A program made the translations under genes and the position numbers. Source: an uncultured virus (IMG/VR IMGVR_UViG_3300042894_008159) (Duplodnaviria > Heunggongvirae > Uroviricota > Caudoviricetes). Taken from it: a stretch of 62,012 bases of DNA. Every line of letters begins with the position of its first letter. The first letter of the stretch is position 1. Of this stretch, positions 1 to 62,012 are shown one piece after another. Location of the stretch: positions 62,001 to 124,012 of the IMG/VR virus record IMGVR_UViG_3300042894_008159. One strand, given 5' to 3'. The notes under the pieces were generated by a model, which saw nothing but the letters and a program-made list of their open reading frames with translations, ran no database searches and was not told the origin of the DNA.

Positions 1-107
1 TCTGTTGCTCTTTTAAGAAGATTGTCCACCGAGGCATTTTCATTAAGCTTCATAAAATCTGTAATAATAGATTTTGCAGCAGGGTTGTGAGTGAAATAAT
101 TTCTCAT
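1..107 (-). CDS. 5' end of a hypothetical protein running off the window edge; candidate internal head protein
   Basis: ATG at 107 just after the stop of 110..379; reads MRNYFTHNPAAKSIITDFMKLNENASVDNLLKRAT, with the L-N-E motif seen in neighbouring genes. Not in the ORF track. Confidence 0.65.
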   Translation of the reverse strand, partial: MRNYFTHNPAAKSIITDFMKLNENASVDNLLKRAT

Positions 108-109
108 CT

Positions 110-379
110 TTAGTATATGTTTGTTTTATCTCCAGATTTTTCTTTAGCTTCCATTGATGTTGCCAGTTTATTCAGCATAGCAGGTAATGCAGCATATAGA
201 GTCGCTTGTTTTTTTAAACTGGCAGTTTTTTGAGCTACCTCTGATTGATTCTTTTCATTTTGGATTTCGTCCCTAATGGCTTGCAATTGATCATTCACCG
301 CCTTCTTAGCATTTACTAAATCTGAATTAACATCCTCGTTCAAAGGGAAATCCCCAAGATTTAAAATAATTTTAGTCAT
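110..379 (-). CDS. Small helical hypothetical protein, candidate internal head protein
   Basis: 89 aa ORF overlapping the upstream stop; N-terminus ...DFPLNE. Confidence 0.6.
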   Translation of the reverse strand: MTKIILNLGDFPLNEDVNSDLVNAKKAVNDQLQAIRDEIQNEKNQSEVAQKTASLKKQATLYAALPAMLNKLATSMEAKEKSGDKTNIY

Positions 380-1280
380 ATCTTCTGGCTATTGTTATTT
401 TCGTTCTGACGTCACCTATTTTGTCGGTATGCTTTGTTTTCAAGTCTCTAATTTCTCTTTTAAGCTGAGCATCGCTCATACCAATTTTAGCCGCGTCTGC
501 TTCTAATCTTTCCACATCTAGATCTCTAATAGCACACATTTCATTTTTAACCCGTGTCAATTCTCTTATTAGATCTTTTGTGTTTTCTTTACCTAATTCT
601 TGTGCGTATTTTTCAAATTCAGTTCCAGAATAACCCAAAATTTTATTGAGAGTAGATTTGGCAATTTTAGAAGGACCGTAATTTTTAGACATTTTTACAG
701 AAGAAGACTTAACGAATTCTTCGGTTGGCAATTTCATCTCGCCATATTTTTTTCTGAAATCCTCATCTTTTTCTTTGGCAATCAAAGCAGCCTTTTTGTA
801 CTTATCATATAGTTCTTCTCCTAGATCTGTGTTGGTAAGTTTTTTTGCCACATCATATAAGCGTTCAGCAATTTCTTTTTCTGCCCTGCTTTTCTTCAAA
901 TTCCAATAAGAGACTAATTTAGAATTTTTTTCCACAATTTTTCTAACCTTTTCCTCTATATCAGAAATAGATGAATTTTTCTTAACTAACATAGACTGAA
1001 GTAGTTTTTCGTTCCTATCAATCATACGATCCAACTTTCTAGATTCCGCTGGATCGTTTGTAATTTGGGCCTTTTGTACCTGAAGAGCATCTATCTCGGT
1101 AGCAATTTTATCCCATTCTTTTGTGTAATCTTCTTCTATTTGGATAATGTCTTCCAAATATGAATCAATCTTACTTGTTTTTCCACCAAAAAAGTTTCCA
1201 AACCAATTTAAAATATCTTTCATTGAGTTTCCTTCATTCAATGAATTGTGAAGGTCCCATTGTTTAAAATTATAAACCAT
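372..1280 (-). CDS. Coiled-coil protein, candidate internal head protein; paralog of 1295..1876
   Basis: 302 aa, K/E-rich; N-terminus MVYNFKQWDLHNSLNE; shares AE..YD.AKK segment with the next gene. Confidence 0.65.
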   Translation of the reverse strand: MVYNFKQWDLHNSLNEGNSMKDILNWFGNFFGGKTSKIDSYLEDIIQIEEDYTKEWDKIATEIDALQVQKAQITNDPAESRKLDRMIDRNEKLLQSMLVKKNSSISDIEEKVRKIVEKNSKLVSYWNLKKSRAEKEIAERLYDVAKKLTNTDLGEELYDKYKKAALIAKEKDEDFRKKYGEMKLPTEEFVKSSSVKMSKNYGPSKIAKSTLNKILGYSGTEFEKYAQELGKENTKDLIRELTRVKNEMCAIRDLDVERLEADAAKIGMSDAQLKREIRDLKTKHTDKIGDVRTKITIARRYD

Positions 1281-1294
1281 ATTTTGTGTTTATT

Positions 1295-1876
1295 TTAAGG
1301 GGTAGTCAATTTATTTATCATTTCCTGTGCTTCTTTCTTTGCCTGATCTAAAGCATCTTTTAGATTTTCAATTTCTGAAGCTTCTGCAGAAATTTTTTTA
1401 GCCAAATCATATTCAAATTCAGCTAAATCAATTTCTAACTCAGCCATTTTTGCTTTTATAACTTCTTTTAAACGTGGAGATTTCGCTCCCTCTTTTCTTA
1501 ATAATTCTTTCGCTTTTTCAATTGCTGTAGATTTTGATTTAACCATAGCTTTATATTCATTTTTCTTCGCTTCAATTTGTTCTTTGATTGATTCGACTGC
1601 ATCTTGATTGATTGGTGTTCTATCACGAATACCTTTCAACTTAAGATCCATATTACGCAAAGTTTTTTTCAAATCATATTTTGCTTGAAGCAAATCTTTT
1701 TCATATTCCAAAATATTATCTACTATATAATTAATTGTTTTGGTCTTAGAATAAGGCATTATTGAATCTATTGCATTTGCTAAAGAATCCATAAACCCTT
1801 CTTTGAGGTGAGAATCGTTGGATTTTGAGCCAAATTGTAAATCTATATAGGAATTAAAATCCTTTACTTTTGACAT
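1295..1876 (-). CDS. Coiled-coil protein, candidate internal head protein
   Basis: The track's 1921 start lies in the capsid-gene terminator; ATG 1876 (MSKVKDFNSYI...HLKE) is about 22 nt downstream of a GATATATA motif. Confidence 0.65.
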   Translation of the reverse strand: MSKVKDFNSYIDLQFGSKSNDSHLKEGFMDSLANAIDSIMPYSKTKTINYIVDNILEYEKDLLQAKYDLKKTLRNMDLKLKGIRDRTPINQDAVESIKEQIEAKKNEYKAMVKSKSTAIEKAKELLRKEGAKSPRLKEVIKAKMAELEIDLAEFEYDLAKKISAEASEIENLKDALDQAKKEAQEMINKLTTP

Positions 1877-1919
1877 GACTTGGGTTTTATTTTTATCTAT
1901 ATATCTTTTCTTCACAAAC

Positions 1920-1947
1920 AAAAAACCCCAGACCGAAGCCTGGGGTT
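1920..1947 (-). terminator. Rho-independent terminator after the major capsid gene
   Basis: Minus strand AACCCCAGG-CTTCGG-TCTGGGGTTTTTT: GC stem, C(UUCG)G tetraloop, U-tract. Confidence 0.9.
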
Positions 1948-1968
1948 CTTGTTGTTATCTGGTTAGGA

Positions 1969-3696
1969 TTAAACCAGACCGCCAGTAGGCAGGTTAACAT
2001 TGAAGCAGAGATACATGGTTTCTGGGTGGAAACCAGCTTCTACTAGAGAGTAACGAGACTTAACTGCGATTTTAGGTGACATTGTACCTTCAGAGATTGT
2101 CTGAATCGATTCTGCCATCATGTAAGGCATGAATTTGAGACCTGGCTCATCATCACCACCTTTTCTTCCAACGAGGATTCTGGTGTCGTTGTACCTCATG
2201 TTTTGATCCACATACACGGTCATACCGGCCAAAGATCCAACTGGGTACAAAGTACCGTTGTTCTGAGTCAAGGTATTGGTGAAAGGAGCAAAGGTGAATT
2301 GGCTGATATCTTGCATCGCCGAAGCCAAGTTTGCATTGGTGACGATGAAGTTAGCAGGACCCCTTCTACCTCTGTTTGCTACCACGTTAGCGGCTGCAAG
2401 GATACGGGAGAAAAGTCTTCTCTGTAGAGTTGACAAGTTTTCATATCCACCATTTGCAGGACCTGCGGTACCAGTCATAGTCAAAGGCTGGTCTGTTTTT
2501 CCAACATAGGAAGGAATGGTGTAAGAACCAGCAAGTCCACCAAGAACCAAATTCAGGTTCAGGTTTTGACCTTCAACTGTGTTGAAGTCATAACAGTTAG
2601 ACCAACCGAGAGCAAAAGCTCTGGCCAGAATGTGCTTGTTAATCGCCTGAGAAACCTCATTAACCAGTGCGTTCTCGATCATAGAAATGACGTCGATACC
2701 GAACTGCTTGTTAAGGTCCTGGATTTGCTCCGTAGTGACGGAAGCAGCTACCTGGAAGGTGTCAGCTTCTACGAACTTCGTGAAGGTCGAAAGACCCATC
2801 AAGTTGTAGTAGTTTTCTTCACCTACGCCTCTAAGCATTGGATTGTAAGTCCTCGTACCATCTACGAAAGGACCCTGCCAGTTCTGGTCGTCATAGAAAC
2901 CAGCTCCAGAGAAACCTTGGATATGATCTTCCAAAGCTTTAACCAAAGAAGCAGTAGATGTGGTAGTACCAACTTCAGCTCCGTTGATTGAAGTACCAAC
3001 TTTAGTTGCACCCCCATTAACAACGGAAGCAACAGATTCGCCTTCTGTAATTCCGATAATTTCGAAGATCGGGAAGCCGTCAATCCTAGAAAGACCAACA
3101 AACCTAGCAGAGATATAAGCACCTGCTGATGTAGCGTTAGTAATGTAATACGTAGTACCTGGTGTGCCTGGTCCTACTACTAGTAAAGACATGTCTGTCT
3201 GGGTGGTGATTTGCAATTTGATCATTGCAGGAGCAGCGGCCAAAGCATCGGCTGCGGTAGTACCTACGGATTGAGGACTGAGTTTACCACCGGCATACAC
3301 GTAGTCGAGGTAAGACAAAACGCCAGAAGGACCTGACATAGGAATAACTGGAACGATATCGAAACCTACAGTCTTCGCAGCTACCTGAATAGCCAAAGGA
3401 AGAAGTGAAGGAAACTTATCGCCAGAACCTTGCCAAGATTGGCTGTAGAATCCTTGGTTAGGACCGTAACCACCAACCGAAGTAGCTTGTGTTGCTCCAG
3501 GAAAGACAGGAGGTGCAACGGGACCCATGCCGTTGACAACGTTCAACGACTGGTATGCACCGGCAGATTCGTTGAGGGAGTGATAGTGGCAGTATTTAGA
3601 CAACCACGCTTTTTTAGAAGGATCAGTGATACCAGCTTTCTGTTCGATGATAGGCGACCAGGTATCGAAGATCTCAGCTTCGTTAATTAGTTTCAT
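1969..3696 (-). CDS. gp23: Major capsid protein, T4 gp23-like
   Basis: Motifs V.PMSGPSG, EQIQDL..QFGID, EVSQAINK.I, RRGPANFIV, G.L.GM.VYVD, FMPY, PKIAVKSRY; follows the prohead protease; strong terminator. Confidence 0.93.
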   Translation of the reverse strand: MKLINEAEIFDTWSPIIEQKAGITDPSKKAWLSKYCHYHSLNESAGAYQSLNVVNGMGPVAPPVFPGATQATSVGGYGPNQGFYSQSWQGSGDKFPSLLPLAIQVAAKTVGFDIVPVIPMSGPSGVLSYLDYVYAGGKLSPQSVGTTAADALAAAPAMIKLQITTQTDMSLLVVGPGTPGTTYYITNATSAGAYISARFVGLSRIDGFPIFEIIGITEGESVASVVNGGATKVGTSINGAEVGTTTSTASLVKALEDHIQGFSGAGFYDDQNWQGPFVDGTRTYNPMLRGVGEENYYNLMGLSTFTKFVEADTFQVAASVTTEQIQDLNKQFGIDVISMIENALVNEVSQAINKHILARAFALGWSNCYDFNTVEGQNLNLNLVLGGLAGSYTIPSYVGKTDQPLTMTGTAGPANGGYENLSTLQRRLFSRILAAANVVANRGRRGPANFIVTNANLASAMQDISQFTFAPFTNTLTQNNGTLYPVGSLAGMTVYVDQNMRYNDTRILVGRKGGDDEPGLKFMPYMMAESIQTISEGTMSPKIAVKSRYSLVEAGFHPETMYLCFNVNLPTGGLV

Positions 3697-3721
3697 TTTT
3701 TTAGAGATTTTTTTTGTTTTT

Positions 3722-5755
3722 TTAGAATTTGCCTTCTAGTGACTTAGCCACCCAGCTCAGATAATCGTTGCTGTAAGCAGCGGTTGCCTGACTGTTTGAA
3801 GACTCTGATATGTTTTCGTTCTCTTGCAATTTTTGCATAGCCAGAGGCTTAGGTCCAAATTGACGGGTTGACCAGAAATTTCTGATCTGATAAGGTGTAT
3901 TGAGATTGTGGAAAATAGACTGGGCAATAATTGATTGCTTATGTCCTTCGCTCAATGACTCCCAAATCGGAGCATACTCTGTTGGCATCTCGTCGATGAA
4001 CTTGTGGCCAGATGTTGGTTTGGCGTCTGCATTCTCGTTGAGAACTTGTTCTGCTTTTTGTGTTTGAGCAGTAGGCTGCCATTTGCTTTCAGCCTTTCTT
4101 TGATCATTTTCGGTCTTTTGGGTTTGGACCGACTCAATTAGGAAATCAATTTGTTTGCCAAGATTTGTATAATCTCCTGCAAACCCAGACTCCGCTAATT
4201 CAGTTCTTGAGGCGACTTCTGCCTGTCTCCGTGCGTCTTTTTCAACCACTGGTTGATATCCTACGCTTTCAGACAAAGACTCGGTGTACGAAATCGTGCC
4301 ATTTAATTTTTCGGCTATGTATTCAGAATAAGAAATTGTTCTGTTTACATTTTCTGCCAAATATTCGGAATAAGAAATTCCTTGTTCTAATTTTTCGCCA
4401 ATATATTCTGAGTAGGCAATACCTTTATCAAGGTTTTCACCAAGATATTCTGAGTAGGCAATACCTTTGTCCAAATTCTCCGCGAGATATTCAGCATAAG
4501 AAATGTTTCTATCTAACTTCTCTGCGAGATATTCAGAATAAGAAATATTTCTGTCTACATTTTCTGCCAGATATTCTGAGTAGGCAATAGTGTGATCCAC
4601 ATTCTCTGCAAGATATTCGGAATATTGAATGGTGTCATCCAATTTTTCTGCGAGATATTTAGAGTAGTTAATACCTTTATCCACGTTCTCTGCCACATAC
4701 TCGGAATACAAAATTGACTTGTCAACGTTCTCTGCGAGGTATTTAGAATAGGAGATATTCTTGTCAAGATTCTCTGCGAGATATTTGCTGTAAGTAATGG
4801 AGTTGTCCAAATTCTCTGCAACGTATTCGCCATACTTGATAGATGCTTCCAGATTTTCTGCCAAATACTCGCAGTATTTTTCTAGACGATCTACTCTTTC
4901 CTCGAGTTGTTTTGTATAAGAATCTGAGCTTTCTACCAAATTCTGAGTGGTCTTAGCCTCGCGGATTTGAGACTCGAGCTCATCCATTTTTTTCTTTAAG
5001 AAAATGGAATAATTGTTGAGTTCTTCACTCGTTACATATTCTTTTCTGGACTCCATGATGTTATTTTTATTTTTGTCTGATTTGAGTATTTTTTTAAATT
5101 CTTCATTATCGTCAACCTTATATATCATCACTCCCGAATCATTTTTGATACCTAAAGACTCGTTGAGACATTTTAGATCGTGAACAACTGAATTTTTGTT
5201 CCGATTCGAAAAATCAGAGAATGTAAAACCAGCGCTTTCGTATACTCTTTCTAATTGAGCATCCTGAAAACCTGGATCTGCTACAAGATCATAAGTGAAG
5301 ATTTTTTTAATTTGAACTTTCTTATCTGGGCCAACATTTCCAGCTGCACGAGAAGAAATAGAAAGTGGAATGCCTGCATCAACCAATTTCTTGGCTATTT
5401 GGCCAGCAGGAGTGTCAAGCAATTTTACCGTGATTTTAAGTACTCTTCCGCTTTTGTCGTATTGGAGATCCTCGATGATATGAGAGATATTCTTCAAAGA
5501 GACATCAAATTTTTCAGGATGATCCAACTCTCCAACCAATCTCTTTTGTTTGATCTTATCATTCAGGTAATCCAAATGTGGGAGATATTCACTTTCTTCG
5601 TAAATTCTGTTGTTATTGTTTTCTTTCCCGAACTGTGCTGCAATACCTTTTAAAGTGTAGCCATCTGAGTCTTTAGAAGCCTCAACGTGATGACCTTGCT
5701 TCTCCAAGATAAACACCAGATTCTCATTCATAAAAGGTAAATCTTCCATCATCAT
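3722..5755 (-). CDS. gp21: Prohead protease (gp21-like) fused to a scaffold/core-like coiled-coil region
   Basis: N.N.RIY, GELDHP (His), ISSRAAG (Ser), TYDLVADPG; long C-terminal extension with tandem repeats. Confidence 0.9.
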   Translation of the reverse strand: MMMEDLPFMNENLVFILEKQGHHVEASKDSDGYTLKGIAAQFGKENNNNRIYEESEYLPHLDYLNDKIKQKRLVGELDHPEKFDVSLKNISHIIEDLQYDKSGRVLKITVKLLDTPAGQIAKKLVDAGIPLSISSRAAGNVGPDKKVQIKKIFTYDLVADPGFQDAQLERVYESAGFTFSDFSNRNKNSVVHDLKCLNESLGIKNDSGVMIYKVDDNEEFKKILKSDKNKNNIMESRKEYVTSEELNNYSIFLKKKMDELESQIREAKTTQNLVESSDSYTKQLEERVDRLEKYCEYLAENLEASIKYGEYVAENLDNSITYSKYLAENLDKNISYSKYLAENVDKSILYSEYVAENVDKGINYSKYLAEKLDDTIQYSEYLAENVDHTIAYSEYLAENVDRNISYSEYLAEKLDRNISYAEYLAENLDKGIAYSEYLGENLDKGIAYSEYIGEKLEQGISYSEYLAENVNRTISYSEYIAEKLNGTISYTESLSESVGYQPVVEKDARRQAEVASRTELAESGFAGDYTNLGKQIDFLIESVQTQKTENDQRKAESKWQPTAQTQKAEQVLNENADAKPTSGHKFIDEMPTEYAPIWESLSEGHKQSIIAQSIFHNLNTPYQIRNFWSTRQFGPKPLAMQKLQENENISESSNSQATAAYSNDYLSWVAKSLEGKF
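4289..4876 (-). repeat. 14 tandem 42-bp (14-aa) coding repeats, consensus YSEYLAENLDKxIS
   Basis: Counted in the translation from YCEYLAENLEASIK to YSEYIAEKLNGTIS; 588 bp = 14 x 42. Confidence 0.95.
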
Positions 5756-5771
5756 TCTTTTTTTTATCTCT

Positions 5772-5779
5772 TATATATC
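5772..5779 (-). promoter_or_regulatory. Late promoter motif GATATATA (representative copy, upstream of protease/capsid operon)
   Basis: Exact copies also at 1898, 9265, 11995, 21166, 25499, 27836, 38737, 38788, 43980, 47753, 49917; variants at 11426, 32579, 33909, 35111 (GATAAATA), 59176; each shortly upstream of a gene start. Resembles T4 late TATAAATA. Confidence 0.85.
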
Positions 5780-5820
5780 AAAATAACTTTACAAAATTTT
5801 GAGTTTTTAACACTTGTTAA

Positions 5821-8463
5821 TTATTTGTAAGAAATTCTATCTTTAATTTCTTCTGCAAATTTTACAGCGGCGTCAAAACCTGCTTGTCCCCTTTTTATTC
5901 TTCTGACTCTATCTCCTAGAATTCCTGCCTCTTTGTTTTTCAAAATCACCTTGGTTGGCTTTTTATCTCTATCATAAACCAATGTAACTTTTGTAACGGT
6001 TTTCCAATTTTCAATTCCTAATTCTTTTCGTTGATCTGGAGTTAAAAATTCTTCTGCTACATTCACGTCTTCTCCTGCCTCCCCAGACGGGTCATCTTTA
6101 ATGATTAATCTTCTTTTCCTATCAACTATGCTTACATCTTTCGGGGATGCCTTCACTTTTTCATCTTCTCCGTCTTCTGGACCAGGCTGAAGCGGAGCTA
6201 TTTCTTCCTCTTCTTCTGGTTCTTCCACTTCTTTAGGCTTTTCGTAAGTTGCAAGTCCAAAACGAGGATTATAAACAGGATCGTTTGATGTAACTTCAAC
6301 TACGATAGGATCACCAGGGGAAGCTTCTAAACTTTCATCACCAACTACAAAATATTTAATTTCCGGCTTTCTGTCTTTAACTTCGGGATCAACAAATTCT
6401 ATTGTATTTATCTGATAAATTGGGAGTGACAATCTAGAATAAGTTGAATTTTCTTGGTTTTCATTGGATTTTTCTTTTTGATTTTGGATTTTTTCTGACC
6501 TTTCATAATCCTCAATCCATTGTTTTTCCAGATCTTCTACATCAGGGATATTAGATTTTTTCGAACTATTTTTCTCTTTTTCTGTTGATTCTGTATCTTC
6601 TGAAGATTCGCTATCACCTCGAGAATTTGTTGCTTCAAAGATGAAATTAAATTCATCAAAAGAGAGTGTAGATGTTTTTTCATTTAAAAATTTCGAAGTT
6701 TCCGCCAAGAAATTATTATTCTCTTTCATATCAGAATTACCTTGCCCAGCAAAGTCAGGTAAAAATCTTTCGACCCCCAAATTATCCAACTCAGATTCGG
6801 ATAAAAGTTTTCCGGAAACATTCAATTTGTTCCCACCTTGGTTTTGGAAATTAAATTCATAAGATTCTGGAGCTCCTTCTGGTACATAATAAGTTTTGTC
6901 TGGAGCTTCTTGATAAGCTTTTTCCATCTCATCCCAATCACAATATCCTACAAAAGAAGTTGCCATCTTGTAATCATCCATATTCTGTAAAGCAACCATT
7001 TCAAATTCTAGATCATCATTATCTAAAACCCCATGTTCGAATTTATCATTCTCATTAAAAACTAGTAAAACGAGCTCATTCTCAGTTACCAATTTTTTTA
7101 ATTCTTTGGAATGAACATCAATCAACATAAAATAAGATAATCCGTCGATTTCTAATATTTTAATCAAGTCCATGGTTGTCCTGGTGTCAGTTGAAAATAT
7201 ATAAGAAGCCCATCCTCCTCCAGCATCATTCGTCCAACACACTGTGATTGGTTTACCAATTTGAATTTTTCCAGGTTCAAATACTTTGGATGCGAAATCA
7301 TCTACCTCTCCATACCTGGGAGCTTGTTTACTTGAAAACCAATTGTAAGAAGATTGAATAATGTCCACTGCAGCAAGTCCAAGTCCAATCGGTCCTAAAA
7401 ATTTAGTAACTCCTCTGCCAAGAAGTTTAGATCCTGCTTTGGCTGCTCCCTTCCCAGCTACCTTACCAGACAATTTAATTTTAGCTCTGTTCATGGCATT
7501 TTTTCCAACCGCTCCAGCAAGCTTTATGGTTTTTCCGCCCCTCTTAACATAAGGAACACCATCTTTTACAAATACCCCATTTGGTAGTTTAACTGTTTTA
7601 CCTTCTAACGAAGGACCACCACCAAAAAAATTTTTGATTGATTCCCAAGTTCCTTTCTGAGCAATAGATTTAACCCTTTCTGTCCCCTTAAAAATTCCTT
7701 TAGCTTTTTTCCATAAAAACATAGATGCGGCTACAGAACCTGCTACTTTTGATGCTACGACAACTGCAGCTAAACCAATACCTGCAGTTAATACTTTAGA
7801 AGTAAATTCAGCAACGTCCAACAAATAAGCTTTAGCATCTGTTTTTGGTTCTGTCCCCAGTGGAATTGAATAGGTCATCTCACCTATTACTAATTTTGGG
7901 GTGTCCTTAATTTTCTTGAATTTTATTGCCTGTCTTCCTTCTGGTACTGGACTTCCAGACTCGTCAAACGGATCAAAAACAATTGCATAATCTTCTTCTT
8001 CCTTTAATGTATCGAGTTGCAATGTGTCCTTTAGTACTCCGTTTTTTTGTAGTTGTTCGACCGCATACATGAATTTTGTGGCTCTTTCTTTGGAGTTTCC
8101 TGTATTTTCCTCCGCTTCATAAACTTTTAAAAATTCATCGAATCCAGAAATTCGGCCCGAATTAATTATTGAATTTTTTTGAAAATCAAAAAATTGACGA
8201 TAGAAATCTTCTACCTCTTCAAAATCTTCTAACAAAGATTGACCAACGTCAAAATATGATTCTGCTTCTGCAGTCCAACTTCTAGGATTTTTTTTCAACC
8301 ATTGTTGCCATTTATCTGTGTATGACCACCACTGAAAATCATTAAGATCGGTGGGCGTTCCCTCTACGCTAGTAGGGAAGGAAATAATAGGGAAAACTGA
8401 TCCGGGTGAATCCGGATCTTGACTTGCAGTGAAAGTCGAATTTTTTTTAAAAAGTAAAATCAT
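5821..8463 (-). CDS. Large acidic protein with two Gly/Ala-rich hydrophobic segments; candidate packaged or ejected protein
   Basis: 880 aa; VLTAGIGLAAVVVASKVAGSVAASMFLW and FLGPIGLGLAAVDII; internal F.EF...E motifs; beside the head genes. Confidence 0.5.
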   Translation of the reverse strand: MILLFKKNSTFTASQDPDSPGSVFPIISFPTSVEGTPTDLNDFQWWSYTDKWQQWLKKNPRSWTAEAESYFDVGQSLLEDFEEVEDFYRQFFDFQKNSIINSGRISGFDEFLKVYEAEENTGNSKERATKFMYAVEQLQKNGVLKDTLQLDTLKEEEDYAIVFDPFDESGSPVPEGRQAIKFKKIKDTPKLVIGEMTYSIPLGTEPKTDAKAYLLDVAEFTSKVLTAGIGLAAVVVASKVAGSVAASMFLWKKAKGIFKGTERVKSIAQKGTWESIKNFFGGGPSLEGKTVKLPNGVFVKDGVPYVKRGGKTIKLAGAVGKNAMNRAKIKLSGKVAGKGAAKAGSKLLGRGVTKFLGPIGLGLAAVDIIQSSYNWFSSKQAPRYGEVDDFASKVFEPGKIQIGKPITVCWTNDAGGGWASYIFSTDTRTTMDLIKILEIDGLSYFMLIDVHSKELKKLVTENELVLLVFNENDKFEHGVLDNDDLEFEMVALQNMDDYKMATSFVGYCDWDEMEKAYQEAPDKTYYVPEGAPESYEFNFQNQGGNKLNVSGKLLSESELDNLGVERFLPDFAGQGNSDMKENNNFLAETSKFLNEKTSTLSFDEFNFIFEATNSRGDSESSEDTESTEKEKNSSKKSNIPDVEDLEKQWIEDYERSEKIQNQKEKSNENQENSTYSRLSLPIYQINTIEFVDPEVKDRKPEIKYFVVGDESLEASPGDPIVVEVTSNDPVYNPRFGLATYEKPKEVEEPEEEEEIAPLQPGPEDGEDEKVKASPKDVSIVDRKRRLIIKDDPSGEAGEDVNVAEEFLTPDQRKELGIENWKTVTKVTLVYDRDKKPTKVILKNKEAGILGDRVRRIKRGQAGFDAAVKFAEEIKDRISYK

Positions 8464-8472
8464 ATTTTATTA

Positions 8473-9243
8473 TTATTTATGTTTCAGATCTAGGATTTTA
8501 ACAAGCCTCTTTATGTATCCACCTTTAAGGAGCTTATGATAAGATGAACTTTCTAACAAAGTTTTGGAATTTCCATCGAAAGCTTTTTTTCTTAGTTTAC
8601 CAAGTTTAGCCTGAACTTTTTTAATAATCTGTTTTTCGACTTTAGGATCTGTAAATTCAGAATTTTGGATTCTTTCTAACTTTTCTAGTAGATAACAAAC
8701 ATTGATGGCGCTTTTTTCGTCTAGATCGAAATTTTCATTTTCTTCCAAATTGGGTAACTTTTTCCATTTAGATTCTTTCAAAGAATAAACACCAGATTTA
8801 GATAGGGATTCCCCTTCGCCTAAAACCTCAAGTTCAACCTCATGTCCCCTTAAAGTAGTTTCTGGATTTGAATGCCACAAAAAAGCCTGGTGGTTTATTT
8901 TTTCTGCCACCAATCCTTTGGATTCGCTGTGCGAATCCAAATCAAAAACAATCTCAATTTCTAAAGGTGAATCCTCAGTATATTTCGGTCCACACATGGG
9001 ACCTACTAAACGAACATCCGAAACTTCACATTTATGACCAATTGAATCCTCAACATTTTGGACGAATGTTTCGGATATTCGAAGTAATTTTTTTCTTACA
9101 ATGGGATCTAAATCCCATTTAATTTGGCCAGAATGATGTTTATATTTATCCCATATTTTTGGAGAAAGTACAGGAGATGATTGGGCACGGCCCAAATCAT
9201 TTTCACCTAAAAATTCATCAAAGTTTGAAACAGAAAATCCCAA
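8473..9243 (-). CDS. Nucleotidyltransferase-fold protein with degenerate catalytic motif
   Basis: LDPIVRKKLL.I...DVRLVGP...Y...SPLEIEIVFD...HEVEL...SGVYSL..KW.K.P follows a phage Pol-beta-like NTase pattern, but GS and DxD are replaced. Confidence 0.55.
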   Translation of the reverse strand: MGFSVSNFDEFLGENDLGRAQSSPVLSPKIWDKYKHHSGQIKWDLDPIVRKKLLRISETFVQNVEDSIGHKCEVSDVRLVGPMCGPKYTEDSPLEIEIVFDLDSHSESKGLVAEKINHQAFLWHSNPETTLRGHEVELEVLGEGESLSKSGVYSLKESKWKKLPNLEENENFDLDEKSAINVCYLLEKLERIQNSEFTDPKVEKQIIKKVQAKLGKLRKKAFDGNSKTLLESSSYHKLLKGGYIKRLVKILDLKHK

Positions 9244-9293
9244 AATCCGGACATTTATTTGGACTATATATCCAAATAAATTCCGAACAAGAT

Positions 9294-9995
9294 TTACATT
9301 TTACTCGCTGTGAGTAAAACCTTAATTACCGTTTCAACGTCCTTCTCACAGTAGATCTTAATTTTTTCAATGTCTTTTTCTTCCCAGAAGGTGAAATGAA
9401 CCTGTGATCCATCTATATCTTCTTTTGGGGATTCAACACCCAGAGAACAAGAAAGTAAATCTAAACTCAAGTATTTTTGTTGACTCCAGCTTCCAAATGC
9501 AAAAATTTCTGAGGTATCTAAATAGGGAATTTCCCAAGGTTTCTTATCCCAGACCACCAAATTGCTAGGTGGTTGAATACCATTGTACATCATTCTTTTA
9601 CCCACACATGGCACATCGAATCCCTTGATATTGTGTCCAGCTAATTTCATGTTTTTAGTCGAGGAGTTAACAAAAACTTTTTTGGTTTTAATTAAAATGT
9701 CTTCCTCGTCCTCCCCATAAAAGGAAACAAATTTAAATGTCTCATCCTCATTGATCATACCAAAAGAAACACACACGATTCTTGAATATTCTGGCTCAAG
9801 ACCCGCTTTCTGCAAATAAATTTCATCACTTGTGGCATTTTGGAATTCAGGATATGATTTGTAGTACTTCACTCTTCTTTCCCAAAGTTTAGCCAATCTT
9901 GGATTTTCTTCCCGAAGACATTCTAGATTTGGGCACCATCCGGCAGTTTCAACATCAAAGAACAAACAATTTTTTAAGGTACTAATTGGAATCAT
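9294..9995 (-). CDS. 3'-5' exonuclease, DnaQ-like / PolB exo2-type
   Basis: ExoI FFDVET, ExoII GHNIKGFD, ExoIII YCEKDV. Confidence 0.88.
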   Translation of the reverse strand: MIPISTLKNCLFFDVETAGWCPNLECLREENPRLAKLWERRVKYYKSYPEFQNATSDEIYLQKAGLEPEYSRIVCVSFGMINEDETFKFVSFYGEDEEDILIKTKKVFVNSSTKNMKLAGHNIKGFDVPCVGKRMMYNGIQPPSNLVVWDKKPWEIPYLDTSEIFAFGSWSQQKYLSLDLLSCSLGVESPKEDIDGSQVHFTFWEEKDIEKIKIYCEKDVETVIKVLLTASKM

Positions 9996-10010
9996 AATTT
10001 TTATTTTGAA

Positions 10011-10946
10011 TCAAATTTTCGGTATTACTAATGGGATTAAAGATTTATGCTGAGACAAATATAAAAGACATGATTTAAATGAATCGGGTGATTCTACAAC
10101 TACATCTACATCTAATCCAAAGGTTGGAATTCTGTGCGATAAACGTTGTGCAGGGGAAGCCGAAAGGGAAATCCCCTTATCATCTATCATGGAACTTTCC
10201 CCGTGAAAATAAATTGGTTTGTGTGGAGCTTCCCAAGTGGAACATGATAAAAAAAGTGCCTCCCTGAAATTCAAACCCCCTGAATTAAATTGATGAGCCA
10301 GAGATCTAAAACATATTGGAATTTTTGCCGGATAAAAAACCCCAGATAACAAATCGGTCACAGAAAATAAACTTGGCTTGTCGTCGTTCGTGACTGCCAA
10401 CATATTCCTGATTGTGATTGGAAATTTTGAAATCTCTTGGCAAAATCTTTGGGAAGTTTCTTTTCGGTTTCCATAGGCACTACCAACACGAAGTAAAATA
10501 CAGGGTTCAGATATGCCAAGACCTTCTACCAAAGAGGCCAGCTTGCCAATCATCGTGTGGGTTTGTTCAACCGAATCTGGCAATTTTGATCCCAAGAAAA
10601 AATATGAAGATAGAAAAAATAAAATTCGATGACCCTGAATCCTAATTCGTTGGCTCAATTCGTCGAGTGAAATAAGATCTGGATGTTCCTCTTCCAAATC
10701 GGAAAAATCTGGAAAATTTAAATTGGATTCCGATAATTGAAAACAGGTAACATCTATACCATTCTTTACATGTTTTTCAACTGTTTCTGAGATAGATTTT
10801 AAAAATTCAGCAGCCGATATTTCTCCAGACTTTGGAAAATTCAAGCTCCCAGCAATAGAACCTAATTTGTGTGGGGTTTTGCTTAAAATCATCCTGTGCT
10901 TTACAGGAAGAACAAATAAAAGTTTCTCAACTTCCGACTGCTTCAA
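10011..10946 (-). CDS. UvsE/UVDE UV-damage endonuclease homolog, apparently catalytically degenerate
   Basis: VGSAYG.RKE...RF, NDDK.S.FSV.DL, IPI.F, HQFN.GGL...EAL, TW, ES motifs in UvsE order; several metal-ligand positions substituted. Confidence 0.7.
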   Translation of the reverse strand: MKQSEVEKLLFVLPVKHRMILSKTPHKLGSIAGSLNFPKSGEISAAEFLKSISETVEKHVKNGIDVTCFQLSESNLNFPDFSDLEEEHPDLISLDELSQRIRIQGHRILFFLSSYFFLGSKLPDSVEQTHTMIGKLASLVEGLGISEPCILLRVGSAYGNRKETSQRFCQEISKFPITIRNMLAVTNDDKPSLFSVTDLLSGVFYPAKIPICFRSLAHQFNSGGLNFREALFLSCSTWEAPHKPIYFHGESSMIDDKGISLSASPAQRLSHRIPTFGLDVDVVVESPDSFKSCLLYLSQHKSLIPLVIPKI

Positions 10947-11409
10947 TTCCTAAACCAGGATTGGTGTAAACAGTTTTAGAGTTGTAGGCATCACCTGGCA
11001 TATCGTTGAATTTATACTGGGATACAACTTGACGGTGACCTTTGTCTCCCATGTCTACGAACTCGACCGTGTCAGGCTTTAGTTCTAGAACTTTTTGATC
11101 CTTTTTACCTTTGGTGTGAATCTGAACAAAAAAACGATATGATTTGTGATCTGGGGCCAATACATTTTTAACAACCATGCCCGCCACCTTCTTATCACCA
11201 TTTATGGGTACTCCTATGACAATATCACCCACTTGAAATTTAGAACCAGGAATGTTTCTAGGAACTCTTGGGTCTGGTCCTACACTAACAGAAAGATCCT
11301 TGTATGGCTTATATTGAACCTTGAAAATACCGTTGGCTCCGCCGTATCCATAGGTGTCGCCAAAAACTCCAGTGTCAAAAAATTCATTTAGGGTGAGAAT
11401 GTACTTCAA
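10927..11409 (-). CDS. Hypothetical protein with SH3/KOW-like domain
   Basis: TTG start MKYILTLNEF; KFQVGDIV...G.VV pattern; late-like motif at 11426. Confidence 0.55.
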   Translation of the reverse strand: MKYILTLNEFFDTGVFGDTYGYGGANGIFKVQYKPYKDLSVSVGPDPRVPRNIPGSKFQVGDIVIGVPINGDKKVAGMVVKNVLAPDHKSYRFFVQIHTKGKKDQKVLELKPDTVEFVDMGDKGHRQVVSQYKFNDMPGDAYNSKTVYTNPGLGIEAVGS

Positions 11410-11433
11410 GAGACAACTTTTTTTATATGTATC

Positions 11434-11970
11434 TTAAATCTCCTCTGGTTTTTGGGACATTTTAAGAATGTCTTGAATCTTTTGTGCCATCTCGTAGTTT
11501 TCCTCTGAAAGAGCATTTTCCAACATGATCTTGAGTGTGTTTATATCAGAGGGTGCTGATTGACCTGAACTTTCACCAGTATTCATTGTTATACAAATCC
11601 TTTGAGGAGCATAAATTACCTCTAGCTTAGTGTTAGGCATTTCTATTTCCAATTCAAATTCTTCGTCTTCCTGACTTAAGGTTTCAATAACAGTTTCATC
11701 GTTCCACTGTTGATTGTACCAAGTAACAATCCAATTACCATAGGTGAAAGACTGATAGTCGTTTTCTACCACATACTTCAAAATAGTTTTGAGCTCGTGT
11801 TTTAGGTCTTTAATTCCTAAATTTTGGTCGTAATTTTTTCTTTTCAAACCCGGGATAACCTCGCTCCCCTGACCTGTTCCATGCTTAAATGCCTGGTGAA
11901 TCAAAAGGATAGAATCCCAGTCCAAACTTTGAACTAGCTTGTCGACAATTTTTTGAATACCTTTCTCCAT
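11434..11970 (-). CDS. Hypothetical protein with C-terminal UVR (UvrB/C) motif
   Basis: LENALSEENYEMAQKIQDIL matches the UVR coiled-coil pattern. Confidence 0.65.
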   Translation of the reverse strand: MEKGIQKIVDKLVQSLDWDSILLIHQAFKHGTGQGSEVIPGLKRKNYDQNLGIKDLKHELKTILKYVVENDYQSFTYGNWIVTWYNQQWNDETVIETLSQEDEEFELEIEMPNTKLEVIYAPQRICITMNTGESSGQSAPSDINTLKIMLENALSEENYEMAQKIQDILKMSQKPEEI

Positions 11971-11993
11971 GGCTTGAAAAATTATTTTCTATC

Positions 11994-12428
11994 TTATATA
12001 TCCTTTTTCTGATTTTCCTTCCCCATCTGCTGGGAAAGTGATTTCATCCAATCATGATATTCAGTAGGAAAAAATTGTTTCAATTCTTGAAGCTCTCTTT
12101 TACTGAGTTCATATCGGTATCTTATGAAATCTTCTACTTCCTGAAAATTTTGTGACTTTTGGTCAGATTTTTTTTGGTCCTTTTTAGAAGTTGTGGTGTA
12201 TATCCACTTTGGTGCTTTACCAAACTTAAGTGAAAGGACAGAGTGCCACCAGTTCAAAACCTGTTCAGGAACAATCTTTGTGTTGTTAAATTCGTGGGCT
12301 TGGTTAGGAAATTGAATGGCCATAAAACGGTTAATCATAAAGAAATTTCTGACCTTATCTGCCTTTCCGACAGATTCCCAGATTTTGGAAGGTCCAAAAA
12401 TAGCTTTAACGACATCGAACAATTCCAT
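11994..12428 (-). CDS. Probable clamp-loader small subunit (gp62-like)
   Basis: LFD....I N-terminus, FMINRFM.. motif, size, same operon as the gp44-like gene. Confidence 0.5.
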   Translation of the reverse strand: MELFDVVKAIFGPSKIWESVGKADKVRNFFMINRFMAIQFPNQAHEFNNTKIVPEQVLNWWHSVLSLKFGKAPKWIYTTTSKKDQKKSDQKSQNFQEVEDFIRYRYELSKRELQELKQFFPTEYHDWMKSLSQQMGKENQKKDI

Positions 12429-12430
12429 AA

Positions 12431-13564
12431 TTAATCAGGAAATGGGTTGTACATTTTAGGAATGGATGTAGCAGTAACCCATTCGGTCCCTTCTAAAATT
12501 TTAATTCTATCTAACGTGATAGATCTTCGATCCAAATTTATACCACGCTTAATTTCGGCTACGACATTTGATATTACCCATTCTGGCATAACCATTTTAT
12601 CCAACCACATGAGTTTATAGTTTCGAAGCAAATTTTGAGAAGCTTTCTGTCTGTTTTCTTTTGAGTCAACATCTTTAGTCAATCTTAAAATGTAACCTGC
12701 TGACCAATCTAAAAATTCATCATCAATTAGCAGATCCTGGAAAGAAGATTTAGCCCATTTTGAATGCTGAAGGGATTCCAAAAGTTGCTCTGCCCTTTTG
12801 GGTGTCATTCTGGAGATCTTACCAGGTGTGGCCTCGAAGTTCCACACCCCAGGAACATCGTCTCCATCGTCTCCAATTAGCATTTTAACAAAAATAAAAT
12901 CACGAGGAGTGATTTCATTCAGAACAAGGTTTTCAATCCATTTTTTAAGTTTACTTTTATCTGGTTGAATCGCTTCAGACATTTCAAAAATTGAAACTTG
13001 TTCCTGTTGTTCTAGCCAATTTTTCTTCCAGTCTACGGGGGAAGAAACAACATTATTTTTGGAATTATTGGACCACACTATGGTCCAATTCTCCCCCTTC
13101 CAACGGGCAAGTTGGTGAAGATCTTTATCTCCGGAAACAATAATACAATTTTGACCTTTAGTTGTAAAATAGTCTGCCCAGAAATACAAAAGATCATCTC
13201 CCTCGGCGCCGTCCGCCCGAGAATAAATAAATCCCATTTTTTCCAGTTGTCTACCAAAAGAATCAAGCAAATTGAAAAAGATAGACCAATCTACGGTTTC
13301 GTCTTTAACCCTTTTAGACTTGTAACCTCCACCTTCAATTTCAACGTCTTTTCTCCAACTTCTGGAATCTGCTGTGAAAACTAGTCTTCCTCCCGTGGGC
13401 AATTCTCTTAAAGCAGCACAAAGATCCGTGGCTATCTTTCGGATAAACATAGCCTGATCGTTTTTAGTTTTTAGAACCTCTCCTGGGTCTTTTGATCCAT
13501 AACCTCCGAAGATTCCAAAAGTCTTGTGGAAAATGTAATTTCCGTCTATAAGAATGTTAATCAT
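12431..13564 (-). CDS. rnh: 5'-3' exonuclease / flap endonuclease (T4 RNase H-like)
   Basis: LIDGN, D..SWRK...YK..R, EGDD, SGDKDL.QL, GDDGD.VPG. Confidence 0.9.
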   Translation of the reverse strand: MINILIDGNYIFHKTFGIFGGYGSKDPGEVLKTKNDQAMFIRKIATDLCAALRELPTGGRLVFTADSRSWRKDVEIEGGGYKSKRVKDETVDWSIFFNLLDSFGRQLEKMGFIYSRADGAEGDDLLYFWADYFTTKGQNCIIVSGDKDLHQLARWKGENWTIVWSNNSKNNVVSSPVDWKKNWLEQQEQVSIFEMSEAIQPDKSKLKKWIENLVLNEITPRDFIFVKMLIGDDGDDVPGVWNFEATPGKISRMTPKRAEQLLESLQHSKWAKSSFQDLLIDDEFLDWSAGYILRLTKDVDSKENRQKASQNLLRNYKLMWLDKMVMPEWVISNVVAEIKRGINLDRRSITLDRIKILEGTEWVTATSIPKMYNPFPD

Positions 13565-14186
13565 TGTAATACTTTAAATCAAACCAAATTTCTGAACCTA
13601 CAACAAAATTAGGATCGGTTATTTTAAAATCAAAGTCCGAAAAATTCGAAAAATCTTCTTCGTCCGTTCGTAATCTTCTATCAACAGAATCGGCATCCTT
13701 TCTTACAGACAACCTAGATTTCCTAGTTTTTGAATCTATATCTAAGAAAATAATGAAAGACTCTTTTCTATCATCTGGTTTAAGATTAGCAATACCAGAA
13801 GGAGTTAGAATCATTAAATTGCTGGAATTGAATTCTTGAATTGAAGTTCCATAAATCCATCCAGCAAAAAGGTTCACCTCGTAAAATTCTTTCCTTTCGA
13901 ACATTCCTTTAAGGATTTCAAAATGCTCCAAATTTTCAACGAAGAAATAGTCTTTTCCTTCTTTTTCGTTTGTCCGTCGGGGTCGGGTGGTGTGAGAAAC
14001 ACAGTACTTGAAACCTTTCTCTTCCAAAAGTTGTCGAAGGTGGTCTTTTCCTGCTCCGCCCTTTCCACACAGGATTAACCTTTTTATTTTTTTGGTGTAA
14101 AATAAACTCGAGGCATACAACCACTCATCGGATCGGTTTGGATTAAAATCTAAGTGGATTTTAGGACCCGAATTATTATTCTCCAT
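13557..14186 (-). CDS. gmk: Guanylate kinase
   Basis: P-loop GKGGAGK, SHTTRPRR.NE.EGKDYFF, YGTS. Confidence 0.85.
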   Translation of the reverse strand: MENNNSGPKIHLDFNPNRSDEWLYASSLFYTKKIKRLILCGKGGAGKDHLRQLLEEKGFKYCVSHTTRPRRTNEKEGKDYFFVENLEHFEILKGMFERKEFYEVNLFAGWIYGTSIQEFNSSNLMILTPSGIANLKPDDRKESFIIFLDIDSKTRKSRLSVRKDADSVDRRLRTDEEDFSNFSDFDFKITDPNFVVGSEIWFDLKYYND

Positions 14187-14487
14187 CTTCGTAACCTCTG
14201 TGATTTAAACCTTGTTCCAACTGGTTGAAAATGAATTCTGCTTTGGTATAAGTGGAAGGTGCCCAAGCCCACTTGCCGAAATCTTCGTTACCAGGAAAAA
14301 TTTCTCTTTCTCCTAACTGTACTCCAAAAACCTCTTTTGGTTGGTCTATTTTTCTTTTAAATACCTCCCAGGCAATTACCTTTTCTGAATCTGAACAGAA
14401 TTGCTCGTACAGCATCGCCTTTTCACCCCTTTTAAGAAGTCGATAAATAAAGGTATTCTTTTTGATTTCGTCAGGTAGAAGTTCCAT
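14176..14487 (-). CDS. Hypothetical protein
   Basis: 103 aa ORF translationally coupled at both ends. Confidence 0.7.
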   Translation of the reverse strand: MELLPDEIKKNTFIYRLLKRGEKAMLYEQFCSDSEKVIAWEVFKRKIDQPKEVFGVQLGEREIFPGNEDFGKWAWAPSTYTKAEFIFNQLEQGLNHRGYEDGE

Positions 14488-15437
14488 TAAGCTTGAATTT
14501 GTTTTTGTATTTTAAACACCAAGGCCAGCAAAGAAACTATGGGATCAATAACCAACATTCGTTGTGCTTGGTGTTCGGCTACCATAACGATAACCGCCGG
14601 AATTATTTTAGCCAGTTCTGGACGATGGTGCTGGACCCAACCAACAAATTCATCACCCAAGGCTAACATGACAGAATCAACTTTACCAGAATATTGTGAC
14701 ACAATGAACTGATAATTTTCAATTGGGTTTTTGCCATCACAAATTAAACGGTAAAGTTCTTCGTGTGAATAGGAAGAATCTTTTACTTTTTTGGCATCGA
14801 TGGTTTGTAGTCCTTCTATCGACCAAGCTTGAATTTTATTTAAAGCAGATCTTAAATCGGGAAAAAAATCTCTTTCGAAAGCATCTAAAGCATCAGAGTC
14901 AATAGAGATAGAAAGTTTTTCTAAAATCAATCCAATCCTTTTTCTCCACTCTGCTTTCAATTCCTGTTCTTCTTCGGAATTTACTGGATCAAAATTGATC
15001 ACTTCAAATCGGGATTGGATAGCCTCTGGTACTTTGGCTATCCAATTACACGTGGCTACAAATCTGGCATTCTTAGCAAATTTTTCGATAGTTCCACGAA
15101 GGGCTTTGTAGAATTGATCCGATGCTCCATCGAACTCGTCTAGAATAACCACCTTTAAAGCAGATTTTCCATCCATGATACTTAGAGTAGAACAGAAATC
15201 GTTGATTTTAGTTCGAATCACATCTACCGAACTTTCGTCTGAAACGTTGATGAAAAGATGTGGAGAATTGGCGGCTAAAATTTTAGCCAAAGTTGTTTTA
15301 CCACAGCCAGGTGATCCAGCCAACAAAACGTTCTGTGCCAATGGTTTGCCGTCAAATAAATTTCGGATTCGATCCGGCAAAATCATATGTTTCAGTTCCC
15401 GGGGCCTAAGCTTTTCAGTCAGTAATTGATTAACCAT
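14487..15437 (-). CDS. gp44: Sliding-clamp loader large subunit (gp44/RFC AAA+)
   Basis: EKLRP, Walker A GSPGCGKT, Walker B ILDEFD, ALR..IE, SRF, PDLR. Confidence 0.92.
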   Translation of the reverse strand: MVNQLLTEKLRPRELKHMILPDRIRNLFDGKPLAQNVLLAGSPGCGKTTLAKILAANSPHLFINVSDESSVDVIRTKINDFCSTLSIMDGKSALKVVILDEFDGASDQFYKALRGTIEKFAKNARFVATCNWIAKVPEAIQSRFEVINFDPVNSEEEQELKAEWRKRIGLILEKLSISIDSDALDAFERDFFPDLRSALNKIQAWSIEGLQTIDAKKVKDSSYSHEELYRLICDGKNPIENYQFIVSQYSGKVDSVMLALGDEFVGWVQHHRPELAKIIPAVIVMVAEHQAQRMLVIDPIVSLLALVFKIQKQIQA

Positions 15438-15451
15438 AATTCCTCTTTTAA

Positions 15452-15479
15452 ATTTTATGAAAATTCGAATAAAGGTTTC
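15452..15479 (-). promoter_or_regulatory. Candidate middle promoter GAAAC-N17-TAAAAT
   Basis: Similar sites at 28510..28537 (GAAAC-N17-TAAAAA), 22610..22638 (GAAAC-N18-TAAGAT) and + strand 48116..48143 (GGAAT-N17-TACAAT). Confidence 0.6.
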
Positions 15480-15482
15480 CCC

Positions 15483-16820
15483 TTACTTGAAAAAAGAAGT
15501 CATGTCGTCAGCCTGATTTTTATCGGTTCTAACTTCGATAAAACGGGGAAGAAACAGGCTCCGATTGCCGAATTTGTCTGTAATAGGCTCGTTGAATTGA
15601 ACAGCTGCCACCCGGCCAATCCATTGATCTGGATTGGAACTGAGAGTTTTCAAATCGACATCAGTAAATCCAGATCCTATCTTCACATCCAAAGTTCTAG
15701 AGGCATCGGTACAAATGAAACCCCCGATGAATCCTTCCCTTTTACCTTCTCCGGGATACCATCCGGTGATTTCCAGATCACAATCTTGAACTTGCTTCAA
15801 TTTGACCCAACTTTTACTACGTTTACACTCATATACGTGGTGACCTGGTTTAAGAATAACACCCTCTCCACCCAAGGAAATAATTAGTCCATAAATATTT
15901 TGGGTTTCTTCCATGGAATCTACCACCCACTGTCTGGCAAGTTTAACCTGAGAATTCAGAGACAAAAAGGCAGTTAAGAATTCCAATTCTTTTCTTCTTT
16001 GTATGAAAGGCGTAGTACCGTGTCCAATTTTTAGTACTGAAGCCTTTTCTAAATCGAACACATTGAATATAAATTCCTTGTCAATATCTTGTGGTGCTGT
16101 GCCCTTCAGAATTTGAGTTACCTTTCCTGACACTGACTTTCTGTTGATGTCGGTTAGTTCACCATCAAAAAATACTTCTCCTACGATGTTAGCATTGTGG
16201 AGAATATTGATTAAATCTCGCTCTATGTAATAAAGTCTACTTTTATCCAACTCGTTGAAGGCTCGGGTGTAAAATTGGAATCCTTTTTCTCTGTCCCCTA
16301 CAGCAATTACTCTAACACCGTCGTATTTTTCTTCACAGTAGATCTTTCCCCAGCTGGCAATTTCTTTCTGATCGTCACAAGCTAGCATCACAGAGGGATC
16401 TGGTATAAGTTCTCTACCAATTGCTTTGTTGACCAATTTGGCTCCTATACCTATATTCATTCTTTTGGTGAGGATTTTCATTAGAATTTCCCGAAGTTGT
16501 TTGTCTTCGATTGGATCCTCCGAAATACGGGAATTGATGAGTGATGTGGCTTGACCTCTAAGGTTGTCGTTGGCAGCCGGAGCTGATTTTAAACTTTCCA
16601 TTAGGGACTTGAAAACATCGAAACCAGGGAATTCCCCGATAGGGGTTGGGTGTAAATCAAGCTTGTGTAACTTGGTCGTTACAAAGGGATTGAAACACAC
16701 GTCCAAAAGGTATGACATCACCTCGGTAAGGTTCTCTGAGAGCAATCTTTGCTTCTCTTTTTGTGACCCGTTTCCAGTTAAAGATTCGAGTGTCGATAGG
16801 ATTTTTAGTTCGTTTATCAT
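15483..16820 (-). CDS. lig: ATP-dependent DNA ligase (gp30-like)
   Basis: EEKYDG.R, FDGEL, VFD, EGVILK, Y..KRS..WVKLK, GSGF, LFLPRF..R.DK. Confidence 0.95.
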   Translation of the reverse strand: MINELKILSTLESLTGNGSQKEKQRLLSENLTEVMSYLLDVCFNPFVTTKLHKLDLHPTPIGEFPGFDVFKSLMESLKSAPAANDNLRGQATSLINSRISEDPIEDKQLREILMKILTKRMNIGIGAKLVNKAIGRELIPDPSVMLACDDQKEIASWGKIYCEEKYDGVRVIAVGDREKGFQFYTRAFNELDKSRLYYIERDLINILHNANIVGEVFFDGELTDINRKSVSGKVTQILKGTAPQDIDKEFIFNVFDLEKASVLKIGHGTTPFIQRRKELEFLTAFLSLNSQVKLARQWVVDSMEETQNIYGLIISLGGEGVILKPGHHVYECKRSKSWVKLKQVQDCDLEITGWYPGEGKREGFIGGFICTDASRTLDVKIGSGFTDVDLKTLSSNPDQWIGRVAAVQFNEPITDKFGNRSLFLPRFIEVRTDKNQADDMTSFFK

Positions 16821-16861
16821 GATGTAAATGTAGAACTAAACCCTGCAAAAAAAAAATTAAA

Positions 16862-17860
16862 TCAGGAAAAAATTGGATTTTTTTCGAATAATTCTTCTAA
16901 TTCTCCAGGGTCAACTGGGACTGCTCCAGAATGTCTACACACTAAAGATCCTGCCAGATTAGCCAGTTCTGCTATTCGGATCAAATTCGACTTGGATACA
17001 AAATCGTATGTGCAAGAAAAAAACCCTAAGCTGAAAACTGAACTAACCGTGTCCCCCGCTCCAGAAACATCTGAAACATCTACATTTATACCAGGCACAT
17101 GATGAGAAAAGTGTCTCCCCACCAACAACATTCCTTTTTCTGATAAAGTAATTAGGAAATATTTATAGTCGAATTCTTCCATCACCAGTTGAGCATAATT
17201 TACGATCTGACTAATTTCTAAATCTTGTTCAGGTTTAATATTCACCATAGCCTTGAACTCATTCAAATTTGGCTTGATAAGATCTGTTCCTTGATATCTA
17301 CCAAGATCAGGTTCCTTAGGATCTACCAAAATTTCTTTCGAGTATTTCTTTGATATTTCAATCAAAGAAGTTAATATGAAATCTGTAAATAATCCCTTTC
17401 CGTAATCTTGAAAAATCACACCGTCATGCAATTGAACTTGTTTTTCAAATTCCTCAATGATTCTCAAACTAGAATCATATGATAAATCATGTGTTTGTTC
17501 AACGTCGATTCTGACAATTTGATGTTTATTTCCTATAATCCTGGTTTTTTTCGTTGTTGGTCTATCTTGCTCGTGGACGAAAATCGGATCTATATTTTTT
17601 TCGTTACATTTTTTCAACAACATTTTTCCATCTTCGTCATCTCCTACCAAAGTCAATAAAGTGCACTTGGCTCCGAAGGCTGTAATATTCTGAGCGACAT
17701 TTGCTGCTCCACCTAGAAAAAATTGCTCTTTGCTTTTCAGAACAACTGGAACTGGTGCTTCCGGGGATATTCTATGAACCTTTCCATAAACATAGTGGTC
17801 CAAAATAGAATCACCAACAACCAATATTTTTTTAGATAAAAATAATTCCCTAAAATTCAT
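16862..17860 (-). CDS. hldA: D-glycero-D-manno-heptose-7-phosphate kinase (HldE/RfaE kinase domain, PfkB family)
   Basis: LVVGD.ILD.Y..G...RISPEAPVPV, GGAANVA, TTKKTRI, DYGKG, VDPK, KPN..E, DVSGAGDTV; no fused adenylyltransferase domain. Confidence 0.92.
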   Translation of the reverse strand: MNFRELFLSKKILVVGDSILDHYVYGKVHRISPEAPVPVVLKSKEQFFLGGAANVAQNITAFGAKCTLLTLVGDDEDGKMLLKKCNEKNIDPIFVHEQDRPTTKKTRIIGNKHQIVRIDVEQTHDLSYDSSLRIIEEFEKQVQLHDGVIFQDYGKGLFTDFILTSLIEISKKYSKEILVDPKEPDLGRYQGTDLIKPNLNEFKAMVNIKPEQDLEISQIVNYAQLVMEEFDYKYFLITLSEKGMLLVGRHFSHHVPGINVDVSDVSGAGDTVSSVFSLGFFSCTYDFVSKSNLIRIAELANLAGSLVCRHSGAVPVDPGELEELFEKNPIFS

Positions 17861-17870
17861 TCAGTTAAAT

Positions 17871-19478
17871 TTAAAGCGTAAAATCCGGTGCTCCCCCTTC
17901 TCCACCTCCTCCTTCTTCTCCCTTGTCCTTTTTATCCTTGTCTGCCTGTTTTTTTTCATCATCTTTGTACTTTTGATTGGAACGATATTCGTCCATGCTC
18001 AGACCTAGCCATCTTTTGATAAGCCATTCCTTATCGAAATAAGGAACTTCTTCTTCCCCAATCTTCTGTTTCATATCACCCAAGGCGGTAATAAAAGCTG
18101 TTCTTTTTGTATAATTAGAAAGTACAATCAATTGCTCAAAAACATTTTCTTTCACAAAATCCAACCCCAAATTAACTTTGAAAGACCGGTCTTCAGACAA
18201 AGCCGGAAAATCCAAACAGGTTTGTATGTATAAAGGTTTTACCAAAAGTTCTTGAAAAACAGACCTCAAACGGGTAACGAATTTTTCATATCTAATTTCA
18301 TCTCTTTCTAACTGATCGATAGAAATCTGGTAAGTCACAGGACCACTCCTCGAAGCAAATCTAGCATATGGAATTTTGGAGTCTAACTTCAGCTTGTTGT
18401 AAAAGTACACAACGTTTTCCATGACGTTGAAATCGGGTCCAGCAGGATTTAATGTGTTGATGTCCGGAGATTCTCCGTCTTTTTCAGGGAATAAATAATT
18501 TTTGTAAAACTGAACTTTGGGAGCTCCATTTACGGTTAATTCCCCGGAAGTATCGTTGATTTGAATTTCTTCTTTATACTGAGACATTAATTGTCCCAGT
18601 GTTTGCATTGCTTTTTGTCCTGATTGTGTTCCAACTGGAATAACAAATTTCAAACGGTATGAAGCGTTCATCACATTCCAAATAACTCTTGTGTTCTCCA
18701 TCACCCTTAAAATGTTATACGATCTAATAAGTCTTTCCGTATAACTTACTCTAGAAACTGAGTTACCCTTGGCATAGGAAAGATAAATTACTTGCTCTGC
18801 CTTTAATTTTCGGGTCATTCTAGGATCACCTGGATATTGAATCCAAATTTGTTGAAATTCTTTGTTAGGTTGTTGTTCTGTGGCTGGTTGTAAAGAAGTA
18901 GCATCTAATTCTTTAAATCCAACAATTTTCTTGCCGTCTGTAGAGTAAACAATTTCAAAAGCCAAAAACCCATCAATCAAAAATTGACGGAAATATTGCC
19001 AGGCCAAAATGCTTTGTTGAAAACCAAAAAGCATGTATAAAGTTCTGAAATTTTCTTCCACCTTAGCTCGCACCTCGGGCTTTAGATCTACATTCAATAA
19101 CGAAGGATATCCAAAGAAATTTTTATCGTCATAATTTATGGCATCGTCCGAAAGGGTATCTAGGATAAAATCAATTTCTCCATTTAATGCAAATTTTCGT
19201 AGAAACTCTCTTTTGCCTAAATAGTCCTTGTCGAAATAAGCGATGTATTTTCTTACTCTGGTGTCTTGATAACCCAATGTCCAAAAGAAAGCATCATTCT
19301 CAGTAAATCCTGTTCCTTGATTATTGAAAAAAGTAGATTCAGTTGCTCCTATAGCCTGCGAATTTCTGATGACCATATCCTCATACTGCATTCCAAACCT
19401 TCCAATTCTGGACAGATTTCGATACAAATTTCCTAAGAAAGAACGCTGTTGGCTGTTATCGTCGTTAAATCCTGCCAT
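17871..19478 (-). CDS. gp20: Portal protein, T4 gp20-like (paralog 2)
   Basis: EI..I...I.DD.I, FRQ.LIDG, SY.E.LIR.YN.LR.ME...VIW....A..R, I.TL, V.YF..KL....KIP..RF, RDEIRY.KF..RLR..F. Confidence 0.85.
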   Translation of the reverse strand: MAGFNDDNSQQRSFLGNLYRNLSRIGRFGMQYEDMVIRNSQAIGATESTFFNNQGTGFTENDAFFWTLGYQDTRVRKYIAYFDKDYLGKREFLRKFALNGEIDFILDTLSDDAINYDDKNFFGYPSLLNVDLKPEVRAKVEENFRTLYMLFGFQQSILAWQYFRQFLIDGFLAFEIVYSTDGKKIVGFKELDATSLQPATEQQPNKEFQQIWIQYPGDPRMTRKLKAEQVIYLSYAKGNSVSRVSYTERLIRSYNILRVMENTRVIWNVMNASYRLKFVIPVGTQSGQKAMQTLGQLMSQYKEEIQINDTSGELTVNGAPKVQFYKNYLFPEKDGESPDINTLNPAGPDFNVMENVVYFYNKLKLDSKIPYARFASRSGPVTYQISIDQLERDEIRYEKFVTRLRSVFQELLVKPLYIQTCLDFPALSEDRSFKVNLGLDFVKENVFEQLIVLSNYTKRTAFITALGDMKQKIGEEEVPYFDKEWLIKRWLGLSMDEYRSNQKYKDDEKKQADKDKKDKGEEGGGGEGGAPDFTL

Positions 19479-19480
19479 AA

Positions 19481-21106
19481 TTATGTTGGTGTTTCTGTTT
19501 CAGGCGGGGCTGCTCCTGGTTCTGGCCCTTCAGGAGGAGCACCGCCTTCTTCTCCCCCTTCTCCCTCAGGTGAATTTTTTTCTTTTTTCTTTTTTGCCTT
19601 CTCTTTCGCTTCTTCATTAGCCTTGATATCATCCTCGGTCATTCCAAGAAAATTTTCAATCAAAAATCCTAAAGAAAAGAAAGGTTGACCTTCTTCATCC
19701 ACTAATTGGTACATAGAGTCGATGGATTCTTTTCTTTTGCTCATCGTTTCTATCTCCTGGTTAACACGAAACGGATTATCTGAAACAAAAGTTAAACCAA
19801 GCTGACTTCTGAACATATAATCCTTCTCCAATTGGGGAAAATCACGACACAATTGAATCCATAGAGGTTTTATGAGAATATCTTGAAAAACAGATCTCAA
19901 TCTCATAATGAACTTCGAAAATCTAATTTCTTCTTTGTCTAATCCTTCTGCTGCATTGGCATATTTACCTGTTGATCCGCCATCAGGCCCTTGAAATCTA
20001 GAAAATGGTATTTTAGATTCTTGAACCAACTTGTCAAAAAAGTAAGCCAAAGGAGCTGGATCATTCAAATTTGGTCCAGCAGTATTTAAAGGTTCAATAT
20101 TAGGAGTACCCAAAGCACCTTTGGGCATAAGATAATTTTTGTAGAACTGAATTTTTGGTTGTCCGTTTACTGAAAGTTCACCGCTTTCGTCGTTGAATTG
20201 AATATCTTCTTTATAGATAGACATTAACTCTCCGAGTGTTTGCATAGCCTTTTGTTGTGATCTGGAGCCTACCGGAACTGTCATTTTAAGACGGAAAGAT
20301 GCATTCATCACAGACCAAATAACACGAGTGTATTCTATGATCCTCAGAACATTATATGGACGAATTAACCTTTCAGTATAACTTACCCTTGAAACAGAAT
20401 TACCCTTTGCGTAAGAAAGATAAATGATCTGAGAATCATACAGCATTCTTCTTTTTCTTTCGTCCTTAGGATATTGATACCAAACATTCAAGAATGTTCC
20501 ATCTTTCTGCTTTTCTACAGAGGGCATTAACGTGGTAGCATCCAATTCTTTAAATCCGATAATATTTTTTCCTTTGTCATCATACACAATTTCGAAAGCT
20601 ACAAAACCATCAACCAAAAGCTGCCTGAAGTACTGCCAGGCAGAAATATCATCATTGAATCCAAACATGTCGTACAATTTTTTGTACGTTGAATCAATTT
20701 TATCTATTACATCTTGTTTAAGCCCGGTTATATTAAGGAATGCTGGATAAGCGAAAAAGTTATAACCATCATAAGAAATAGACTCGTCGCAAACAGTATC
20801 CAGAATATATTCAATTTCCGGGTTTAAAGAAAATTTTCTCAAGTAATCTCTTTTTCCTGCATAGTCTTTATCAAAATAGGAAATGTATTGTCTGGTTGTC
20901 GTATCTTGTCTTCCTAAGGAGAAAAAAGTTGTTTCATCTTCTATAGGTCCCTTCTTTAAAAATTCTGCTTCAGTAGCACCAATGGCTTGGGAATTTTTAA
21001 CCACCATGTCACCATACCGCAATCCGAAATTACTCAGATTTTTGATGGATTCCCTTATTCTTTGGAATATGGGATTGGTATTTGGATTCTCGTTAAATCC
21101 TGCCAT
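19481..21106 (-). CDS. gp20: Portal protein, T4 gp20-like (paralog 1)
   Basis: Same motifs; full length (541 aa); identical block YLSYAKGNSVSRVSYTERLIR shared with the next gene. Confidence 0.85.
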   Translation of the reverse strand: MAGFNENPNTNPIFQRIRESIKNLSNFGLRYGDMVVKNSQAIGATEAEFLKKGPIEDETTFFSLGRQDTTTRQYISYFDKDYAGKRDYLRKFSLNPEIEYILDTVCDESISYDGYNFFAYPAFLNITGLKQDVIDKIDSTYKKLYDMFGFNDDISAWQYFRQLLVDGFVAFEIVYDDKGKNIIGFKELDATTLMPSVEKQKDGTFLNVWYQYPKDERKRRMLYDSQIIYLSYAKGNSVSRVSYTERLIRPYNVLRIIEYTRVIWSVMNASFRLKMTVPVGSRSQQKAMQTLGELMSIYKEDIQFNDESGELSVNGQPKIQFYKNYLMPKGALGTPNIEPLNTAGPNLNDPAPLAYFFDKLVQESKIPFSRFQGPDGGSTGKYANAAEGLDKEEIRFSKFIMRLRSVFQDILIKPLWIQLCRDFPQLEKDYMFRSQLGLTFVSDNPFRVNQEIETMSKRKESIDSMYQLVDEEGQPFFSLGFLIENFLGMTEDDIKANEEAKEKAKKKKEKNSPEGEGGEEGGAPPEGPEPGAAPPETETPT

Positions 21107-21136
21107 GAAGCCAGAAATTTATTTTTATAGACAAAA

Positions 21137-21739
21137 TCAAGTTTTTATTTTCGATTTATATTCCCTATATATCTTATCCAAAGAGAGACCCTCTATTGAG
21201 GCGTTATTGAAATAAGGAATTTTTACCCAGTCTTCATAATCTACAATTTTCACGTCACGTAAATTTTCCTTGTGAAACCCAAAAATTGCAAACTCGTATC
21301 CAGTTCCTTTGAATATTTTTTGTAAATTTTCTCCCTTAAGATTCAAAGGCATTTGAGATCCCAAAATATTTCTCATATTTTCTTGAAGTATTTCTGAAAA
21401 AGTAGAAGTTAGTCTAGTTAAAATTTCTGCCCGTTTATCATTTGGAATAATTGTAAGATCCATTACTTTGCAAATCATCCCTGTACCAATTCTTTCTTCT
21501 GATAAAAAAAGAAAGCACGGATATCTATTTACGAAGGGATTTTTTTCTCCTGGATTTGTTTTTGTTGTGTGTAACGCAAAATAAATTTTTCCGCTTTTAA
21601 AAGAAGTGAATTTCTCTCCAGAGTGATTCGAGCTTGGCCCATATTTTTCCAAAAATTCCTCGTTTATCAATGAATTAAGTTTAGTTAAAGAAGGAAATTC
21701 ACTTCTTAATTTTCTGGCCTGATCCTGAAAGTCGATCAT
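21137..21739 (-). CDS. Hypothetical protein, possibly DNA end-protector (gp2-like)
   Basis: GKIYF....K...PF..RYP..L pattern and position next to the gp4-like gene. Confidence 0.4.
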   Translation of the reverse strand: MIDFQDQARKLRSEFPSLTKLNSLINEEFLEKYGPSSNHSGEKFTSFKSGKIYFALHTTKTNPGEKNPFVNRYPCFLFLSEERIGTGMICKVMDLTIIPNDKRAEILTRLTSTFSEILQENMRNILGSQMPLNLKGENLQKIFKGTGYEFAIFGFHKENLRDVKIVDYEDWVKIPYFNNASIEGLSLDKIYREYKSKIKT

Positions 21740-22221
21740 TTACTTTGAAATAAGAATTTCTCGTTTACAACCCCAAATTTCATTCCTCTACTTTCAGCCC
21801 AATGTTTAGCAGCTTTGAATTTGGCTTGGTTTGTAATCCAAATTTGCATTTTGTGATTGTATGATTTCAGTTTATCTACGGTGTAAGTTCCTTCATATAC
21901 TGGCTTTTCGTGTTGCTTTTCAGGTTTCACCTCTACCAACCATTCCTGTTCATTACCATCGTCTTGAAGGGCTTTCAAATAAAAATCAACATTGTACTTG
22001 TGATCTTTTTTGTCCAAAGGATTATAATATGGTATAGCGGCTGGTTCTGAACTCCACTTTAAAATTTTATCGTTATTATCACAATATTTGCAAAATCTGA
22101 ATTCCCAGCTTGATCTACAAATTATGTTGTGTATATCTCCAACGTATTTGTCTGGATTGACCGGTACATACAAACCAGATTTGTAGCTACCGTTGGGCTT
22201 TATTTTCTTAATATCAGTCAT
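21736..22221 (-). CDS. gp4: Head completion nuclease (T4 gp4-like, TnsA N-terminal fold)
   Basis: YK.G.Y.P.NP.KY.GD..NI..RSSWE..F..YCD.N..I.KWSSE...IPY, Y.VDF, VEVKP, NQAKF.AA. Confidence 0.9.
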   Translation of the reverse strand: MTDIKKIKPNGSYKSGLYVPVNPDKYVGDIHNIICRSSWEFRFCKYCDNNDKILKWSSEPAAIPYYNPLDKKDHKYNVDFYLKALQDDGNEQEWLVEVKPEKQHEKPVYEGTYTVDKLKSYNHKMQIWITNQAKFKAAKHWAESRGMKFGVVNEKFLFQSK

Positions 22222-22581
22222 CTAAATATTATAGGAATTGTCTTCTCCTGTAATATAAGAAAATGGAATGGTTTTAGGGGATTTAGGGGGGTGAATTTTT
22301 TTCCACCCTTTTGCAAATCCATTTTTTGCTATTTGTGTGTAATAAGCAAATGGATTATTTGATTTGGTTGGATCGAACCTATTCCAATACTTACAAAGAT
22401 CTTCCATTGCAAAAGCCATACAATCAGCTTTATCATCTGGATCTTTGTAAGCCATTTTCTTGGAAATACCAGCAATCATTAAATTGAACATTTCGATTGT
22501 CTCGTTGGTCAGTTGGCCTTTTTTCTTAGATTCAAGAATAGCAGCCATTAAACTGGAGTTTGTAACGTAAACTTTTGTCAT
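22222..22581 (-). CDS. gp55: Late-transcription sigma factor, T4 gp55-like, very short (119 aa)
   Basis: YV.N..L, Y....D..D....A.E...KY...FDP.KS.NPFAYYTQI...F. Confidence 0.8.
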   Translation of the reverse strand: MTKVYVTNSSLMAAILESKKKGQLTNETIEMFNLMIAGISKKMAYKDPDDKADCMAFAMEDLCKYWNRFDPTKSNNPFAYYTQIAKNGFAKGWKKIHPPKSPKTIPFSYITGEDNSYNI

Positions 22582-22640
22582 TAAATGTTAAAAAAATTGC
22601 TAACTTAGAATCTTAGTTTTATCCTCGAGGTTAGTTTCAT

Positions 22641-22811
22641 TTAAAACTTATTTTCCTCAGCCGAATCATCTGTAAATTCACTATCTTCAGATTTTCCAGA
22701 TGGTGCAAAACTCATACCCTTTTTATAATCATCTACAAAAGGTTCGGGTTTTTTGTCCTGATCTGGACTAGATGGTGCAAAAGCCCATACCCTACTGAGG
22801 ATTTTTTTTAG
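22641..22811 (-). CDS. 56-codon -1-frame extension of the 888-aa gene (candidate frameshift product)
   Basis: LKKILSRVWAFAPSSPDQDKKPEPFVDDYKKGMSFAPSGKSEDSEFTDDSAEENKF*; reached through TC-A9-C-TAA; continues the AP-repeat theme of the upstream protein. Confidence 0.65.
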   Translation of the reverse strand, partial: LKKILSRVWAFAPSSPDQDKKPEPFVDDYKKGMSFAPSGKSEDSEFTDDSAEENKF

Positions 22812-25474
22812 TTTTTTTTTGACTCCTCGCTTTCGTCGATATTGTAACCCATTTCAGGATTGGACTTATAACCTATCCTTCCCTCGGAGCCCTTAGAGGG
22901 AGCTACCGCGAAATTTGGATCAGTTTTCATTACCTGTGGACTATGTGCTTTACCCTTGATAGTTTTTACCCCATATCCAGCATCTCCTTCGGATTTACCT
23001 GGGGCAACTGCCAAATTTTGATTTGTTTTTTCGAGCTCTGTTTTTTCATCCACATTATAACCCATCTCATCATCTACTTTGTAGTGGAGCTCTTTCCCTT
23101 TTTCACTTCCTGGAGCAGAAGCAAAATTAGGATCTGTTTTCATGACCTGAGGGTTTTTAGATTTGTATCGAATTCCCTTGACTTCATAATCTGCATCGCC
23201 TTCTTCAGAACCAGGAGTTTCTGAAAGCTTCATAAGTTTAACATCAGATTTGCTGAAACGTGTGTCTTCCGACAAATTATACCCAGCACCTTTAGTTGCC
23301 TTGTATTTGGTGTGTGTTTCTTTTCCTTCTGGTGCCTCCTCTAAATTAGCATCTTTCAAATTCTCTACATCTTTTTGTCCACCTTTGTTATTGTCTTTTC
23401 CTTTAGGTGCAGCTTCTGTATTTTTTCTCATCGTGTTGCCTGGAGTTGCATCTTTCTTTTCCTTTGCAGATTTACCGGGAGCTGTAGCCAATTGCTGAGA
23501 AGCTTCTTTCAATTCCTCTTGTGTTTCTGCCTCGACTTCATTTTCATCACCTGCAGTGGATAATGCATCGTCCAGATTGATAATTTCATCGATTTTAAAA
23601 TCTCCGGTCCTACCGTTGTCCATCAATACCGTATAAGAACCGGATGTAGAATCAATAGAAATAATTTTACCTGTGTTTCCAGATTCCAAAACCTTAACAT
23701 ATTCTCCGACGTTAAATTTATCATCCTCGTACACTTCCTCAAAAGACAAAGGTTCATTTTCAATTTTTTGAAGCTCTGTGTTCACTGCTGACCACTTTTT
23801 GCGCAAAGAGGAAAGTTCTCTTTCCAATAAATTCTGAGCCCTTTGAAGTTCAGGTGAATTTGCAAACAAAGGATTTAAACCCATTTGCGATTCAACTTTT
23901 TGAAGCTGTCCTTCTAGAACTGTAATATTTTCCATCAACCTCTTTCTGTCGTTTAGCATGATAGATTTGATTCTAGATTCACCATCCAAAAATTCAGTTA
24001 AACCCTCTGAAATATCATATTTCAAGAATTCTCTTACCATGTTTGTTGCCTGTGTTCCATTAACTTCAAAAACAGAATTATCTGACATAGATTCGTTAAT
24101 TCTGTTAAGGAATATTTTATTTTCCCATTTAATGAGGTTTACTGAAGCACCTTCATAAACTTTGGATTCAATTCTTTTTGCAAAATCAAGTTCAACAATC
24201 GAAAGGAAGTTCTCATACAAATTCAAAATGTCATAAACAATTTTGTTTTCGTTCATACCCAAAGATCCGGAAATTTCTAATCCAATTGCCTTTGAAAGGT
24301 TCACTTTATCTTGGAATTTCATTGATTTTCCGTTGAATAGAATTGATACGCTTTCTCCTTCTTCAATTAAAGAAAATTTGTGTTTACCAACAAAAACATT
24401 TAAACCATTCTCATCGACCTTTACATATGGAGCATAAAAAGATTCTAAAACTGAAATGAAATTTTTTGGGAGAACAGCTACCTGCCCACGATTTAGTTTC
24501 TTCAATCCTTGGCTTGATCCTTCAAAAACATTTGACCCAATGGTGAAAATGGTTTTACCTCCTTCTACAAGAACAGGAGAGAAAACTCTACGGACTGAAG
24601 AATTACCAGCATGGATCGGAATATTTAGCTTGGAAGAATCTTGTTCCATCAGGGAAAGATTGTTCAACAAGTTTCTAACAATAGGATTAAATTGCCATCT
24701 TGAAATATCTTTTGTTAGAAGAGATATTGATTTATTTTCAGACACCAGCCACTTGTTCAGGGATTCGGTTACAGGAGAATAAAAATCAGAACCTGCATTA
24801 CTTGAAATGGTATACAAAGCTTTAGAAACTTCGATTTCAGGTCTGAGATCCGTTAGCTTTTCGCTTAATGATTCTGTTATTTCTTGTACTCTTTCATCCC
24901 AATCAAAATTTTTCATTTCTTGAAGAAATCCTTCTGCTACCAGGAATTCTGGCATATTTTTGCTTTTCAGCAAATGATAATATTTTTCACAAATAATTTT
25001 GATGGAAGGATGTTCGAAAATACCAGAATTCCGAATTGTATTAATTCCTTCAAAAACACCCAGATTATTTACTTCTTCTGACTTCATAAAAGCTTCTACA
25101 CCTTTGTCCTGCGAAGCAAGAGCAGACAAATTCTCATTCAAGCTAGTATAGTCCACTTTTGATGTTTGTTCTTTTTCACTCTCTACATAGCTTCCTGAGT
25201 TTTTGGATAGACCATTCCCAACACCACCCCATGATTCCATCAATCTATTTGCGGCGTTTTTGGATCTAGTCAATTCCTGTTCTCTCATAAGTTGAAAGGG
25301 ATCTTGCGATGGTGTATCAACACGTTCGAAATTTTGGATGGACTCCATGATCGAATCGGAATTGATATTAGGGTCTCCTTTTTCTATCTTTTGAATGTTT
25401 GATTCACAGATAGCTTTAACTTCTGGAGAAGTAGTTGTATTTCTTAGGGTTTTGAGTTTATTCAGTAAATCCAT
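22808..25474 (-). CDS. Large late protein with coiled coil, SH3-like domain and C-terminal AP/GYNxxE repeats; candidate prohead core protein
   Basis: 888 aa; GATATATA at 25499; many [LIVM]xES/[LIVM]xE sites; KFNVGEYVKV...GKII.ID...YTV..DNG; duplicated PQVMKTDPNFA.AP...EMGYN.DE. Confidence 0.6.
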   Translation of the reverse strand: MDLLNKLKTLRNTTTSPEVKAICESNIQKIEKGDPNINSDSIMESIQNFERVDTPSQDPFQLMREQELTRSKNAANRLMESWGGVGNGLSKNSGSYVESEKEQTSKVDYTSLNENLSALASQDKGVEAFMKSEEVNNLGVFEGINTIRNSGIFEHPSIKIICEKYYHLLKSKNMPEFLVAEGFLQEMKNFDWDERVQEITESLSEKLTDLRPEIEVSKALYTISSNAGSDFYSPVTESLNKWLVSENKSISLLTKDISRWQFNPIVRNLLNNLSLMEQDSSKLNIPIHAGNSSVRRVFSPVLVEGGKTIFTIGSNVFEGSSQGLKKLNRGQVAVLPKNFISVLESFYAPYVKVDENGLNVFVGKHKFSLIEEGESVSILFNGKSMKFQDKVNLSKAIGLEISGSLGMNENKIVYDILNLYENFLSIVELDFAKRIESKVYEGASVNLIKWENKIFLNRINESMSDNSVFEVNGTQATNMVREFLKYDISEGLTEFLDGESRIKSIMLNDRKRLMENITVLEGQLQKVESQMGLNPLFANSPELQRAQNLLERELSSLRKKWSAVNTELQKIENEPLSFEEVYEDDKFNVGEYVKVLESGNTGKIISIDSTSGSYTVLMDNGRTGDFKIDEIINLDDALSTAGDENEVEAETQEELKEASQQLATAPGKSAKEKKDATPGNTMRKNTEAAPKGKDNNKGGQKDVENLKDANLEEAPEGKETHTKYKATKGAGYNLSEDTRFSKSDVKLMKLSETPGSEEGDADYEVKGIRYKSKNPQVMKTDPNFASAPGSEKGKELHYKVDDEMGYNVDEKTELEKTNQNLAVAPGKSEGDAGYGVKTIKGKAHSPQVMKTDPNFAVAPSKGSEGRIGYKSNPEMGYNIDESEESKKN

Positions 25475-25534
25475 TTTCTTTTGAATTTTTTTACGTACTA
25501 TATATCATTCAGAACTTTCGTTTTCTGAATTTTT

Positions 25535-26077
25535 TTATTTAGCTACCAGAACTTGTAGTTTCACATCGAAGTCGGGATGAGGGTTGGTAAAAGTGATTCC
25601 GCCACCCGAATAAAGTAAATCATATTCGCTTAAATTCCACCCAGTTACATCAGAATCAGTAGATCCAAGAGGGTTACCACTTAGTACCATAAGTTCCCCT
25701 AGGTTGTAAGTTTTACCTTGATAACTCCAGTGAATGTATTTTTGGATTTGTGGAGTTCCGTTCTTAGGTGTAGGAACTCCTGGAATAATTGGGGTTTGCG
25801 AAGCAAACAATATCGGATTTTTTGGAGCAGGGTATTGAACCTTAACTGCTATCCAACGTACAAAACCCTCCGTTCCAATGTCGGTTTGACTTAGCTTAAT
25901 AGATTTAGTTCTTTTCAGTGTGATCATCAATCTAGAATAATCTTGAACAACAAACGCTAAATCTTTAAAGTTAAAAAAGGTTGTGTAGTTAAAATCTTCT
26001 TCCAACACAAATTGATTTTTAAAGAAAACCCAACCGTTAGGTGGAATAGGAGGACAAAGGATAGGTCTGGTTGCCAT
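25535..26077 (-). CDS. Probable structural beta-rich protein, paralog of 26079..26756
   Basis: Shared W.Y.G..Y....M.L.G...GW...GG..F.NP....VKL.VL.A C-terminus. Confidence 0.6.
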   Translation of the reverse strand: MATRPILCPPIPPNGWVFFKNQFVLEEDFNYTTFFNFKDLAFVVQDYSRLMITLKRTKSIKLSQTDIGTEGFVRWIAVKVQYPAPKNPILFASQTPIIPGVPTPKNGTPQIQKYIHWSYQGKTYNLGELMVLSGNPLGSTDSDVTGWNLSEYDLLYSGGGITFTNPHPDFDVKLQVLVAK

Positions 26078-26078
26078 T

Positions 26079-26756
26079 TTAGCTTGCGGTTAAAACCGTT
26101 AATTTTACATTATACTCGGTTGGATTTGAAAAAACAAAACCTCCAGTAGCTGCTCCAGTATAACCAACTTCAGAAGAAACATCATTGCTGGTTTGCCATC
26201 CCTTCCAAATTTGGCCATTTTTTACCTGTCCAGTTAGCATCATAAAATCTGCCATGATGTATCTAGAACCTTTATATTCCCAATAAAGCATTCTTTGGTC
26301 TGGTGTTGCATCTGCATAAAATTGTGCTCTTGCCATAAACAAACCGATTTCTCCTAAAGTAGTGTCGAAATCTCCTTGATCTAGATTAACCGATGTATAA
26401 GGAGCTATTACAAAGGTCTGTTGTTGGTATCCAGAGAAATCTCGAACAGGATAGAAAAAATCAACCAAATCTAATTTTTGTTCGGTAACATCCTGCCAAG
26501 CAACATTCATTGAGGTATTGTAAAACCTAATATTTTTTGGATCGTTGAAGTTCGAAAATGTCAGATTGACCCTTTCTAAACCTCCTGGATTTAAAGCAAT
26601 CAGAGTGTACCTAGTATCAAAATTGGCAGAAGGACCAGGATCTAATCCTACTTGGGAGGATCCTTCACCAAAATAAGTTCCCCCGGTAACTGCTGAAGAG
26701 CTACCGCCATAGATATCTAAATCTCCGCCTGTTATAGAATTGCTTTCGTTAAACAT
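26079..26756 (-). CDS. Probable structural beta-rich protein, paralog of 25535..26077
   Basis: Same shared C-terminal pattern; in the late operon from 27836. Confidence 0.6.
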   Translation of the reverse strand: MFNESNSITGGDLDIYGGSSSAVTGGTYFGEGSSQVGLDPGPSANFDTRYTLIALNPGGLERVNLTFSNFNDPKNIRFYNTSMNVAWQDVTEQKLDLVDFFYPVRDFSGYQQQTFVIAPYTSVNLDQGDFDTTLGEIGLFMARAQFYADATPDQRMLYWEYKGSRYIMADFMMLTGQVKNGQIWKGWQTSNDVSSEVGYTGAATGGFVFSNPTEYNVKLTVLTAS

Positions 26757-26758
26757 TT

Positions 26759-27541
26759 TTATAATCTAGTTGGATCAACCTGTGGTGAAGGTCGGTCTAT
26801 GATTCTTTGTTTGTTTGCATTAGAATTTAGCATTTCGACAGTTTCAACTTTTCCCAATTCTACGCTCGATTCTTTAAATTCTTCAACGACATTCTCCGGA
26901 ATTTCTTGATTTGAAATTAATTCAGTAGATGTCAGGAAAACTTCAGGATCTTGTTGTGGCTGCACTTCCGGAGTTGGCAAACCCCCGTCAATAATTGTGT
27001 CCTCGGTAGTTTTTTTATTTTCTTCTGGTTCAACATTCATTTGATCTTCAGGACGTTCGTTGTTTTCTTCTTTTGCTATCTCTGGTTTAATTTCTTCAGA
27101 TTTCACAGATTCTTCTGGTTTAATATAATCCACAAGAGATTTAATAAATCCTAATGATACCAAAGGAAGAATTGCTCCAGAAATAATACTAAGTATTCTT
27201 TTTTGATAAATTAGTTCTTCTTCTTCCAGTCCAAAAAGTTGGCTCCAAGCTTCGAAATTTTCAAGATTAATGAAGGCATAATATGTATTTCCCATGCCTT
27301 GCATAGCAGTTAAAACAAAAAATAAAAGCCACACCAAAGTCTTGTTCATTTTTTTCAGAACTATCAAAGACGCCAAAGAAGCAGCTGCTCCTATCTCAAA
27401 CGAAATGGCGAGGAAAATGGCTAGCCAATCTGGATTTGAAAGTTTAAAAAAATCAATTACGTGAATAGTAGAAATGATACTAACTACCAAATACAAAGAG
27501 ACAAATGTGGAAATTATAAACCAATGTAAATTCTTGTTCAT
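26759..27541 (-). CDS. Membrane protein with about 4 TM segments and an acidic tail
   Basis: Four hydrophobic stretches in the first ~140 aa, then an E/P-rich tail. Confidence 0.7.
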   Translation of the reverse strand: MNKNLHWFIISTFVSLYLVVSIISTIHVIDFFKLSNPDWLAIFLAISFEIGAAASLASLIVLKKMNKTLVWLLFFVLTAMQGMGNTYYAFINLENFEAWSQLFGLEEEELIYQKRILSIISGAILPLVSLGFIKSLVDYIKPEESVKSEEIKPEIAKEENNERPEDQMNVEPEENKKTTEDTIIDGGLPTPEVQPQQDPEVFLTSTELISNQEIPENVVEEFKESSVELGKVETVEMLNSNANKQRIIDRPSPQVDPTRL

Positions 27542-27816
27542 TTGGATTCTAAATTTTCAATTTCTTGATCAAGAACAGACTGTCGTGTGACATCAATCAT
27601 TTTTCTATCTGTCGATTGGATCATTCTTTTTTCTGCTTTTAAACCCTCTATAATCAGGTCTTTTTTAGTGACAAGAGAATCCATCTTCACCGAAATTTTG
27701 GAATTTTCCTTTTTTATTCTTTCTAGATCTCTGCCCATTCCACACTGTTTCATAAAAAGTCCTAGAAATAAACACAGAAGAATAACTTCGAAATTTGTTT
27801 TGATTTTTTGTAACAT
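27538..27816 (-). CDS. Small membrane-anchored or lipoprotein-like coiled-coil protein
   Basis: VILLCLFLGLFMKQC followed by a coiled coil; late motif at 27836. Confidence 0.6.
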   Translation of the reverse strand: MLQKIKTNFEVILLCLFLGLFMKQCGMGRDLERIKKENSKISVKMDSLVTKKDLIIEGLKAEKRMIQSTDRKMIDVTRQSVLDQEIENLESK

Positions 27817-27916
27817 GAGATTAAGTTTATTTTAGTATATATCTCCAACCATAATTTGTTCTTCGTACGATTTCGAAACGGAGATGTGATAAAGACAAAT
27901 TTCTAAAAATTATGAC

Positions 27917-27948
27917 AAAAAAAAAGATTTTGGTTTCCCAAAATCTTT
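27917..27948 (-). terminator. Rho-independent terminator
   Basis: Minus strand AAAGATTTTGG-GAAA-CCAAAATCTTTTTTTTT, downstream of 27972..28496. Confidence 0.85.
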
Positions 27949-27971
27949 TAGTGTGTTTAACTTAGAAAATG

Positions 27972-28496
27972 TTAGGCAAGCTCCAAACCTTGTTGGGCTG
28001 CTGCCAATTCTTTTTCTAGCTCCCCAATTTTAGCCGAGTCTTGTTTTGCCATTTCTAATGCTAAGCCAAAAGGCTTCAAGATAGAAATAAATTTTTTAGC
28101 TTCCTTCAATCCTTTACCTGATGTCTTAGAAAGAAAATAATGACTAGCTTCCAGGGGAAGAGCCTGCATAAAAATGGTATTTTGTTTGATACCATCTTTT
28201 TTGATTGTATCAATAATTCTACAGATTTCAATAACTCCCAAAGCTTCTTTTTCTCTCCATTCAGCTTCGTTTTCTACGAAATTGAAGAAGTTTTCAACGT
28301 CTTCTTTCTTTTCGAATTTGACTGCATATACTTTTTGACCCAAGCTTTCTTTAGCTTCTTGTAGTCTTTTTTCACACGCTTGGATTCTGTCTTGATCCAG
28401 ATGATCTACAATTTGATCTATTTCATCCCCTTTTACTTCTTCGATAATAAGAGGTGATTTAGAAGAGGTTTTTTTTCCCGTTGTTGTTTTTGCCAT
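27972..28496 (-). CDS. Hypothetical helical protein, monocistronic
   Basis: 174 aa with its own GAAAC-type promoter and terminator. Confidence 0.7.
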   Translation of the reverse strand: MAKTTTGKKTSSKSPLIIEEVKGDEIDQIVDHLDQDRIQACEKRLQEAKESLGQKVYAVKFEKKEDVENFFNFVENEAEWREKEALGVIEICRIIDTIKKDGIKQNTIFMQALPLEASHYFLSKTSGKGLKEAKKFISILKPFGLALEMAKQDSAKIGELEKELAAAQQGLELA

Positions 28497-28543
28497 GATT
28501 TTTTTAATATTTTTACAGAGAATAAAATTTTTGTTTCAAAAAT

Positions 28544-29344
28544 TTAGACTTTAAAAACATCAAAATCTTCGCGATTTTGTTGTAGATAAATTTTTAGTCT
28601 TTCTCTTAGGTCTTTTACTGGGTAAATTTTGGATGTTCCTTCTGGTCCTAGGTGAACCAAAAAACCACCATGTGTATCTATTCCCAGTTCTTCCTCTAAA
28701 ATCAAACGATATAAACTGATTTGAATTGAATATTCGTTGTGCGAGTTTTCATAGAGATCGGCAAAAGGATGAAGTAATTTCTTATATCTGCCTTTAGGAT
28801 GGCCGTCGTCTTTAAAATCTTTATTGGTTTTCCAGTCACCAACAAGAAAAAGGATTTTACTTTGTTTTTCGTCCCACATCAAAAATGGTTGGTCAATAGT
28901 TCCAGCTAATTTCCATTTTTTAGAAAAAATCTTTAACTCTGATTTTAGTGGCTTTAATTTTTTCAAACGGGATTCGTATAAATTCAAGAAAGAATTTACC
29001 CTTTGGATGTCTTCCTCTTTCTCTGGCATCTCTGGATTTTCTCCAGACCAAAAGTCCTCTATCCATTTATGAACACGTGTCCCTAATGAAGCAGCGGTAA
29101 CAGCTTTCTGGGTCCAATCGTTTTCTATCACAGAAGGGTCTACTCCCGCCTCTGCAGCTTTTCTTTTGATCCAATAATTTCGATCAAAAGGAATTTTAAA
29201 TTTCCGAAGGAAGGTTGTAACCGAATCGTATGTTATCCCCTGGTAAGAATAAGAATGACTATTTTCTTCGAAAATAAAATATGGATCTTTAAAAAAATCC
29301 AATTTTTTTTGGTAATCAGCTATTACTTCATCCCAATTTACCAC
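28544..29344 (-). CDS. PD-(D/E)XK exonuclease (RecB/Cas4-like fold)
   Basis: SVTT, GTRVH..IE, LAGTID, DWKT, Y..Q..LY; probable GTG start at 29344 overlapping the upstream stop. Confidence 0.85.
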   Translation of the reverse strand: MVNWDEVIADYQKKLDFFKDPYFIFEENSHSYSYQGITYDSVTTFLRKFKIPFDRNYWIKRKAAEAGVDPSVIENDWTQKAVTAASLGTRVHKWIEDFWSGENPEMPEKEEDIQRVNSFLNLYESRLKKLKPLKSELKIFSKKWKLAGTIDQPFLMWDEKQSKILFLVGDWKTNKDFKDDGHPKGRYKKLLHPFADLYENSHNEYSIQISLYRLILEEELGIDTHGGFLVHLGPEGTSKIYPVKDLRERLKIYLQQNREDFDVFKV

Positions 29345-29820
29345 GATATAAACGAATTTATGAATTGCATAATCTGTTCCCAATACCTAACAACATAACT
29401 AAGAGCTACCATTTCTAAACAGAATCTGAGCAACCAAATCCAACTTAATTCCCGATAGACAAAATAATAAACAACTAAAAATGAATCACCCCTAGTTTCT
29501 TTTAGTGGTTTGAGAAAAGGTGCGATCAATTCGTGCAAATTCAAACGGGTTAGATATTCGTTGATGGGCCTGATTTCTTCAAAGACAAAAGCTGGTCTTG
29601 CATCATCAGGAAAATCCCTAGATTGTGTAACTTCAGGAGGAAGATTCACGACGGTATAAATTCTACCGAACCAATCTTTTCTTAATCTTAATTTGCTCCA
29701 TTGAGGAGAACTTAGTGATTCTTTTTTTATAACTGTAAGGTAGTCTGAATATAATTTCAAGTCCTTTAGGACACCCCATAATCTAAGGGTAACTATTATT
29801 CTGCCTAGAAAGTCAATCAT
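29338..29820 (-). CDS. Hypothetical protein with C-terminal hydrophobic helix
   Basis: 160 aa; ATGA overlap with the sigma gene; LSWIWLLRFCLEMVALSYVV. Confidence 0.65.
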   Translation of the reverse strand: MIDFLGRIIVTLRLWGVLKDLKLYSDYLTVIKKESLSSPQWSKLRLRKDWFGRIYTVVNLPPEVTQSRDFPDDARPAFVFEEIRPINEYLTRLNLHELIAPFLKPLKETRGDSFLVVYYFVYRELSWIWLLRFCLEMVALSYVVRYWEQIMQFINSFISW

Positions 29821-30434
29821 TTCTTAGAATTTTTTTTTGTCAAGGTCTCAATTTTCTTTCGAATTTTTGTTCTGGCCCTTCTGATTCTCGTAGCAATAGA
29901 TCTCTTCTTAATTCCATACTTGTCGGCTATGTCTTTGTACTTCATACCATAGATCTCTCGGTCAATCATGATGTCTCGATAAAGTTCAGGAAGGTCCCTA
30001 ATTTCATCTACAACCTGCTCATAAACTTCATCAATATCTGATCCACCTGCTAAAAAACTCCAAATGGGATCTTCTTCCACCGAATAAACCACAGAGTCTG
30101 AATCCATTTTAGTTGAATCTAATTCGATTTCTTCTGTGGTTTTTGTTATAAGTCTTTTCCTACTTTTTTGTAAAAGCAAAGATTCATTTTTAGCTATGTT
30201 GTAGCACCAGGTGGAAAAATTTCCTTTTTCTGAATCATATTGGTCTATTTTTTGCCAGACCTTGGCCATGGAATTTAAAAAAGCATCCTCTGCTAATTCC
30301 ATGTCGTTGAGGATAGTGAAACAGTGGTTTAAGACTCCGGGTTTAAGCCTTTCAAATAAAAATTTAAAAGACGTGTCATCTTTACCATGTATAAAATTTT
30401 CTGCTAATACTTGAATGTTTTTCTCCTTTGCCAT
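29817..30434 (-). CDS. RNA polymerase sigma-70 family factor, ECF-like
   Basis: Region 2 AED......KVW.KI..YD..KG.FSTW.Y.IA.N; region 4 LP..YR.......GM.Y..IA...G.....I.TRI.RAR. Confidence 0.92.
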   Translation of the reverse strand: MAKEKNIQVLAENFIHGKDDTSFKFLFERLKPGVLNHCFTILNDMELAEDAFLNSMAKVWQKIDQYDSEKGNFSTWCYNIAKNESLLLQKSRKRLITKTTEEIELDSTKMDSDSVVYSVEEDPIWSFLAGGSDIDEVYEQVVDEIRDLPELYRDIMIDREIYGMKYKDIADKYGIKKRSIATRIRRARTKIRKKIETLTKKNSKK

Positions 30435-30445
30435 TTTTTAATTCT

Positions 30446-31024
30446 CTAGATTTTTTTTCCCAATTTTATAATTTCAATACCTGCCTCTAATAAGAAAGAC
30501 AGAGGCTCTGGTTTTCTATAGACCTTGCCAAAAACTATTCTTTTAATCCCTGACTGAATAATCAACTTAGAACATTCAAAACAAGGAGAAACTGTTACAT
30601 ACATAGTTGATCCCTCGGAACTTTGTGTACTCTTGGCAAGTTTGGTGATTGCATTTGCTTCGGCATGTAGAACATAGTTTAAAGTGACAAAATCCTCATC
30701 TTCACATTCATTAGGAAATCCAGTAGGTGAACCATTATATCCATCGGCTATTATGGATTTATCTTTGACAATCAGGCTTCCTACCTTCATTCTTCTGCAA
30801 TATGAATTTTGTGCCCAGATTTCAGCCATAGACAAATAGACTGGGTCAGTTTTAATATCTTTTGGCTTATAAAAGGTTTCGTCTTTTAAATTTTCAATTT
30901 CACTGAAAACAAAAACATTTTCTGATTTAGGATTTGCCACCCATGAAAATTCTTCATATATAGTCAAATCTTTGAAGAAATCGGATGTAGGTACTTCTTT
31001 GAATTTAAATTTCTGTGTGCTCAT
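30446..31024 (-). CDS. dCMP deaminase
   Basis: S.C.R.KVG, GYNG.P, HAEANAI, SPC..C.K.I.Q.GI. Confidence 0.93.
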   Translation of the reverse strand: MSTQKFKFKEVPTSDFFKDLTIYEEFSWVANPKSENVFVFSEIENLKDETFYKPKDIKTDPVYLSMAEIWAQNSYCRRMKVGSLIVKDKSIIADGYNGSPTGFPNECEDEDFVTLNYVLHAEANAITKLAKSTQSSEGSTMYVTVSPCFECSKLIIQSGIKRIVFGKVYRKPEPLSFLLEAGIEIIKLGKKI

Positions 31025-31046
31025 AAGGAAACTGGTTTGAAGAGTT

Positions 31047-31054
31047 CAAATATA
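31047..31054 (-). promoter_or_regulatory. Bacteroidota-type housekeeping -7 promoter element TATATTTG
   Basis: Exact TAnnTTTG match about 23 nt upstream of the dCMP deaminase-sigma operon; the -33 position is a T-run, not a perfect TTTG. Confidence 0.55.
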
Positions 31055-31095
31055 CCCTTTAATGATGTTGGAAAAAAATTAAAAAGGAATTTTTT

Positions 31096-32574
31096 TTAAA
31101 TAACATTTGAACCGGGCCTAAATGGCATATCATTGGCAATTCGAAGTGGTCCAGATAAAGATTTATAAATTCCTGCAAGAAGTCCTTTGATTTCTTTAAT
31201 GTCTTTAGAACTTATTGTTTCGTCTTTTTTGGATTCCTTAGAATTTTCCATTGGTTTTTTTTCAGCCGATTTATATTCAATTTCCCCCTTAGCCGGAATT
31301 GATTGGCTTTGCATTTGTGATATAGGTTCGTCGGATGTAGATGTTGTTTTTTTAAACCCAGGCTTATTTAGAACAGGTGTTTCTTTTTTAACCTGTGAAG
31401 CTTTCATGTCAGAAGCCAATTTTTGCATTTCATTCGATAAAGATCCCATTGTTTGAATTTCATCTGGTGATACTTTTCCGCTTAAAGTTTGTTTGACACC
31501 CTGTTTGAAATTATCCACTTTTGAGCTTATTCCTTCCTTCAGTTTAGAACCAATGTCTTTACCTTTAGACTTCAGAGATTCTAAAAGTTTAGGCTTGGTT
31601 GGAGAAATAACAGAGGATTCTTTTTTTTCCTTTTCGTTTTTGCTTTCTCCCTCTTTTTTTCTTTTCCCTTTCTTAGAGGGTTCTTCAATCGGATCTGTTT
31701 TGGACAAAAGCTGTACTTTATCCTGGAGTGCCTCAGTAGAAGCAATCCTTTTTGCAACTTCTTCTTTTGTTATTTCTTTCCGATAATTTTTTATAAAATT
31801 ATCGAGATCCTCCTGAAGATCTTCCGGGTATTTCGCATAGTAATCCGGGTCTCCATCTAAAAGACTTTTTCTTTTTTTCTCAATCGCGGATTTTGGGACT
31901 TCGACACCAAATGAATTCTTTACAGATTCTGCAAGTTTTGGCGTTCCTGTAACTATTTCAGAAGCTCCGGAGGTTTGGTTTAGTGATCGGGTTTCCAATG
32001 CTGCCTGACGTTCCTTGCTCTTTTTCATGCCTTCCAATTCCATTTGAAATATTCCTTCATCATTGGAAATGACTTTTTGATTTTTCTTAAGTTGAACTAG
32101 TTCCGGTCCTTTTTCACCGACGAGCGCTACCCCTTCTTTTTTCACATCTCCGCCCTCTGCAAATTTTGGAATTTTTGAGAATATAGACTTTGCAATTGAC
32201 TCTAAAGTTTGGCCAGCTGGTTTTTCCGTGGTATTTTCTTTAGTTTCTTTCGTTTTGAACGAATTTTTAGCGATTCCGCTAAGGTCTCCAGTAATTTGTT
32301 TTGTAAGATTTTGGGTTAGACCTTTAGTGTTTTCTAATATCTCTTTGGCAAAAGATTGGGTTAGATTTTTGAAAAATTTCTCATTTTGAACTGACTGTGT
32401 TTCTTGAGGTGTGTCTGCTGGAGTTGGTTTTTTATCTTTCTCTCCTGTTATCTTTTTAAGTTGCTCTGTATTTTCGGCAGTTTTCTTGTTTTGCTCTCTG
32501 AGCTCTCGTACAAGTAAATCCATGTTGGTAGACAACATGGAAAGTTCTTTAAGTACTTGAGATTCTTGAGACAT
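31096..32574 (-). CDS. Short tape-measure-related / baseplate-hub protein
   Basis: IPKFAEGG.V...ALVGEKGPELV motif typical of tape-measure C-termini; follows the tube and chaperone genes. Confidence 0.5.
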   Translation of the reverse strand: MSQESQVLKELSMLSTNMDLLVRELREQNKKTAENTEQLKKITGEKDKKPTPADTPQETQSVQNEKFFKNLTQSFAKEILENTKGLTQNLTKQITGDLSGIAKNSFKTKETKENTTEKPAGQTLESIAKSIFSKIPKFAEGGDVKKEGVALVGEKGPELVQLKKNQKVISNDEGIFQMELEGMKKSKERQAALETRSLNQTSGASEIVTGTPKLAESVKNSFGVEVPKSAIEKKRKSLLDGDPDYYAKYPEDLQEDLDNFIKNYRKEITKEEVAKRIASTEALQDKVQLLSKTDPIEEPSKKGKRKKEGESKNEKEKKESSVISPTKPKLLESLKSKGKDIGSKLKEGISSKVDNFKQGVKQTLSGKVSPDEIQTMGSLSNEMQKLASDMKASQVKKETPVLNKPGFKKTTSTSDEPISQMQSQSIPAKGEIEYKSAEKKPMENSKESKKDETISSKDIKEIKGLLAGIYKSLSGPLRIANDMPFRPGSNVI

Positions 32575-32606
32575 CCTTTATATATTCTAATTTAATTGGC
32601 CAGAAA

Positions 32607-32813
32607 TTATTTCGAGAAATTAAAGACTTCTGATTGGCCTGACTCTTCCTGATTTTCTTTATTTTGTTTTTCTACCACCTTGTTGAGCTTATCTAGCCAA
32701 ATTTGGTACTCGTAATATGGAATTTTTTCTATCCACTCAGGATCTAATTTGTGTTCGTTCCAAAGACGGAATTTCAAATCAAAGTAGTTCTCCAAAGATA
32801 TCTGAAATAAGGA
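32607..32813 (-). CDS. Tail-assembly chaperone second ORF (gp51-like); probably reached by frameshift or from a TTG start
   Basis: SLENYF.....L..EHK.....IE.IP.YEY.I.L..L matches the small ORF that follows gp26-like genes; overlaps the upstream gene end; no ATG. Confidence 0.65.
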   Translation of the reverse strand, partial: SLFQISLENYFDLKFRLWNEHKLDPEWIEKIPYYEYQIWLDKLNKVVEKQNKENQEESGQSEVFNFSK

Positions 32814-33873
32814 AAAGAGATCTGATCCCGTCGGGAAAGGAAATTGGTGCGGTGACCTCCTGAGCACCGCATTTAGAACAAGGTAAATTAACCTCCAATT
32901 TTGTTCCTATCTTCAACAAGTCTGTTACCTGAAATAAAATAGAAAATTCCTCCTTGGACCAGTTGTTTGACGTTTCTTCAAGCTCAGCCAATTTATTTTC
33001 ATTCAAACTCCTCCAATCTTCGTATAGATGCGGAGCTATTTTAATAAAACTTTCATCAACATCCTTTCCTTGCCTAATTCTATTTCGAACATAAGTAGAA
33101 ATTGCATCGATTACTCCAATAGATGGAACCGTCAATTTTACAGTTCGAGATAACTTTGTGATATTTAAAACGAATTTTCGCTCGGATTTAGAATAGTAGG
33201 ACATTAATTTCTCATCAATGACGTATTTGGACAAAACCCCAGTTCTTAACTCAATACCATTTTGGAATGGACAATCCCCAGTTTGGCATGTAGTTTTAGG
33301 TTTGAGAATAATCATATTTTCACCTCTGACGAATGTCAAATCCCTTATGGTCATGATAATAAAAAACCGATCCTCCTGTTTGATTTCTTTGTAGGATACA
33401 ACTCCATGCTGTGGAAACTTTATCACACAACATCTTTCTAAAATCAAATTTAATTTGGCATCTATGTCCAACATATCTGTTTCGTCGATGGTGGAAAAGT
33501 GTCTAATTTCTTTTACCTCTGCGGGTCGTATAGCAATTTGAACACCATCAGGGTAAAACAAGCCACCGGAAGGAAGAAGTGAAGGCGGTAAATTTTTCCA
33601 CCCCAAGTCAGAGGGGCCAAAATCTTTTGGTTGAGAATTTTCAAAGCTTGTTGTAGGGGCAGGCTCGGATTTAATTTGTTGAGCCAGTCTTGTCTCTGAT
33701 AAAACCGGTGTTTTTTCTTGTGCCTGTTGGAATAAAGCATTGGCTTCTTTCTCAGCCCTCACCTCTAAAGGATTTATTGGGTTTAGTACGGATATGTCAT
33801 CATCAAAAGAAATCCCACCAAGTTTTTCTTTTTCTTGTAAAATTTTTTCGGGTGATAAATTTTTTGGGTCCAT
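32779..33873 (-). CDS. Tail-assembly chaperone / baseplate hub protein (gp26-like)
   Basis: LPS.G..Y, IRP..VKE, D..F....IR..T, CxxC near the C-terminus; directly after the tube genes. Confidence 0.75.
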   Translation of the reverse strand: MDPKNLSPEKILQEKEKLGGISFDDDISVLNPINPLEVRAEKEANALFQQAQEKTPVLSETRLAQQIKSEPAPTTSFENSQPKDFGPSDLGWKNLPPSLLPSGGLFYPDGVQIAIRPAEVKEIRHFSTIDETDMLDIDAKLNLILERCCVIKFPQHGVVSYKEIKQEDRFFIIMTIRDLTFVRGENMIILKPKTTCQTGDCPFQNGIELRTGVLSKYVIDEKLMSYYSKSERKFVLNITKLSRTVKLTVPSIGVIDAISTYVRNRIRQGKDVDESFIKIAPHLYEDWRSLNENKLAELEETSNNWSKEEFSILFQVTDLLKIGTKLEVNLPCSKCGAQEVTAPISFPDGIRSLFLISDIFGELL

Positions 33874-33939
33874 ATAAATTAAATTAGGTCACATATAAAT
33901 GTGTTCCTTATATATGTATGACAGAAAAAAAAGTAAAAA

Positions 33940-34521
33940 TTATAGGAATTGATCCTGCCAGTAATCAGATTTCCACGTGGTATCAAGTATGTAAAGGGCA
34001 TCCCCTGAATCATAACTCAATGCCATAGTTGTTAGTGGTTCAACCAAAAAACAATTGTTCAAAGTTAATCTTCTGAATACATCTCCTTGTTTGTTGAAAA
34101 TTGAAACAACAATTTGACCAGTATAGTCTCTCTTTAATCCCATGGCACCGGTTAAAGGATTGTAAATCAAATCTGACCATTGTCTCATAATTTTAAATAT
34201 GGTCATGGAATTGTTTTCGTTCAAATTCACCTCGAAAGCAATTGAAAATTGAACGTCTGAAGTGGAAGGTTCGCCGCCTGCATATCTTCTTTCTGCAAAT
34301 TTATAATACTGAGTTACTGGAGCTGCAGGTTGGATGTCAACTGCCAGAGATCCAGTTACGCTTTTGACCTGTTGTGTCATAATAGATTCTCCATTGAACC
34401 TGACATTACCCAGAGTCACTCCTGCAGGAGGGGTAACCAGAACTTCGAATTGATTAAGGAAAACAGGCTCGAAATTATTTCGAGCTGCTAGAGAATTATT
34501 AAAATGAGGTAAACCTGCCAT
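33940..34521 (-). CDS. Tail tube protein (gp19-like), paralog 2
   Basis: EPV.LNQFEV, R.YAGG, RQW.DLIYNPLTG.MG.K.DY.G, W..DYW; downstream of the sheath. Confidence 0.8.
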   Translation of the reverse strand: MAGLPHFNNSLAARNNFEPVFLNQFEVLVTPPAGVTLGNVRFNGESIMTQQVKSVTGSLAVDIQPAAPVTQYYKFAERRYAGGEPSTSDVQFSIAFEVNLNENNSMTIFKIMRQWSDLIYNPLTGAMGLKRDYTGQIVVSIFNKQGDVFRRLTLNNCFLVEPLTTMALSYDSGDALYILDTTWKSDYWQDQFL

Positions 34522-34537
34522 CTAGTTTTTTTAATTT

Positions 34538-35092
34538 TTAGGTGAAAAGATCATCCCAATAATCAACCGCCCATGTCATGGTGATTTCATACAGGGTAGT
34601 TCCGTTGATATAATCTAACTCCATCGGGTCAATAGCTTTCATAGGAAAACAGTCGCGACACGTAATTCTCCTGAAAACGTCTCCGTTTTTATTGAAAATA
34701 GAAATAATGATCGTGCCAGTATAATCCGTTTTAATTCCCATAGCTCCAGTCAATGGATTGTAAATTAAATCAGTCCATTGTCTAAGAGTTTTAAACGTGT
34801 ACATAGAATTGTCGTCATTTAAATTCACAGTAAATTTCACGCTCAAATCCAAACTTGTTTTATCTGGCTTACCACCCGCATAGTTTCTTTTGGAAAACTT
34901 GTATTTCTGAAACACAAAAGATGGATTTTTATCAACGTCCATGCCGTTGACGTTTACGACCTGTTGTAACAAAATTTGACCACCCAGAACAGCTGCTGGG
35001 GGAATCACAGTTACCTCAAATTGGTTGAGATAAACTGGCTCGTATTTGTTGATCGAATACAATGAATTTTGGTAGTGTGGTAAACCGGCCAT
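34538..35092 (-). CDS. Tail tube protein (gp19-like), paralog 1
   Basis: Same motifs; immediately after the sheath, with GATAAATA at 35111. Confidence 0.82.
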   Translation of the reverse strand: MAGLPHYQNSLYSINKYEPVYLNQFEVTVIPPAAVLGGQILLQQVVNVNGMDVDKNPSFVFQKYKFSKRNYAGGKPDKTSLDLSVKFTVNLNDDNSMYTFKTLRQWTDLIYNPLTGAMGIKTDYTGTIIISIFNKNGDVFRRITCRDCFPMKAIDPMELDYINGTTLYEITMTWAVDYWDDLFT

Positions 35093-35144
35093 TAATTGTT
35101 TTTCTTTTTTTATTTATCTCATCTTTTGAAATTCACACAATATG

Positions 35145-38100
35145 TTATACAAAGTTGATGAAACCACCGGATGCAATTCCACCGGTTCGAGTTACTGTGA
35201 TTCTGTTGATGAATTTCTGGATTCCTCGAGCTGGCTCAATAATCACATCAATAATACCCATGTTCATGTCGATAACAGAAGGAGGATTATTAGATGCATC
35301 CATGATTACCTGGTAAGCATAAATACCACCCCCGGCTCGAACCCCGTCCAAATAGGTATCAACCAAAGTTTTAATTTCAAGACGGATTGAATCCTCGTTG
35401 AAATCGAACAGATAGTTGGATAGAATTTCTTCAACGTCGTTCTCAAGACTAATTAACAAATCTCTGACGTGGAGTAAACCAAAGGCAGAACTAACAGTTT
35501 GATACGCTGTTTGATTACCGAAAATAACGACTCCGAAACCTCTTTTCTTTATGATCGGATTCAATCCGAAAGGTTCCAACCATCCACGATCTTCATCTGT
35601 AAAGTCATATTCTACTCCTACAATGTTACCTCCAGAGATCGTACCTCTTTTTTGACCTGCGATAATGTTGTAAGGTTCTCCATTTGCGAATTTTCTTACA
35701 AAATTGTTGGAGACATAAGCAGCTGGTGGAACATTTGTGTTTCTATTATTTTCTCTGATGGTTATATATGGTGTGAAATAACCAGCAAATGAAGCCCCTA
35801 GATCTTGGGTTGGAAGACTAAATGTATAAGAAGGGTTCAGAGATAGGTTTCCACCTTCAGCAATATATTGAGCTTCTAGTGGAGGAAATGGATCTACTGC
35901 TGTTGGAGCGTTAGTAAATCTTGGGTCTGTGCTAGCTCTAAACTGTGCCATAGAAGGAGCATTAATGAATGCCAAAGCCTTTTGCCTCATCATAGCCAAC
36001 TTAGAAAGTTGGTACTTCGAATTCGGTTGAATTGTTCCACTGAAAGTATCTACGATATAACGGAAGGAAATAACGTCTTTGGTTGCCAAAGTTGCAGCCA
36101 GATTTGTATCATAAAGAACGTTCAAAATCTCATCAACTCTCGCATCAGTTCCATTAGGTCTTTGAGCATCCCTCATGGTGTAACCACTCAAATAAATGAA
36201 ATCGAAAGATCTAGTAAATTGGGGTATTGACTTGAACTTCTGAACCTGTACTGGAGATCCAGAATAAAATAAGATGGGTCTAGCACAGACAACTCTAACA
36301 ACTCCTGAAGTAGTGGTTTGTGCTACGGCGGTTACTTTAGTCAACCTCGATTGTCTGTTAGCTCCTACCGTTTCACACAATTCTAAGTCAGTAGAAACCA
36401 AATAGTCTCCAACTGAAATTATTTTATTGTTAATCTGATCCGGAACGAACGTAAAGCTTGTAGTATCTATTTTGGTTAATACATCTAGGAATTGATTGAT
36501 AGATGCTACACTTGATACTATGTCGGTTTGAGAAGAACCAACAGTAAATCCAATATTATCTGAAGCATATACAGTTCCAAAATTGGGGTAATTAACAAGA
36601 TTGTCTGGACTCTGTCTGGCAATATTATTGAAAGATCTAACATAAGAGACATTGAATTGATCTCTGTCAACTGTTGTTTGAGTATCTAGATAAAGGATGT
36701 TCGTTCCTGCTGCGTCTAGCCAAACAGTATCACCATCTTCGATCTGATCTGCTTGTGAACCTGTTGGGCCTCCTATTTCAGAGTACAAAATGTTTTGATA
36801 CAATCTAGTTGAGATTTGTCCGGTTAAAGCGTTTGAAGCTGTACCTCCTGTGATAGAAGCAACATTTACGATGTCAAGATAATCAGATGCACCAAACTGT
36901 TGATAAAATTCAGAAACTATTCCAGAGGTTGTTCCCATTGTAAAGGAAGTAGGACTCACCTGAATTCCTTGAGAAGCATAAACTGGAGTATCCAGTGGAT
37001 GTGTGAAAGTTATGGTTAAATTACCTGCAATTTCCCTGACACCTGTTATTTTAAGTTTGACCAAGTCCCCGGTTGTAAATTGATTAATAACATTTCCGGT
37101 AGCTCCTGCAGGAATTGTAACTGTGCCAAGAATAAACGGAGTGTATGAAGGAGTGGGGGTAACAAAATCTTTCAATCTTAATTTTTCTGCTGAGGTTAAA
37201 GAAGGTTCAGTTAAGATATCTGCAGAAGCTGCCGCTCCCGTTCCCCCACCCCCCGAGAAGGTTACAGTCGGAGCGGATGTATAGCCAGATCCACTAGCTG
37301 TTAAAGTAATGCTAGATACCTCGTTCCCTGATATGATCGCAATGGCAGCAGCCCCCGTTCCTACTCCCGAGAAAGAGATCGTTGGTGCACTTGTGTAACC
37401 AGTGCCGCCGTTAGTAATATAAACATTTACAACTGCACCACCAGTAACACCGGAATTGGTACGAAGATAATGAAGACCACCAAATGTTAAACTTGGGTCG
37501 TAAGGTTCTAGAGAGGATGCTGGTACTCCAGCAGTAGGTCCAGTTGGTCCACCTAGGTTAAATAATGTTCCAACGTTCAATGGAATGTAGGCAACACCTG
37601 CTGTTCCTCCAGTAACTCCTCCACCAGTTATTCCGATTGAATTTTGGGTGTAAAGATAATCTTGAATCAACTGTTGGTCATAACTCAAAAAATTCAAGGT
37701 AGGATCCTGAAGGTCTCTATCTCCAGTGAGTTCGTCAATCAAGAAGTTACCAACCAAATCTACTTTGAACCTATTTTGACAAAGGTACTCCAAACCCTCG
37801 GCATCAACGGCACAAAATAGTCCAGTAGAAGGGGTGTTGTTATTAACTAGTGTTTGGATGAATTGATTGTTACCATTAAGATCTACAAAATCAACAATCA
37901 GACATCCTGTTACCTGGGTAATAATGTTGACATTTTGTTGACTAAGAAAATTGTTGATTTGACTTTTTATAAAACCATTGGGTGTAAAAAAGGCAGACCA
38001 TTCTGGATCTTCAGACAAGGCCTGATAATTTGTCCAATCCCCAGAGACAGCTATAACATCAATAAACCAATCGGAAATATAATCATAAGGATGTACGTAA

Positions 38101-38708
38101 CTAGGTACATTGTTTGCTCCATACCAATCGATGGCAAAAATGTCATATCCTTGGAGGGGAGGAGTAGCATCCGTAGATTTTCTAACAATAACAGACATAG
38201 ACTGTTGTCCAAGATTCACTAAATTGAAAATTCTACCTTGGTCTACAACCGACATAGTAGCAAGAAAATAATCAACGTCTGCAAACCAGAATCTTTCTTT
38301 GTTGTAAAAAGAGGAGTACAAACGAGAAGTTAAAACCCCATTAGGCTCATCAGTAGCAACTGAAAAACCGAAATAGTCTACTTTGTCTGCAGTTGATGAA
38401 GTTTCATCGTTATTTAATCTCAGCAAATTCAAAGCAAAAACCGGTCCCGTAGAAAGACAAGTTAAAATCGATCTCTGAAAAAAGCAACCTTGTGATTCTA
38501 GGTTTTTATCAATGTCCCCGAAGATTGCAATTGCCGTGGTGACATCTGGTATATAAACCGGAGCATTAAAGGGGCCTTTATTCGAAAACCCAACAACCAA
38601 ACGAATTGTTTGTGAGGTTAGGATGATGTTTTCAGAAGCATTAAATTCCAACGTATAAACGCCAGAAGCTTTGAATTGTGATAAATCGAGTTTGATTTTC
38701 TTAGCCAT
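35145..38708 (-). CDS. gp18: Contractile tail sheath protein (gp18-like) with large insertions
   Basis: SGVY..E, G...KGP.N.P; C-terminal PPAA.V, AG..RG, LNPI, GNQT, VR.LLI.LE, F.FN, D.SNN...ID. Confidence 0.92.
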   Translation of the reverse strand: MAKKIKLDLSQFKASGVYTLEFNASENIILTSQTIRLVVGFSNKGPFNAPVYIPDVTTAIAIFGDIDKNLESQGCFFQRSILTCLSTGPVFALNLLRLNNDETSSTADKVDYFGFSVATDEPNGVLTSRLYSSFYNKERFWFADVDYFLATMSVVDQGRIFNLVNLGQQSMSVIVRKSTDATPPLQGYDIFAIDWYGANNVPSYVHPYDYISDWFIDVIAVSGDWTNYQALSEDPEWSAFFTPNGFIKSQINNFLSQQNVNIITQVTGCLIVDFVDLNGNNQFIQTLVNNNTPSTGLFCAVDAEGLEYLCQNRFKVDLVGNFLIDELTGDRDLQDPTLNFLSYDQQLIQDYLYTQNSIGITGGGVTGGTAGVAYIPLNVGTLFNLGGPTGPTAGVPASSLEPYDPSLTFGGLHYLRTNSGVTGGAVVNVYITNGGTGYTSAPTISFSGVGTGAAAIAIISGNEVSSITLTASGSGYTSAPTVTFSGGGGTGAAASADILTEPSLTSAEKLRLKDFVTPTPSYTPFILGTVTIPAGATGNVINQFTTGDLVKLKITGVREIAGNLTITFTHPLDTPVYASQGIQVSPTSFTMGTTSGIVSEFYQQFGASDYLDIVNVASITGGTASNALTGQISTRLYQNILYSEIGGPTGSQADQIEDGDTVWLDAAGTNILYLDTQTTVDRDQFNVSYVRSFNNIARQSPDNLVNYPNFGTVYASDNIGFTVGSSQTDIVSSVASINQFLDVLTKIDTTSFTFVPDQINNKIISVGDYLVSTDLELCETVGANRQSRLTKVTAVAQTTTSGVVRVVCARPILFYSGSPVQVQKFKSIPQFTRSFDFIYLSGYTMRDAQRPNGTDARVDEILNVLYDTNLAATLATKDVISFRYIVDTFSGTIQPNSKYQLSKLAMMRQKALAFINAPSMAQFRASTDPRFTNAPTAVDPFPPLEAQYIAEGGNLSLNPSYTFSLPTQDLGASFAGYFTPYITIRENNRNTNVPPAAYVSNNFVRKFANGEPYNIIAGQKRGTISGGNIVGVEYDFTDEDRGWLEPFGLNPIIKKRGFGVVIFGNQTAYQTVSSAFGLLHVRDLLISLENDVEEILSNYLFDFNEDSIRLEIKTLVDTYLDGVRAGGGIYAYQVIMDASNNPPSVIDMNMGIIDVIIEPARGIQKFINRITVTRTGGIASGGFINFV

Positions 38709-38804
38709 TATCGTTTTGAAGATATTTTTTCCCTAGTATATATCAAAATGGATTACCACAAATGTGGATATTACTAGAGTTCTAAATTATATATCTCTAA
38801 CGTG

Positions 38805-40604
38805 TTATGACATTAGCTTACTAAAAGAATTATAAAAGCTTCCTTCCTTTGTTTTCCCGTCGTTTTCTTTGTCGTCTAATTTAGATTCTATTAATTTTCT
38901 ATACCCTTCATCCATTCGATCGTACAGGTCACCTATTAGGTCATAAAAAGCAGTTGTTTCAAAAAGAGAAGATAAACTAACTAATGTCATGGCAACATCG
39001 TCGTGTCCAGATTGTGAAGAATAGGTTCCGCTGCTGTTTAAGCCAAAAGAAAAAAGTTCAGGAATAGTCCATGCTTTTTCGTTCACAATAACCCGGTTTT
39101 GTCTAAATAAAGATCTTAACATTTCACAATATTTCATTTTGTTCTTCTCGTTGTACTTGATGCCAGGTTTTGCAGTTCTTGCAGACTCTGTATGTTTGGT
39201 GTGTAAAAACATATCCAAAGAAATCTCGTCGTTTGAAATCAATTTGTCCAATAGAAGTTCTCCCCTGAAATTCATCTCTAAAATGATAGTTAATCTTTCT
39301 TTGTTGAATATATTTAAAATTAAAGCCTCCAACATTTTTTTGATGTCCTCGATTTGAATTCCATTATCTCTAAAAACTCCAACCTGAAGTAAACCAAAAA
39401 AGTCCGCTTCGTCCTTATAGTCATCGATAGTTTCGATTAATTTTTTGGGTAAAGGAACAACTCTAAAAATATTTATGACCGTAAAATCGCCTCTTCCACC
39501 CCCAGCAAGATCCACAGAAAAAACAAAATTTTTATCCTCTAAAGATGCTGAATCTAAAGAAAATTTTGGGTGCCATCTGAAATTCTCGTAAACAACACCC
39601 AAATCGCTCAAAACATCTATCTCCCTCCACACATATTCAGATTCGTTTGATTTGATTTTTTTTAGCTCATTTGATCCTAACAACAAAGAGGTTGAACTGA
39701 GAAATTGATTGCCGTATTCCTGATTGAAAAGTTCCTCACTACCTAGGTTGGCAATTTCTTGTCTTTTCCATTCTTCATCCCTGCCCGGAACCTGCCACCA
39801 GTCCACCCGAACAGGATTGAACGAATTTTCCCCAGTGAGAGCGCCTTGATAAATCTCATAAAATTTATTCATGCCGTTAGGTGTAGAAGTGATAATAATT
39901 CTTGACACCTTTGAAGATGAAACTGTAGGATAGGAAGAACGAAAGAAAGACTCGATAAAATTGGGATGAATATGAGCAAACTCATCCATGTACAAAAAGT
40001 GAATTGTAAAACCAATTGCCGTTGTTTTCGTGGTGGTCTTAGCTATCGCCCTACACCCATTATCGAATTTCATGGACATAACGTTATTAACAATCATCCC
40101 CGGCTTTAAGAACCAGGGCAAACCTTTCACGATTGCTTTGATTTTATCCATCAATTCTTCCGCAGTGGATCCAACGTTAGCCAAAATCATCGCATTTTTA
40201 TCGTGATTGAAAAGTAGATACCACACTAAAATGATAGAAGATGTGATGGATTTACCCACTTGACGCGGTGCAAGAAAAACATTGAATCTATTATTCTGAT
40301 ATTCCCTCAATACAGATTCTTGATAATCTCTTAATTGAATGTATTGAAGCCCCTCATCGGTCATTACCTGACAGTACTTTGCAAAGTGTACCACGTCCAA
40401 GGCACATTTTTGCATTTCTTGCAATTCCTCTGGTGTATATTCCCAAAGCAAATTAGACCTTTTTAGAGATGGATCCCCGTCATGAAAAGGGTTTTCGACT
40501 GATTTGTAATCCAAACCTTCCTCCTCAACCTTCCTCATAAGGTCATCAACCCTTTTTGTGGACCAATAATTGGAATCTAAATAATTATCTTCTTGTTTGC
40601 TCAT
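38805..40604 (-). CDS. gp17: Terminase large subunit (gp17-like)
   Basis: LRDYQ, Walker A RQVGKS, Walker B YMDEFAH, TSTPNG.N.FY, F.QEY, VDLA.G...D, HDD. Confidence 0.95.
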   Translation of the reverse strand: MSKQEDNYLDSNYWSTKRVDDLMRKVEEEGLDYKSVENPFHDGDPSLKRSNLLWEYTPEELQEMQKCALDVVHFAKYCQVMTDEGLQYIQLRDYQESVLREYQNNRFNVFLAPRQVGKSITSSIILVWYLLFNHDKNAMILANVGSTAEELMDKIKAIVKGLPWFLKPGMIVNNVMSMKFDNGCRAIAKTTTKTTAIGFTIHFLYMDEFAHIHPNFIESFFRSSYPTVSSSKVSRIIITSTPNGMNKFYEIYQGALTGENSFNPVRVDWWQVPGRDEEWKRQEIANLGSEELFNQEYGNQFLSSTSLLLGSNELKKIKSNESEYVWREIDVLSDLGVVYENFRWHPKFSLDSASLEDKNFVFSVDLAGGGRGDFTVINIFRVVPLPKKLIETIDDYKDEADFFGLLQVGVFRDNGIQIEDIKKMLEALILNIFNKERLTIILEMNFRGELLLDKLISNDEISLDMFLHTKHTESARTAKPGIKYNEKNKMKYCEMLRSLFRQNRVIVNEKAWTIPELFSFGLNSSGTYSSQSGHDDVAMTLVSLSSLFETTAFYDLIGDLYDRMDEGYRKLIESKLDDKENDGKTKEGSFYNSFSKLMS

Positions 40605-41386
40605 AGGAATAAATCGTCGTCTATTTCAAAAGTACCTTCGCTCTCGATACTTATGTTTTTGGAAGCATCTTGACTTGCTTTTTGTCTGGCATTAACAACC
40701 GCATTTTCATTCACTTCCTCGACTTTTACGTCTTGGATTTCAGCTCCCAAAATGTCCCTCAGTCCTTCCATTAAACTTTTGGTTCCTCTCACCTTAAGTG
40801 CGGAGTTCGTTCCTTGGCTAGAAGGCGAAGAGCTTGGTGAAAAAGAGGTATCAGATTCTTGATTTTGCTTCATGGGAACAGATCCAGAAGAAGCCTTCAT
40901 CTCCAATTCTTTTCTCAAGTTTTTGTAACTGGCTTCAGTTTTTTCTAGATATGTCTGATGATCCTTTGACATTTGCATAATCTGGGCTTGCAATTGTGCA
41001 AGAACCTCAAACATTCGAGCAGAAGCACTTCCCAAATCAATTTCTTCTACGAGCTTGGTTATGGCGTGCTGTGCAGTTTTTATCTGGAGCATCATAGATC
41101 CAACGTTCATTGCATCTATTTTCTTCTTATATTCAAGAAATTCGGATTCATCGATTAAATTTTGGTCCACGTAGAATTTGGCCAAAGATTCTAAAAGATC
41201 TCTGGAATCTGTACCGGTAGACTGAATTTGAGCCTGAAAATCCATGATCTCCGTTGTTTTCATTCTCGGAAGATTGTCAGTGGTTAAAGATTCAATCTCC
41301 AAATTTTCTTCCATCAGGATGGAATCTAAATTTGCCTTGATTCTCTCCTGGACAACCTTCTCTGGTTTTGGTTTACGTCTTGGCAT
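40601..41386 (-). CDS. Hypothetical protein, possibly terminase small subunit
   Basis: ATGA-coupled directly upstream of TerL; helical core with RMFEVLAQL. Assignment mainly positional. Confidence 0.45.
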   Translation of the reverse strand: MPRRKPKPEKVVQERIKANLDSILMEENLEIESLTTDNLPRMKTTEIMDFQAQIQSTGTDSRDLLESLAKFYVDQNLIDESEFLEYKKKIDAMNVGSMMLQIKTAQHAITKLVEEIDLGSASARMFEVLAQLQAQIMQMSKDHQTYLEKTEASYKNLRKELEMKASSGSVPMKQNQESDTSFSPSSSPSSQGTNSALKVRGTKSLMEGLRDILGAEIQDVKVEEVNENAVVNARQKASQDASKNISIESEGTFEIDDDLFL

Positions 41387-41397
41387 AAAAATGGTTT

Positions 41398-43947
41398 TTA
41401 ACCCTTTCTAGGGATTTTAGGAATTGCCAAAGTTGGTTTGGCATTGTCGATAATATGGGCGAGCTGAGCATCCCTTACAACGTTCTGATTCAGGACAATC
41501 GATTGTTTGTTAATGTCTATCATCGATTTGAAAATTCTGATGTTGGAAAGCAAAACTGGCGAAGTATATATCCTATAAGCATTGTTGTCTGTTCCATACA
41601 AGGGGTTGGCTGGATCTGTAACAATATCTTTGGGCAAATCGAAAGTATATTCCTGTGACAAAGTTCTAAAATCTTGATGGACCGGAACAAGATTCGAGGA
41701 TTGTTCTTGTGGGTTATTAACATCATAACTCATCTTCCACATATTGACTCCCAGCTGACGATATTTATTCGAAATATTTACCACCAGGGCATACCATTCA
41801 CCAATCTCAGGAACAAACTGAAGTTTGGAATTAAAGACAAAATTATTAATATTGATTTGTATGCTTCCTTCTTGTAGAAAGTTGGTGTTGTTGGGCTCTT
41901 GAGATCCTGAATAGATAAGATCTACTCTGAGTCCTTGTGGTCCTTCGTTAGGGTCCAGATAATCCCCGGCAATTAGATTTCTAGCCTGTGCTTTTTGCAT
42001 TTTAAGTGCCGGAGGATCTAAAGAAAACGGCTTGTTGGGATTAACAACAGAAAATTTAAATTCATCAATCACAGAAGCCACTTGAAATCCTCCAGAGTGG
42101 TTTAAATCAGATTTGACTGCTACATATCCATCTGGATTTCCTTCGTAACCAAGCCACGGGGAAAGACCATGTTTATAGGGGGTGGTGTTGTAGACAATTC
42201 TGGTGGGAGTTACCGTCTCCTGTGCCATGGGGATGGGGGGATAAGGTTTTTTGGTCAGCGAATTTTCATTAACATAATTTTTGATAGAAAACCAACACGT
42301 GAAAGCTATTTCTCCATCTACCTCGAGCTTAGGTGTGGTAAGATATCTAACACCGTTCCGATATTTGTTTGGCTCGTATACAAATTCTGGATTGGATTGG
42401 AAAGCATCATATAAATCGTAGTAATTGTTGAACACAATTGTCCAGTTGTTATTTAAATCATAATTTACAATCGGTAGTTTTTCGTACACGTACGATCGGG
42501 TGGGATCGGTACCGCGATCGTTCGTGGTCGTGACGTACTGTTGTGGTTTGGTAATAAGTTCCTCTTGTGCCTCTGTTTCAGCTCCAAATAATTTCTGGGA
42601 ATTCAAAGCAATCCCATCCAATTCTTCTTTGTAGGCTGGATCCCTAAAGTAAGTGTTAGATTTTGGATTGTATTTTTTCAATTCTATTTTAAAATAAATT
42701 GGTGAATACATGAAATCACGAAAAAGATAGGTGGAATTTATTTCATAAATTCTGTTGGTTAAAGGAAAATAAAGAATATCTCTTTTACGTGGCTGTGATC
42801 CTCGACCAAATAAACTTTCGAAGTACACCTTGTCGATGTGAATCTCGAATGGCTCTTCGAAAGATATCCCAAACGGATCATAGTTGGGTTTGTTGTCCGG
42901 AAATTGGTTTTGAGGTACCATCACCTTAACGCATCTTTCCTCTACCACATCATACAAAGTCCACTCTTTGAGAACAACGTCCTTTGATCTGGATTGAGGT
43001 TGTACAGAATAATAATTGGTTTCAAAACCAAACATTTTATTAACAATTAAACTCAAATCTTTGTAAAGGTTAATTGCCTTGTTTATATTGTAAGGGTTGA
43101 AAGTAAATGGTCCACATTCGTTGAAAACTACAGGCCGATTGGATTGTTCAGGGGAACATTGTGGAACTGGATTACGTATGACTAAATTATCTGGTCCTGT
43201 AGCCACGTCGGTATTATATGTCAAAGAAAGATCAAATGAAACTATGACAACATTTGGATTTATAGGTTCTTCCGATTCCCATGCTATTGAGCCATCTTGG
43301 TTGATAATAACAGATGTAAATCTGAACTCTGGATAAAATGGTTTATTCGGATCGAGAGGTATTGAAAAAATTTGAGCTTTTTCTCCAGATGAATTAGAAT
43401 TTTGAATTCCTGTCGTGGCGAAGCCAACATTAGTCCATAGAGACCAGGTTTCTCCATCCACCGAATATCTAAAATCAACAGCGATTCCGTTTGTAATCGA
43501 AGCACTAGAAACAGTATTCAGATCTACTGGATAACCCTCCAGGGCAAAGGCTGCATCTATAGTCCATCCATCGAAAGAACTCGCATATCTAAAAGGTTGA
43601 TCGTAAGTTAGAACTCTATAATTTCCAATGTATGTAAAATTTAGAGCAGAGTCTAACTGAGTTAATCTTTCTATCAACCACTCCTGTGATTCACAAGGAG
43701 CGTAATAATAAGTTCCATTGGAAGCTAAAACAGTGTGATATCCGTTACATCCTATCTGAATTCCTCGGGCTAAAGCAGCTCCAGTTGTTCCATATAAATT
43801 ATCAGTAGATGTTTCTTGTACCTTTTCGGTGTTCGATAAATTGTCCTGGTACTGATATCTGGGATCGGTCAGATCCCTTTGATTACCATTCCCGTTATAC
43901 ACAGGAAGTCCTGTAAAAATTGCTTTATTGGGGGGAATGGCTGACAT
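41398..43947 (-). CDS. Neck protein (gp14-like core) with extra beta domains
   Basis: FG....YY, FGI......I.I.K..F...FG....P...D.LYFP..NR.YEI; LamG-like C-terminal part; late motif at 43980. Confidence 0.6.
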   Translation of the reverse strand: MSAIPPNKAIFTGLPVYNGNGNQRDLTDPRYQYQDNLSNTEKVQETSTDNLYGTTGAALARGIQIGCNGYHTVLASNGTYYYAPCESQEWLIERLTQLDSALNFTYIGNYRVLTYDQPFRYASSFDGWTIDAAFALEGYPVDLNTVSSASITNGIAVDFRYSVDGETWSLWTNVGFATTGIQNSNSSGEKAQIFSIPLDPNKPFYPEFRFTSVIINQDGSIAWESEEPINPNVVIVSFDLSLTYNTDVATGPDNLVIRNPVPQCSPEQSNRPVVFNECGPFTFNPYNINKAINLYKDLSLIVNKMFGFETNYYSVQPQSRSKDVVLKEWTLYDVVEERCVKVMVPQNQFPDNKPNYDPFGISFEEPFEIHIDKVYFESLFGRGSQPRKRDILYFPLTNRIYEINSTYLFRDFMYSPIYFKIELKKYNPKSNTYFRDPAYKEELDGIALNSQKLFGAETEAQEELITKPQQYVTTTNDRGTDPTRSYVYEKLPIVNYDLNNNWTIVFNNYYDLYDAFQSNPEFVYEPNKYRNGVRYLTTPKLEVDGEIAFTCWFSIKNYVNENSLTKKPYPPIPMAQETVTPTRIVYNTTPYKHGLSPWLGYEGNPDGYVAVKSDLNHSGGFQVASVIDEFKFSVVNPNKPFSLDPPALKMQKAQARNLIAGDYLDPNEGPQGLRVDLIYSGSQEPNNTNFLQEGSIQININNFVFNSKLQFVPEIGEWYALVVNISNKYRQLGVNMWKMSYDVNNPQEQSSNLVPVHQDFRTLSQEYTFDLPKDIVTDPANPLYGTDNNAYRIYTSPVLLSNIRIFKSMIDINKQSIVLNQNVVRDAQLAHIIDNAKPTLAIPKIPRKG

Positions 43948-44014
43948 GATGAGATATAAACAAAAAAATTGCTTTTGTGTATATATCCACCACGGGAAGC
44001 AGAGTCAACAGATT

Positions 44015-45196
44015 CTACAAACCTTGCTCTTGTATAAGTAAATTAATTTGTTCAATCACAAGTTGTGGACTCAGCTTTGTGGTACACTCAAACATTCTTT
44101 CTGTATTTTTCAATCTAGGACACCAGTTCCAATCTCCACGATCAAACTTATATTTTACGTCGTTGAAACACCCGTGACACACATTTCTATTGATAACCCT
44201 ATAATTCATTCTCGAAAATTCACAGGATGGATCGGAAAACCCAGAAATCATAACCACTGGTTTTTGCAAAAACCACGCTAGCCAGGAAAGTCCAGAACCA
44301 ATGCCGATAAAAAAATCTGCTTGATAGATATCGGCCATTCTTTGTAAAATATCTCGGTCCCCGGTTTTATCTACCACACTCTCTAAAGTGTTGTTTTGTT
44401 TGTGAATGACCCGAACTTCATAACCAAGTATTCGAAGGTAATCCACTATTGTCTGCCATCCCTTTTCGTAGTGCCAGTGTTTGGCATTGGCTGTAGACTC
44501 TGTAGCCAAACAAACATATTTTCCGGATTCTCTTGGAGGCAAGCTATACAACCAATTAGGAAGTTGTGGAGGAAGTAAATCAGTTTTAACATCTATCCCC
44601 AGGATATCTCCTGCCACCTGTTGTAAAGAAATAGATCTAGGATCTCTGCGATGACAATTTCTATCTTCCTCTTCGTACCAGCCAACACCAAAAACTGCCT
44701 TAGCGGAATGATCCCTGTATCCGGGTGGGAAAAATTTAAGTTGTGGAAAAAATTGCGTTAGTAAAGAATTCCAAAAGGTAGTAACAATAACATCTGCCTG
44801 ATATTTATTCCGTAAAGCCTCTACCACCGGAACCCAGGCCAAAGTATCTCCTAATGAAGAGGAATCAATAGAAACCAAAATTTTCTGTTTGTGAAGAGAA
44901 GACTCAAAGTCAAAACTCCAGATTTCTTTGGTTCCTTCGTAAACCTCTACTCGCCATGGGGTAAACCATCTTCTGAAAACCGACGTAAATAATCCAGGAC
45001 TGGTTTCTGTCTCGAAAACATAATGATTGGTGTTTAGATCTTTGTATTTTATGGTTCTTTTAGTTTTTGGATTATTTCCAACCATATCAACTTTGGGGCC
45101 ATAATCAAAACTAAATTTGAAATCAAAAGTGTCTTTGACCCTACACCTAAGGTCTTTTACCACATTTTTATAAACATCTATACCTTTATTTTTCAT
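44015..45196 (-). CDS. TibC/AAH-family (autotransporter-type) protein O-heptosyltransferase
   Basis: SLGDT.AW.P, STA.AK.W....W..IV..L...GY, FFIG.GSGLSWLAW, VMISGFS...EF..YRVIN, four-Cys iron finger C..C...WCPR...FECT. Confidence 0.88.
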   Translation of the reverse strand: MKNKGIDVYKNVVKDLRCRVKDTFDFKFSFDYGPKVDMVGNNPKTKRTIKYKDLNTNHYVFETETSPGLFTSVFRRWFTPWRVEVYEGTKEIWSFDFESSLHKQKILVSIDSSSLGDTLAWVPVVEALRNKYQADVIVTTFWNSLLTQFFPQLKFFPPGYRDHSAKAVFGVGWYEEEDRNCHRRDPRSISLQQVAGDILGIDVKTDLLPPQLPNWLYSLPPRESGKYVCLATESTANAKHWHYEKGWQTIVDYLRILGYEVRVIHKQNNTLESVVDKTGDRDILQRMADIYQADFFIGIGSGLSWLAWFLQKPVVMISGFSDPSCEFSRMNYRVINRNVCHGCFNDVKYKFDRGDWNWCPRLKNTERMFECTTKLSPQLVIEQINLLIQEQGL

Positions 45197-46254
45197 GAAT
45201 TAAAACCTAAAATTTCTTGAATGAGACGAGTGTTGTAAGCTTTTCCTGATTTTTCAACATCTGAGGAAAAATAATGAACTAGAGGATTGTTATCATAATC
45301 ATCCATATACGAAGGCAATCTTCTCATCATGATAGGGAGTTTCCATGATAAAGATTCTTTTATTACAATGGGATTCAACTCCCAGACTGAATTGAAAACA
45401 AACAAATCAGCAGCTTGAAAAAATAAATCAGTATCGGATCTTTCCCCCCAAACTCTACAATTTTCTGGCACATTTTGAAGGATTGGCTCCCAGTATTCCT
45501 GAAAGTTACAGGCGAGATTTCCCACGAAATGAAACTCTATCGGAAGATGTGTCATCTCTCTGGCGAATTCAATTAATTCTCCTTGGTTTTTTCCTTGTGT
45601 GAAAAGACCAACGTTGATAACATGTTTTTTGTCAGGGTCTAAACCCAATAAATTTATAGCTTTTTCTTTCCCAATACTTTCGAAATTTTCAATTGGATAT
45701 TCCAACAAGTCCAAATTAAAACCAGAATTTTCGAAAACTTTTAACATCCATTTGTTGACCATCACGATTTTATCTGGACACCAAAATTTATCAGATGGTT
45801 TGTTGTTTGAAGAATGGCAGGTCTCAAAGATAAACCAGGGTCTATTTGGAACATAAATTTTCTCACACATCTCGTTACCAAGGAAAAATTCCACAAAATC
45901 TTGAAAATGAATAACGTCAGGACACACCCGATGAATAATTTCTAGGAATTCACTCTTGTCTTCCGAGTCCAATCTGAAGTAATTTTCTCCCAAAAGGTTT
46001 TGAATTCTTTCTCTCTGAACTGTGAATTGATCGGAAAGATTGTTATATTCAACACAGAATATTTCGGAAAAAGGCAACAGGCACTCAATACATTTATAAA
46101 GGTACTGAGGCATCCCTCCGGTGGAGAGATGAGGAGCAACGAAAAGGATCCTGGGTTTGTTACCTGAAATTTCTGAAATAGATTGTTCTACGTCGTATAA
46201 AGTTTGAGTTAAATTGTATTTTAATTTTCTAAGAGAAAAGGAAGGATCTAACAT
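45193..46254 (-). CDS. Glycosyltransferase, GT-B (GT4-like)
   Basis: PHLSTGGMPQY, NVGLF..GKNQ, ADLFVF.S..E..PIV..E; ATGA-coupled to the heptosyltransferase. Confidence 0.85.
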   Translation of the reverse strand: MLDPSFSLRKLKYNLTQTLYDVEQSISEISGNKPRILFVAPHLSTGGMPQYLYKCIECLLPFSEIFCVEYNNLSDQFTVQRERIQNLLGENYFRLDSEDKSEFLEIIHRVCPDVIHFQDFVEFFLGNEMCEKIYVPNRPWFIFETCHSSNNKPSDKFWCPDKIVMVNKWMLKVFENSGFNLDLLEYPIENFESIGKEKAINLLGLDPDKKHVINVGLFTQGKNQGELIEFAREMTHLPIEFHFVGNLACNFQEYWEPILQNVPENCRVWGERSDTDLFFQAADLFVFNSVWELNPIVIKESLSWKLPIMMRRLPSYMDDYDNNPLVHYFSSDVEKSGKAYNTRLIQEILGFNS

Positions 46255-46327
46255 TTAATTTTTAATTAGAATTCTGTTATTATGAATTAATAAATAAACA
46301 TTTTTATTGTTTCAAACTTTTTAGTTT

Positions 46328-46501
46328 TTACTCCAATTCTATGTTATTTTCATTTTCAGCTATATGCAAATTGTAATTATCAAGATTAATTCTATAAATT
46401 GTAAAATTGTCTCTTGGATATATTTCAACAATAGTACCATACAAAGGAACGTCACCTAATGTTTTTACTCTATCCCCTATTTCAAATTTGTATGTGATCA
46501 T
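46328..46501 (-). CDS. 57-aa SH3/KOW-like protein not in the ORF track
   Basis: MITYKFEIGDRVKTLGDVPLYGTIVEIYPRDNFTIYRINLDNYNLHIAENENNIELE*; ATG 4 nt after the upstream stop. Confidence 0.75.
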   Translation of the reverse strand: MITYKFEIGDRVKTLGDVPLYGTIVEIYPRDNFTIYRINLDNYNLHIAENENNIELE

Positions 46502-46505
46502 TGTT

Positions 46506-47747
46506 TTATGCTATATTGAATTGTGTTTTCAGAATATTATAGTTTGATAATACTTCGGCGTCAGTCAGAGTTCTATCGTAAATGTGTATTGAATACAAAT
46601 TACTTTCACCAATATAACCATCAAAACAAGAACCGGGGCCTCTACCCGTCATTAAATTACTATTAGCACCACTTGGTGTCGGATTAACAACCAAACCATT
46701 CTTTGTTGGTGATTGTAGAACACCATTGATATATGCTTTGGCATTATTTGTACCCGATTTACAACTTGCAACAATATAAAGGTCTTGATTAATCCAGTTT
46801 GCTGATGTTAATGTAAAACCAACACCACCACCAACACCATCAAAAAAATCAAGAGCAATATTTGGTGCAACGTTTACATTATTTGAAGTATTATACATAT
46901 AAAAACTAAACTTCCTGTTCGCACCCGAACAAAAATCCAAATTAATAAGTGCTGACCATCTGAAACCAGTGTTTCCGTGTGGAATACTTATTTGTCTTAA
47001 GAATACACAAACTGTTATTTCACTCGCACTACGTACTAAAGAAGCTCCAAGACCCCAATCGATGTATGGCGAAGATGATATGGCGTTATTAAATTGTAAT
47101 GATTTTGTTGATCCACCAACATAAGAAACATTTTCAGAGTTAATTATTGTTCCTGTATACCCATTTGGTGATAAATCAAATACACTTGTTCCTGTTCCTG
47201 GATAACTTGAACTATTGGACATATTGGTATAAAGAACCAAACCTGTTTGATTTATATCTTGGCTTGGAATTGTTGGTGTATTTGTTGGTGTTGGGGTTGG
47301 GGTTGAAGTTGACGTAACAGTAGGTGTAGGGGTTAAAGTTGGAGTCATGCTTGGTGTTGGTGTATTCGAGGGTGCAATTGACCCTTCAAATGATGTCCAG
47401 TAACCATTATTGTTCAACCAAATTTTGGCCTGTGCTCCTTGATTGGGTGCCCAAGAATCCGCTCCTGCAGCTAAGGTGTTTGCCAAATCAACGAAAGAAG
47501 ACTCTGTTAATTCAGAGGATCTGAAAAAGCCAACAGAGGCAAATACTCCTTCTATCGGAGTTGGTTGACTGTTGTCTGGAACAGATTGTGCAACTACATA
47601 ACCCAGCTGCTCGTCAGGACCATTCCACCAAGCAAGTCCAGTAGAAGAGAACCCTTCTGTAGGAAATCCAATAGCCAGATTGCCAATCTGTTCGGTACCT
47701 GCTATAGGAGATCCTGTGTTATATGCAAACGGTCTGGAAATTGACAT
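46506..47747 (-). CDS. Virion accessory protein: N-terminal anchor, Pro/Thr linker, LamG/ConA-like domain
   Basis: TPTP linker; GLVLY......SYPGTGT...DLS.NG..GT, YING, IYDR.LT..EV..NY; late motif at 47753. Confidence 0.8.
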   Translation of the reverse strand: MSISRPFAYNTGSPIAGTEQIGNLAIGFPTEGFSSTGLAWWNGPDEQLGYVVAQSVPDNSQPTPIEGVFASVGFFRSSELTESSFVDLANTLAAGADSWAPNQGAQAKIWLNNNGYWTSFEGSIAPSNTPTPSMTPTLTPTPTVTSTSTPTPTPTNTPTIPSQDINQTGLVLYTNMSNSSSYPGTGTSVFDLSPNGYTGTIINSENVSYVGGSTKSLQFNNAISSSPYIDWGLGASLVRSASEITVCVFLRQISIPHGNTGFRWSALINLDFCSGANRKFSFYMYNTSNNVNVAPNIALDFFDGVGGGVGFTLTSANWINQDLYIVASCKSGTNNAKAYINGVLQSPTKNGLVVNPTPSGANSNLMTGRGPGSCFDGYIGESNLYSIHIYDRTLTDAEVLSNYNILKTQFNIA

Positions 47748-47791
47748 TATTTTATATATCCACCAATCAAGATCTAATTGTCATTTGCAAT

Positions 47792-48064
47792 TTAAGAAAC
47801 TGTATAAACTCCAGAATTAAAATCTAACTTTCCTTCACCATATTTTGCGACAATTTCATCCACGAGCTGTTTTTCGTTTTCGTTTAATTGTAGTGTTTCT
47901 TGGTAAAGGTTTTGAATTTGTTCACCGACCGTGGTTACCTCTCTTTCAAGAAAGAATTTTTGGGCATTGAGTTGACCTATCTGCTGAATGTTATTTCGAG
48001 CTGCCTCCCTTAAATTTTGAATCCTATCCAATTCTTCAGGGGTAAGTTTAATTTGATTTTCCAT
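47792..48064 (-). CDS. Small coiled-coil protein, candidate fibre chaperone; paralog of 49311..49592
   Basis: L.PEEL..IQ...G.L...KYG.G.LD..SG; likely start MENQIK at 48064. Confidence 0.65.
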   Translation of the reverse strand: MENQIKLTPEELDRIQNLREAARNNIQQIGQLNAQKFFLEREVTTVGEQIQNLYQETLQLNENEKQLVDEIVAKYGEGKLDFNSGVYTVS

Positions 48065-48156
48065 TTTTATTTTTTTGTACTCCTGTTTCATCAAAATATT
48101 CCAATCCTATCCTTTGGAATTTTTTATAATTTTCCTGTACAATCTGAAATTCAAGA

Positions 48157-49314
48157 ATGAAACCTAAAATTTTAAGTTTGGTCCCAGATAGGCTTGAAAA
48201 ACCTATGGGAGGACTAGGAATTCAATACACACATATACATCCTTATTTACAAGAGAATTTTGAGGTATTCACTGTTTGTTATCCACACCTTACCCCACAA
48301 TTTTCATTTCCTAATACTAAACAAATTTACCCGTCATTTTTACCAGACCCAAAAGAACCAGGAAATCCTCTAATTTATAATCTGGCACACCAAATTAATT
48401 ATTTCACAGCTTCTTTAAAATTTCAACGACCTGATTTGATTCACGCCTACGATTGGCCATGCTACTTGGTAGCTAACCATCTGGCCATTTATTATGGGGT
48501 TCCTTTGGTGATGTCTTTGAGCTTAAGTATAAGAGGTCAAATCCAAAAAAATTTAAAAATTGTTTTTGATGACAAAAATTTCGATGGATTAACCACACAA
48601 AAAACTTTGGAGGGTTTGGAAACGGGGATGTTAAATTGTGCAGATATTATTGTTGGTGTCGGAAGTTTTTACAAAGACGTATATCCAGAATTTCGTTCGA
48701 AAATCAGAATTATTCCAAATGGAATCAATTTAGATTCTTGGATACCTAAGAGCCAAGTTTCAATACCTTTGGACAATGGTATAAATGTTCTATACATCGG
48801 AAGATTTGCCAAAATGAAAGGGTTTGATCATTTGATGAATGCAAATATTCCGGATGGGATTAATTTAATTGTGGCTGGATCATCTGAGGGAGGAGATTTA
48901 GAATGTGTAAATCTGCTTCAAGCTAAATTAGATTCGAAAAAAAAGAATTTATTTTTCTGTGGTCCTTTATATGGACAGAAAAAAATTGAACTCATGCACT
49001 CTGTAGAAGCAGTAATCATGCCCAGCGTTCATGAACCATTTGGCATTGTAGCTTTAGAAGCTTTTGCTTCCGGTGCCATATTGATTTCATCTCGTTTAGA
49101 TGGTTTGGGTGATTTTGTAAACGAAAGAAATTCAATGTTGGTAGAACCAACTCCAGAAGGAATTGAAAAATCCCTTGAAAATTTATTGAAATTGAAAGAA
49201 GAAGAAAAGTTGAAATTAAAAATAGAAGGTAGAAAAACCTGTGAGATCTTTACATGGAAAAATGCTGGAGAAAAAATGACAGAAGTCTACAATGAACTTC
49301 TAAAATCTCGTTAA
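48157..49314 (+). CDS. Glycosyltransferase family 4 (GT-B)
   Basis: GGLG, PDLIHA.DW, IPNGI, YIGR....KG, MPS.HEPFGIVALEA; the only convincing + strand gene. Confidence 0.92.
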   Translation: MKPKILSLVPDRLEKPMGGLGIQYTHIHPYLQENFEVFTVCYPHLTPQFSFPNTKQIYPSFLPDPKEPGNPLIYNLAHQINYFTASLKFQRPDLIHAYDWPCYLVANHLAIYYGVPLVMSLSLSIRGQIQKNLKIVFDDKNFDGLTTQKTLEGLETGMLNCADIIVGVGSFYKDVYPEFRSKIRIIPNGINLDSWIPKSQVSIPLDNGINVLYIGRFAKMKGFDHLMNANIPDGINLIVAGSSEGGDLECVNLLQAKLDSKKKNLFFCGPLYGQKKIELMHSVEAVIMPSVHEPFGIVALEAFASGAILISSRLDGLGDFVNERNSMLVEPTPEGIEKSLENLLKLKEEEKLKLKIEGRKTCEIFTWKNAGEKMTEVYNELLKSR

Positions 49315-49592
49315 TTTATAGGAGTTAAAATACCAGTTTCTAGGTCTAAACTGACGTTCCCATATTTATATTCCATGAGAGACATAAAATTTTTTTCTTC
49401 CTCTTTAAATTTCAAAAATTTTCTTTCAGTCTCTTTTTTCCTTTCTTGGAGATTAATTTCTTCCATCTTAAGAGAACCGAATTCAACCAAGAACATATCA
49501 CCAGATTTCCTGAATTCCTGAATTTTCTTTAATTCTTCTGGCTGTATCATATCTGAATATTCTTCTTTTCCTGTTTCTTCTATATTATTCAT
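49311..49592 (-). CDS. Small coiled-coil protein, paralog of 47792..48064
   Basis: I.PEEL.KIQ...FG.L...KYG...LDLETG. Confidence 0.65.
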   Translation of the reverse strand: MNNIEETGKEEYSDMIQPEELKKIQEFRKSGDMFLVEFGSLKMEEINLQERKKETERKFLKFKEEEKNFMSLMEYKYGNVSLDLETGILTPIN

Positions 49593-49897
49593 GTGCGAGA
49601 AAATGTTGCTTGTGAATTAATCGAATTTGCGGATTGTAGTTCTGGAATAACAAAAGTTTCTATTGCCTGAATGAGGCTGTTATAAGAATCCGAAATTGAA
49701 ATATCATAATTCAACTTGCTGCGATCTACGTTTGAAAAAACTACAGTATCTCTGTGAATTCCATCTTCAGAGACAACATGAAGATCAACGTGCAAATTTC
49801 CTTGGAAAGACAAATGGGCTACGATCTTCAAAAGAGGAGACTCGTGGATTAATTGCGAGGTTGGATTTTTGAATAAACCTGTAATCTGAATGGCCAT
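49589..49897 (-). CDS. Hypothetical late protein, fibre-associated by context
   Basis: 102 aa; late motif at 49917. Confidence 0.6.
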   Translation of the reverse strand: MAIQITGLFKNPTSQLIHESPLLKIVAHLSFQGNLHVDLHVVSEDGIHRDTVVFSNVDRSKLNYDISISDSYNSLIQAIETFVIPELQSANSINSQATFSRT

Positions 49898-49948
49898 AGA
49901 TTTCTATTAATTTTTATATATATCTTTGGAAATTAACCCATAAATAAA

Positions 49949-50602
49949 TTATTTTTTTAATCTTGATAAATAATCCAAAAAATTTCCTTCGTAGATTTTA
50001 ACACCGATGTGTTTACAGCACATAGAAGGATTTAACCAAATTTTAAAACCTAGATCTGTTAATTTTTTACACATCATTCTATCTTCACTCATCAAGTTTC
50101 CTTCAACAATACCAATATCAAAAACCATTCGATTTTGGGCTCCTTCGTTCCAATAGATTGAACTTTTCTCCCATAAAGTTAGTAGGGCCTTTCTTGACAG
50201 TTTCAAGAAACCAGTACCAATTCCTTCAACCTGCATCAATCCATGTTCATTGACTGATAAATTATTGGCGGATATAGGATAAATCTCCTTTGAATCTGTT
50301 TTTTTTGGATATGTTCCGCCAATAACATCAAGTGGGCTCTCTGCCAATTCAACAACCCATCGGGGGTTAAATTCCAAATCATGATCTATGAAAATTATAC
50401 TTTCTACCTGATGTTGAACCGCTAATTTAACAAGGTCGTTTCTGGCTCTTTGTACCAATGCATCATAGGAAAGAAAAATTGGGATTAAATCAATTTTTTT
50501 TAAAGATGCCTCTTTAATTGCTGAGAATAATGAAACTGCAAATTGGGCGGTAACCTTTCCATCATAGCACGGAGTTCCAATCATAATTTTTTTTTGAGAC
50601 AT
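49949..50602 (-). CDS. Glycosyltransferase, GT-A fold
   Basis: IGTPCY, LV.RARN, DxD motif FIDHD, GTGF....R, SED..C, C.H.G; starts 18 nt after the fibre stop. Confidence 0.8.
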   Translation of the reverse strand: MSQKKIMIGTPCYDGKVTAQFAVSLFSAIKEASLKKIDLIPIFLSYDALVQRARNDLVKLAVQHQVESIIFIDHDLEFNPRWVVELAESPLDVIGGTYPKKTDSKEIYPISANNLSVNEHGLMQVEGIGTGFLKLSRKALLTLWEKSSIYWNEGAQNRMVFDIGIVEGNLMSEDRMMCKKLTDLGFKIWLNPSMCCKHIGVKIYEGNFLDYLSRLKK

Positions 50603-50620
50603 TTAAATAGGTTAATTCCT

Positions 50621-53600
50621 CTAATCTTTAGGGAGAGATTTCTCTAAAGTTTCAATTCTAGAGGTCAGCTCTTGAATAGCATTAACTAAATGCCAAGTTA
50701 CTCTGCTCGAATTGACAGATAAAACACCATCGGATGTTTCTGAAACTGCTTCTGGAATAATTAATTGAAACTCCTGTGCTATTACACCAATCTGAATTCC
50801 TGGTTTTTTAATGGCTCTGTTTTTTGGAATTTCGATAATTTCATCCTCTTTTCTATATTCGAAATTACGAACTCTTATGGAGTTAATAATTGACAAACCT
50901 TGTGAATTGTCAATAATATTTTTTTTCAATCTTATATCGGAGTTTACTTGCCAACTTGGATCATTTTGTCCATTATAAGCTCCGTTAGTACCACCAATAA
51001 AAGCGGTATCATCTGCTATACCTCCTGCAAGATCACCAATTACAATTTGATTTACCGCATTTGTTGCACTTCCTTCTGCACCTCGACCGATGATAACGTT
51101 TCCTGTTCCATTTATTAGCTGAGATCCTGCTTGATAACCAGCAGCAACATTTCTAGCTCCAACTGTCACATTTTTTAATGATTCAGATCCAACCGCCGTG
51201 TTTTGATTTCCGGTTGTGTTTGAACTTAAAGAAGCAGAACCAGCAGCAAGATTATTATCACCAGTTGTGTTTGAGTCTAGTGCTTGTGAACCTACTGCTA
51301 CGTTATTATCAGCAGTGCTGAGCAACAAAGCATTGTGTCCTATTGCAACGTTGTTACTATTCACAACATTTGCTCCCAAAGCATCGTTTCCTATCGCAAC
51401 ATTTTGAATTCCTGTTGTGTTATCATCCAAGGCCTGATATCCAACCGCTACGTTGTTGGCACCAGTGGTGTTGACACCCAATGCGTTAAATCCCACGGCT
51501 AGGTTAGGTGTTCCAGTTGTATTGGAATCTAAGGCTCTAGAACCAACAGCTACGTTGTTGTCAGCCGTGTTGAGCAGCAAGGCATTATGTCCTACAGCCA
51601 CGTTGTTGCTGTTGGTAGCGTTTGCTCCCAAAGCATCGTTTCCAACAGCAACATTTTGAATTCCTGTTGTGTTGACATCCAATGCCGAGTGTCCAACTGC
51701 TACGTTGTTGGCACCAGTGGTGTTGGCTTCTAAGGCTAATGTACCTATGGCTACGTTAGGTGTTCCAGTTGTATTGGAATCTAAGGCTCTAGAACCAACA
51801 GCTACGTTGTTGTCAGCCGTGTTGAGCAGCAAGGCATTATGTCCTACAGCCACGTTGTTGCTGTTGGTAGCGTTTGCTCCCAAAGCATCGTTTCCTATCG
51901 CAACATTTTGAACTCCTGTTGTGTTGGCATCCAAGGTCTGATGCCCAACAGCTACGTTGTTGGCACCTGTGGTGTTGAGACCCAATGCGTTAGTTCCTAC
52001 AGCCACGTTTGGAGTACCTGTTGTGTTTGCGTCTAGTGCTAATGAACCTATGGCCACGTTGTTGCTGACAGTGTTGAGCAACAAGGCGTTGTGACCGAAT
52101 GCTGTGTTATCTACTCCTGTAGCAACAGCTCCTAAAGCCTCGTTACCAACTGCCACATTTCGGACTCCTGTTGTGTTGGCATCCAAGGTCTGATGTCCAA
52201 CTGCTACGTTGTTGGCACCTGTGTTGTTGAGACCCAATGCGTTAGTACCTACTGCCACGTTTGGAGTACCTGTTGTGTTTGCGTCTAGTGCTAATGAACC
52301 TATGGCCACATTATTGTTGGTAGTGTTTAGCAACAAGGCGTTGTGGCCGAATGCTGTGTTATCAGTTCCAGTGGCAACAGCTCCTAAAGCCTCGTTACCA
52401 ACTGCCACATTTCGGACTCCTGTTGTGTTGGCATCCAAGGTCTGATGTCCAACTGCTACGTTGTTAGCACCTGTGTTGTTGACACCCAAAGCGTTAGTAC
52501 CAACGGCCACGTTTGGAGTACCTGTAGTGTTTGCGTCTAGTGCTAATGAACCTATGGCCACATTATTGTTGGTAGTGTTTAGCAACAAGGCGTTATGTCC
52601 TAAAGCCACATTATTCGTACCTGTAGCATTAGCACCTAAAGCATCAGTTCCTATGGCCACATTAGGTGTTCCAGTTGTATTGGCGTCTAAGGCTCTGGAT
52701 CCAACAGCCACATTATTGTTGGTAGTGTTTAGCAACAAGGCGTTATGTCCTAAAGCCACATTATTCGTACCTGTAGCATTAGCACCTAGAGCATCAGTTC
52801 CTATGGCCACATTAGGTGTTCCAGTTGTATTGGCGTCTAAGGCTCTGGAGCCAATTGCTACGTTGTTGTCGGCTGTGTTTAAAAGTAAGGAGTTAAAGCC
52901 TACAGCCACGTTATTACTGTTGATAAGGTTTGCTCCCAAAGAATCACTTCCGATTGCTATATTTTGTACACCTGTAGTATTGACGTCTAAAGCAGAAGAT
53001 CCTATAGCTACGTTATTAGCACCCGTAGTGTTGGCATTGAGAGCGGTAGGTCCTAAAACTACGTTCGTTGCAATAGAACCCGCTCCCCTTCCAACTCTAA
53101 CAGAGTTTACAGCCATATCTGAGCTTAAAACTTCTAAAGTAAATGTTGGAGCAGTCGTGCCACCGATTGTTATTCTACCGGTGTCATGGATCCTCATGAC
53201 CTCTACTCCACCTTCCACGAATCCGATTGTATCTGCTGCTGGAAAGTAAATTCCAGTGTTTGTATCAGCACTATTTAAACCTGCTGAGATCGATGGATTA
53301 GTAACTGTACCTGCAGTCAAATCTAATCTTCTAGTACCAGCAGCTAAATTTACTAAGGCCATTATTTGTGTTGTACCAGCATACCAATAGTAAGCGCCAT
53401 TAGCCGCTGATCCTATAATTGAATACCACATACTAGGAACACCACCGTCAGCCATATATCCCATACCAATGTCTACGGAAGCAGCACCTACACTGGGATA
53501 AAGAACAACTTTAGTACCAGCACTCCTTGTTGTGAATGCTGGTGGACCAGCTCCATTAGTATTGAAATCAATCCTATTAGATGTAACTCCATTTAAATAA

Positions 53601-56600
53601 ATTTGTGATGCACCTGTAGTTGGTGAGCCAGTACCTGTAAAAGATAAAGTAGGAGAAGTGTAAGTTAAATCAGATTCTACTGTAACGTTGGGTGAAGAAC
53701 CGTTTAAAGTTAATACACCATTATCAGTAGAACCAGATAAAGTGGCAAAACCAGAAGTTCCAGAAGATCCGGATGATCCTGAAGATCCGCTAGATCCAGA
53801 GGATCCTGATGAACCAGAGGTTCCAGAAGATCCGGATGATCCTGAAGATCCACTAGATCCCGAAGAACCAGACGTTCCAGAAGATCCAGATGATCCTGAA
53901 GATCCACTAGATCCCGAAGATCCACTCGAACCAGAAGAACCAGAAGATCCTGACGAACCAGACGTTCCAGAAGAACCTGATGACCCAGAAGATCCACTGG
54001 ATCCCGATGAACCAGAAGTTCCAGAAGAACCTGATGACCCAGAAGATCCACTCGAACCAGAAGAACCAGAAGATCCGCTAGATCCAGAGGATCCTGATGA
54101 ACCAGAGGTTCCAGAAGATCCGGATGATCCTGAAGATCCACTAGATCCCGAAGAACCAGACGTTCCAGAAGATCCAGATGATCCTGAAGATCCACTCGAA
54201 CCAGAAGAACCAGAAGATCCGCTAGATCCAGAAGATCCCGATGAACCAGAGGTTCCAGAAGATCCGGATGATCCTGAGGATCCACTTGAACCAGAAGATC
54301 CTGAAGAACCGGATGATCCTGACGAACCAGATGTTCCTCTAGTACCAGAAGAGCCTGAGGTTCCGGAAGAACCAGAAGAACCAGAAGATCCGCTAGATCC
54401 AGATGAACCAGATGTTCCAGAAGATCCTGACGAACCAGATGTTCCAGAAGAACCTGATGACCCAGAAGATCCACTAGATCCAGATGAACCTGATGTTCCA
54501 GAAGATCCTGATGATCCTGAAGATCCACTCGAACCAGAAGATCCAGAAGATCCACTAGATCCAGATGAACCAGATGTTCCGGAAGAACCTGATGACCCAG
54601 AAGATCCGCTAGATCCAGATGAACCTGATGTTCCAGAAGATCCAGATGATCCGGAAGATCCGCTAGATCCAGATGAACCTGACGATCCAGAAGATCCACT
54701 AGATCCAGATGAACCTGATGTTCCAGAAGATCCAGACGATCCGCTAGATCCAGATGAACCTGATGTTCCAGAAGATCCTGATGATCCTGAAGATCCACTC
54801 GAACCAGAAGATCCACTAGATCCTGATGAACCAGAAGTTCCTCTAGTACCAGAAGAACCAGAAGATCCACTAGATCCAGATGAACCTGATGTTCCAGAAG
54901 ATCCGGATGATCCGGAAGATCCGCTAGATCCAGATGAACCTGACGATCCAGAAGATCCGCTAGATCCAGATGAACCAGATGTTCCAGAAGATCCTGATGA
55001 TCCTGAAGATCCGCTAGATCCAGAGGATCCAGATGAACCTGAAGTTCCAGAAGAACCAGACGATCCAGAAGATCCACTAGATCCAGATGAACCTGATGAA
55101 CCAGAAGTTCCAGATGATCCTGATGATCCTGAAGATCCACTCGAACCAGAAGAGCCAGAAGATCCGCTAGATCCAGAGGATCCTGATGAACCAGAAGTTC
55201 CAGATGATCCGGAAGATCCGCTAGATCCAGATGAACCAGAAGTCCCTCTAGTACCAGACGATCCAGAAGATCCACTAGATCCAGATGAACCTGATGTTCC
55301 AGAAGATCCTGATGATCCTGAAGATCCACTCGAACCAGAAGAGCCAGAAGATCCGCTAGATCCAGATGAACCAGATGTTCCAGAAGATCCTGATGATCCT
55401 GAAGATCCGCTAGATCCAGAGGATCCTGATGAACCAGAAGTTCCAGATGATCCGGAAGATCCGCTAGATCCAGATGAACCAGACGATCCAGAAGATCCGC
55501 TAGATCCAGATGAACCTGATGTTCCAGAAGATCCTGATGATCCTGAAGATCCGCTCGAACCAGAAGATCCAGACGATCCACTTGATCCAGATGAACCAGA
55601 AGTTCCTCTAGTACCAGACGATCCAGAAGATCCGCTAGATCCAGATGAACCAGATGTTCCAGAAGAACCTGATGACCCAGAAGATCCGCTTGAACCAGAA
55701 GAGCCAGACGATCCAGAAGATCCACTAGATCCAGATGAACCTGATGTTCCAGAAGATCCAGACGATCCGCTAGATCCAGAGGATCCTGATGAACCAGAAG
55801 TTCCAGATGATCCGGAAGATCCGCTAGATCCAGATGAACCTGATGTTCCAGAAGATCCTGATGATCCTGAAGATCCACTCGAACCAGAAGAGCCAGAAGA
55901 TCCGCTAGATCCAGATGAACCAGATGTTCCAGAAGATCCTGATGATCCTGAAGATCCGCTAGATCCAGAGGATCCAGATGAACCTGAAGTTCCAGAAGAA
56001 CCAGACGATCCAGAAGATCCACTAGATCCAGATGAACCTGATGTTCCAGAAGATCCACTAGATCCAGATGAACCTGATGTTCCAGAAGATCCAGACGATC
56101 CGCTAGATCCAGATGAACCAGATGTTCCAGAAGAACCTGATGACCCAGAAGATCCACTAGATCCAGATGAACCTGATGTTCCAGAAGATCCTGATGATCC
56201 TGAAGATCCACTCGAACCAGAAGAGCCAGAAGATCCGCTAGATCCAGAGGATCCAGATGAACCAGAAGTTCCAGATGATCCGGAAGATCCGCTAGATCCA
56301 GATGAACCAGAAGATCCAGAAGATCCGCTAGATCCAGATGAACCAGATGTTCCAGAAGAACCTGATGACCCAGAAGATCCGCTTGAACCAGAAGAGCCAG
56401 ACGATCCAGAAGATCCACTAGATCCAGATGAACCTGATGTTCCAGAAGATCCAGACGATCCGCTAGATCCAGATGAACCAGAAGTTCCTCTAGTACCAGA
56501 CGATCCAGAAGATCCACTAGATCCAGATGAACCTGATGTTCCAGAAGATCCTGATGATCCTGAAGTTCCAGAAGAACCAGACGATCCTGAGGATCCACTT

Positions 56601-59158
56601 GAACCAGATGACCCACTAGATCCAGAGGATCCTGATGAACCTGAGGTTCCCCTAGTACCAGAAGAGCCTGAAGTTCCGGAAGAACCAGAGGATCCACTAG
56701 ATCCAGATGAACCAGATGTTCCAGAAGATCCTGATGATCCTGAGGATCCACTCGAACCAGAAGATCCCGAAGAACCAGAAGAGCCTGAAGTTCCGGAAGA
56801 ACCAGAGGATCCACTAGATCCTGATGAACCAGATGTTCCAGAAGAGCCAGAGGATCCGCTAGATCCAGAGGATCCAGATGAACCTGATGTTCCAGAAGAT
56901 CCTGAGGATCCACTTGAACCAGAAGATCCCGAAGAACCAGATGATCCTGATGAACCAGATGTTCCAGAAGAGCCAGATGATCCGCTAGATCCAGAGGATC
57001 CAGATGAACCTGATGTTCCAGAAGATCCAGAAGATCCGCTAGATCCAGATGAACCTGATGTTCCAGAAGATCCCGAGGATCCACTAGAACCAGAAGATCC
57101 CGAAGAACCAGATGATCCTGATGAACCAGATGTTCCAGAAGATCCAGATGATCCGCTAGATCCAGAGGATCCAGATGAACCTGAAGTTCCAGAAGAACCA
57201 GACGATCCCGAGGATCCACTTGAACCAGATGACCCACTAGATCCAGAGGATCCTGATGAACCTGAGGTTCCCCTAGTACCAGAAGAGCCTGAAGTTCCGG
57301 AAGACCCAGAGGATCCGCTAGATCCAGATGAACCTGATGTTCCAGAAGATCCTGAGGATCCTGATGATCCACTCGAACCAGAAGATCCCGAAGAACCAGA
57401 TGATCCTGACGAACCAGATGTTCCCATAGTACCAGAAGAGCCTGAGGTTCCGGAAGAACCAGAAGAACCTGAGGATCCACTTGATCCAGATGAACCAGAG
57501 GTTCCAGAAGAACCAGAAGATCCGCTAGATCCAGAGGATCCCGATGAACCAGAAGAACCAGATGATCCTGACGAACCGGATGTTCCAGAAGAACCTGATG
57601 ACCCCGAAGATCCACTGGAGCCCGAAGAACCAGACGTTCCAGAAGATCCAGATGATCCTGAAGATCCACTCGAACCAGAAGATCCAGATGTTCCGCTAGA
57701 TCCAGATGATCCGCTAGATCCAGAAGAACCACTCGAACCAGAAGAACCAGAAGATCCCGATGAACCAGACGTTCCTCTTGTACCGGAAGAACCCGATGAT
57801 CCGCTAGATCCGGAGGATCCTGAAGAACCAGATGTTCCAGAAGAGCCAGACGATCCCGAGGATCCACTCGAACCAGAAGAACCAGAAGATCCCGATGAGC
57901 CACTAGTTCCTGATGTACCATTTACACCAGATAGTCCAGAAGTACCATTAGATCCCGAGGATCCACTAGTTCCAGATGTACCATTTACACCAGATAGTCC
58001 AGAAGTACCTGAAGATCCAGATGAACCAGAAGATCCGCTAGATCCCGAGGATCCACTCGAACCAGATGAACCAGAAGAACCAGAGGATCCGCTAGATCCG
58101 GATGAACCTGAAGATCCGCTAGATCCAGAAGATCCCGATGAACCCGAAGTTCCAGAAGAACCTGATGATCCCGAAGATCCACTAGATCCAGAAGACCCCG
58201 AAGATCCGCTCGATCCAGATGAACCAGATGTTCCAGAAGAACCAGATGATCCAGAAGATCCACTCGACCCAGAAGAACCAGATGATCCAGAAGAACCACT
58301 AGATCCAGATGAACCAGAAGTTCCAGAAGAACCAGATGATCCAGAAGTTCCACTCGATCCAGAAGAACCAGACGATCCAGAAGATCCACTCGATCCAGAA
58401 GAACCTGATGTACCAGAAGATCCACTAGATCCAGATGAACCAGAAGTTCCAGAAGAACCCGAAGATCCAGAAGAACCCGAAGATCCAGAAGAACCAGATG
58501 ATCCAGAAGAACCAGAGGATCCTGAAGATCCACTTGAACCAGATGAACCTGAAGTTCCAGAAGATCCAGAAGAGCCAGAGGATCCCGAGGATCCACTTGA
58601 ACCGGATGATCCAGAAGATCCGGATGTACCAGAAGAACCAGAGGATCCTGAAGATCCACTAGATCCAGATGTTCCTCTAGTTCCAGAAGAGCCAGAGGAT
58701 CCTGAAGATCCACTCGATCCGGATGATCCCGAAGTTCCAGAAGAACCAGATGATCCAGAAGAACCACTTGATCCGGATGTACCGGAAGTTCCGGCAGAAA
58801 CTTGCCATCCGGAACCGGTATATCTATAAATTTGTCCATCCGAGGAATTAAAAATTATCATCCCCACTGCTGGATTAGGTACAGAATTTATGTCATTAAA
58901 AATAGGAAGAATTAAACCACTCCCTTTTACAAAAGAAGCATCGTTAATAAGTACATTTCCAGCTGTTGCCCCTGTTGCCTGAATAAAAATTGAATCGCTC
59001 TGTCCAGAAGGATATATTCTAATTGAACCATTGTCCAACACCTGAAAAGTTATTGGCTGATTTTCAGCAGTACCCCCGGCACCAAAGAATTTAAGAGTAC
59101 CTTGCCTAGGTTCAATCTGTATGTTTTTTCCTGAAGTTCCAAAAGGTCCGGTTGGCAT
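50621..59158 (-). CDS. Giant fibre protein: N-terminal anchor, (Gly-Ser/Thr-Ser)n shaft, beta-helical repeat head, C-terminal S74-type intramolecular chaperone
   Basis: 2845 aa; Gly at every third residue over 53750..58792; N(V/T)A(V/I)G..AL repeats; SDIRLKKNI...G.IAQE....PEAV...LVNAIQEL...IE.LE. Confidence 0.88.
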   Translation of the reverse strand: MPTGPFGTSGKNIQIEPRQGTLKFFGAGGTAENQPITFQVLDNGSIRIYPSGQSDSIFIQATGATAGNVLINDASFVKGSGLILPIFNDINSVPNPAVGMIIFNSSDGQIYRYTGSGWQVSAGTSGTSGSSGSSGSSGSSGTSGSSGSSGSSGSSGSSGTRGTSGSSGSSGSSGSSGTSGSSGSSGSSGSSGSSGSSGSSGTSGSSGSSGSSGSSGSSGSSGSSGSSGSSGSSGSSGTSGSSGSSGSSGTSGSSGSSGSSGSSGSSGSSGTSGSSGSSGTSGSSGSSGSSGSSGSSGSSGSSGSSGSSGTSGSSGSSGSSGSSGSSGSSGSSGSSGTSGSSGSSGSSGSSGSSGSSGSSGSSGSSGSSGSSGSSGSSGSSGSSGTSGLSGVNGTSGTSGSSGSNGTSGLSGVNGTSGTSGSSGSSGSSGSSGSSGSSGSSGTSGSSGSSGSSGSSGSSGTRGTSGSSGSSGSSGSSGSSGSSGSSGSSGTSGSSGSSGSSGSSGSSGTSGSSGSSGSSGSSGSSGTSGSSGSSGSSGSSGSSGSSGSSGSSGTSGSSGSSGSSGSSGSSGTSGSSGTMGTSGSSGSSGSSGSSGSSGSSGSSGSSGTSGSSGSSGSSGSSGTSGSSGTRGTSGSSGSSGSSGSSGSSGSSGSSGSSGTSGSSGSSGSSGSSGSSGTSGSSGSSGSSGSSGSSGSSGSSGTSGSSGSSGSSGSSGTSGSSGSSGSSGSSGSSGTSGSSGSSGSSGSSGSSGSSGSSGTSGSSGSSGSSGSSGSSGTSGSSGSSGSSGSSGTSGSSGSSGSSGSSGSSGSSGSSGTSGSSGSSGSSGSSGTSGSSGTRGTSGSSGSSGSSGSSGSSGSSGSSGSSGTSGSSGSSGTSGSSGSSGSSGSSGTRGTSGSSGSSGSSGSSGTSGSSGSSGSSGSSGSSGSSGSSGSSGSSGTSGSSGSSGSSGSSGSSGSSGSSGSSGTSGSSGSSGSSGSSGSSGSSGSSGSSGSSGTSGSSGSSGSSGSSGSSGTSGSSGSSGSSGSSGTSGSSGSSGSSGTSGSSGSSGSSGSSGSSGTSGSSGSSGSSGSSGSSGSSGTSGSSGSSGSSGSSGSSGSSGSSGSSGTSGSSGSSGSSGSSGTSGSSGSSGSSGSSGSSGTSGSSGSSGSSGSSGSSGSSGSSGSSGSSGTSGSSGSSGSSGSSGTRGTSGSSGSSGSSGSSGSSGSSGSSGSSGTSGSSGSSGSSGSSGSSGSSGSSGSSGTSGSSGSSGSSGSSGSSGSSGTSGSSGSSGSSGSSGSSGSSGSSGSSGTSGSSGSSGSSGSSGTRGTSGSSGSSGSSGSSGTSGSSGSSGSSGSSGSSGSSGSSGSSGSSGTSGSSGSSGSSGSSGSSGSSGTSGSSGSSGSSGSSGSSGSSGTSGSSGSSGSSGSSGSSGSSGSSGSSGSSGTSGSSGSSGSSGSSGTRGTSGSSGSSGSSGSSGSSGSSGSSGTSGSSGSSGSSGSSGTSGSSGSSGSSGSSGSSGSSGSSGSSGSSGTSGSSGSSGSSGSSGSSGTSGSSGSSGSSGSSGSSGSSGSSGSSGTSGSSGSSGSSGSSGSSGTSGSSGSSGTSGSSGSSGSSGSSGSSGTSGSSGTRGTSGSSGSSGSSGSSGSSGSSGSSGSSGTSGSSGSSGSSGSSGSSGSSGSSGSSGSSGTSGSSGSSGSSGSSGSSGTSGSSGSSGSSGSSGSSGSSGSSGSSGSSGTSGSSGSSGSSGSSGSSGTSGSSGSSGSSGSSGSSGSSGSSGSSGSSGTSGSSGSSGSSGSSGSSGTSGSSGSSGSSGSSGSSGSSGTSGFATLSGSTDNGVLTLNGSSPNVTVESDLTYTSPTLSFTGTGSPTTGASQIYLNGVTSNRIDFNTNGAGPPAFTTRSAGTKVVLYPSVGAASVDIGMGYMADGGVPSMWYSIIGSAANGAYYWYAGTTQIMALVNLAAGTRRLDLTAGTVTNPSISAGLNSADTNTGIYFPAADTIGFVEGGVEVMRIHDTGRITIGGTTAPTFTLEVLSSDMAVNSVRVGRGAGSIATNVVLGPTALNANTTGANNVAIGSSALDVNTTGVQNIAIGSDSLGANLINSNNVAVGFNSLLLNTADNNVAIGSRALDANTTGTPNVAIGTDALGANATGTNNVALGHNALLLNTTNNNVAVGSRALDANTTGTPNVAIGTDALGANATGTNNVALGHNALLLNTTNNNVAIGSLALDANTTGTPNVAVGTNALGVNNTGANNVAVGHQTLDANTTGVRNVAVGNEALGAVATGTDNTAFGHNALLLNTTNNNVAIGSLALDANTTGTPNVAVGTNALGLNNTGANNVAVGHQTLDANTTGVRNVAVGNEALGAVATGVDNTAFGHNALLLNTVSNNVAIGSLALDANTTGTPNVAVGTNALGLNTTGANNVAVGHQTLDANTTGVQNVAIGNDALGANATNSNNVAVGHNALLLNTADNNVAVGSRALDSNTTGTPNVAIGTLALEANTTGANNVAVGHSALDVNTTGIQNVAVGNDALGANATNSNNVAVGHNALLLNTADNNVAVGSRALDSNTTGTPNLAVGFNALGVNTTGANNVAVGYQALDDNTTGIQNVAIGNDALGANVVNSNNVAIGHNALLLSTADNNVAVGSQALDSNTTGDNNLAAGSASLSSNTTGNQNTAVGSESLKNVTVGARNVAAGYQAGSQLINGTGNVIIGRGAEGSATNAVNQIVIGDLAGGIADDTAFIGGTNGAYNGQNDPSWQVNSDIRLKKNIIDNSQGLSIINSIRVRNFEYRKEDEIIEIPKNRAIKKPGIQIGVIAQEFQLIIPEAVSETSDGVLSVNSSRVTWHLVNAIQELTSRIETLEKSLPKD
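51000..53110 (-). repeat. 13-14-aa N-V-A-V/I-G-x-x-A-L beta-helix-type repeats with recent block duplications
   Basis: Visible in translation; near-identical DNA blocks repeated around 52560-52850, 52010-52560 and 51500-51900. Boundaries approximate. Confidence 0.85.
53750..58792 (-). repeat. About 560 tandem 9-bp units encoding Gly-X-Y (mostly GSS/GTS)
   Basis: 5043 bp = 1681 codons; variant triplets (GTR, GLS, GVN, GSN, GTM) keep the Gly register. Confidence 0.95.
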
Positions 59159-59160
59159 GA

Positions 59161-62012
59161 TTACTTATTACTTTGTATATATTCAACTACCAAACGCTCA
59201 ACATCCTTTCTCTCGGCAAAAACGGTGTAAAAAAGATTTATTTCTTCACAATTGCCGCCAATTAAAATTTTGTTATCTAGAATTTCTTCTACGAAGTAAA
59301 GACAAGGCTTTCCTATAGGGGTTAGAATTACGGATATTGAATCAGAATGAATTAGATCCGCCCAATAATAAGGTAAAAGGATTTCTTTGCAATTTTGGAG
59401 ACGCCCCCTAACAAACACACCAACTTCTGGACCTTCCAAAACCGAATATCTCAATCTCCATGGTTCCTTTTTAGAAGGATGAAGAATATCAAAATTCTTT
59501 TGATTTGCGTTTATTATGTCGAAGTTGTCCAAAATGTTTGTTCCATCTCCATCAATATTTCCTCCAGCTTTCATATTGATACTACCGCCGTTAGTCTGAA
59601 GTTCTGCTCCATTTATCTTGACAGTATTACCAGTTGAATCTATCGCAACAGGGATACTTCCCAAAGAAATAACAGTTCCATTGTCAGTTATAGAGGAGTT
59701 CCCTATTGTTGTTGAACTTGTGAATTTAACTACAGTGTTTGTTGTTCCCGAAACAGAAACTGATGTTCCAGATGTACCAGAAGTTCCCCTGGTTCCAGAA
59801 GATCCCGATGTACCAGAAGAACCGGATGTACCAGAAGATCCACTAGATCCAGATGAACCGGAGGATCCAGAAGAACCTGAAGATCCAGACGATCCACTTG
59901 ATCCAGAAGAACCTGATGTTCCAGAAGAACCAGATGATCCTGAAGATCCACTTGATCCAGAAGAACCAGAAGTTCCTCTGGTTCCAGAAGAACCTGATGT
60001 TCCAGAAGAACCAGACGATCCGGAAGATCCGGATGTACCAGATGATCCACTAGATCCAGATGAACCGGATGATCCAGAAGAACCCGATGACCCACTTGAA
60101 CCAGAAGATCCCGATGTTCCAGAAGATCCGGATGATCCACTTGAACCAGAAGAGCCGGATGTACCAGAGGATCCACTAGATCCAGATGAACCGGATGATC
60201 CAGAAGAACCGGACGTTCCGGAAGATCCTGAAGATCCACTCGAACCAGAAGATCCGCTAGATCCAGAAGATCCTGATGAACCAGATGTTCCAGAAGACCC
60301 GGAGGATCCGCTGGATCCAGATGATCCTGAAGAGCCAGATGTTCCAGAAGACCCGGATGATCCTGAAGATCCGCTAGATCCAGAAGATCCTGATGAACCA
60401 GATGTTCCAGAAGACCCGGATGATCCGCTGGATCCAGATGATCCTGAAGAACCAGATGTTCCAGAAGACCCGGATGATCCTGAGGATCCACTAGATCCAG
60501 AAGATCCTGAAGAACCAGATGTTCCAGAAGACCCGGATGATCCGCTGGATCCAGATGATCCTGAAGAACCAGAGGATCCCGAGGATCCACTAGAACCAGA
60601 GGATCCAGATGAACCAGAGGTTCCTGAAGAACCAGAGGTTCCTGAAGAACCAGAAGATCCAGACGAACCGGAGGATCCAGAAGAACCTGAAGATCCACTT
60701 GATCCAGAAGAACCAGAAGTTCCTCTGGTTCCAGAAGAACCAGAAGATCCTGATGATCCACTAGATCCAGAAGAACCTGAAGAACCTGATGTTCCAGAAG
60801 AACCTGACGACCCGCTTGAACCTGAAGAACCCGATGTTCCGGAAGAACCAGACGATCCAGAAGATCCGCTAGACCCTGAAGAACCTGAAGATCCGGATGT
60901 TCCGGAAGAACCTGATGATCCGCTTGATCCAGATGAACCAGATGTTCCAGAAGAACCTGATGACCCGCTAGAACCTGAAGAACCCGATGTTCCGGATGAA
61001 CCTGATGATCCAGAAGAACCCGAAGATCCAGAAGATCCACTGGATCCAGAAGAACCAGAAGATCCGGATGTTCCTGAAGAACCTGAAGATCCACTTGATC
61101 CAGAAGACCCAGATGTACCAGAAGAACCAGAAGATCCGCTTGATCCAGAAGAACCGGAAGATCCAGATGTACCAGAAGAACCTGAAGATCCACTTGATCC
61201 AGAAGACCCAGATGTACCAGAAGATCCAGAGGATCCACTCGAACCAGAAGAACCTGATGTACCTGAGGATCCACTAGATCCAGATGAACCGGATGTACCA
61301 GAAGATCCACTAGATCCAGATGAACCGGAGGATCCAGAGGAACCGGAAGATCCAGATGTTCCAGAAGAACCAGATGATCCAGAAGATCCACTTGATCCAC
61401 TTGATCCAGATGTACCAGAAGACCCAGAGGATCCACTTGAACCAGAAGAGCCGGATGTACCAGAGGATCCACTAGATCCAGATGAACCGGAGGATCCAGA
61501 GGAACCGGAAGATCCAGAGGATCCAGATGTTCCAGAAGAACCAGATGATCCAGAAGATCCACTTGATCCAGATGTACCAGAAGACCCAGAGGATCCACTT
61601 GAACCAGAAGAGCCGGATGTACCAGAGGATCCACTAGATCCAGATGAACCGGATGATCCAGAAGAACCCGATGACCCGCTTGTACCAGAAGATCCACTAG
61701 ATCCAGATGAACCGGAGGATCCGGAAGATCCGCTAGATCCCGAAGAACCGGAAGATCCAGAAGATCCGCTAGACCCAGAAGAACCTGATGTTCCCGAAGA
61801 ACCCGATGATCCACTTGATCCAGAAGAACCTGAAGATCCAGAGGTTCCGGAAGAACCAGAAGATCCAGAAGATCCAGATGTTCCTGAAGAACCTGAAGAT
61901 CCACTTGATCCAGAAGAACCTGAAGATCCGGATGTTCCCGAAGAACCAGATGATCCGCTTGATCCAGATGAACCGGATGTTCCAGAAGAACCCGATGTCC
62001 CACTAGAACCCG
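59161..62012 (-). CDS. Second GSS-repeat fibre protein, 5' end beyond the window; C-terminal chaperone-like domain
   Basis: The track's 59161..59664 frame continues upstream (...GTSGTSVSVSGTTNTVVKFTSSTTIGNSSITDNG...) through GSS repeats to the edge; C-terminus K.F.I.HP....L....LEGPE..V..RG...LP.YW..L...LTP.G...ERKD. Confidence 0.85.
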   Translation of the reverse strand, partial: GSSGTSGSSGTSGSSGSSGSSGSSGTSGSSGSSGSSGSSGSSGTSGSSGSSGSSGTSGSSGSSGSSGSSGSSGTSGSSGSSGSSGSSGSSGSSGSSGSSGSSGSSGSSGTSGSSGSSGSSGSSGSSGSSGTSGSSGSSGSSGSSGTSGSSGSSGSSGSSGTSGSSGSSGSSGSSGSSGSSGSSGTSGSSGSSGSSGSSGTSGSSGSSGSSGSSGSSGTSGSSGSSGSSGSSGSSGSSGTSGSSGSSGSSGTSGSSGSSGSSGSSGTSGSSGSSGSSGSSGTSGSSGSSGSSGSSGSSGTSGSSGSSGSSGSSGTSGSSGSSGSSGSSGSSGSSGSSGSSGTSGSSGSSGSSGSSGTSGSSGSSGSSGSSGTSGSSGSSGSSGSSGSSGSSGTSGSSGSSGSSGSSGTSGSSGSSGSSGSSGSSGSSGTRGTSGSSGSSGSSGSSGSSGSSGSSGSSGTSGSSGTSGSSGSSGSSGSSGSSGSSGSSGSSGSSGSSGTSGSSGSSGSSGSSGSSGSSGTSGSSGSSGSSGSSGSSGTSGSSGSSGSSGSSGSSGSSGTSGSSGSSGSSGSSGSSGTSGSSGSSGSSGSSGSSGSSGSSGTSGSSGSSGSSGSSGSSGTSGSSGSSGSSGSSGTSGSSGSSGSSGSSGSSGSSGSSGSSGTSGSSGSSGSSGTSGSSGTRGTSGSSGSSGSSGSSGSSGTSGSSGSSGSSGSSGSSGSSGSSGSSGSSGTSGSSGTSGSSGTRGTSGTSGTSVSVSGTTNTVVKFTSSTTIGNSSITDNGTVISLGSIPVAIDSTGNTVKINGAELQTNGGSINMKAGGNIDGDGTNILDNFDIINANQKNFDILHPSKKEPWRLRYSVLEGPEVGVFVRGRLQNCKEILLPYYWADLIHSDSISVILTPIGKPCLYFVEEILDNKILIGGNCEEINLFYTVFAERKDVERLVVEYIQSNK
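59761..62012 (-). repeat. At least ~250 Gly-Ser/Thr-Ser triplet units, truncated by the window
   Basis: Same 9-bp degenerate unit as 53750..58792. Confidence 0.93.

What the first reader, a model, noticed from the sequence alone, without database searches (positions are those of the whole stretch)
44015..62012. Candidate phage-encoded protein O-heptosylation system that glycosylates giant Ser-rich virion fibres
Seen: a heptosyltransferase-like gene (44015..45196) with SLGD and a four-Cys motif, two GT4-like genes and one GT-A gene, all clustered with two GSS-repeat fibres and a Pro/Thr-linker LamG protein; an HldE-type heptose kinase lies at 16862..17860. Established: TibC/AAH enzymes transfer heptose from ADP-heptose to many serines of autotransporter passengers (TibA, AIDA-I), and the HldE kinase is a step of ADP-heptose synthesis. 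Inference: the phage helps make the donor, primes roughly 1000 Ser/Thr per fibre chain with heptose, and extends them with the other GTs, giving a mucin-like glycan brush for stiffness, protease shielding, adhesion or LPS mimicry. I know of no characterised phage virion heptosylation.
Basis: partly seen in the sequence, partly recalled or inferred. Interest (0 to 1): 0.92.

Follow-up and report, generated by a model that had tools for sequence, protein, structure and literature searches.

The report
Phage TibC-like enzyme beside serine-collagen fibres
A large uncultured phage carries a true relative of TibC, the enzyme E. coli uses to sugar-coat an adhesin, next to giant proline-free Gly-Ser-Ser collagen-like fibre genes, and the same enzyme-plus-repeat pairing recurs in other phages and in bacterial lipoproteins, so the phage probably sugar-coats its own fibres, though no sugar has been measured.

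Summary
Window 44015-45196 (-) encodes a 393-aa protein. It passes the curated TIGR04414 (Aah/TibC) model at 266.7 bits (cutoff 200) and models onto TibC at TM 0.81-0.83. It keeps the catalytic Asp, the ADP-heptose contacts and all four iron-binding Cys. Its start overlaps the stop of a GT4 gene.

The "GSS fibres" are uninterrupted, proline-free collagen-type G-X-Y repeats. One has 561 triplets with Ser/Thr at 1103 of 1122 X/Y positions.

The link is comparative only:
- 53 of 62 viral loci with the enzyme also have the GT4 partner, fused in one frame in 15.
- 34 of 62 hold a Ser/Thr-rich collagen-like ORF within 10 kb.
- In a tree of 127 enzymes, all 42 collagen-linked rows lie on one side and all 16 AIDA-autotransporter-linked rows on the other.
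- Eight gammaproteobacterial chromosomal loci place the enzyme, without the GT4, between lipoproteins with (GSS)n tails.

The donor claim is weaker. A heptose-7-phosphate-kinase-like gene is present, just below its cutoff, and occurs in 4 of 5 lineage relatives. No GmhA or adenylyltransferase was found.

No sugar, acceptor site or triple helix has been shown. I found nothing in print. This scan has noted the same system on other DNA.

The parts
44015..45196 (-). TibC/Aah-family (BAHT-like) protein O-glycosyltransferase, probably a heptosyltransferase (P0001, 393 aa)
   Evidence: TIGR04414 266.7 bits, cutoff 200. PDB TibC E 5e-54. Model pLDDT 89, TM 0.81-0.83 to 4rap/4rb4. D117, T235, K239, W305 and four Cys are invariant in 24 phage homologs. 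9-residue deletion at the TibC thumb.
45193..46254 (-). GT4a: retaining-type GT-B glycosyltransferase, the conserved partner; its stop overlaps the enzyme's start by 4 nt
   Evidence: Pfam Glycos_transf_1 33.4 bits. Model pLDDT 92; best PDB matches BshA, MshA, PimB', HepE. Homolog in 53 of 62 viral loci, fused in frame with the TibC-like domain in 15.
46506..47747 (-). Protein with a Pro/Thr-rich linker and a C-terminal LamG/concanavalin-like domain; possible virion protein
   Evidence: Translation. No Pfam hit. PHROG virion-structural C-terminal match E 1.5e-5. Atlas Laminin_G_3 TM 0.73-0.80. Found only in close relatives.
47792..48094 (-). Small 100-aa protein of unknown function; shares a similar C-terminal end with 49311-49592
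   Evidence: Translations. No Pfam or PHROG hit. Homologs in lineage relatives.
48157..49314 (+). GT4b: GT4/GlgA-like glycosyltransferase on the opposite strand
   Evidence: Pfam Glycos_transf_1 70.3 bits, Glyco_transf_4 36.9 bits. PDB GlgA E 1e-17. Present only in some lineage relatives.
49311..49897 (-). Two small ORFs (93 aa and 102 aa) of unknown function
   Evidence: No family hits. Conserved in lineage relatives.
49949..50602 (-). 217-aa virus-specific protein, probably GT-A/GT2-like
   Evidence: phrog_1574, function unknown, E 6.5e-20. Pfam GT2 only E 0.047. Atlas structural TM 0.92 to a GT2 cluster.
50621..59158 (-). Giant fibre P0002 (2845 aa): 122-aa N-terminus; 561 G-X-Y triplets at residues 123-1805; about 930-aa Asn/Thr-rich repeat region; S74 intramolecular-chaperone domain
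   Evidence: Pfam Collagen 730.9 bits. Peptidase_S74 at residues 2740-2805. Ser/Thr at 1103 of 1122 X/Y positions; 0 Pro.
59161..62012 (-). Second fibre P0003, N-terminus cut by the contig end: 250 G-X-Y triplets plus a 199-aa unassigned C-terminal domain
   Evidence: Ser/Thr at 497 of 500 X/Y positions.
16862..17860 (-). [quoted passage not shown]
   Evidence: TIGR02198 311.2 bits, cutoff 345, positions 5-313 of 315. Conserved in 4 of 5 lineage relatives.
41398..43947 (-). 849-aa neck/head-closure-like protein immediately downstream; places the cluster in the virion-gene block
   Evidence: Weak T4_neck-protein hit and phrog_679 head closure. Followed by the large terminase 38805-40604 and the sheath 35145-38708.

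Best explanation
The cluster is a phage-encoded protein O-glycosylation module. Its most likely acceptor is the proline-free (Gly-Ser/Thr-Ser)n collagen-like part of the phage's own giant fibres.

Proposed mechanism:
1. During late infection, in the host cytoplasm, the TibC-like enzyme transfers a sugar to Ser hydroxyls of the G-S-S repeats. The sugar is most likely heptose from host-made ADP-heptose, with flux topped up by the phage kinase.
2. The translationally coupled GT4 partner then adds a second sugar or serves a second class of sites.
3. GT4b and the GT-A-like protein are lineage-specific extras.

Shown here: enzyme family, intact active site, fold, gene coupling, and the genomic association with the repeats.
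Inferred: the acceptor, heptose as the sugar, the order of the two enzymes, and any effect on fibre stiffness, stability or adhesion.
For: Enzyme:
- TIGR04414 above cutoff. TibC E 5e-54 over residues 43-386.
- Model TM 0.81-0.83 to TibC, including the N-terminal beta-barrel, against 0.43-0.60 for WaaC/WaaF.
- TibC D110, T226, K230, R286, W305 and C339/342/358/370 map to D117, T235, K239, R286, W305 and C340/343/359/371. I mapped these by hand from the alignment; the residue roles come from passages of PMC4358343.
- All but R286 are invariant in 24 phage homologs.

Coupling:
- 4-nt overlap with GT4a.
- A GT4a homolog in 53 of 62 viral loci. Of the 9 without one, 7 are cut at the enzyme's start.
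- Fused in one frame in 15 loci.

Acceptor:
- A Ser/Thr-rich collagen-like ORF lies in the held flank of 34 of 62 viral loci, or 16 of 26 clusters at 70% identity.
- It starts 0-139 bp after the enzyme in 8 loci.
- Tree of 127 domains: a 66-row clade (SH-aLRT 95) holds 42 collagen-linked and 0 AIDA-linked rows. A 59-row clade (SH-aLRT 100) holds 16 AIDA-linked and 0 collagen-linked rows.
- Eight gammaproteobacterial loci, one of them a 5.2-Mb chromosome with ordinary neighbours, put the enzyme without GT4a between lipoproteins with (GSS/GTS)n tails. 13 of 15 such ORFs have a lipobox.
- TibC modifies short synthetic Gly/Ser-rich peptides, on Ser and not Thr (passages of PMC4358343).

Donor:
- A heptose-kinase-like gene in the window and in 4 of 5 lineage relatives.

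Setting:
- The cluster is co-directional with the neck, terminase and sheath genes.
- The fibre has an S74 chaperone domain.
Against: - There is no biochemical or mass-spectrometric evidence of any kind. Everything linking enzyme to fibre is gene neighbourhood.
- Clustering inside genomes is partial. In five large enzyme-bearing contigs, only 4 of 10 collagen-repeat ORFs lie within 10 kb of the enzyme. One contig 92% complete has only a marginal 139-aa hit, and one has its fibres 41 and 111 kb away.
- 28 of 62 viral loci show no Ser/Thr-collagen ORF in the held flank. Many are truncated, but L024/25, L026/27 and L068 have roughly 5-10 kb on each side. Some of these instead have poly-Thr or other G/S/T-rich ORFs.
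- No lineage-matched phage lacking the enzyme was found to serve as a control.
- The enzyme lacks the 9 residues of the TibC thumb, including F265/V266, which TibC needs for its active dodecamer.
- R286, the adenine contact, is not conserved across the clade. Position 300, the heptose stereoselectivity site, is Gly, neither the Pro of TibC nor the Ser of AAH.
- The kinase scores below its curated cutoff. GmhA and the adenylyltransferase were found in none of the records searched, and the kinase is missing from other enzyme-bearing phages.
- Known BAHTs recognise a beta-helix. The fibre also has a long Asn/Thr-rich repeat region that could be the real target.
- The host is unknown, so it is not known whether ADP-heptose is available.
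Confidence: 0.55

Rival explanations
1. Same acceptor, different sugar. The collagen-linked clade has changed donor, so the fibres are O-glycosylated but not heptosylated. The kinase-like gene would then serve another purpose.
For: - R286, the adenine contact of TibC, is not conserved outside the window's subgroup, and position 300 is Gly.
- TIGR04414 scores of the clade (248-325 bits) are far below those of classical enzymes (502-565 bits).
- Two complete and one 92%-complete enzyme-bearing phage genomes encode no heptose-pathway gene.
- One phage homolog is in a Microcystis phage. Cyanobacterial LPS is said to lack heptose (recalled, not checked).
Against: - The heptose O4 contact W305, the beta-phosphate contacts T235 and K239, and the catalytic Asp are invariant in 24 homologs.
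- The only solved relatives, and the next-best structural matches, all use ADP-heptose.
- The lineage keeps a heptose-7-phosphate-kinase-like gene.
Confidence: 0.15
2. A different protein acceptor. The enzyme modifies another part of the virion or another phage protein, and the G-S-S repeats merely travel with fibre genes. Candidates are the Asn/Thr-rich beta-solenoid-like repeat region at the fibre's C-terminus and the Pro/Thr linker of the LamG protein.
For: - Characterised BAHTs act on beta-helical passengers (PMC4358343).
- P0002 residues about 1806-2739 are made of roughly 16-residue Asn/Val/Gly/Thr repeats.
- Some loci without collagen ORFs have poly-Thr or other G/S/T-rich neighbours.
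- Fibre genes lie far from the enzyme in some genomes.
Against: - The bacterial loci pair the enzyme with small lipoproteins whose only shared feature with the phage fibres is the (GSS/GTS)n tract.
- Homologs of the fibre's C-terminal region and of the LamG protein occur only in close relatives, while the enzyme-collagen pairing spans the clade.
- TibC accepts unfolded Gly/Ser-rich peptides.
Confidence: 0.15
3. A host-directed function. The enzymes remodel host envelope molecules (LPS, host lipoproteins or adhesins) during infection, for example to block superinfection.
For: - Phage glycosyltransferases that alter host surface glycans are well known (recalled).
- PHROGs files the GT4 genes under 'moron, auxiliary metabolic gene and host takeover'.
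- The bacterial relatives act on exported lipoproteins.
Against: - The enzyme sits inside the virion-gene block, co-directional with and between the fibre and neck genes.
- It groups with protein-modifying, not LPS, heptosyltransferases.
- Its closest recurrent neighbour across phages is a phage fibre gene.
Confidence: 0.07
4. DNA hypermodification. The glycosyltransferases and the heptose kinase decorate modified cytosines in phage DNA.
For: A preprint (10.1101/2023.12.21.572611; passages read) reports phage clusters that put hexose, HexNAc, Kdo or heptose on 5hmC. A dCMP-deaminase-like gene lies at 30446-31024.
Against: - Those DNA enzymes are T4 beta-GT-like or GT-A, not BAHT-like.
- No cytosine methyltransferase, TET/5mYOX or hydroxymethylase domain was seen in the 90 ORFs scanned.
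- The TibC-like protein keeps the protein-GT-specific beta-barrel and iron finger.
Confidence: 0.02

Closest known systems
TibC-TibA and Aah-AIDA-I of E. coli (bacterial autotransporter heptosyltransferases, BAHT; TIGR04414; PDB 4RAP/4RB4; PMC4358343)
   Same: - Homologous over the full length (E 5e-54; TM 0.81-0.83).
- Same N-terminal beta-barrel, GT-B core and four-Cys iron finger.
- Same catalytic Asp and ADP-heptose contacts.
- Gene placed next to a Ser- and Gly-rich repetitive surface protein.
- Cytoplasmic hyper-O-glycosylation of many Ser residues is the expected chemistry.
   Different: - The neighbour is a proline-free G-X-Y fibre or a lipoprotein tail, not an AIDA-repeat autotransporter.
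- Separate clade with no mixing of neighbour types and lower model scores (248-325 against 502-565 bits).
- The thumb that builds the TibC dodecamer is shortened by 9 residues.
- A conserved GT4 partner, often fused, that classical loci lack (0 of 59 rows of the classical clade).
- Encoded by phages.
GtfA/GtfB glycosylation of serine-rich repeat adhesins (GspB, Fap1, PsrP) in Gram-positive bacteria (recalled from general knowledge, not checked here)
   Same: Works alike in outline: cytoplasmic GT-B enzymes densely O-glycosylate long Ser-rich repeats of a fibrillar surface protein, a first sugar is extended by further transferases, and the enzymes are encoded beside the substrate.
   Different: - No sequence relationship to the priming enzyme here.
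- GtfA is GT4 and transfers GlcNAc.
- The repeats are not G-X-Y.
- GT4a's best structural matches were BshA, MshA and PimB'; no SRRP enzyme appears among the matches printed (ranks to 49).
Glycosylated collagen-like surface proteins: BclA of the Bacillus anthracis exosporium and the collagen-like fibrils of Mimivirus (recalled, not checked here)
   Same: Collagen-like G-X-Y repeats on a spore or virion surface that carry O-linked sugars on Thr or on hydroxylysine; the repeat length sets the fibre length.
   Different: - BclA repeats are proline-rich (GPT).
- The enzymes are unrelated to BAHTs.
- The fibres here have no proline at all and are about 98% Ser/Thr at X and Y.
Mycobacteriophage virion glycosylation by phage-encoded glycosyltransferases (recalled; no paper read here)
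   Same: Phage-encoded GTs that O-glycosylate the phage's own structural proteins.
   Different: Different enzymes, different acceptors (C-terminal tails of capsid and tail-tube proteins, as recalled), no heptose, no collagen-like repeats.

Membership tests
TIGR04414 / BAHT-like sequence family (TibC, Aah) | Score above the curated whole-protein cutoff of the NCBIfam equivalog model, over the full length | tested here: met
   266.7 bits against cutoff 200, model positions 11-372 of 374; same result on the whole record.
TIGR04414 / BAHT-like sequence family (TibC, Aah) | Catalytic base Asp-110 and sugar-nucleotide contacts Thr-226, Lys-230, Arg-286, Trp-305 (PMC4358343) | tested here: met
   They map to D117, T235, K239, R286 and W305 in the alignment. 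D, T, K and W are invariant in 24 phage homologs; R is kept only in the window's subgroup.
TIGR04414 / BAHT-like sequence family (TibC, Aah) | Four-Cys 1Fe-0S iron-finger motif | tested here: met
   C340, C343, C359 and C371 align with TibC C339/342/358/370 and are invariant. Iron binding itself was not tested.
TIGR04414 / BAHT-like sequence family (TibC, Aah) | Fold: N-terminal flattened beta-barrel plus GT-B catalytic domain, closer to TibC than to LPS GT9 enzymes | tested here: met
   Model pLDDT 89. TM 0.81-0.83, E 3e-31 to 4rap/4rb4. WaaC/WaaF TM 0.43-0.60.
BAHT in the strict sense (autotransporter-modifying dodecamer) | Beta-hairpin thumb with two hydrophobic tip residues (TibC F265/V266) that builds the dodecamer | tested here: not met
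   9-residue gap opposite TibC 259-267 in the alignment. Some other phage subgroups keep an insert there.
BAHT in the strict sense (autotransporter-modifying dodecamer) | Gene adjacent to an AIDA/TibA-type autotransporter substrate | tested here: not met
   No AIDA, ESPR or Autotransporter domain in 90 ORFs of the 124-kb record. 0 of 66 rows of its clade have an AIDA-like neighbour, against 16 of 59 in the classical clade. 8 of 9 large neighbours tested in classical loci had AIDA repeats.
BAHT in the strict sense (autotransporter-modifying dodecamer) | Transfers heptose from ADP-heptose to Ser of the substrate | not testable with these tools
   Needs enzyme assay or mass spectrometry.
Collagen-like (triple-helix repeat) proteins | Long uninterrupted Gly-X-Y periodicity | tested here: met
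   561, 250 and 411 triplets in P0002, P0003 and P0004. Pfam Collagen 730.9 and 352 bits.
Collagen-like (triple-helix repeat) proteins | Pro/Hyp or charged residues at X/Y that stabilise the helix (as in known bacterial collagens; recalled) | tested here: not met
   0 Pro. Ser/Thr at 1103 of 1122 X/Y positions in P0002 and 497 of 500 in P0003.
Collagen-like (triple-helix repeat) proteins | Trimerisation module and actual triple-helix formation | tested here: inconclusive
   P0002 ends in a Peptidase_S74 intramolecular-chaperone domain typical of trimeric phage fibres. None was found for P0003. The helix itself is not testable here.
ADP-heptose biosynthesis pathway (GmhA, HldE/HldA kinase, GmhB, HldE/HldC adenylyltransferase, HldD) | Heptose-7-phosphate kinase | tested here: inconclusive
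   TIGR02198 311.2 bits, below cutoff 345. Full-length match; next-best kinase model 70 bits.
ADP-heptose biosynthesis pathway (GmhA, HldE/HldA kinase, GmhB, HldE/HldC adenylyltransferase, HldD) | The remaining enzymes encoded by the phage | tested here: not met
   TIGR02199 0 of 10 records; TIGR00441 0 of 5 records. No SIS, HAD, cytidylyltransferase or epimerase Pfam domain in 90 ORFs. The record is only about 45% complete.

The most novel reading that the evidence does not exclude
A distinct branch of the TibC/Aah family recognises the bare Gly-Ser-Ser repeat as a portable 'glycosylate me' signal, used both by phage fibres and by bacterial lipoproteins. In the phage, dense O-heptosylation, extended by the GT4 partner, takes the place of hydroxyproline. 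It lets a proline-free chain of 561 triplets form a stable collagen triple helix about 0.5 micrometre long. That would be a new way to build collagen and the first heptosylated virion.
Probability: 0.25. Interest if true: 0.85.

Novelty: new variant of a known kind. Interest (0 to 1): 0.72.

Why it matters
Protein O-heptosylation is known only for a few autotransporter adhesins of Gram-negative pathogens.

If this reading is right, the enzyme family has a second, larger acceptor class: proline-free Gly-Ser/Thr-Ser repeats. That class is used by many uncultured large phages for their fibres and by some bacteria for lipoprotein tails.

It would matter in four ways:
- It would explain how collagen-like chains without proline can be made stiff or protease-resistant.
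- It would add a sugar coat to the factors that set phage adsorption, host range and immune recognition.
- It would give a simple enzyme-plus-tag pair for dense site-specific glycosylation in E. coli.
- It shows that the automatic name 'autotransporter strand-loop-strand O-heptosyltransferase' is misleading for this clade.

The idea is directly testable with two genes and a repeat fragment.

Tried and rejected
- Reverse co-occurrence test. I meant to find Ser/Thr-collagen DNA in viral contigs independently of the enzyme, using a degenerate pattern. P(enzyme | fibre) therefore remains unmeasured.
- Lineage-matched negative control. Relatives of the adjacent neck protein gave 19 loci, all close relatives. 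Every one with upstream sequence has the enzyme pair, so no enzyme-free sister was available.
- Complex prediction for the enzyme with GT4a. Nothing was folded.
- GT4a against PDB sequences: no hit. Its fold search gave only generic retaining GT4 enzymes, so the donor and acceptor stay open.
- Pfam on the fibre N-termini, the P0003 C-terminal domain, the globular insert of P0004 and the LamG-like protein: no hits even at E <= 1.
- The 639-aa protein annotated 'cytidylyltransferase like' in Microcystis phage Mel-JY01: no Pfam or NCBIfam support.
- Circular closure of the record (P0004 continuing into P0003). The frames differ by 2 nt, and the record lacks replication genes, so this was not pursued.
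- tRNA scan for host clues: none found.
- Literature searches found no paper linking BAHT-type enzymes to collagen-like repeats or to phage virions. Subscription journals are not covered, including Lu et al. 2014, which defines the acceptor motif.

Full report
SETTING. The window is the second half (62001-124012) of a 124,012-bp linear viral record that CheckV rates about 45% complete. Its large terminase is only 31-39% identical to those of uncultured huge phages, Sphingomonas phage PAU and the Lak phages. A scan of 90 ORFs found T4-type capsid, portal, sheath, baseplate and terminase genes, but no DNA polymerase. So this is a fragment of a large myovirus-like phage of unknown host. No tRNA was found. 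Nearly all genes lie on the minus strand.

THE OBSERVATION. The minus-strand gene order is as follows:
- fibre P0003 (59161-62012, cut by the contig end)
- fibre P0002 (50621-59158)
- a 217-aa GT-A-like protein
- two small ORFs
- GT4b, on the plus strand
- a 100-aa ORF
- a Pro/Thr-linker LamG-like protein
- GT4a (45193-46254)
- the TibC-like gene (44015-45196)
- then neck-like, terminase and sheath genes

GT4a's stop overlaps the TibC-like start by 4 nt.

The fibres are collagen-type repeats. P0002 has one uninterrupted run of 561 G-X-Y triplets (residues 123-1805): 460 GSS, 85 GTS, Ser/Thr at 1103 of 1122 X/Y positions, and no proline. P0003 has 250 triplets. A third fibre at the other contig end (P0004) has 411. 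P0002 ends in a long Asn/Thr-rich repeat region and a Peptidase_S74 intramolecular-chaperone domain, as trimeric phage fibres do. If the repeat forms a triple helix, at the textbook rise of 0.286 nm per residue (recalled), P0002's helix would be about 480 nm long.

Long ORFs in other frames and on the other strand of the repeat are by-products of the repeat. Only the G-S-S frame runs unbroken from the N-terminal domain to the S74 domain.

THE ENZYME. P0001 passes NCBI's curated model for Aah/TibC at 266.7 bits (cutoff 200) over positions 11-372 of 374. LPS heptosyltransferase models reach only 20-29 bits. It aligns with the TibC crystal-structure sequence at E 5e-54. An AlphaFold model built on 24 phage homologs (pLDDT 89) superposes on TibC at TM 0.81-0.83, beta-barrel included. 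WaaC and WaaF reach 0.43-0.60.

I read the residue roles from passages and section 11 of PMC4358343 and mapped them by hand on the alignment:
- The catalytic base D110 corresponds to D117.
- The beta-phosphate contacts T226 and K230 correspond to T235 and K239.
- The adenine contact R286 corresponds to R286.
- The heptose contact W305 corresponds to W305.
- The iron ligands C339/342/358/370 correspond to C340/343/359/371.

All but R286 are invariant in 24 phage homologs of 32-66% identity.

There are two differences. A 9-residue gap removes the tip of the beta-hairpin thumb (TibC F265/V266), which the paper shows is needed for the active dodecamer. Position 300, which sets D,D- against L,D-heptose preference, is Gly. 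PHROGs has no family for this protein.

DOES IT GO WITH THE FIBRES? A scan of IMG/VR found 62 loci encoding a relative, at 32-100% identity.

First, the GT4a gene is the constant companion. It is present in 53 of 62 loci. Seven of the nine exceptions are contigs cut at the enzyme's first codon. It overlaps or abuts the enzyme, or is fused to it in one reading frame in 15 loci. FkbM methyltransferase, GT2, DXD-GT or pyruvyltransferase domains are often in the same polypeptide. The other cluster genes (GT4b, GT-A-like, LamG-like, small ORFs) occur only in close relatives.

Second, 36 of 62 loci hold an ORF with at least 15 G-X-Y triplets in the flank held. In 34 of them Ser/Thr fill at least half of X/Y. 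That is 16 of 26 clusters after de-replication at 70% identity. In eight loci this ORF starts 0-139 bp after the enzyme. In others it lies upstream or on the opposite strand, so the linkage survives rearrangement. Many negatives are truncated contigs, including one 100% identical to the window. Several well-flanked negatives instead have a poly-Thr protein or other Gly/Ser/Thr-rich giants next door.

Third, 80 loci from bacterial genomes give an internal control:
- Classical loci (Kosakonia, Franconibacter, Selenomonadaceae, Lentisphaerae and others) have AIDA-repeat autotransporters adjacent. Eight of nine large neighbours tested carry Pfam AIDA. They have no Ser/Thr-collagen ORF and no GT4a.
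- The bacterial enzymes closest to the phage ones sit beside Ser/Thr-rich G-X-Y ORFs. Six of nine tested pass Pfam's Collagen cutoff, two fall just below it, and one has no hit.

A maximum-likelihood tree of 127 enzyme domains separates the two kinds cleanly (quick search, LG+G4, midpoint root). A clade of 59 rows (SH-aLRT 100) has 16 AIDA-linked and 0 collagen-linked rows. A clade of 66 rows (SH-aLRT 95) has 42 collagen-linked and 0 AIDA-linked rows. The window's 12-row phage clade is sister (support 89) to eight gammaproteobacterial rows. TIGR04414 scores mirror the split: 502-565 bits against 248-325 bits.

Fourth, those eight gammaproteobacterial loci show what the shared feature is. In a 5.2-Mb Arenicellales chromosome, the enzyme lies among two-component and metabolic genes. 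It has no GT4a, and it is flanked by three small proteins with a signal peptide and lipobox, a (GSS/GTS/GTG)n tract and a poly-Asp end. Across the eight loci, 13 of 15 such ORFs have a canonical lipobox. One has L-Y-G-C and one could not be read from a start codon. The only feature these lipoproteins share with the phage fibres is the Gly-Ser/Thr-Ser tract. Since TibC modifies short Gly/Ser-rich synthetic peptides on Ser, the tract itself is the most economical candidate acceptor. The TibC-like enzyme, which is sufficient in the bacterial loci, is then the likely priming enzyme, and GT4a is a phage-side addition.

WHAT WEAKENS IT. Inside five large enzyme-bearing contigs, the Pfam collagen model finds 10 collagen-bearing ORFs. 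Only 4 lie within 10 kb of the enzyme. Chance would give about 1, but that baseline comes from genomes chosen for having the enzyme. One contig 92% complete has only a marginal 139-aa hit, and one has its fibres 41 and 111 kb away. I also could not find an enzyme-free sister lineage. No experiment bears on any of this.

THE DONOR. Window 16862-17860 is clearly heptose-7-phosphate-kinase-like: 311 bits over the full model, against a cutoff of 345. It is kinase-only. It recurs at 299-313 bits in 4 of 5 large contigs of the same lineage. It is absent from three other enzyme-bearing phage records and represented only by a weak 52-bit PfkB kinase in a fourth; two of the four are complete and one is 92% complete. 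The adenylyltransferase model hit 0 of 10 records and GmhA hit 0 of 5. No SIS, HAD, cytidylyltransferase or epimerase domain was seen in the record. No kinase homolog lies in the held flanks of the 62 viral loci.

So the donor must come essentially from the host, with this lineage perhaps boosting one step. Heptose remains the best guess because the heptose- and phosphate-contacting residues are invariant. It is not shown.

RIVALS. I considered four:
- a changed sugar donor
- another protein acceptor: the fibre's Asn/Thr-rich repeat region or the Pro/Thr linker
- remodelling of the host envelope
- DNA hypermodification, which phages do perform with heptose, but with unrelated enzymes (passages of 10.1101/2023.12.21.572611)

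They are scored in their own section.

COMPARISON AND NOVELTY. The enzyme belongs to the TibC/Aah sequence family. It does not meet two features of the family in its strict sense: the autotransporter partner and the dodecamer thumb. It works most like TibC-TibA. In outline it also resembles the GtfA/GtfB systems that glycosylate serine-rich repeat adhesins (recalled).

I found no paper on BAHT-type enzymes with collagen-like acceptors or in phage virions. The six searches were made, over open-access papers and bioRxiv only. A 2026 glycoproteomics paper (passages of PMC13417296) reports wider heptosylation in E. coli but nothing on phages or collagen-like repeats.

This scan has already noted the same enzyme-plus-fibre pairing on other DNA: 82 notes in at least 70 genomes. 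Those are unchecked AI notes and are not counted as evidence. My own tests agree with them.

VERDICT. It is a new variant of a known kind of system.

Noticed in passing
window 17871-19478 and 19481-21106 (-): Two adjacent T4-type portal (gp20) genes, 53% identical over 500 residues. Both match Portal_T4 at full length. The heptose-kinase-like gene follows directly.
   Followed up: partly
L003 1-4548 (-) = record 1-4548; window 59161-62012: Both ends of the 124-kb record break inside Gly-Ser-Ser repeats, on the same strand. Several related contigs are also 110-128 kb long. Assemblies evidently break at these fibre genes. The N-terminal piece (P0004) and the C-terminal piece (P0003) could be one gene or two.
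   Followed up: partly
L003 1129-1614 (-), residues 979-1140 of P0004: A roughly 160-residue globular insert between two collagen runs of the third fibre. No Pfam hit even at E <= 1.
   Followed up: partly
window 50624-53743 (-), residues 1806-2739 of P0002: Long region of roughly 16-residue Asn/Val/Gly/Thr-rich repeats between the collagen part and the S74 domain. It has 29 N-x-S/T sequons and no Pfam family. Possibly a beta-solenoid stalk.
   Followed up: no
L074 8513-12583 (also L069-L075, L122): Gammaproteobacterial chromosomes carry a TibC-like gene flanked by small lipoproteins with (GSS/GTS)n tails ending in poly-Asp or poly-Glu. One type has a CarboxypepD_reg-like domain. This looks like an undescribed bacterial lipoprotein glycosylation module.
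   Followed up: partly
L024 11462-13939; L045 6889-16857: In some phages without a collagen ORF, the enzyme is followed within 4-27 bp by a protein with long poly-Thr/Ala/Gly runs or by Gly/Ser/Thr-rich giants (478 and 2844 aa).
   Followed up: no
L035 3608-7471; L082 6214-8520; L068 5153-10915: Multi-enzyme polyproteins built around the TibC-like domain. Two loci have two GT9 stretches in one ORF. One 1921-aa ORF combines FkbM and other methyltransferase, DXD-GT, pyruvyltransferase, GT1 and GT9 domains.
   Followed up: partly
L163 13316-13819 and 14959-16863: In one lineage relative, the large terminase is split into two ORFs about 1.1 kb apart. This suggests an intervening element (intron, intein or homing endonuclease).
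   Followed up: no
window 21736-22221, 22222-22581, 29817-30434; L006 6166-7602; L004 7820-8521: Other cargo in the record: a TnsA-like endonuclease, two sigma-70-like factors, an asparagine synthase and a PhoH-like ATPase.
   Followed up: no
window 47792-48094 and 49311-49592 (-): Two small proteins (100 and 93 aa) with similar C-terminal ends and no family assignment. They flank GT4b and are conserved in lineage relatives.
   Followed up: no

Follow-up and report, generated by a model that had tools for sequence, protein, structure and literature searches.

Collagen-like tracts are already known from phage fibres, and for one pair of proteins the triple helix has been established by experiment. 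EPclA and EPclB, collagen-like side-tail proteins of an E. coli O157:H7 prophage, place Gly-X-Y repeats between globular or trimerising domains and form triple-helical trimers that are stable without modification, with 48% Pro at X and charged residues at 36% of X and 31% of Y positions, according to the parts of PMC3368898 that describe them. T4-like cyanophages also encode Gly-X-Y ORFs, for example P-SSM2 orf028; these contain Pro and are shorter than the array described here, and the passage of PMC1079782 that mentions them, citing Smith et al. 1998 ('Bacteriophage collagen'), draws no link to a protein glycosyltransferase. A precedent for dedicated glycosylation is provided by TibC-TibA and Aah-AIDA-I (PDB 4RAP/4RB4), in which, as described in the sections of PMC4358343 on these pairs, the enzyme gene lies beside that of a repetitive surface adhesin, and the enzyme hyperglycosylates Ser residues of the adhesin's beta-helical passenger while it is still cytoplasmic.

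BclA of the Bacillus anthracis exosporium, a bacterial spore protein served by glycosyltransferases outside the TibC family, joins a Gly-X-Y region to a trimer of the TNF/C1q jelly-roll type. Its Thr-rich triplets bear O-glycans and are mostly GPT, hence Pro-rich. The serine-rich repeat adhesins of Gram-positive cocci, like mucin domains, consist of very long Ser/Thr repeats that form an extended stalk for displaying a binding domain, and are modified with GlcNAc by dedicated cytoplasmic enzymes encoded beside them (GtfA/GtfB, including GT4 members). Snow-flea antifreeze protein has Gly at every third residue and small side chains; it is a small, disulfide-bonded protein built of short polyglycine-II (PGII) helices and turns, with a higher share of Gly. 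PGII sandwiches also occur in phage adhesins.

The window analysed here is the 62,012-nt stretch at positions 62,001 to 124,012 of IMG/VR virus record IMGVR_UViG_3300042894_008159. Its fibre gene B runs from an N-terminal adaptor through a Gly-X-Y shaft, a junction domain and beta-helix-like repeats to an S74 chaperone (Table 1), and the best reading of the sequence is that this gene of an uncultured, T4-like lake phage encodes a shaft-bearing fibre of the virion. Like EPclA/EPclB, gene B sets Gly-X-Y between globular or trimerising domains, but its array is far longer, at 561 triplets, and contains 0% Pro, 0.5% charged residues and 98% Ser/Thr. Ser/Thr-saturated repeats beside dedicated O-glycosyltransferases are shared with the serine-rich repeat adhesins, which, unlike gene B, have neither a Gly-X-Y register nor trimerising domains and use another enzyme family.

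Table 1. Features of the fibre locus and of the genes associated with it (window coordinates unless stated otherwise).
Feature	Position	Strand	Basis or remark
Fibre gene B ORF	50621..59158	(-)	single ORF, 2845 aa
N-terminal domain of gene B, aa 1-122	58793..59158	(-)	translation; junction motif ...IFNSSDGQIYRYTGSGWQVSA at its end, abutting the array
Gly-X-Y array, presumed collagen-type shaft, aa 123-1805	53744..58792	(-)	triplet count, Pfam Collagen, PHROG tail-fibre matches
Conserved post-array junction domain, aa 1806-2086	52901..53743	(-)	relatives in viral contigs
Beta-helix-like tandem repeats NNVAIG...ANTTG...	51260..52915	(-)	TRF: 252-nt period, 5.5 copies
C-terminal S74 intramolecular chaperone domain and stop codon, from about aa 2740	50621..50941	(-)	PF13884
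orf217, GT-A fold glycosyltransferase with DxD	49949..50602	(-)	directly downstream of gene B; AF2 and Foldseek
GT4-family glycosyltransferase	48157..49314	(+)	PF00534 E 1.8e-19, PF13439
GT-B (Glycos_transf_1) glycosyltransferase	45193..46254	(-)	PF00534 E 4e-8
TibC/Aah-family (BAHT) protein O-heptosyltransferase homologue, candidate shaft-glycosylating enzyme	44015..45196	(-)	TIGR04414
Heptose-7-P-kinase-like gene	16862..17860	(-)	TIGR02198 311 bits, under cut-off 345; PF00294
Upstream sister fibre gene, 3' part	59161..62010	(-)	at least 250 GXY triplets (59761-62010) and 200-aa C-terminal domain; contig end cuts gene
Inter-array domain of sister gene, TNF/C1q-like	contig 1129-1614, outside window		Foldseek on model

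A script scan of the ORF found the array as a single run of 561 unbroken Gly-X-Y triplets (1683 aa), comprising GSS 460, GTS 85, GTR 9, GLS 2, GVN 2, GSN 1, GTM 1 and GFA 1. Position X is occupied by S 461, T 95, L 2, V 2 and F 1, and position Y by S 547, R 9, N 3, M 1 and A 1. Ser and Thr account for 1103 of the 1122 X/Y positions (98%) and Pro for none, and charge is limited to 9 Arg with no acidic residue (0.5% charged); Cys is absent, and Gly makes up exactly one third of the residues (561/1683). The initial annotation had placed the array at 53750-58792, with 1681 codons; the end stands, the start moves to 53744 and the length becomes 1683 residues. Its description of a Pro-free Gly-X-Y register, nearly all Ser/Thr and with every variant triplet in register, is borne out by the triplet listing.

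Positions 1 and 2 of the 9-nt unit are G in 561/561 units, while the entropy at the wobble positions (3, 6 and 9) is 1.2-1.6 bits, and the DNA copies match each other only about 70%. When four arrays of this contig are taken together, 1222/1222 triplets have the same Gly codon positions 1-2, with wobble entropies of 1.2-1.8 bits, and the register is nowhere disrupted by an indel of 3 or 6 nt. The combination of invariant Gly codon positions 1-2 and free wobble variation points to selection keeping the register, beyond chance or simple slippage. Thr occurs 364 times at the 2444 X/Y positions of these four arrays, Ala 20 times and Pro never; Pro and Ala, like Thr, lie one step from the TCN codons of Ser. 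Within the gene B array, Thr is found at X only (95 vs 0) and Arg at Y only (9 vs 0). PHROG tail-fibre families match the array, and Pfam Collagen (PF01391) scores its last 300 aa at 155.8 bits (cut-off 27.2; E 2.4e-46), a score that reflects mostly periodicity and composition.

Pfam placed no family on the N-terminal domain, the post-array junction domain, the sister C-terminal domain or the inter-array domain. No homologue of the N-terminal domain was found among long proteins, and the phage itself was its sole match in a search of viral contigs; a weak tblastn match (36%) links aa 62-122 to a 735-kb phage. The post-array junction domain has 345 relatives in viral contigs, upstream of which lie GSS arrays, GXQ arrays or no arrays, and for the beta-helix-like repeats the PHROG matches are families of virion structural and of tail-spike proteins (E 1e-115 to 7e-111). 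PF13884 identifies the S74 domain at residues 935-1000 of a 1040-aa C-terminal piece (E 4e-11) and in a shorter piece (E 3.8e-12), with scores of 43.5 to 46.7 bits against a Pfam threshold of 22, and the domain also matches the MYRF ICA chain 7dc3 (E 0.0018). In the translation its start reads ...WQVNSDIRLKKNI..., which fits the S-x4-K spacing of a possible Ser-Lys autocleavage dyad.

The C-terminal domain of the upstream sister gene matches phrog_17490 and proteins of T4-like cyanophages and of Flavobacterium phage immuto. Trimeric context comes from a domain that a sister gene on the same contig carries between two such arrays. A model of this inter-array domain, of modest confidence (pLDDT 57.1, pTM 0.59), resembles the ten-strand jelly roll of the TNF/C1q fold, and Foldseek matched it to EDA-A1 (E 2.5e-6, TMq 0.62) and to the BclA C-terminal domain, the C1q domain of Cbln1 and CD40L, over a range of E 2.5e-6 to 1e-4. 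The BclA chains 3tyj, 2z5w and 1wck lie at about 2e-5 to 3e-5 within this range. The sister gene resembles BclA in its combination of a GXY region and a predicted jelly-roll trimer, and Thr-rich triplets that may bear O-glycans are a further likeness; a search of the inter-array domain sequence against the PDB returned nothing significant, and no sequence homology to BclA was found.

Taken together, the evidence best supports reading the gene B array as a collagen-register shaft in a trimeric fibre, with a putative triple helix that we infer from register and context. The N-terminal junction motif has a homologue in LR756501, the 735-kb phage, where it leads into a 257-triplet Pro-rich GPQ/GPT array; further arrays in this phage, with 308 and 238 triplets, are Pro-free and of the GTS/GSS kind. 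That Pro-rich and Pro-free arrays appear to be interchangeable behind the same junction motif is counted in favour of the collagen reading, and several arrays linked to the TibC-type enzyme begin GAPGPAG or GAPGPQG. Composition counts against a triple helix. The array lacks the stabilising X/Y residues (imino acids and/or charge pairs) that all the tabulated natural collagen groups have, Ser and Thr rank low for triple-helix formation on the host-guest stability scale, and (GS)-rich sequences are the archetypal flexible linkers. A collagen bearing glycosylated threonine has reportedly been found in Riftia and would offer a precedent. A trimer prediction for array segments (3 x 120 aa), supplied with an alignment of 26 rows, gave a score of 0.00, which carries no weight for or against.

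The same composition favours a mucin-like or linker shaft, in which three separate chains, tethered at both ends, would stay flexible or, if glycosylated, extend like a bottle-brush, and the Gly period would mirror the acceptor motif of the transferase or past 9-nt expansion instead of helix packing. With zero Pro and 0.5% charged residues, the array falls outside every group of natural collagens in PMC3368898 (Table 4), all of which either have Pro at 22-48% of X positions or are rich in charged residues. Hydroxyl residues appear to be favoured as such, since the 2444 X/Y positions hold 364 Thr but 0 Pro and only 20 Ala, and a linked transferase would suit an array of sequons equally well. 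A loose linker, however, should tolerate Ala or Ser at the Gly position, which is invariant in 1222/1222 triplets with free wobble, and it accounts poorly for the inequality of X and Y, for the homologous junction motif before a classical Pro-rich array in another phage, for the GAPGPAG and GAPGPQG starts, and for obligate-trimer domains flanking the arrays. We regard a linker shaft as rather unlikely.

The four glycosyltransferases adjacent to the fibre bear out a further claim of the initial annotation, and one of them makes it specific. The gene directly downstream, orf217, gave a model (AF2 pLDDT 87.6, pTM 0.88) that Foldseek matched to STIV A197, COLGALT1, the LH3 GT domain and Mnn9; D73/D75 is invariant, and homologues occur in distant loci bearing GXY arrays. 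The TIGR04414 product is, by profile and alignment, a member of the TibC/Aah family, scoring 266.7 bits where the cut-off is 200 (E 3e-79) in a match that spans positions 11-372 of the 374 in the model, and it aligns to TibC 4rap over residues 43-386 (E 5e-54). When the catalytic Asp, sugar-binding and iron-finger residues listed in the structural part of PMC4358343 were followed through the HMMER alignment to 4rap_A, TibC D110, T226, K230, R286 and W305 were found to be kept as phage D117, T235, K239, R286 and W305, and the iron-finger Cys 339/342/358/370 as C340, C343, C359 and C371. The phage enzyme has Gly at the stereoselectivity residue (Pro-300 in TibC, Ser-294 in Aah), which makes heptose only one candidate for the donor sugar, and it has no counterpart of TibC 259-267, a 9-residue gap at the tip of the beta-hairpin thumb (Phe-265/Val-266), so that a TibC-type dodecamer ring is doubtful and the mode of action may differ. 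Transfer of heptose from ADP-heptose to Ser of the array is a candidate activity of this product. ADP-heptose is made by E. coli. On the 124-kb contig the heptose-kinase-like match, with a score under the curated cut-off, is the sole candidate ADP-heptose gene, which counts against the heptosylation model, and Pfam (E up to 1e-4) found no other gene of the pathway in contig 4.6-64 kb.

The logic of gene position is that of TibC-TibA and Aah-AIDA-I, except that the gene is phage-borne and the presumed acceptor is a GXY array. In 80 loci with the fibre domain, the TibC-family enzyme was present in 11/11 with GSS arrays and in 0/69 others. Among 62 viral loci with the enzyme, Pro-poor Ser/Thr arrays lay at most 10 kb away in 32; after clustering at 80%, such GXY arrays were found within 10 kb in 19/34 enzyme lineages and were lacking in 15/34. 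Conversely, for contigs found by a GSS-encoding DNA pattern, the enzyme was present in the examined flanks of 17/52 and absent from those of 35/52. Enzyme and array were paired in 2/2 bacterial MAG loci. Only 4 of 50,697 phage records contain the enzyme; a flank was examined in all but LR756503, with arrays in two of these three, LR756501 and Microcystis phage Mel-JY01, and no GXY run of at least 8 triplets within 15 kb of the TibC-like gene in LR756504. The 'cytidylyltransferase like' protein of Mel-JY01 had no NCBIfam match. We found no paper on Mel-JY01, and a literature search, supplements aside, found none joining a TibC-type enzyme with a Gly-X-Y phage fibre. The proposed link between glycosyltransferases and shaft is thus strengthened by an adjoining TibC/Aah-family enzyme that is accompanied by arrays in 19/34 lineages, and O-glycosylation of the shaft serines by this enzyme is the best reading of the comparative data.

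Alternatively, the fibre may be real and its shaft unglycosylated, with the glycosyltransferases acting on host LPS or capsule, on another virion protein or on the distal beta-helix-like region. The acceptors of TibC/Aah in the pairs described in PMC4358343 are beta-helical passengers, and gene B has a beta-helix-like region; the passage of PMC7029224 on fibre-region glycosyltransferases of aquatic T4-like phages likewise presents them as usually read as host-LPS modifiers. In the close clade the island of glycosyltransferases is syntenic simply by descent (neck protein about 90% identical). However, one relative (L012) keeps the transferase island and a 308-triplet array in a fibre without the long beta-helix repeats and S74, the neighbour common to the enzyme lineages is the Ser/Thr GXY array (19/34), and the BAHT family appears in the relevant part of PMC4358343 solely as protein glycosyltransferases. 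Action away from the shaft seems unlikely to us.

Returning to the collagen-type reading, we judge it somewhat probable that gene B forms a homotrimeric fibre with a triple-helical shaft O-glycosylated on Ser/Thr, for which both helix and sugar are inferred. In such a fibre, the S74 chaperone at the C-terminus, together with the beta-helical distal region, would bring three chains together, and the 561 triplets would zip into a collagen-type triple helix of about 0.48 micrometre. Inside the host cell, the phage's TibC/Aah-type transferase would attach O-linked sugars to the outward Ser/Thr hydroxyls in the cytoplasm, and the other three glycosyltransferases nearby may extend the glycan, as comparative genomics suggests. 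A sugar coat might then stabilise, stiffen and protect the rod, and the rod might keep the receptor-binding distal domain far from the particle, giving a larger capture radius in dilute lake water. The length of about 0.5 micrometre proposed earlier is arithmetically right, 1683 x 0.288 nm giving about 485 nm with the rise per residue of section 6 of PMC3368898. Of the earlier interpretation, the S74-type chaperone and the length arithmetic are confirmed, the collagen-register shaft and the glycosyltransferase link gain support, and the folded PGII bundle gains none.

A bolder version, which we put forward only tentatively, is a glyco-collagen: a helix without imino acids or charge pairs in which about 1100 Ser/Thr in each chain, or about 3300 in the trimer, would be O-heptosylated by a thumbless phage TibC-type enzyme, with sugar replacing proline/hydroxyproline as the stabilising element, and in which half-micrometre glycan-sheathed fibres would be widespread in large aquatic phages. 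If true, a Pro-free, uncharged, all-hydroxyl helix would challenge the presumed needs of triple-helix stability, and the reach of the TibC family, so far a handful of bacterial adhesins, would come to include phage virions. The pairing of enzyme and fibre would give a concrete, testable route for O-glycosylation of phage virions, for which Mel-JY01 is available as a cultured carrier. Fibres of about 0.5 micrometre would bear on host finding by large phages in dilute water and are also a possible design for recombinant glycosylated rods.

The length of the shaft depends on the assembly, and the worry that it is an artefact is lessened yet persists. A second, longer contig carries gene B base for base, with 0 mismatches in 8538 nt including the 5049-nt array, although the two contigs are perhaps not independent data. 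Repeated 127-mers (3.6%) and 151-mers (0.6%) are few, and the 308-triplet array of a related phage shows 0-2 differences in 4047 nt across the assemblies of four samples. A true array that is much shorter, longer or polymorphic would nevertheless fit several observations: both contig ends fall inside GXY arrays, many relatives' contigs break within arrays, a 972-nt indel (108 triplets) separates two assemblies of the same genotype in the array of the upstream sister gene, and exact internal repeats reach 160-161 nt. Across window 53300-59300, public Logan contigs from four lake runs cover the array in short pieces only (88-163 nt), none of which bridges it; bins 58928 to 59300 have no Logan cover in any run, a gap that carries no weight. 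On balance an artefactual length appears quite unlikely. One wrap-around gene joining the two end arrays was considered and dropped because neither contig has a terminal overlap and CheckV estimates the longer one at 46% complete.

The folded PGII bundle of snow-flea antifreeze type, possibly ice-binding, which the initial annotation offered as the alternative, is compatible with a three-residue Gly period and small residues but is highly improbable, since the array has none of the disulfides, turns or raised Gly share of that protein (no Cys, Gly exactly 33%) and runs uninterrupted for 1683 residues with no turn or loop motif, no fixed segment length (non-GSS triplets are spaced 1 to 16 apart) and no sign of regularly spaced turns (over lags 1-39 the autocorrelation of Thr placement never exceeds 0.13). 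Other ORFs inside the array (53688-58829 on the plus strand; 53710-57921 and 57985-58839 on the minus strand) were rejected as by-products of the repeat, because the GXY frame alone runs on into the domains on either side and shows third-position variation.

Gene B, a fibre gene and the largest open reading frame of the window, carries its Gly-X-Y triplets as a single run, and our script count of 561 triplets with no proline bore out the initial annotation, which had described an uninterrupted, Pro-free Gly-X-Y run and had erred by no more than six bases in its position and two codons in its count. GSS accounts for 460 of the triplets, GTS for 85 and GTR for nine, other triplets making up the remainder. 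Ser or Thr occupies 1103 of the 1122 X and Y positions (X: 461 S, 95 T, two L, two V and one F; Y: 547 S, nine R, three N, one M and one A), none is acidic, and Thr is confined to X and Arg to Y. At the DNA level the copies match at only ~70%, and variant triplets have no long-range period (spacings 1 to 16, autocorrelation at most 0.13). The first two positions of the 9-nt unit are G in all 561 copies, while the wobble positions 3, 6 and 9 have values of 1.22, 1.63 and 1.49 bits. Three further arrays of like kind are present on the contig; in all four pooled, Gly is retained in 1222 of 1222 triplets, and the 2444 X and Y positions hold 364 Thr versus 20 Ala and no Pro. Codons for each of these three residues are one base away from the TCN codons of Ser. 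Given the invariant Gly with free wobble, the excess of Thr over Pro and Ala, and, in gene B, the split between Thr at X and Arg at Y, we read the arrays as held by purifying selection to the Gly register and to hydroxyl-bearing side chains, X and Y being non-equivalent. Plus-strand and other-frame open reading frames within the array were rejected as by-products of the repeat, because third-position variation is seen only in the GXY frame, which alone is continuous with the flanking domains.

Coordinates and properties of the features discussed (window positions unless a locus is named)
Feature	Position	Strand	Description
Gene B	50621..59158	minus	2845 aa
Gene B N-domain		minus	122 aa; precedes array
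Gene B Gly-X-Y array	58792..53744	minus	single run; aa 123-1805
Gene B junction domain	after array	minus	345 relatives in viral contigs
Gene B beta-helix-like repeats		minus	252-nt period; match PHROG tail-spike and virion-structural families
Gene B C-terminus		minus	S74 chaperone, from domain matches
orf217	49949-50602	minus	GT-A enzyme, invariant DxD; model pLDDT 87.6
GT4 enzyme	GT island		
GT-B enzyme	GT island		
TibC-like gene	44015-45196	minus	TIGR04414, 266.7 bits vs cut-off 200
PfkB kinase	16862-17860		closest to heptose-7-phosphate kinase, 311 bits vs cut-off 345
Portal (Gp20) paralogues, T4-type, tandem	17871-19478, 19481-21106	minus	PF07230 full-length
Third fibre gene, other contig end (outside window)	G000:C1:1-4548 (L001)		at least 1516 aa; runs off contig start
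Mel-JY01 fibre ORF	L092 2-3049	plus	open frame of at least 1016 aa

The window holds a T4-like myovirus module (Gp23-type capsid, two Gp20-type portals, sheath, large terminase and a neck-like protein), the capsid protein being nearest to those of Lak megaphages and of phages of Tenacibaculum, Chryseobacterium and Flavobacterium (38-44% identity), and DNA of this phage is present in lake and freshwater metagenome runs. The gene order of fibres, glycosyltransferase (GT) island, neck, terminase and sheath resembles the T4 order from gp12/wac to gp18. The gene B array passes the Pfam Collagen model, and many PHROG tail-fibre families also match. The sister gene, which lies upstream of gene B and is cut by the contig end, contains in its 3' part at least 250 (or at least 380) GXY triplets followed by a C-domain common to T4-like cyanophages and a Flavobacterium phage 'tail fiber-like protein'. 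The third fibre gene starts with an N-domain and 286 GXY triplets in which a GSDGT motif recurs regularly; a 162-aa domain then separates these from a further stretch of at least 126 triplets. The model of this inter-array domain (pLDDT 57, pTM 0.59) resembles EDA-A1, ExsFA, the BclA C-terminal domain, Cbln1 C1q and CD40L, which are all TNF/C1q jelly rolls that form trimers, several being joined to collagen regions.

Gly-X-Y fibres of phages are already known from PMC1079782 and PMC3368898, and gene B is a collagen-like phage fibre of this known kind, unusual in its length and all-hydroxyl composition. When 1.84 billion representatives were searched by phmmer with 1200 aa of the array, 64,761 matched at E up to 0.001; no uninterrupted run in the best 150 of these was longer than 377 triplets (7.3% Pro in that run), and none of the 150 came near 98% Ser/Thr. 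The matches examined did include Pro-poor, Ser/Thr-rich arrays with globular domains between them. The 735-kb phage LR756501.1 (L090 4-6834 and 11683-15277) contains Pro-free GTS/GSS arrays of 308 and 238 triplets, a further one of at least 63 and, in the same region, a fibre in which an N-terminal junction motif matching that of gene B leads into 257 Pro-rich GPQ/GPT triplets, which suggests that Pro-rich and Pro-free arrays are interchangeable shaft modules. In composition the gene B array lies beyond all the collagen groups of Table 4 in PMC3368898, which weighs most heavily against an unmodified helix and gives the strongest ground for expecting a modification.

We consider it somewhat probable from sequence that gene B encodes a homotrimeric fibre, its shaft a collagen-type triple helix ~485 nm long (1683 residues at the rise of 0.288 nm given in section 6 of PMC3368898) and O-glycosylated on Ser/Thr. 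Assembly of the trimer would start at the C-terminal end, from the S74 and beta-helix part, the shaft Ser/Thr would be modified by a TibC-type enzyme, and the glycan would perhaps be extended by other GTs of the island. The best placed alternative, itself unlikely, is a non-helical mucin-like or linker tract; the non-collagen composition speaks for this reading, the Gly register kept in every triplet against it. The initial annotation had left the choice between a triple helix glycosylated by adjacent GTs and a polyglycine-II bundle; the GT link stood and could be made specific to the TibC-type enzyme, and the bundle now seems very improbable.

Four transferases are encoded in the interval that separates the fibre gene from the neck gene. 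The best structure matches of the orf217 model are STIV A197, the collagen galactosyltransferase COLGALT1, the LH3 GT domain and Mnn9. Homologues of orf217 (23-44% identity) occur in nine distant fibre loci (L033, L047, L066-68, L075 and L077-79), seven of which, representing three lineages, have GXY arrays of other compositions (GXQ, GSQ, GPT/GAT). The TibC-like gene belongs to the family named 'autotransporter strand-loop-strand O-heptosyltransferase' and aligns with TibC (4rap) at E 5e-54, keeping the catalytic Asp, the four sugar-binding residues and the four iron-finger cysteines among the functional residues listed in PMC4358343. Unlike TibC, the phage enzyme is without nine residues at the thumb tip and has Gly in place of Pro-300. 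Apart from the PfkB kinase, the contig yielded no gene of the heptose pathway. The transferases could instead be directed at another target, the fibre's own beta-helix region included, and fibre-region GTs of aquatic myophages are taken as LPS modifiers in PMC7029224; we hold such another target to be slightly less likely than the non-helical tract.

Among 80 loci with the junction domain, the TibC-like enzyme is present in all 11 with GSS arrays, which are close kin (neck protein ~90% identical), and in none of the 69 others. Pro-poor, Ser/Thr-rich arrays (Pro under 3%, Ser/Thr 45% or more, at least 10 triplets) lie within 10 kb in 32 of 62 viral loci with the enzyme and in 19 of 34 lineages once enzyme sequences are clustered at 80% identity; resting on 10-kb flanks of fragmentary contigs, such counts are underestimates both ways, and kinship among the loci is only partly removed. 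The GSS-encoding DNA pattern was found in at least 52 contigs, and 17 of the 52 listed carry the enzyme in the flanks examined, 13 of these lying outside the close clade. The enzyme is rare (4 of 50,697 phage records); of the three flanks inspected among these four records (LR756503 left out), those of Mel-JY01 and LR756501 contain arrays, and LR756504 has no such array within 15 kb of the enzyme. In Mel-JY01 (PP395634.1) a 1226-aa protein with the annotation 'methyltransferase FkbM' carries the TibC-like domain in fusion with a GT4 domain, and ~1.7 kb upstream lies a collagen-like fibre ORF with GSS/GTS/GTR and GPP triplets followed by a non-repetitive C-terminal part. This ORF underlies two annotated CDSs on the opposite, minus strand (1-651 and 739-2298), and the deposited annotation probably chose the wrong strand. 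The pairing recurs in a bacterial MAG (Arenicellales), in DNA that may be prophage or bacterial: both loci (L308 and L309, on two contigs) have a TibC-like gene (40% identity) and, within 1.5 kb of it, GSS arrays free of Pro (17 and 26 triplets).

That the array length is wrong appears improbable, more so than a different target for the transferases. Both ends of the 124,012-bp contig, one of them the window end, fall within GXY arrays, and the sister gene array (window 59761-62010) differs by a 972-nt (108-triplet) indel between this assembly and that of a longer viral contig (L005 1-3420) of otherwise identical genotype; either the length is truly polymorphic or the array collapsed in assembly. 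The longer contig, of 126,669 bp (46% complete by CheckV) and possibly not independent data, contains gene B with no mismatch in 8538 nt, the entire 5049-nt array included. Repeated k-mers make up 3.6% of 127-mers and 0.6% of 151-mers in the array, where exact repeats reach 160-161 nt at most, and a complete internal 308-triplet array of a related phage shows 0-2 differences over 4047 nt across four samples. Public Logan contigs of four lake runs, drawn from four studies, give exact matches to parts of the array, yet these pieces are 88-163 nt each and none bridges it, so that the length as assembled is probable, short of proven.

A literature search found nothing linking bacteriophage with O-heptosyltransferase and nothing joining heptosyltransferase, collagen-like and phage. 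Also notable is what is likely, judging from the genes, a dedicated protein O-glycosylation system adjoining the fibre.

Elsewhere in the window, the two portal paralogues (535 and 541 aa; PF07230 E 8.5e-59 and 4e-61) form an unusual arrangement for one phage. A 677-aa protein (3722-5755, minus) has prohead protease signatures (S77/S80) confined to its first 170 residues. A protein with a TnsA-like endonuclease domain and two sigma-70-like factors (21736-22221, 22222-22581 and 29817-30434, minus) are encoded amid structural and replication genes.
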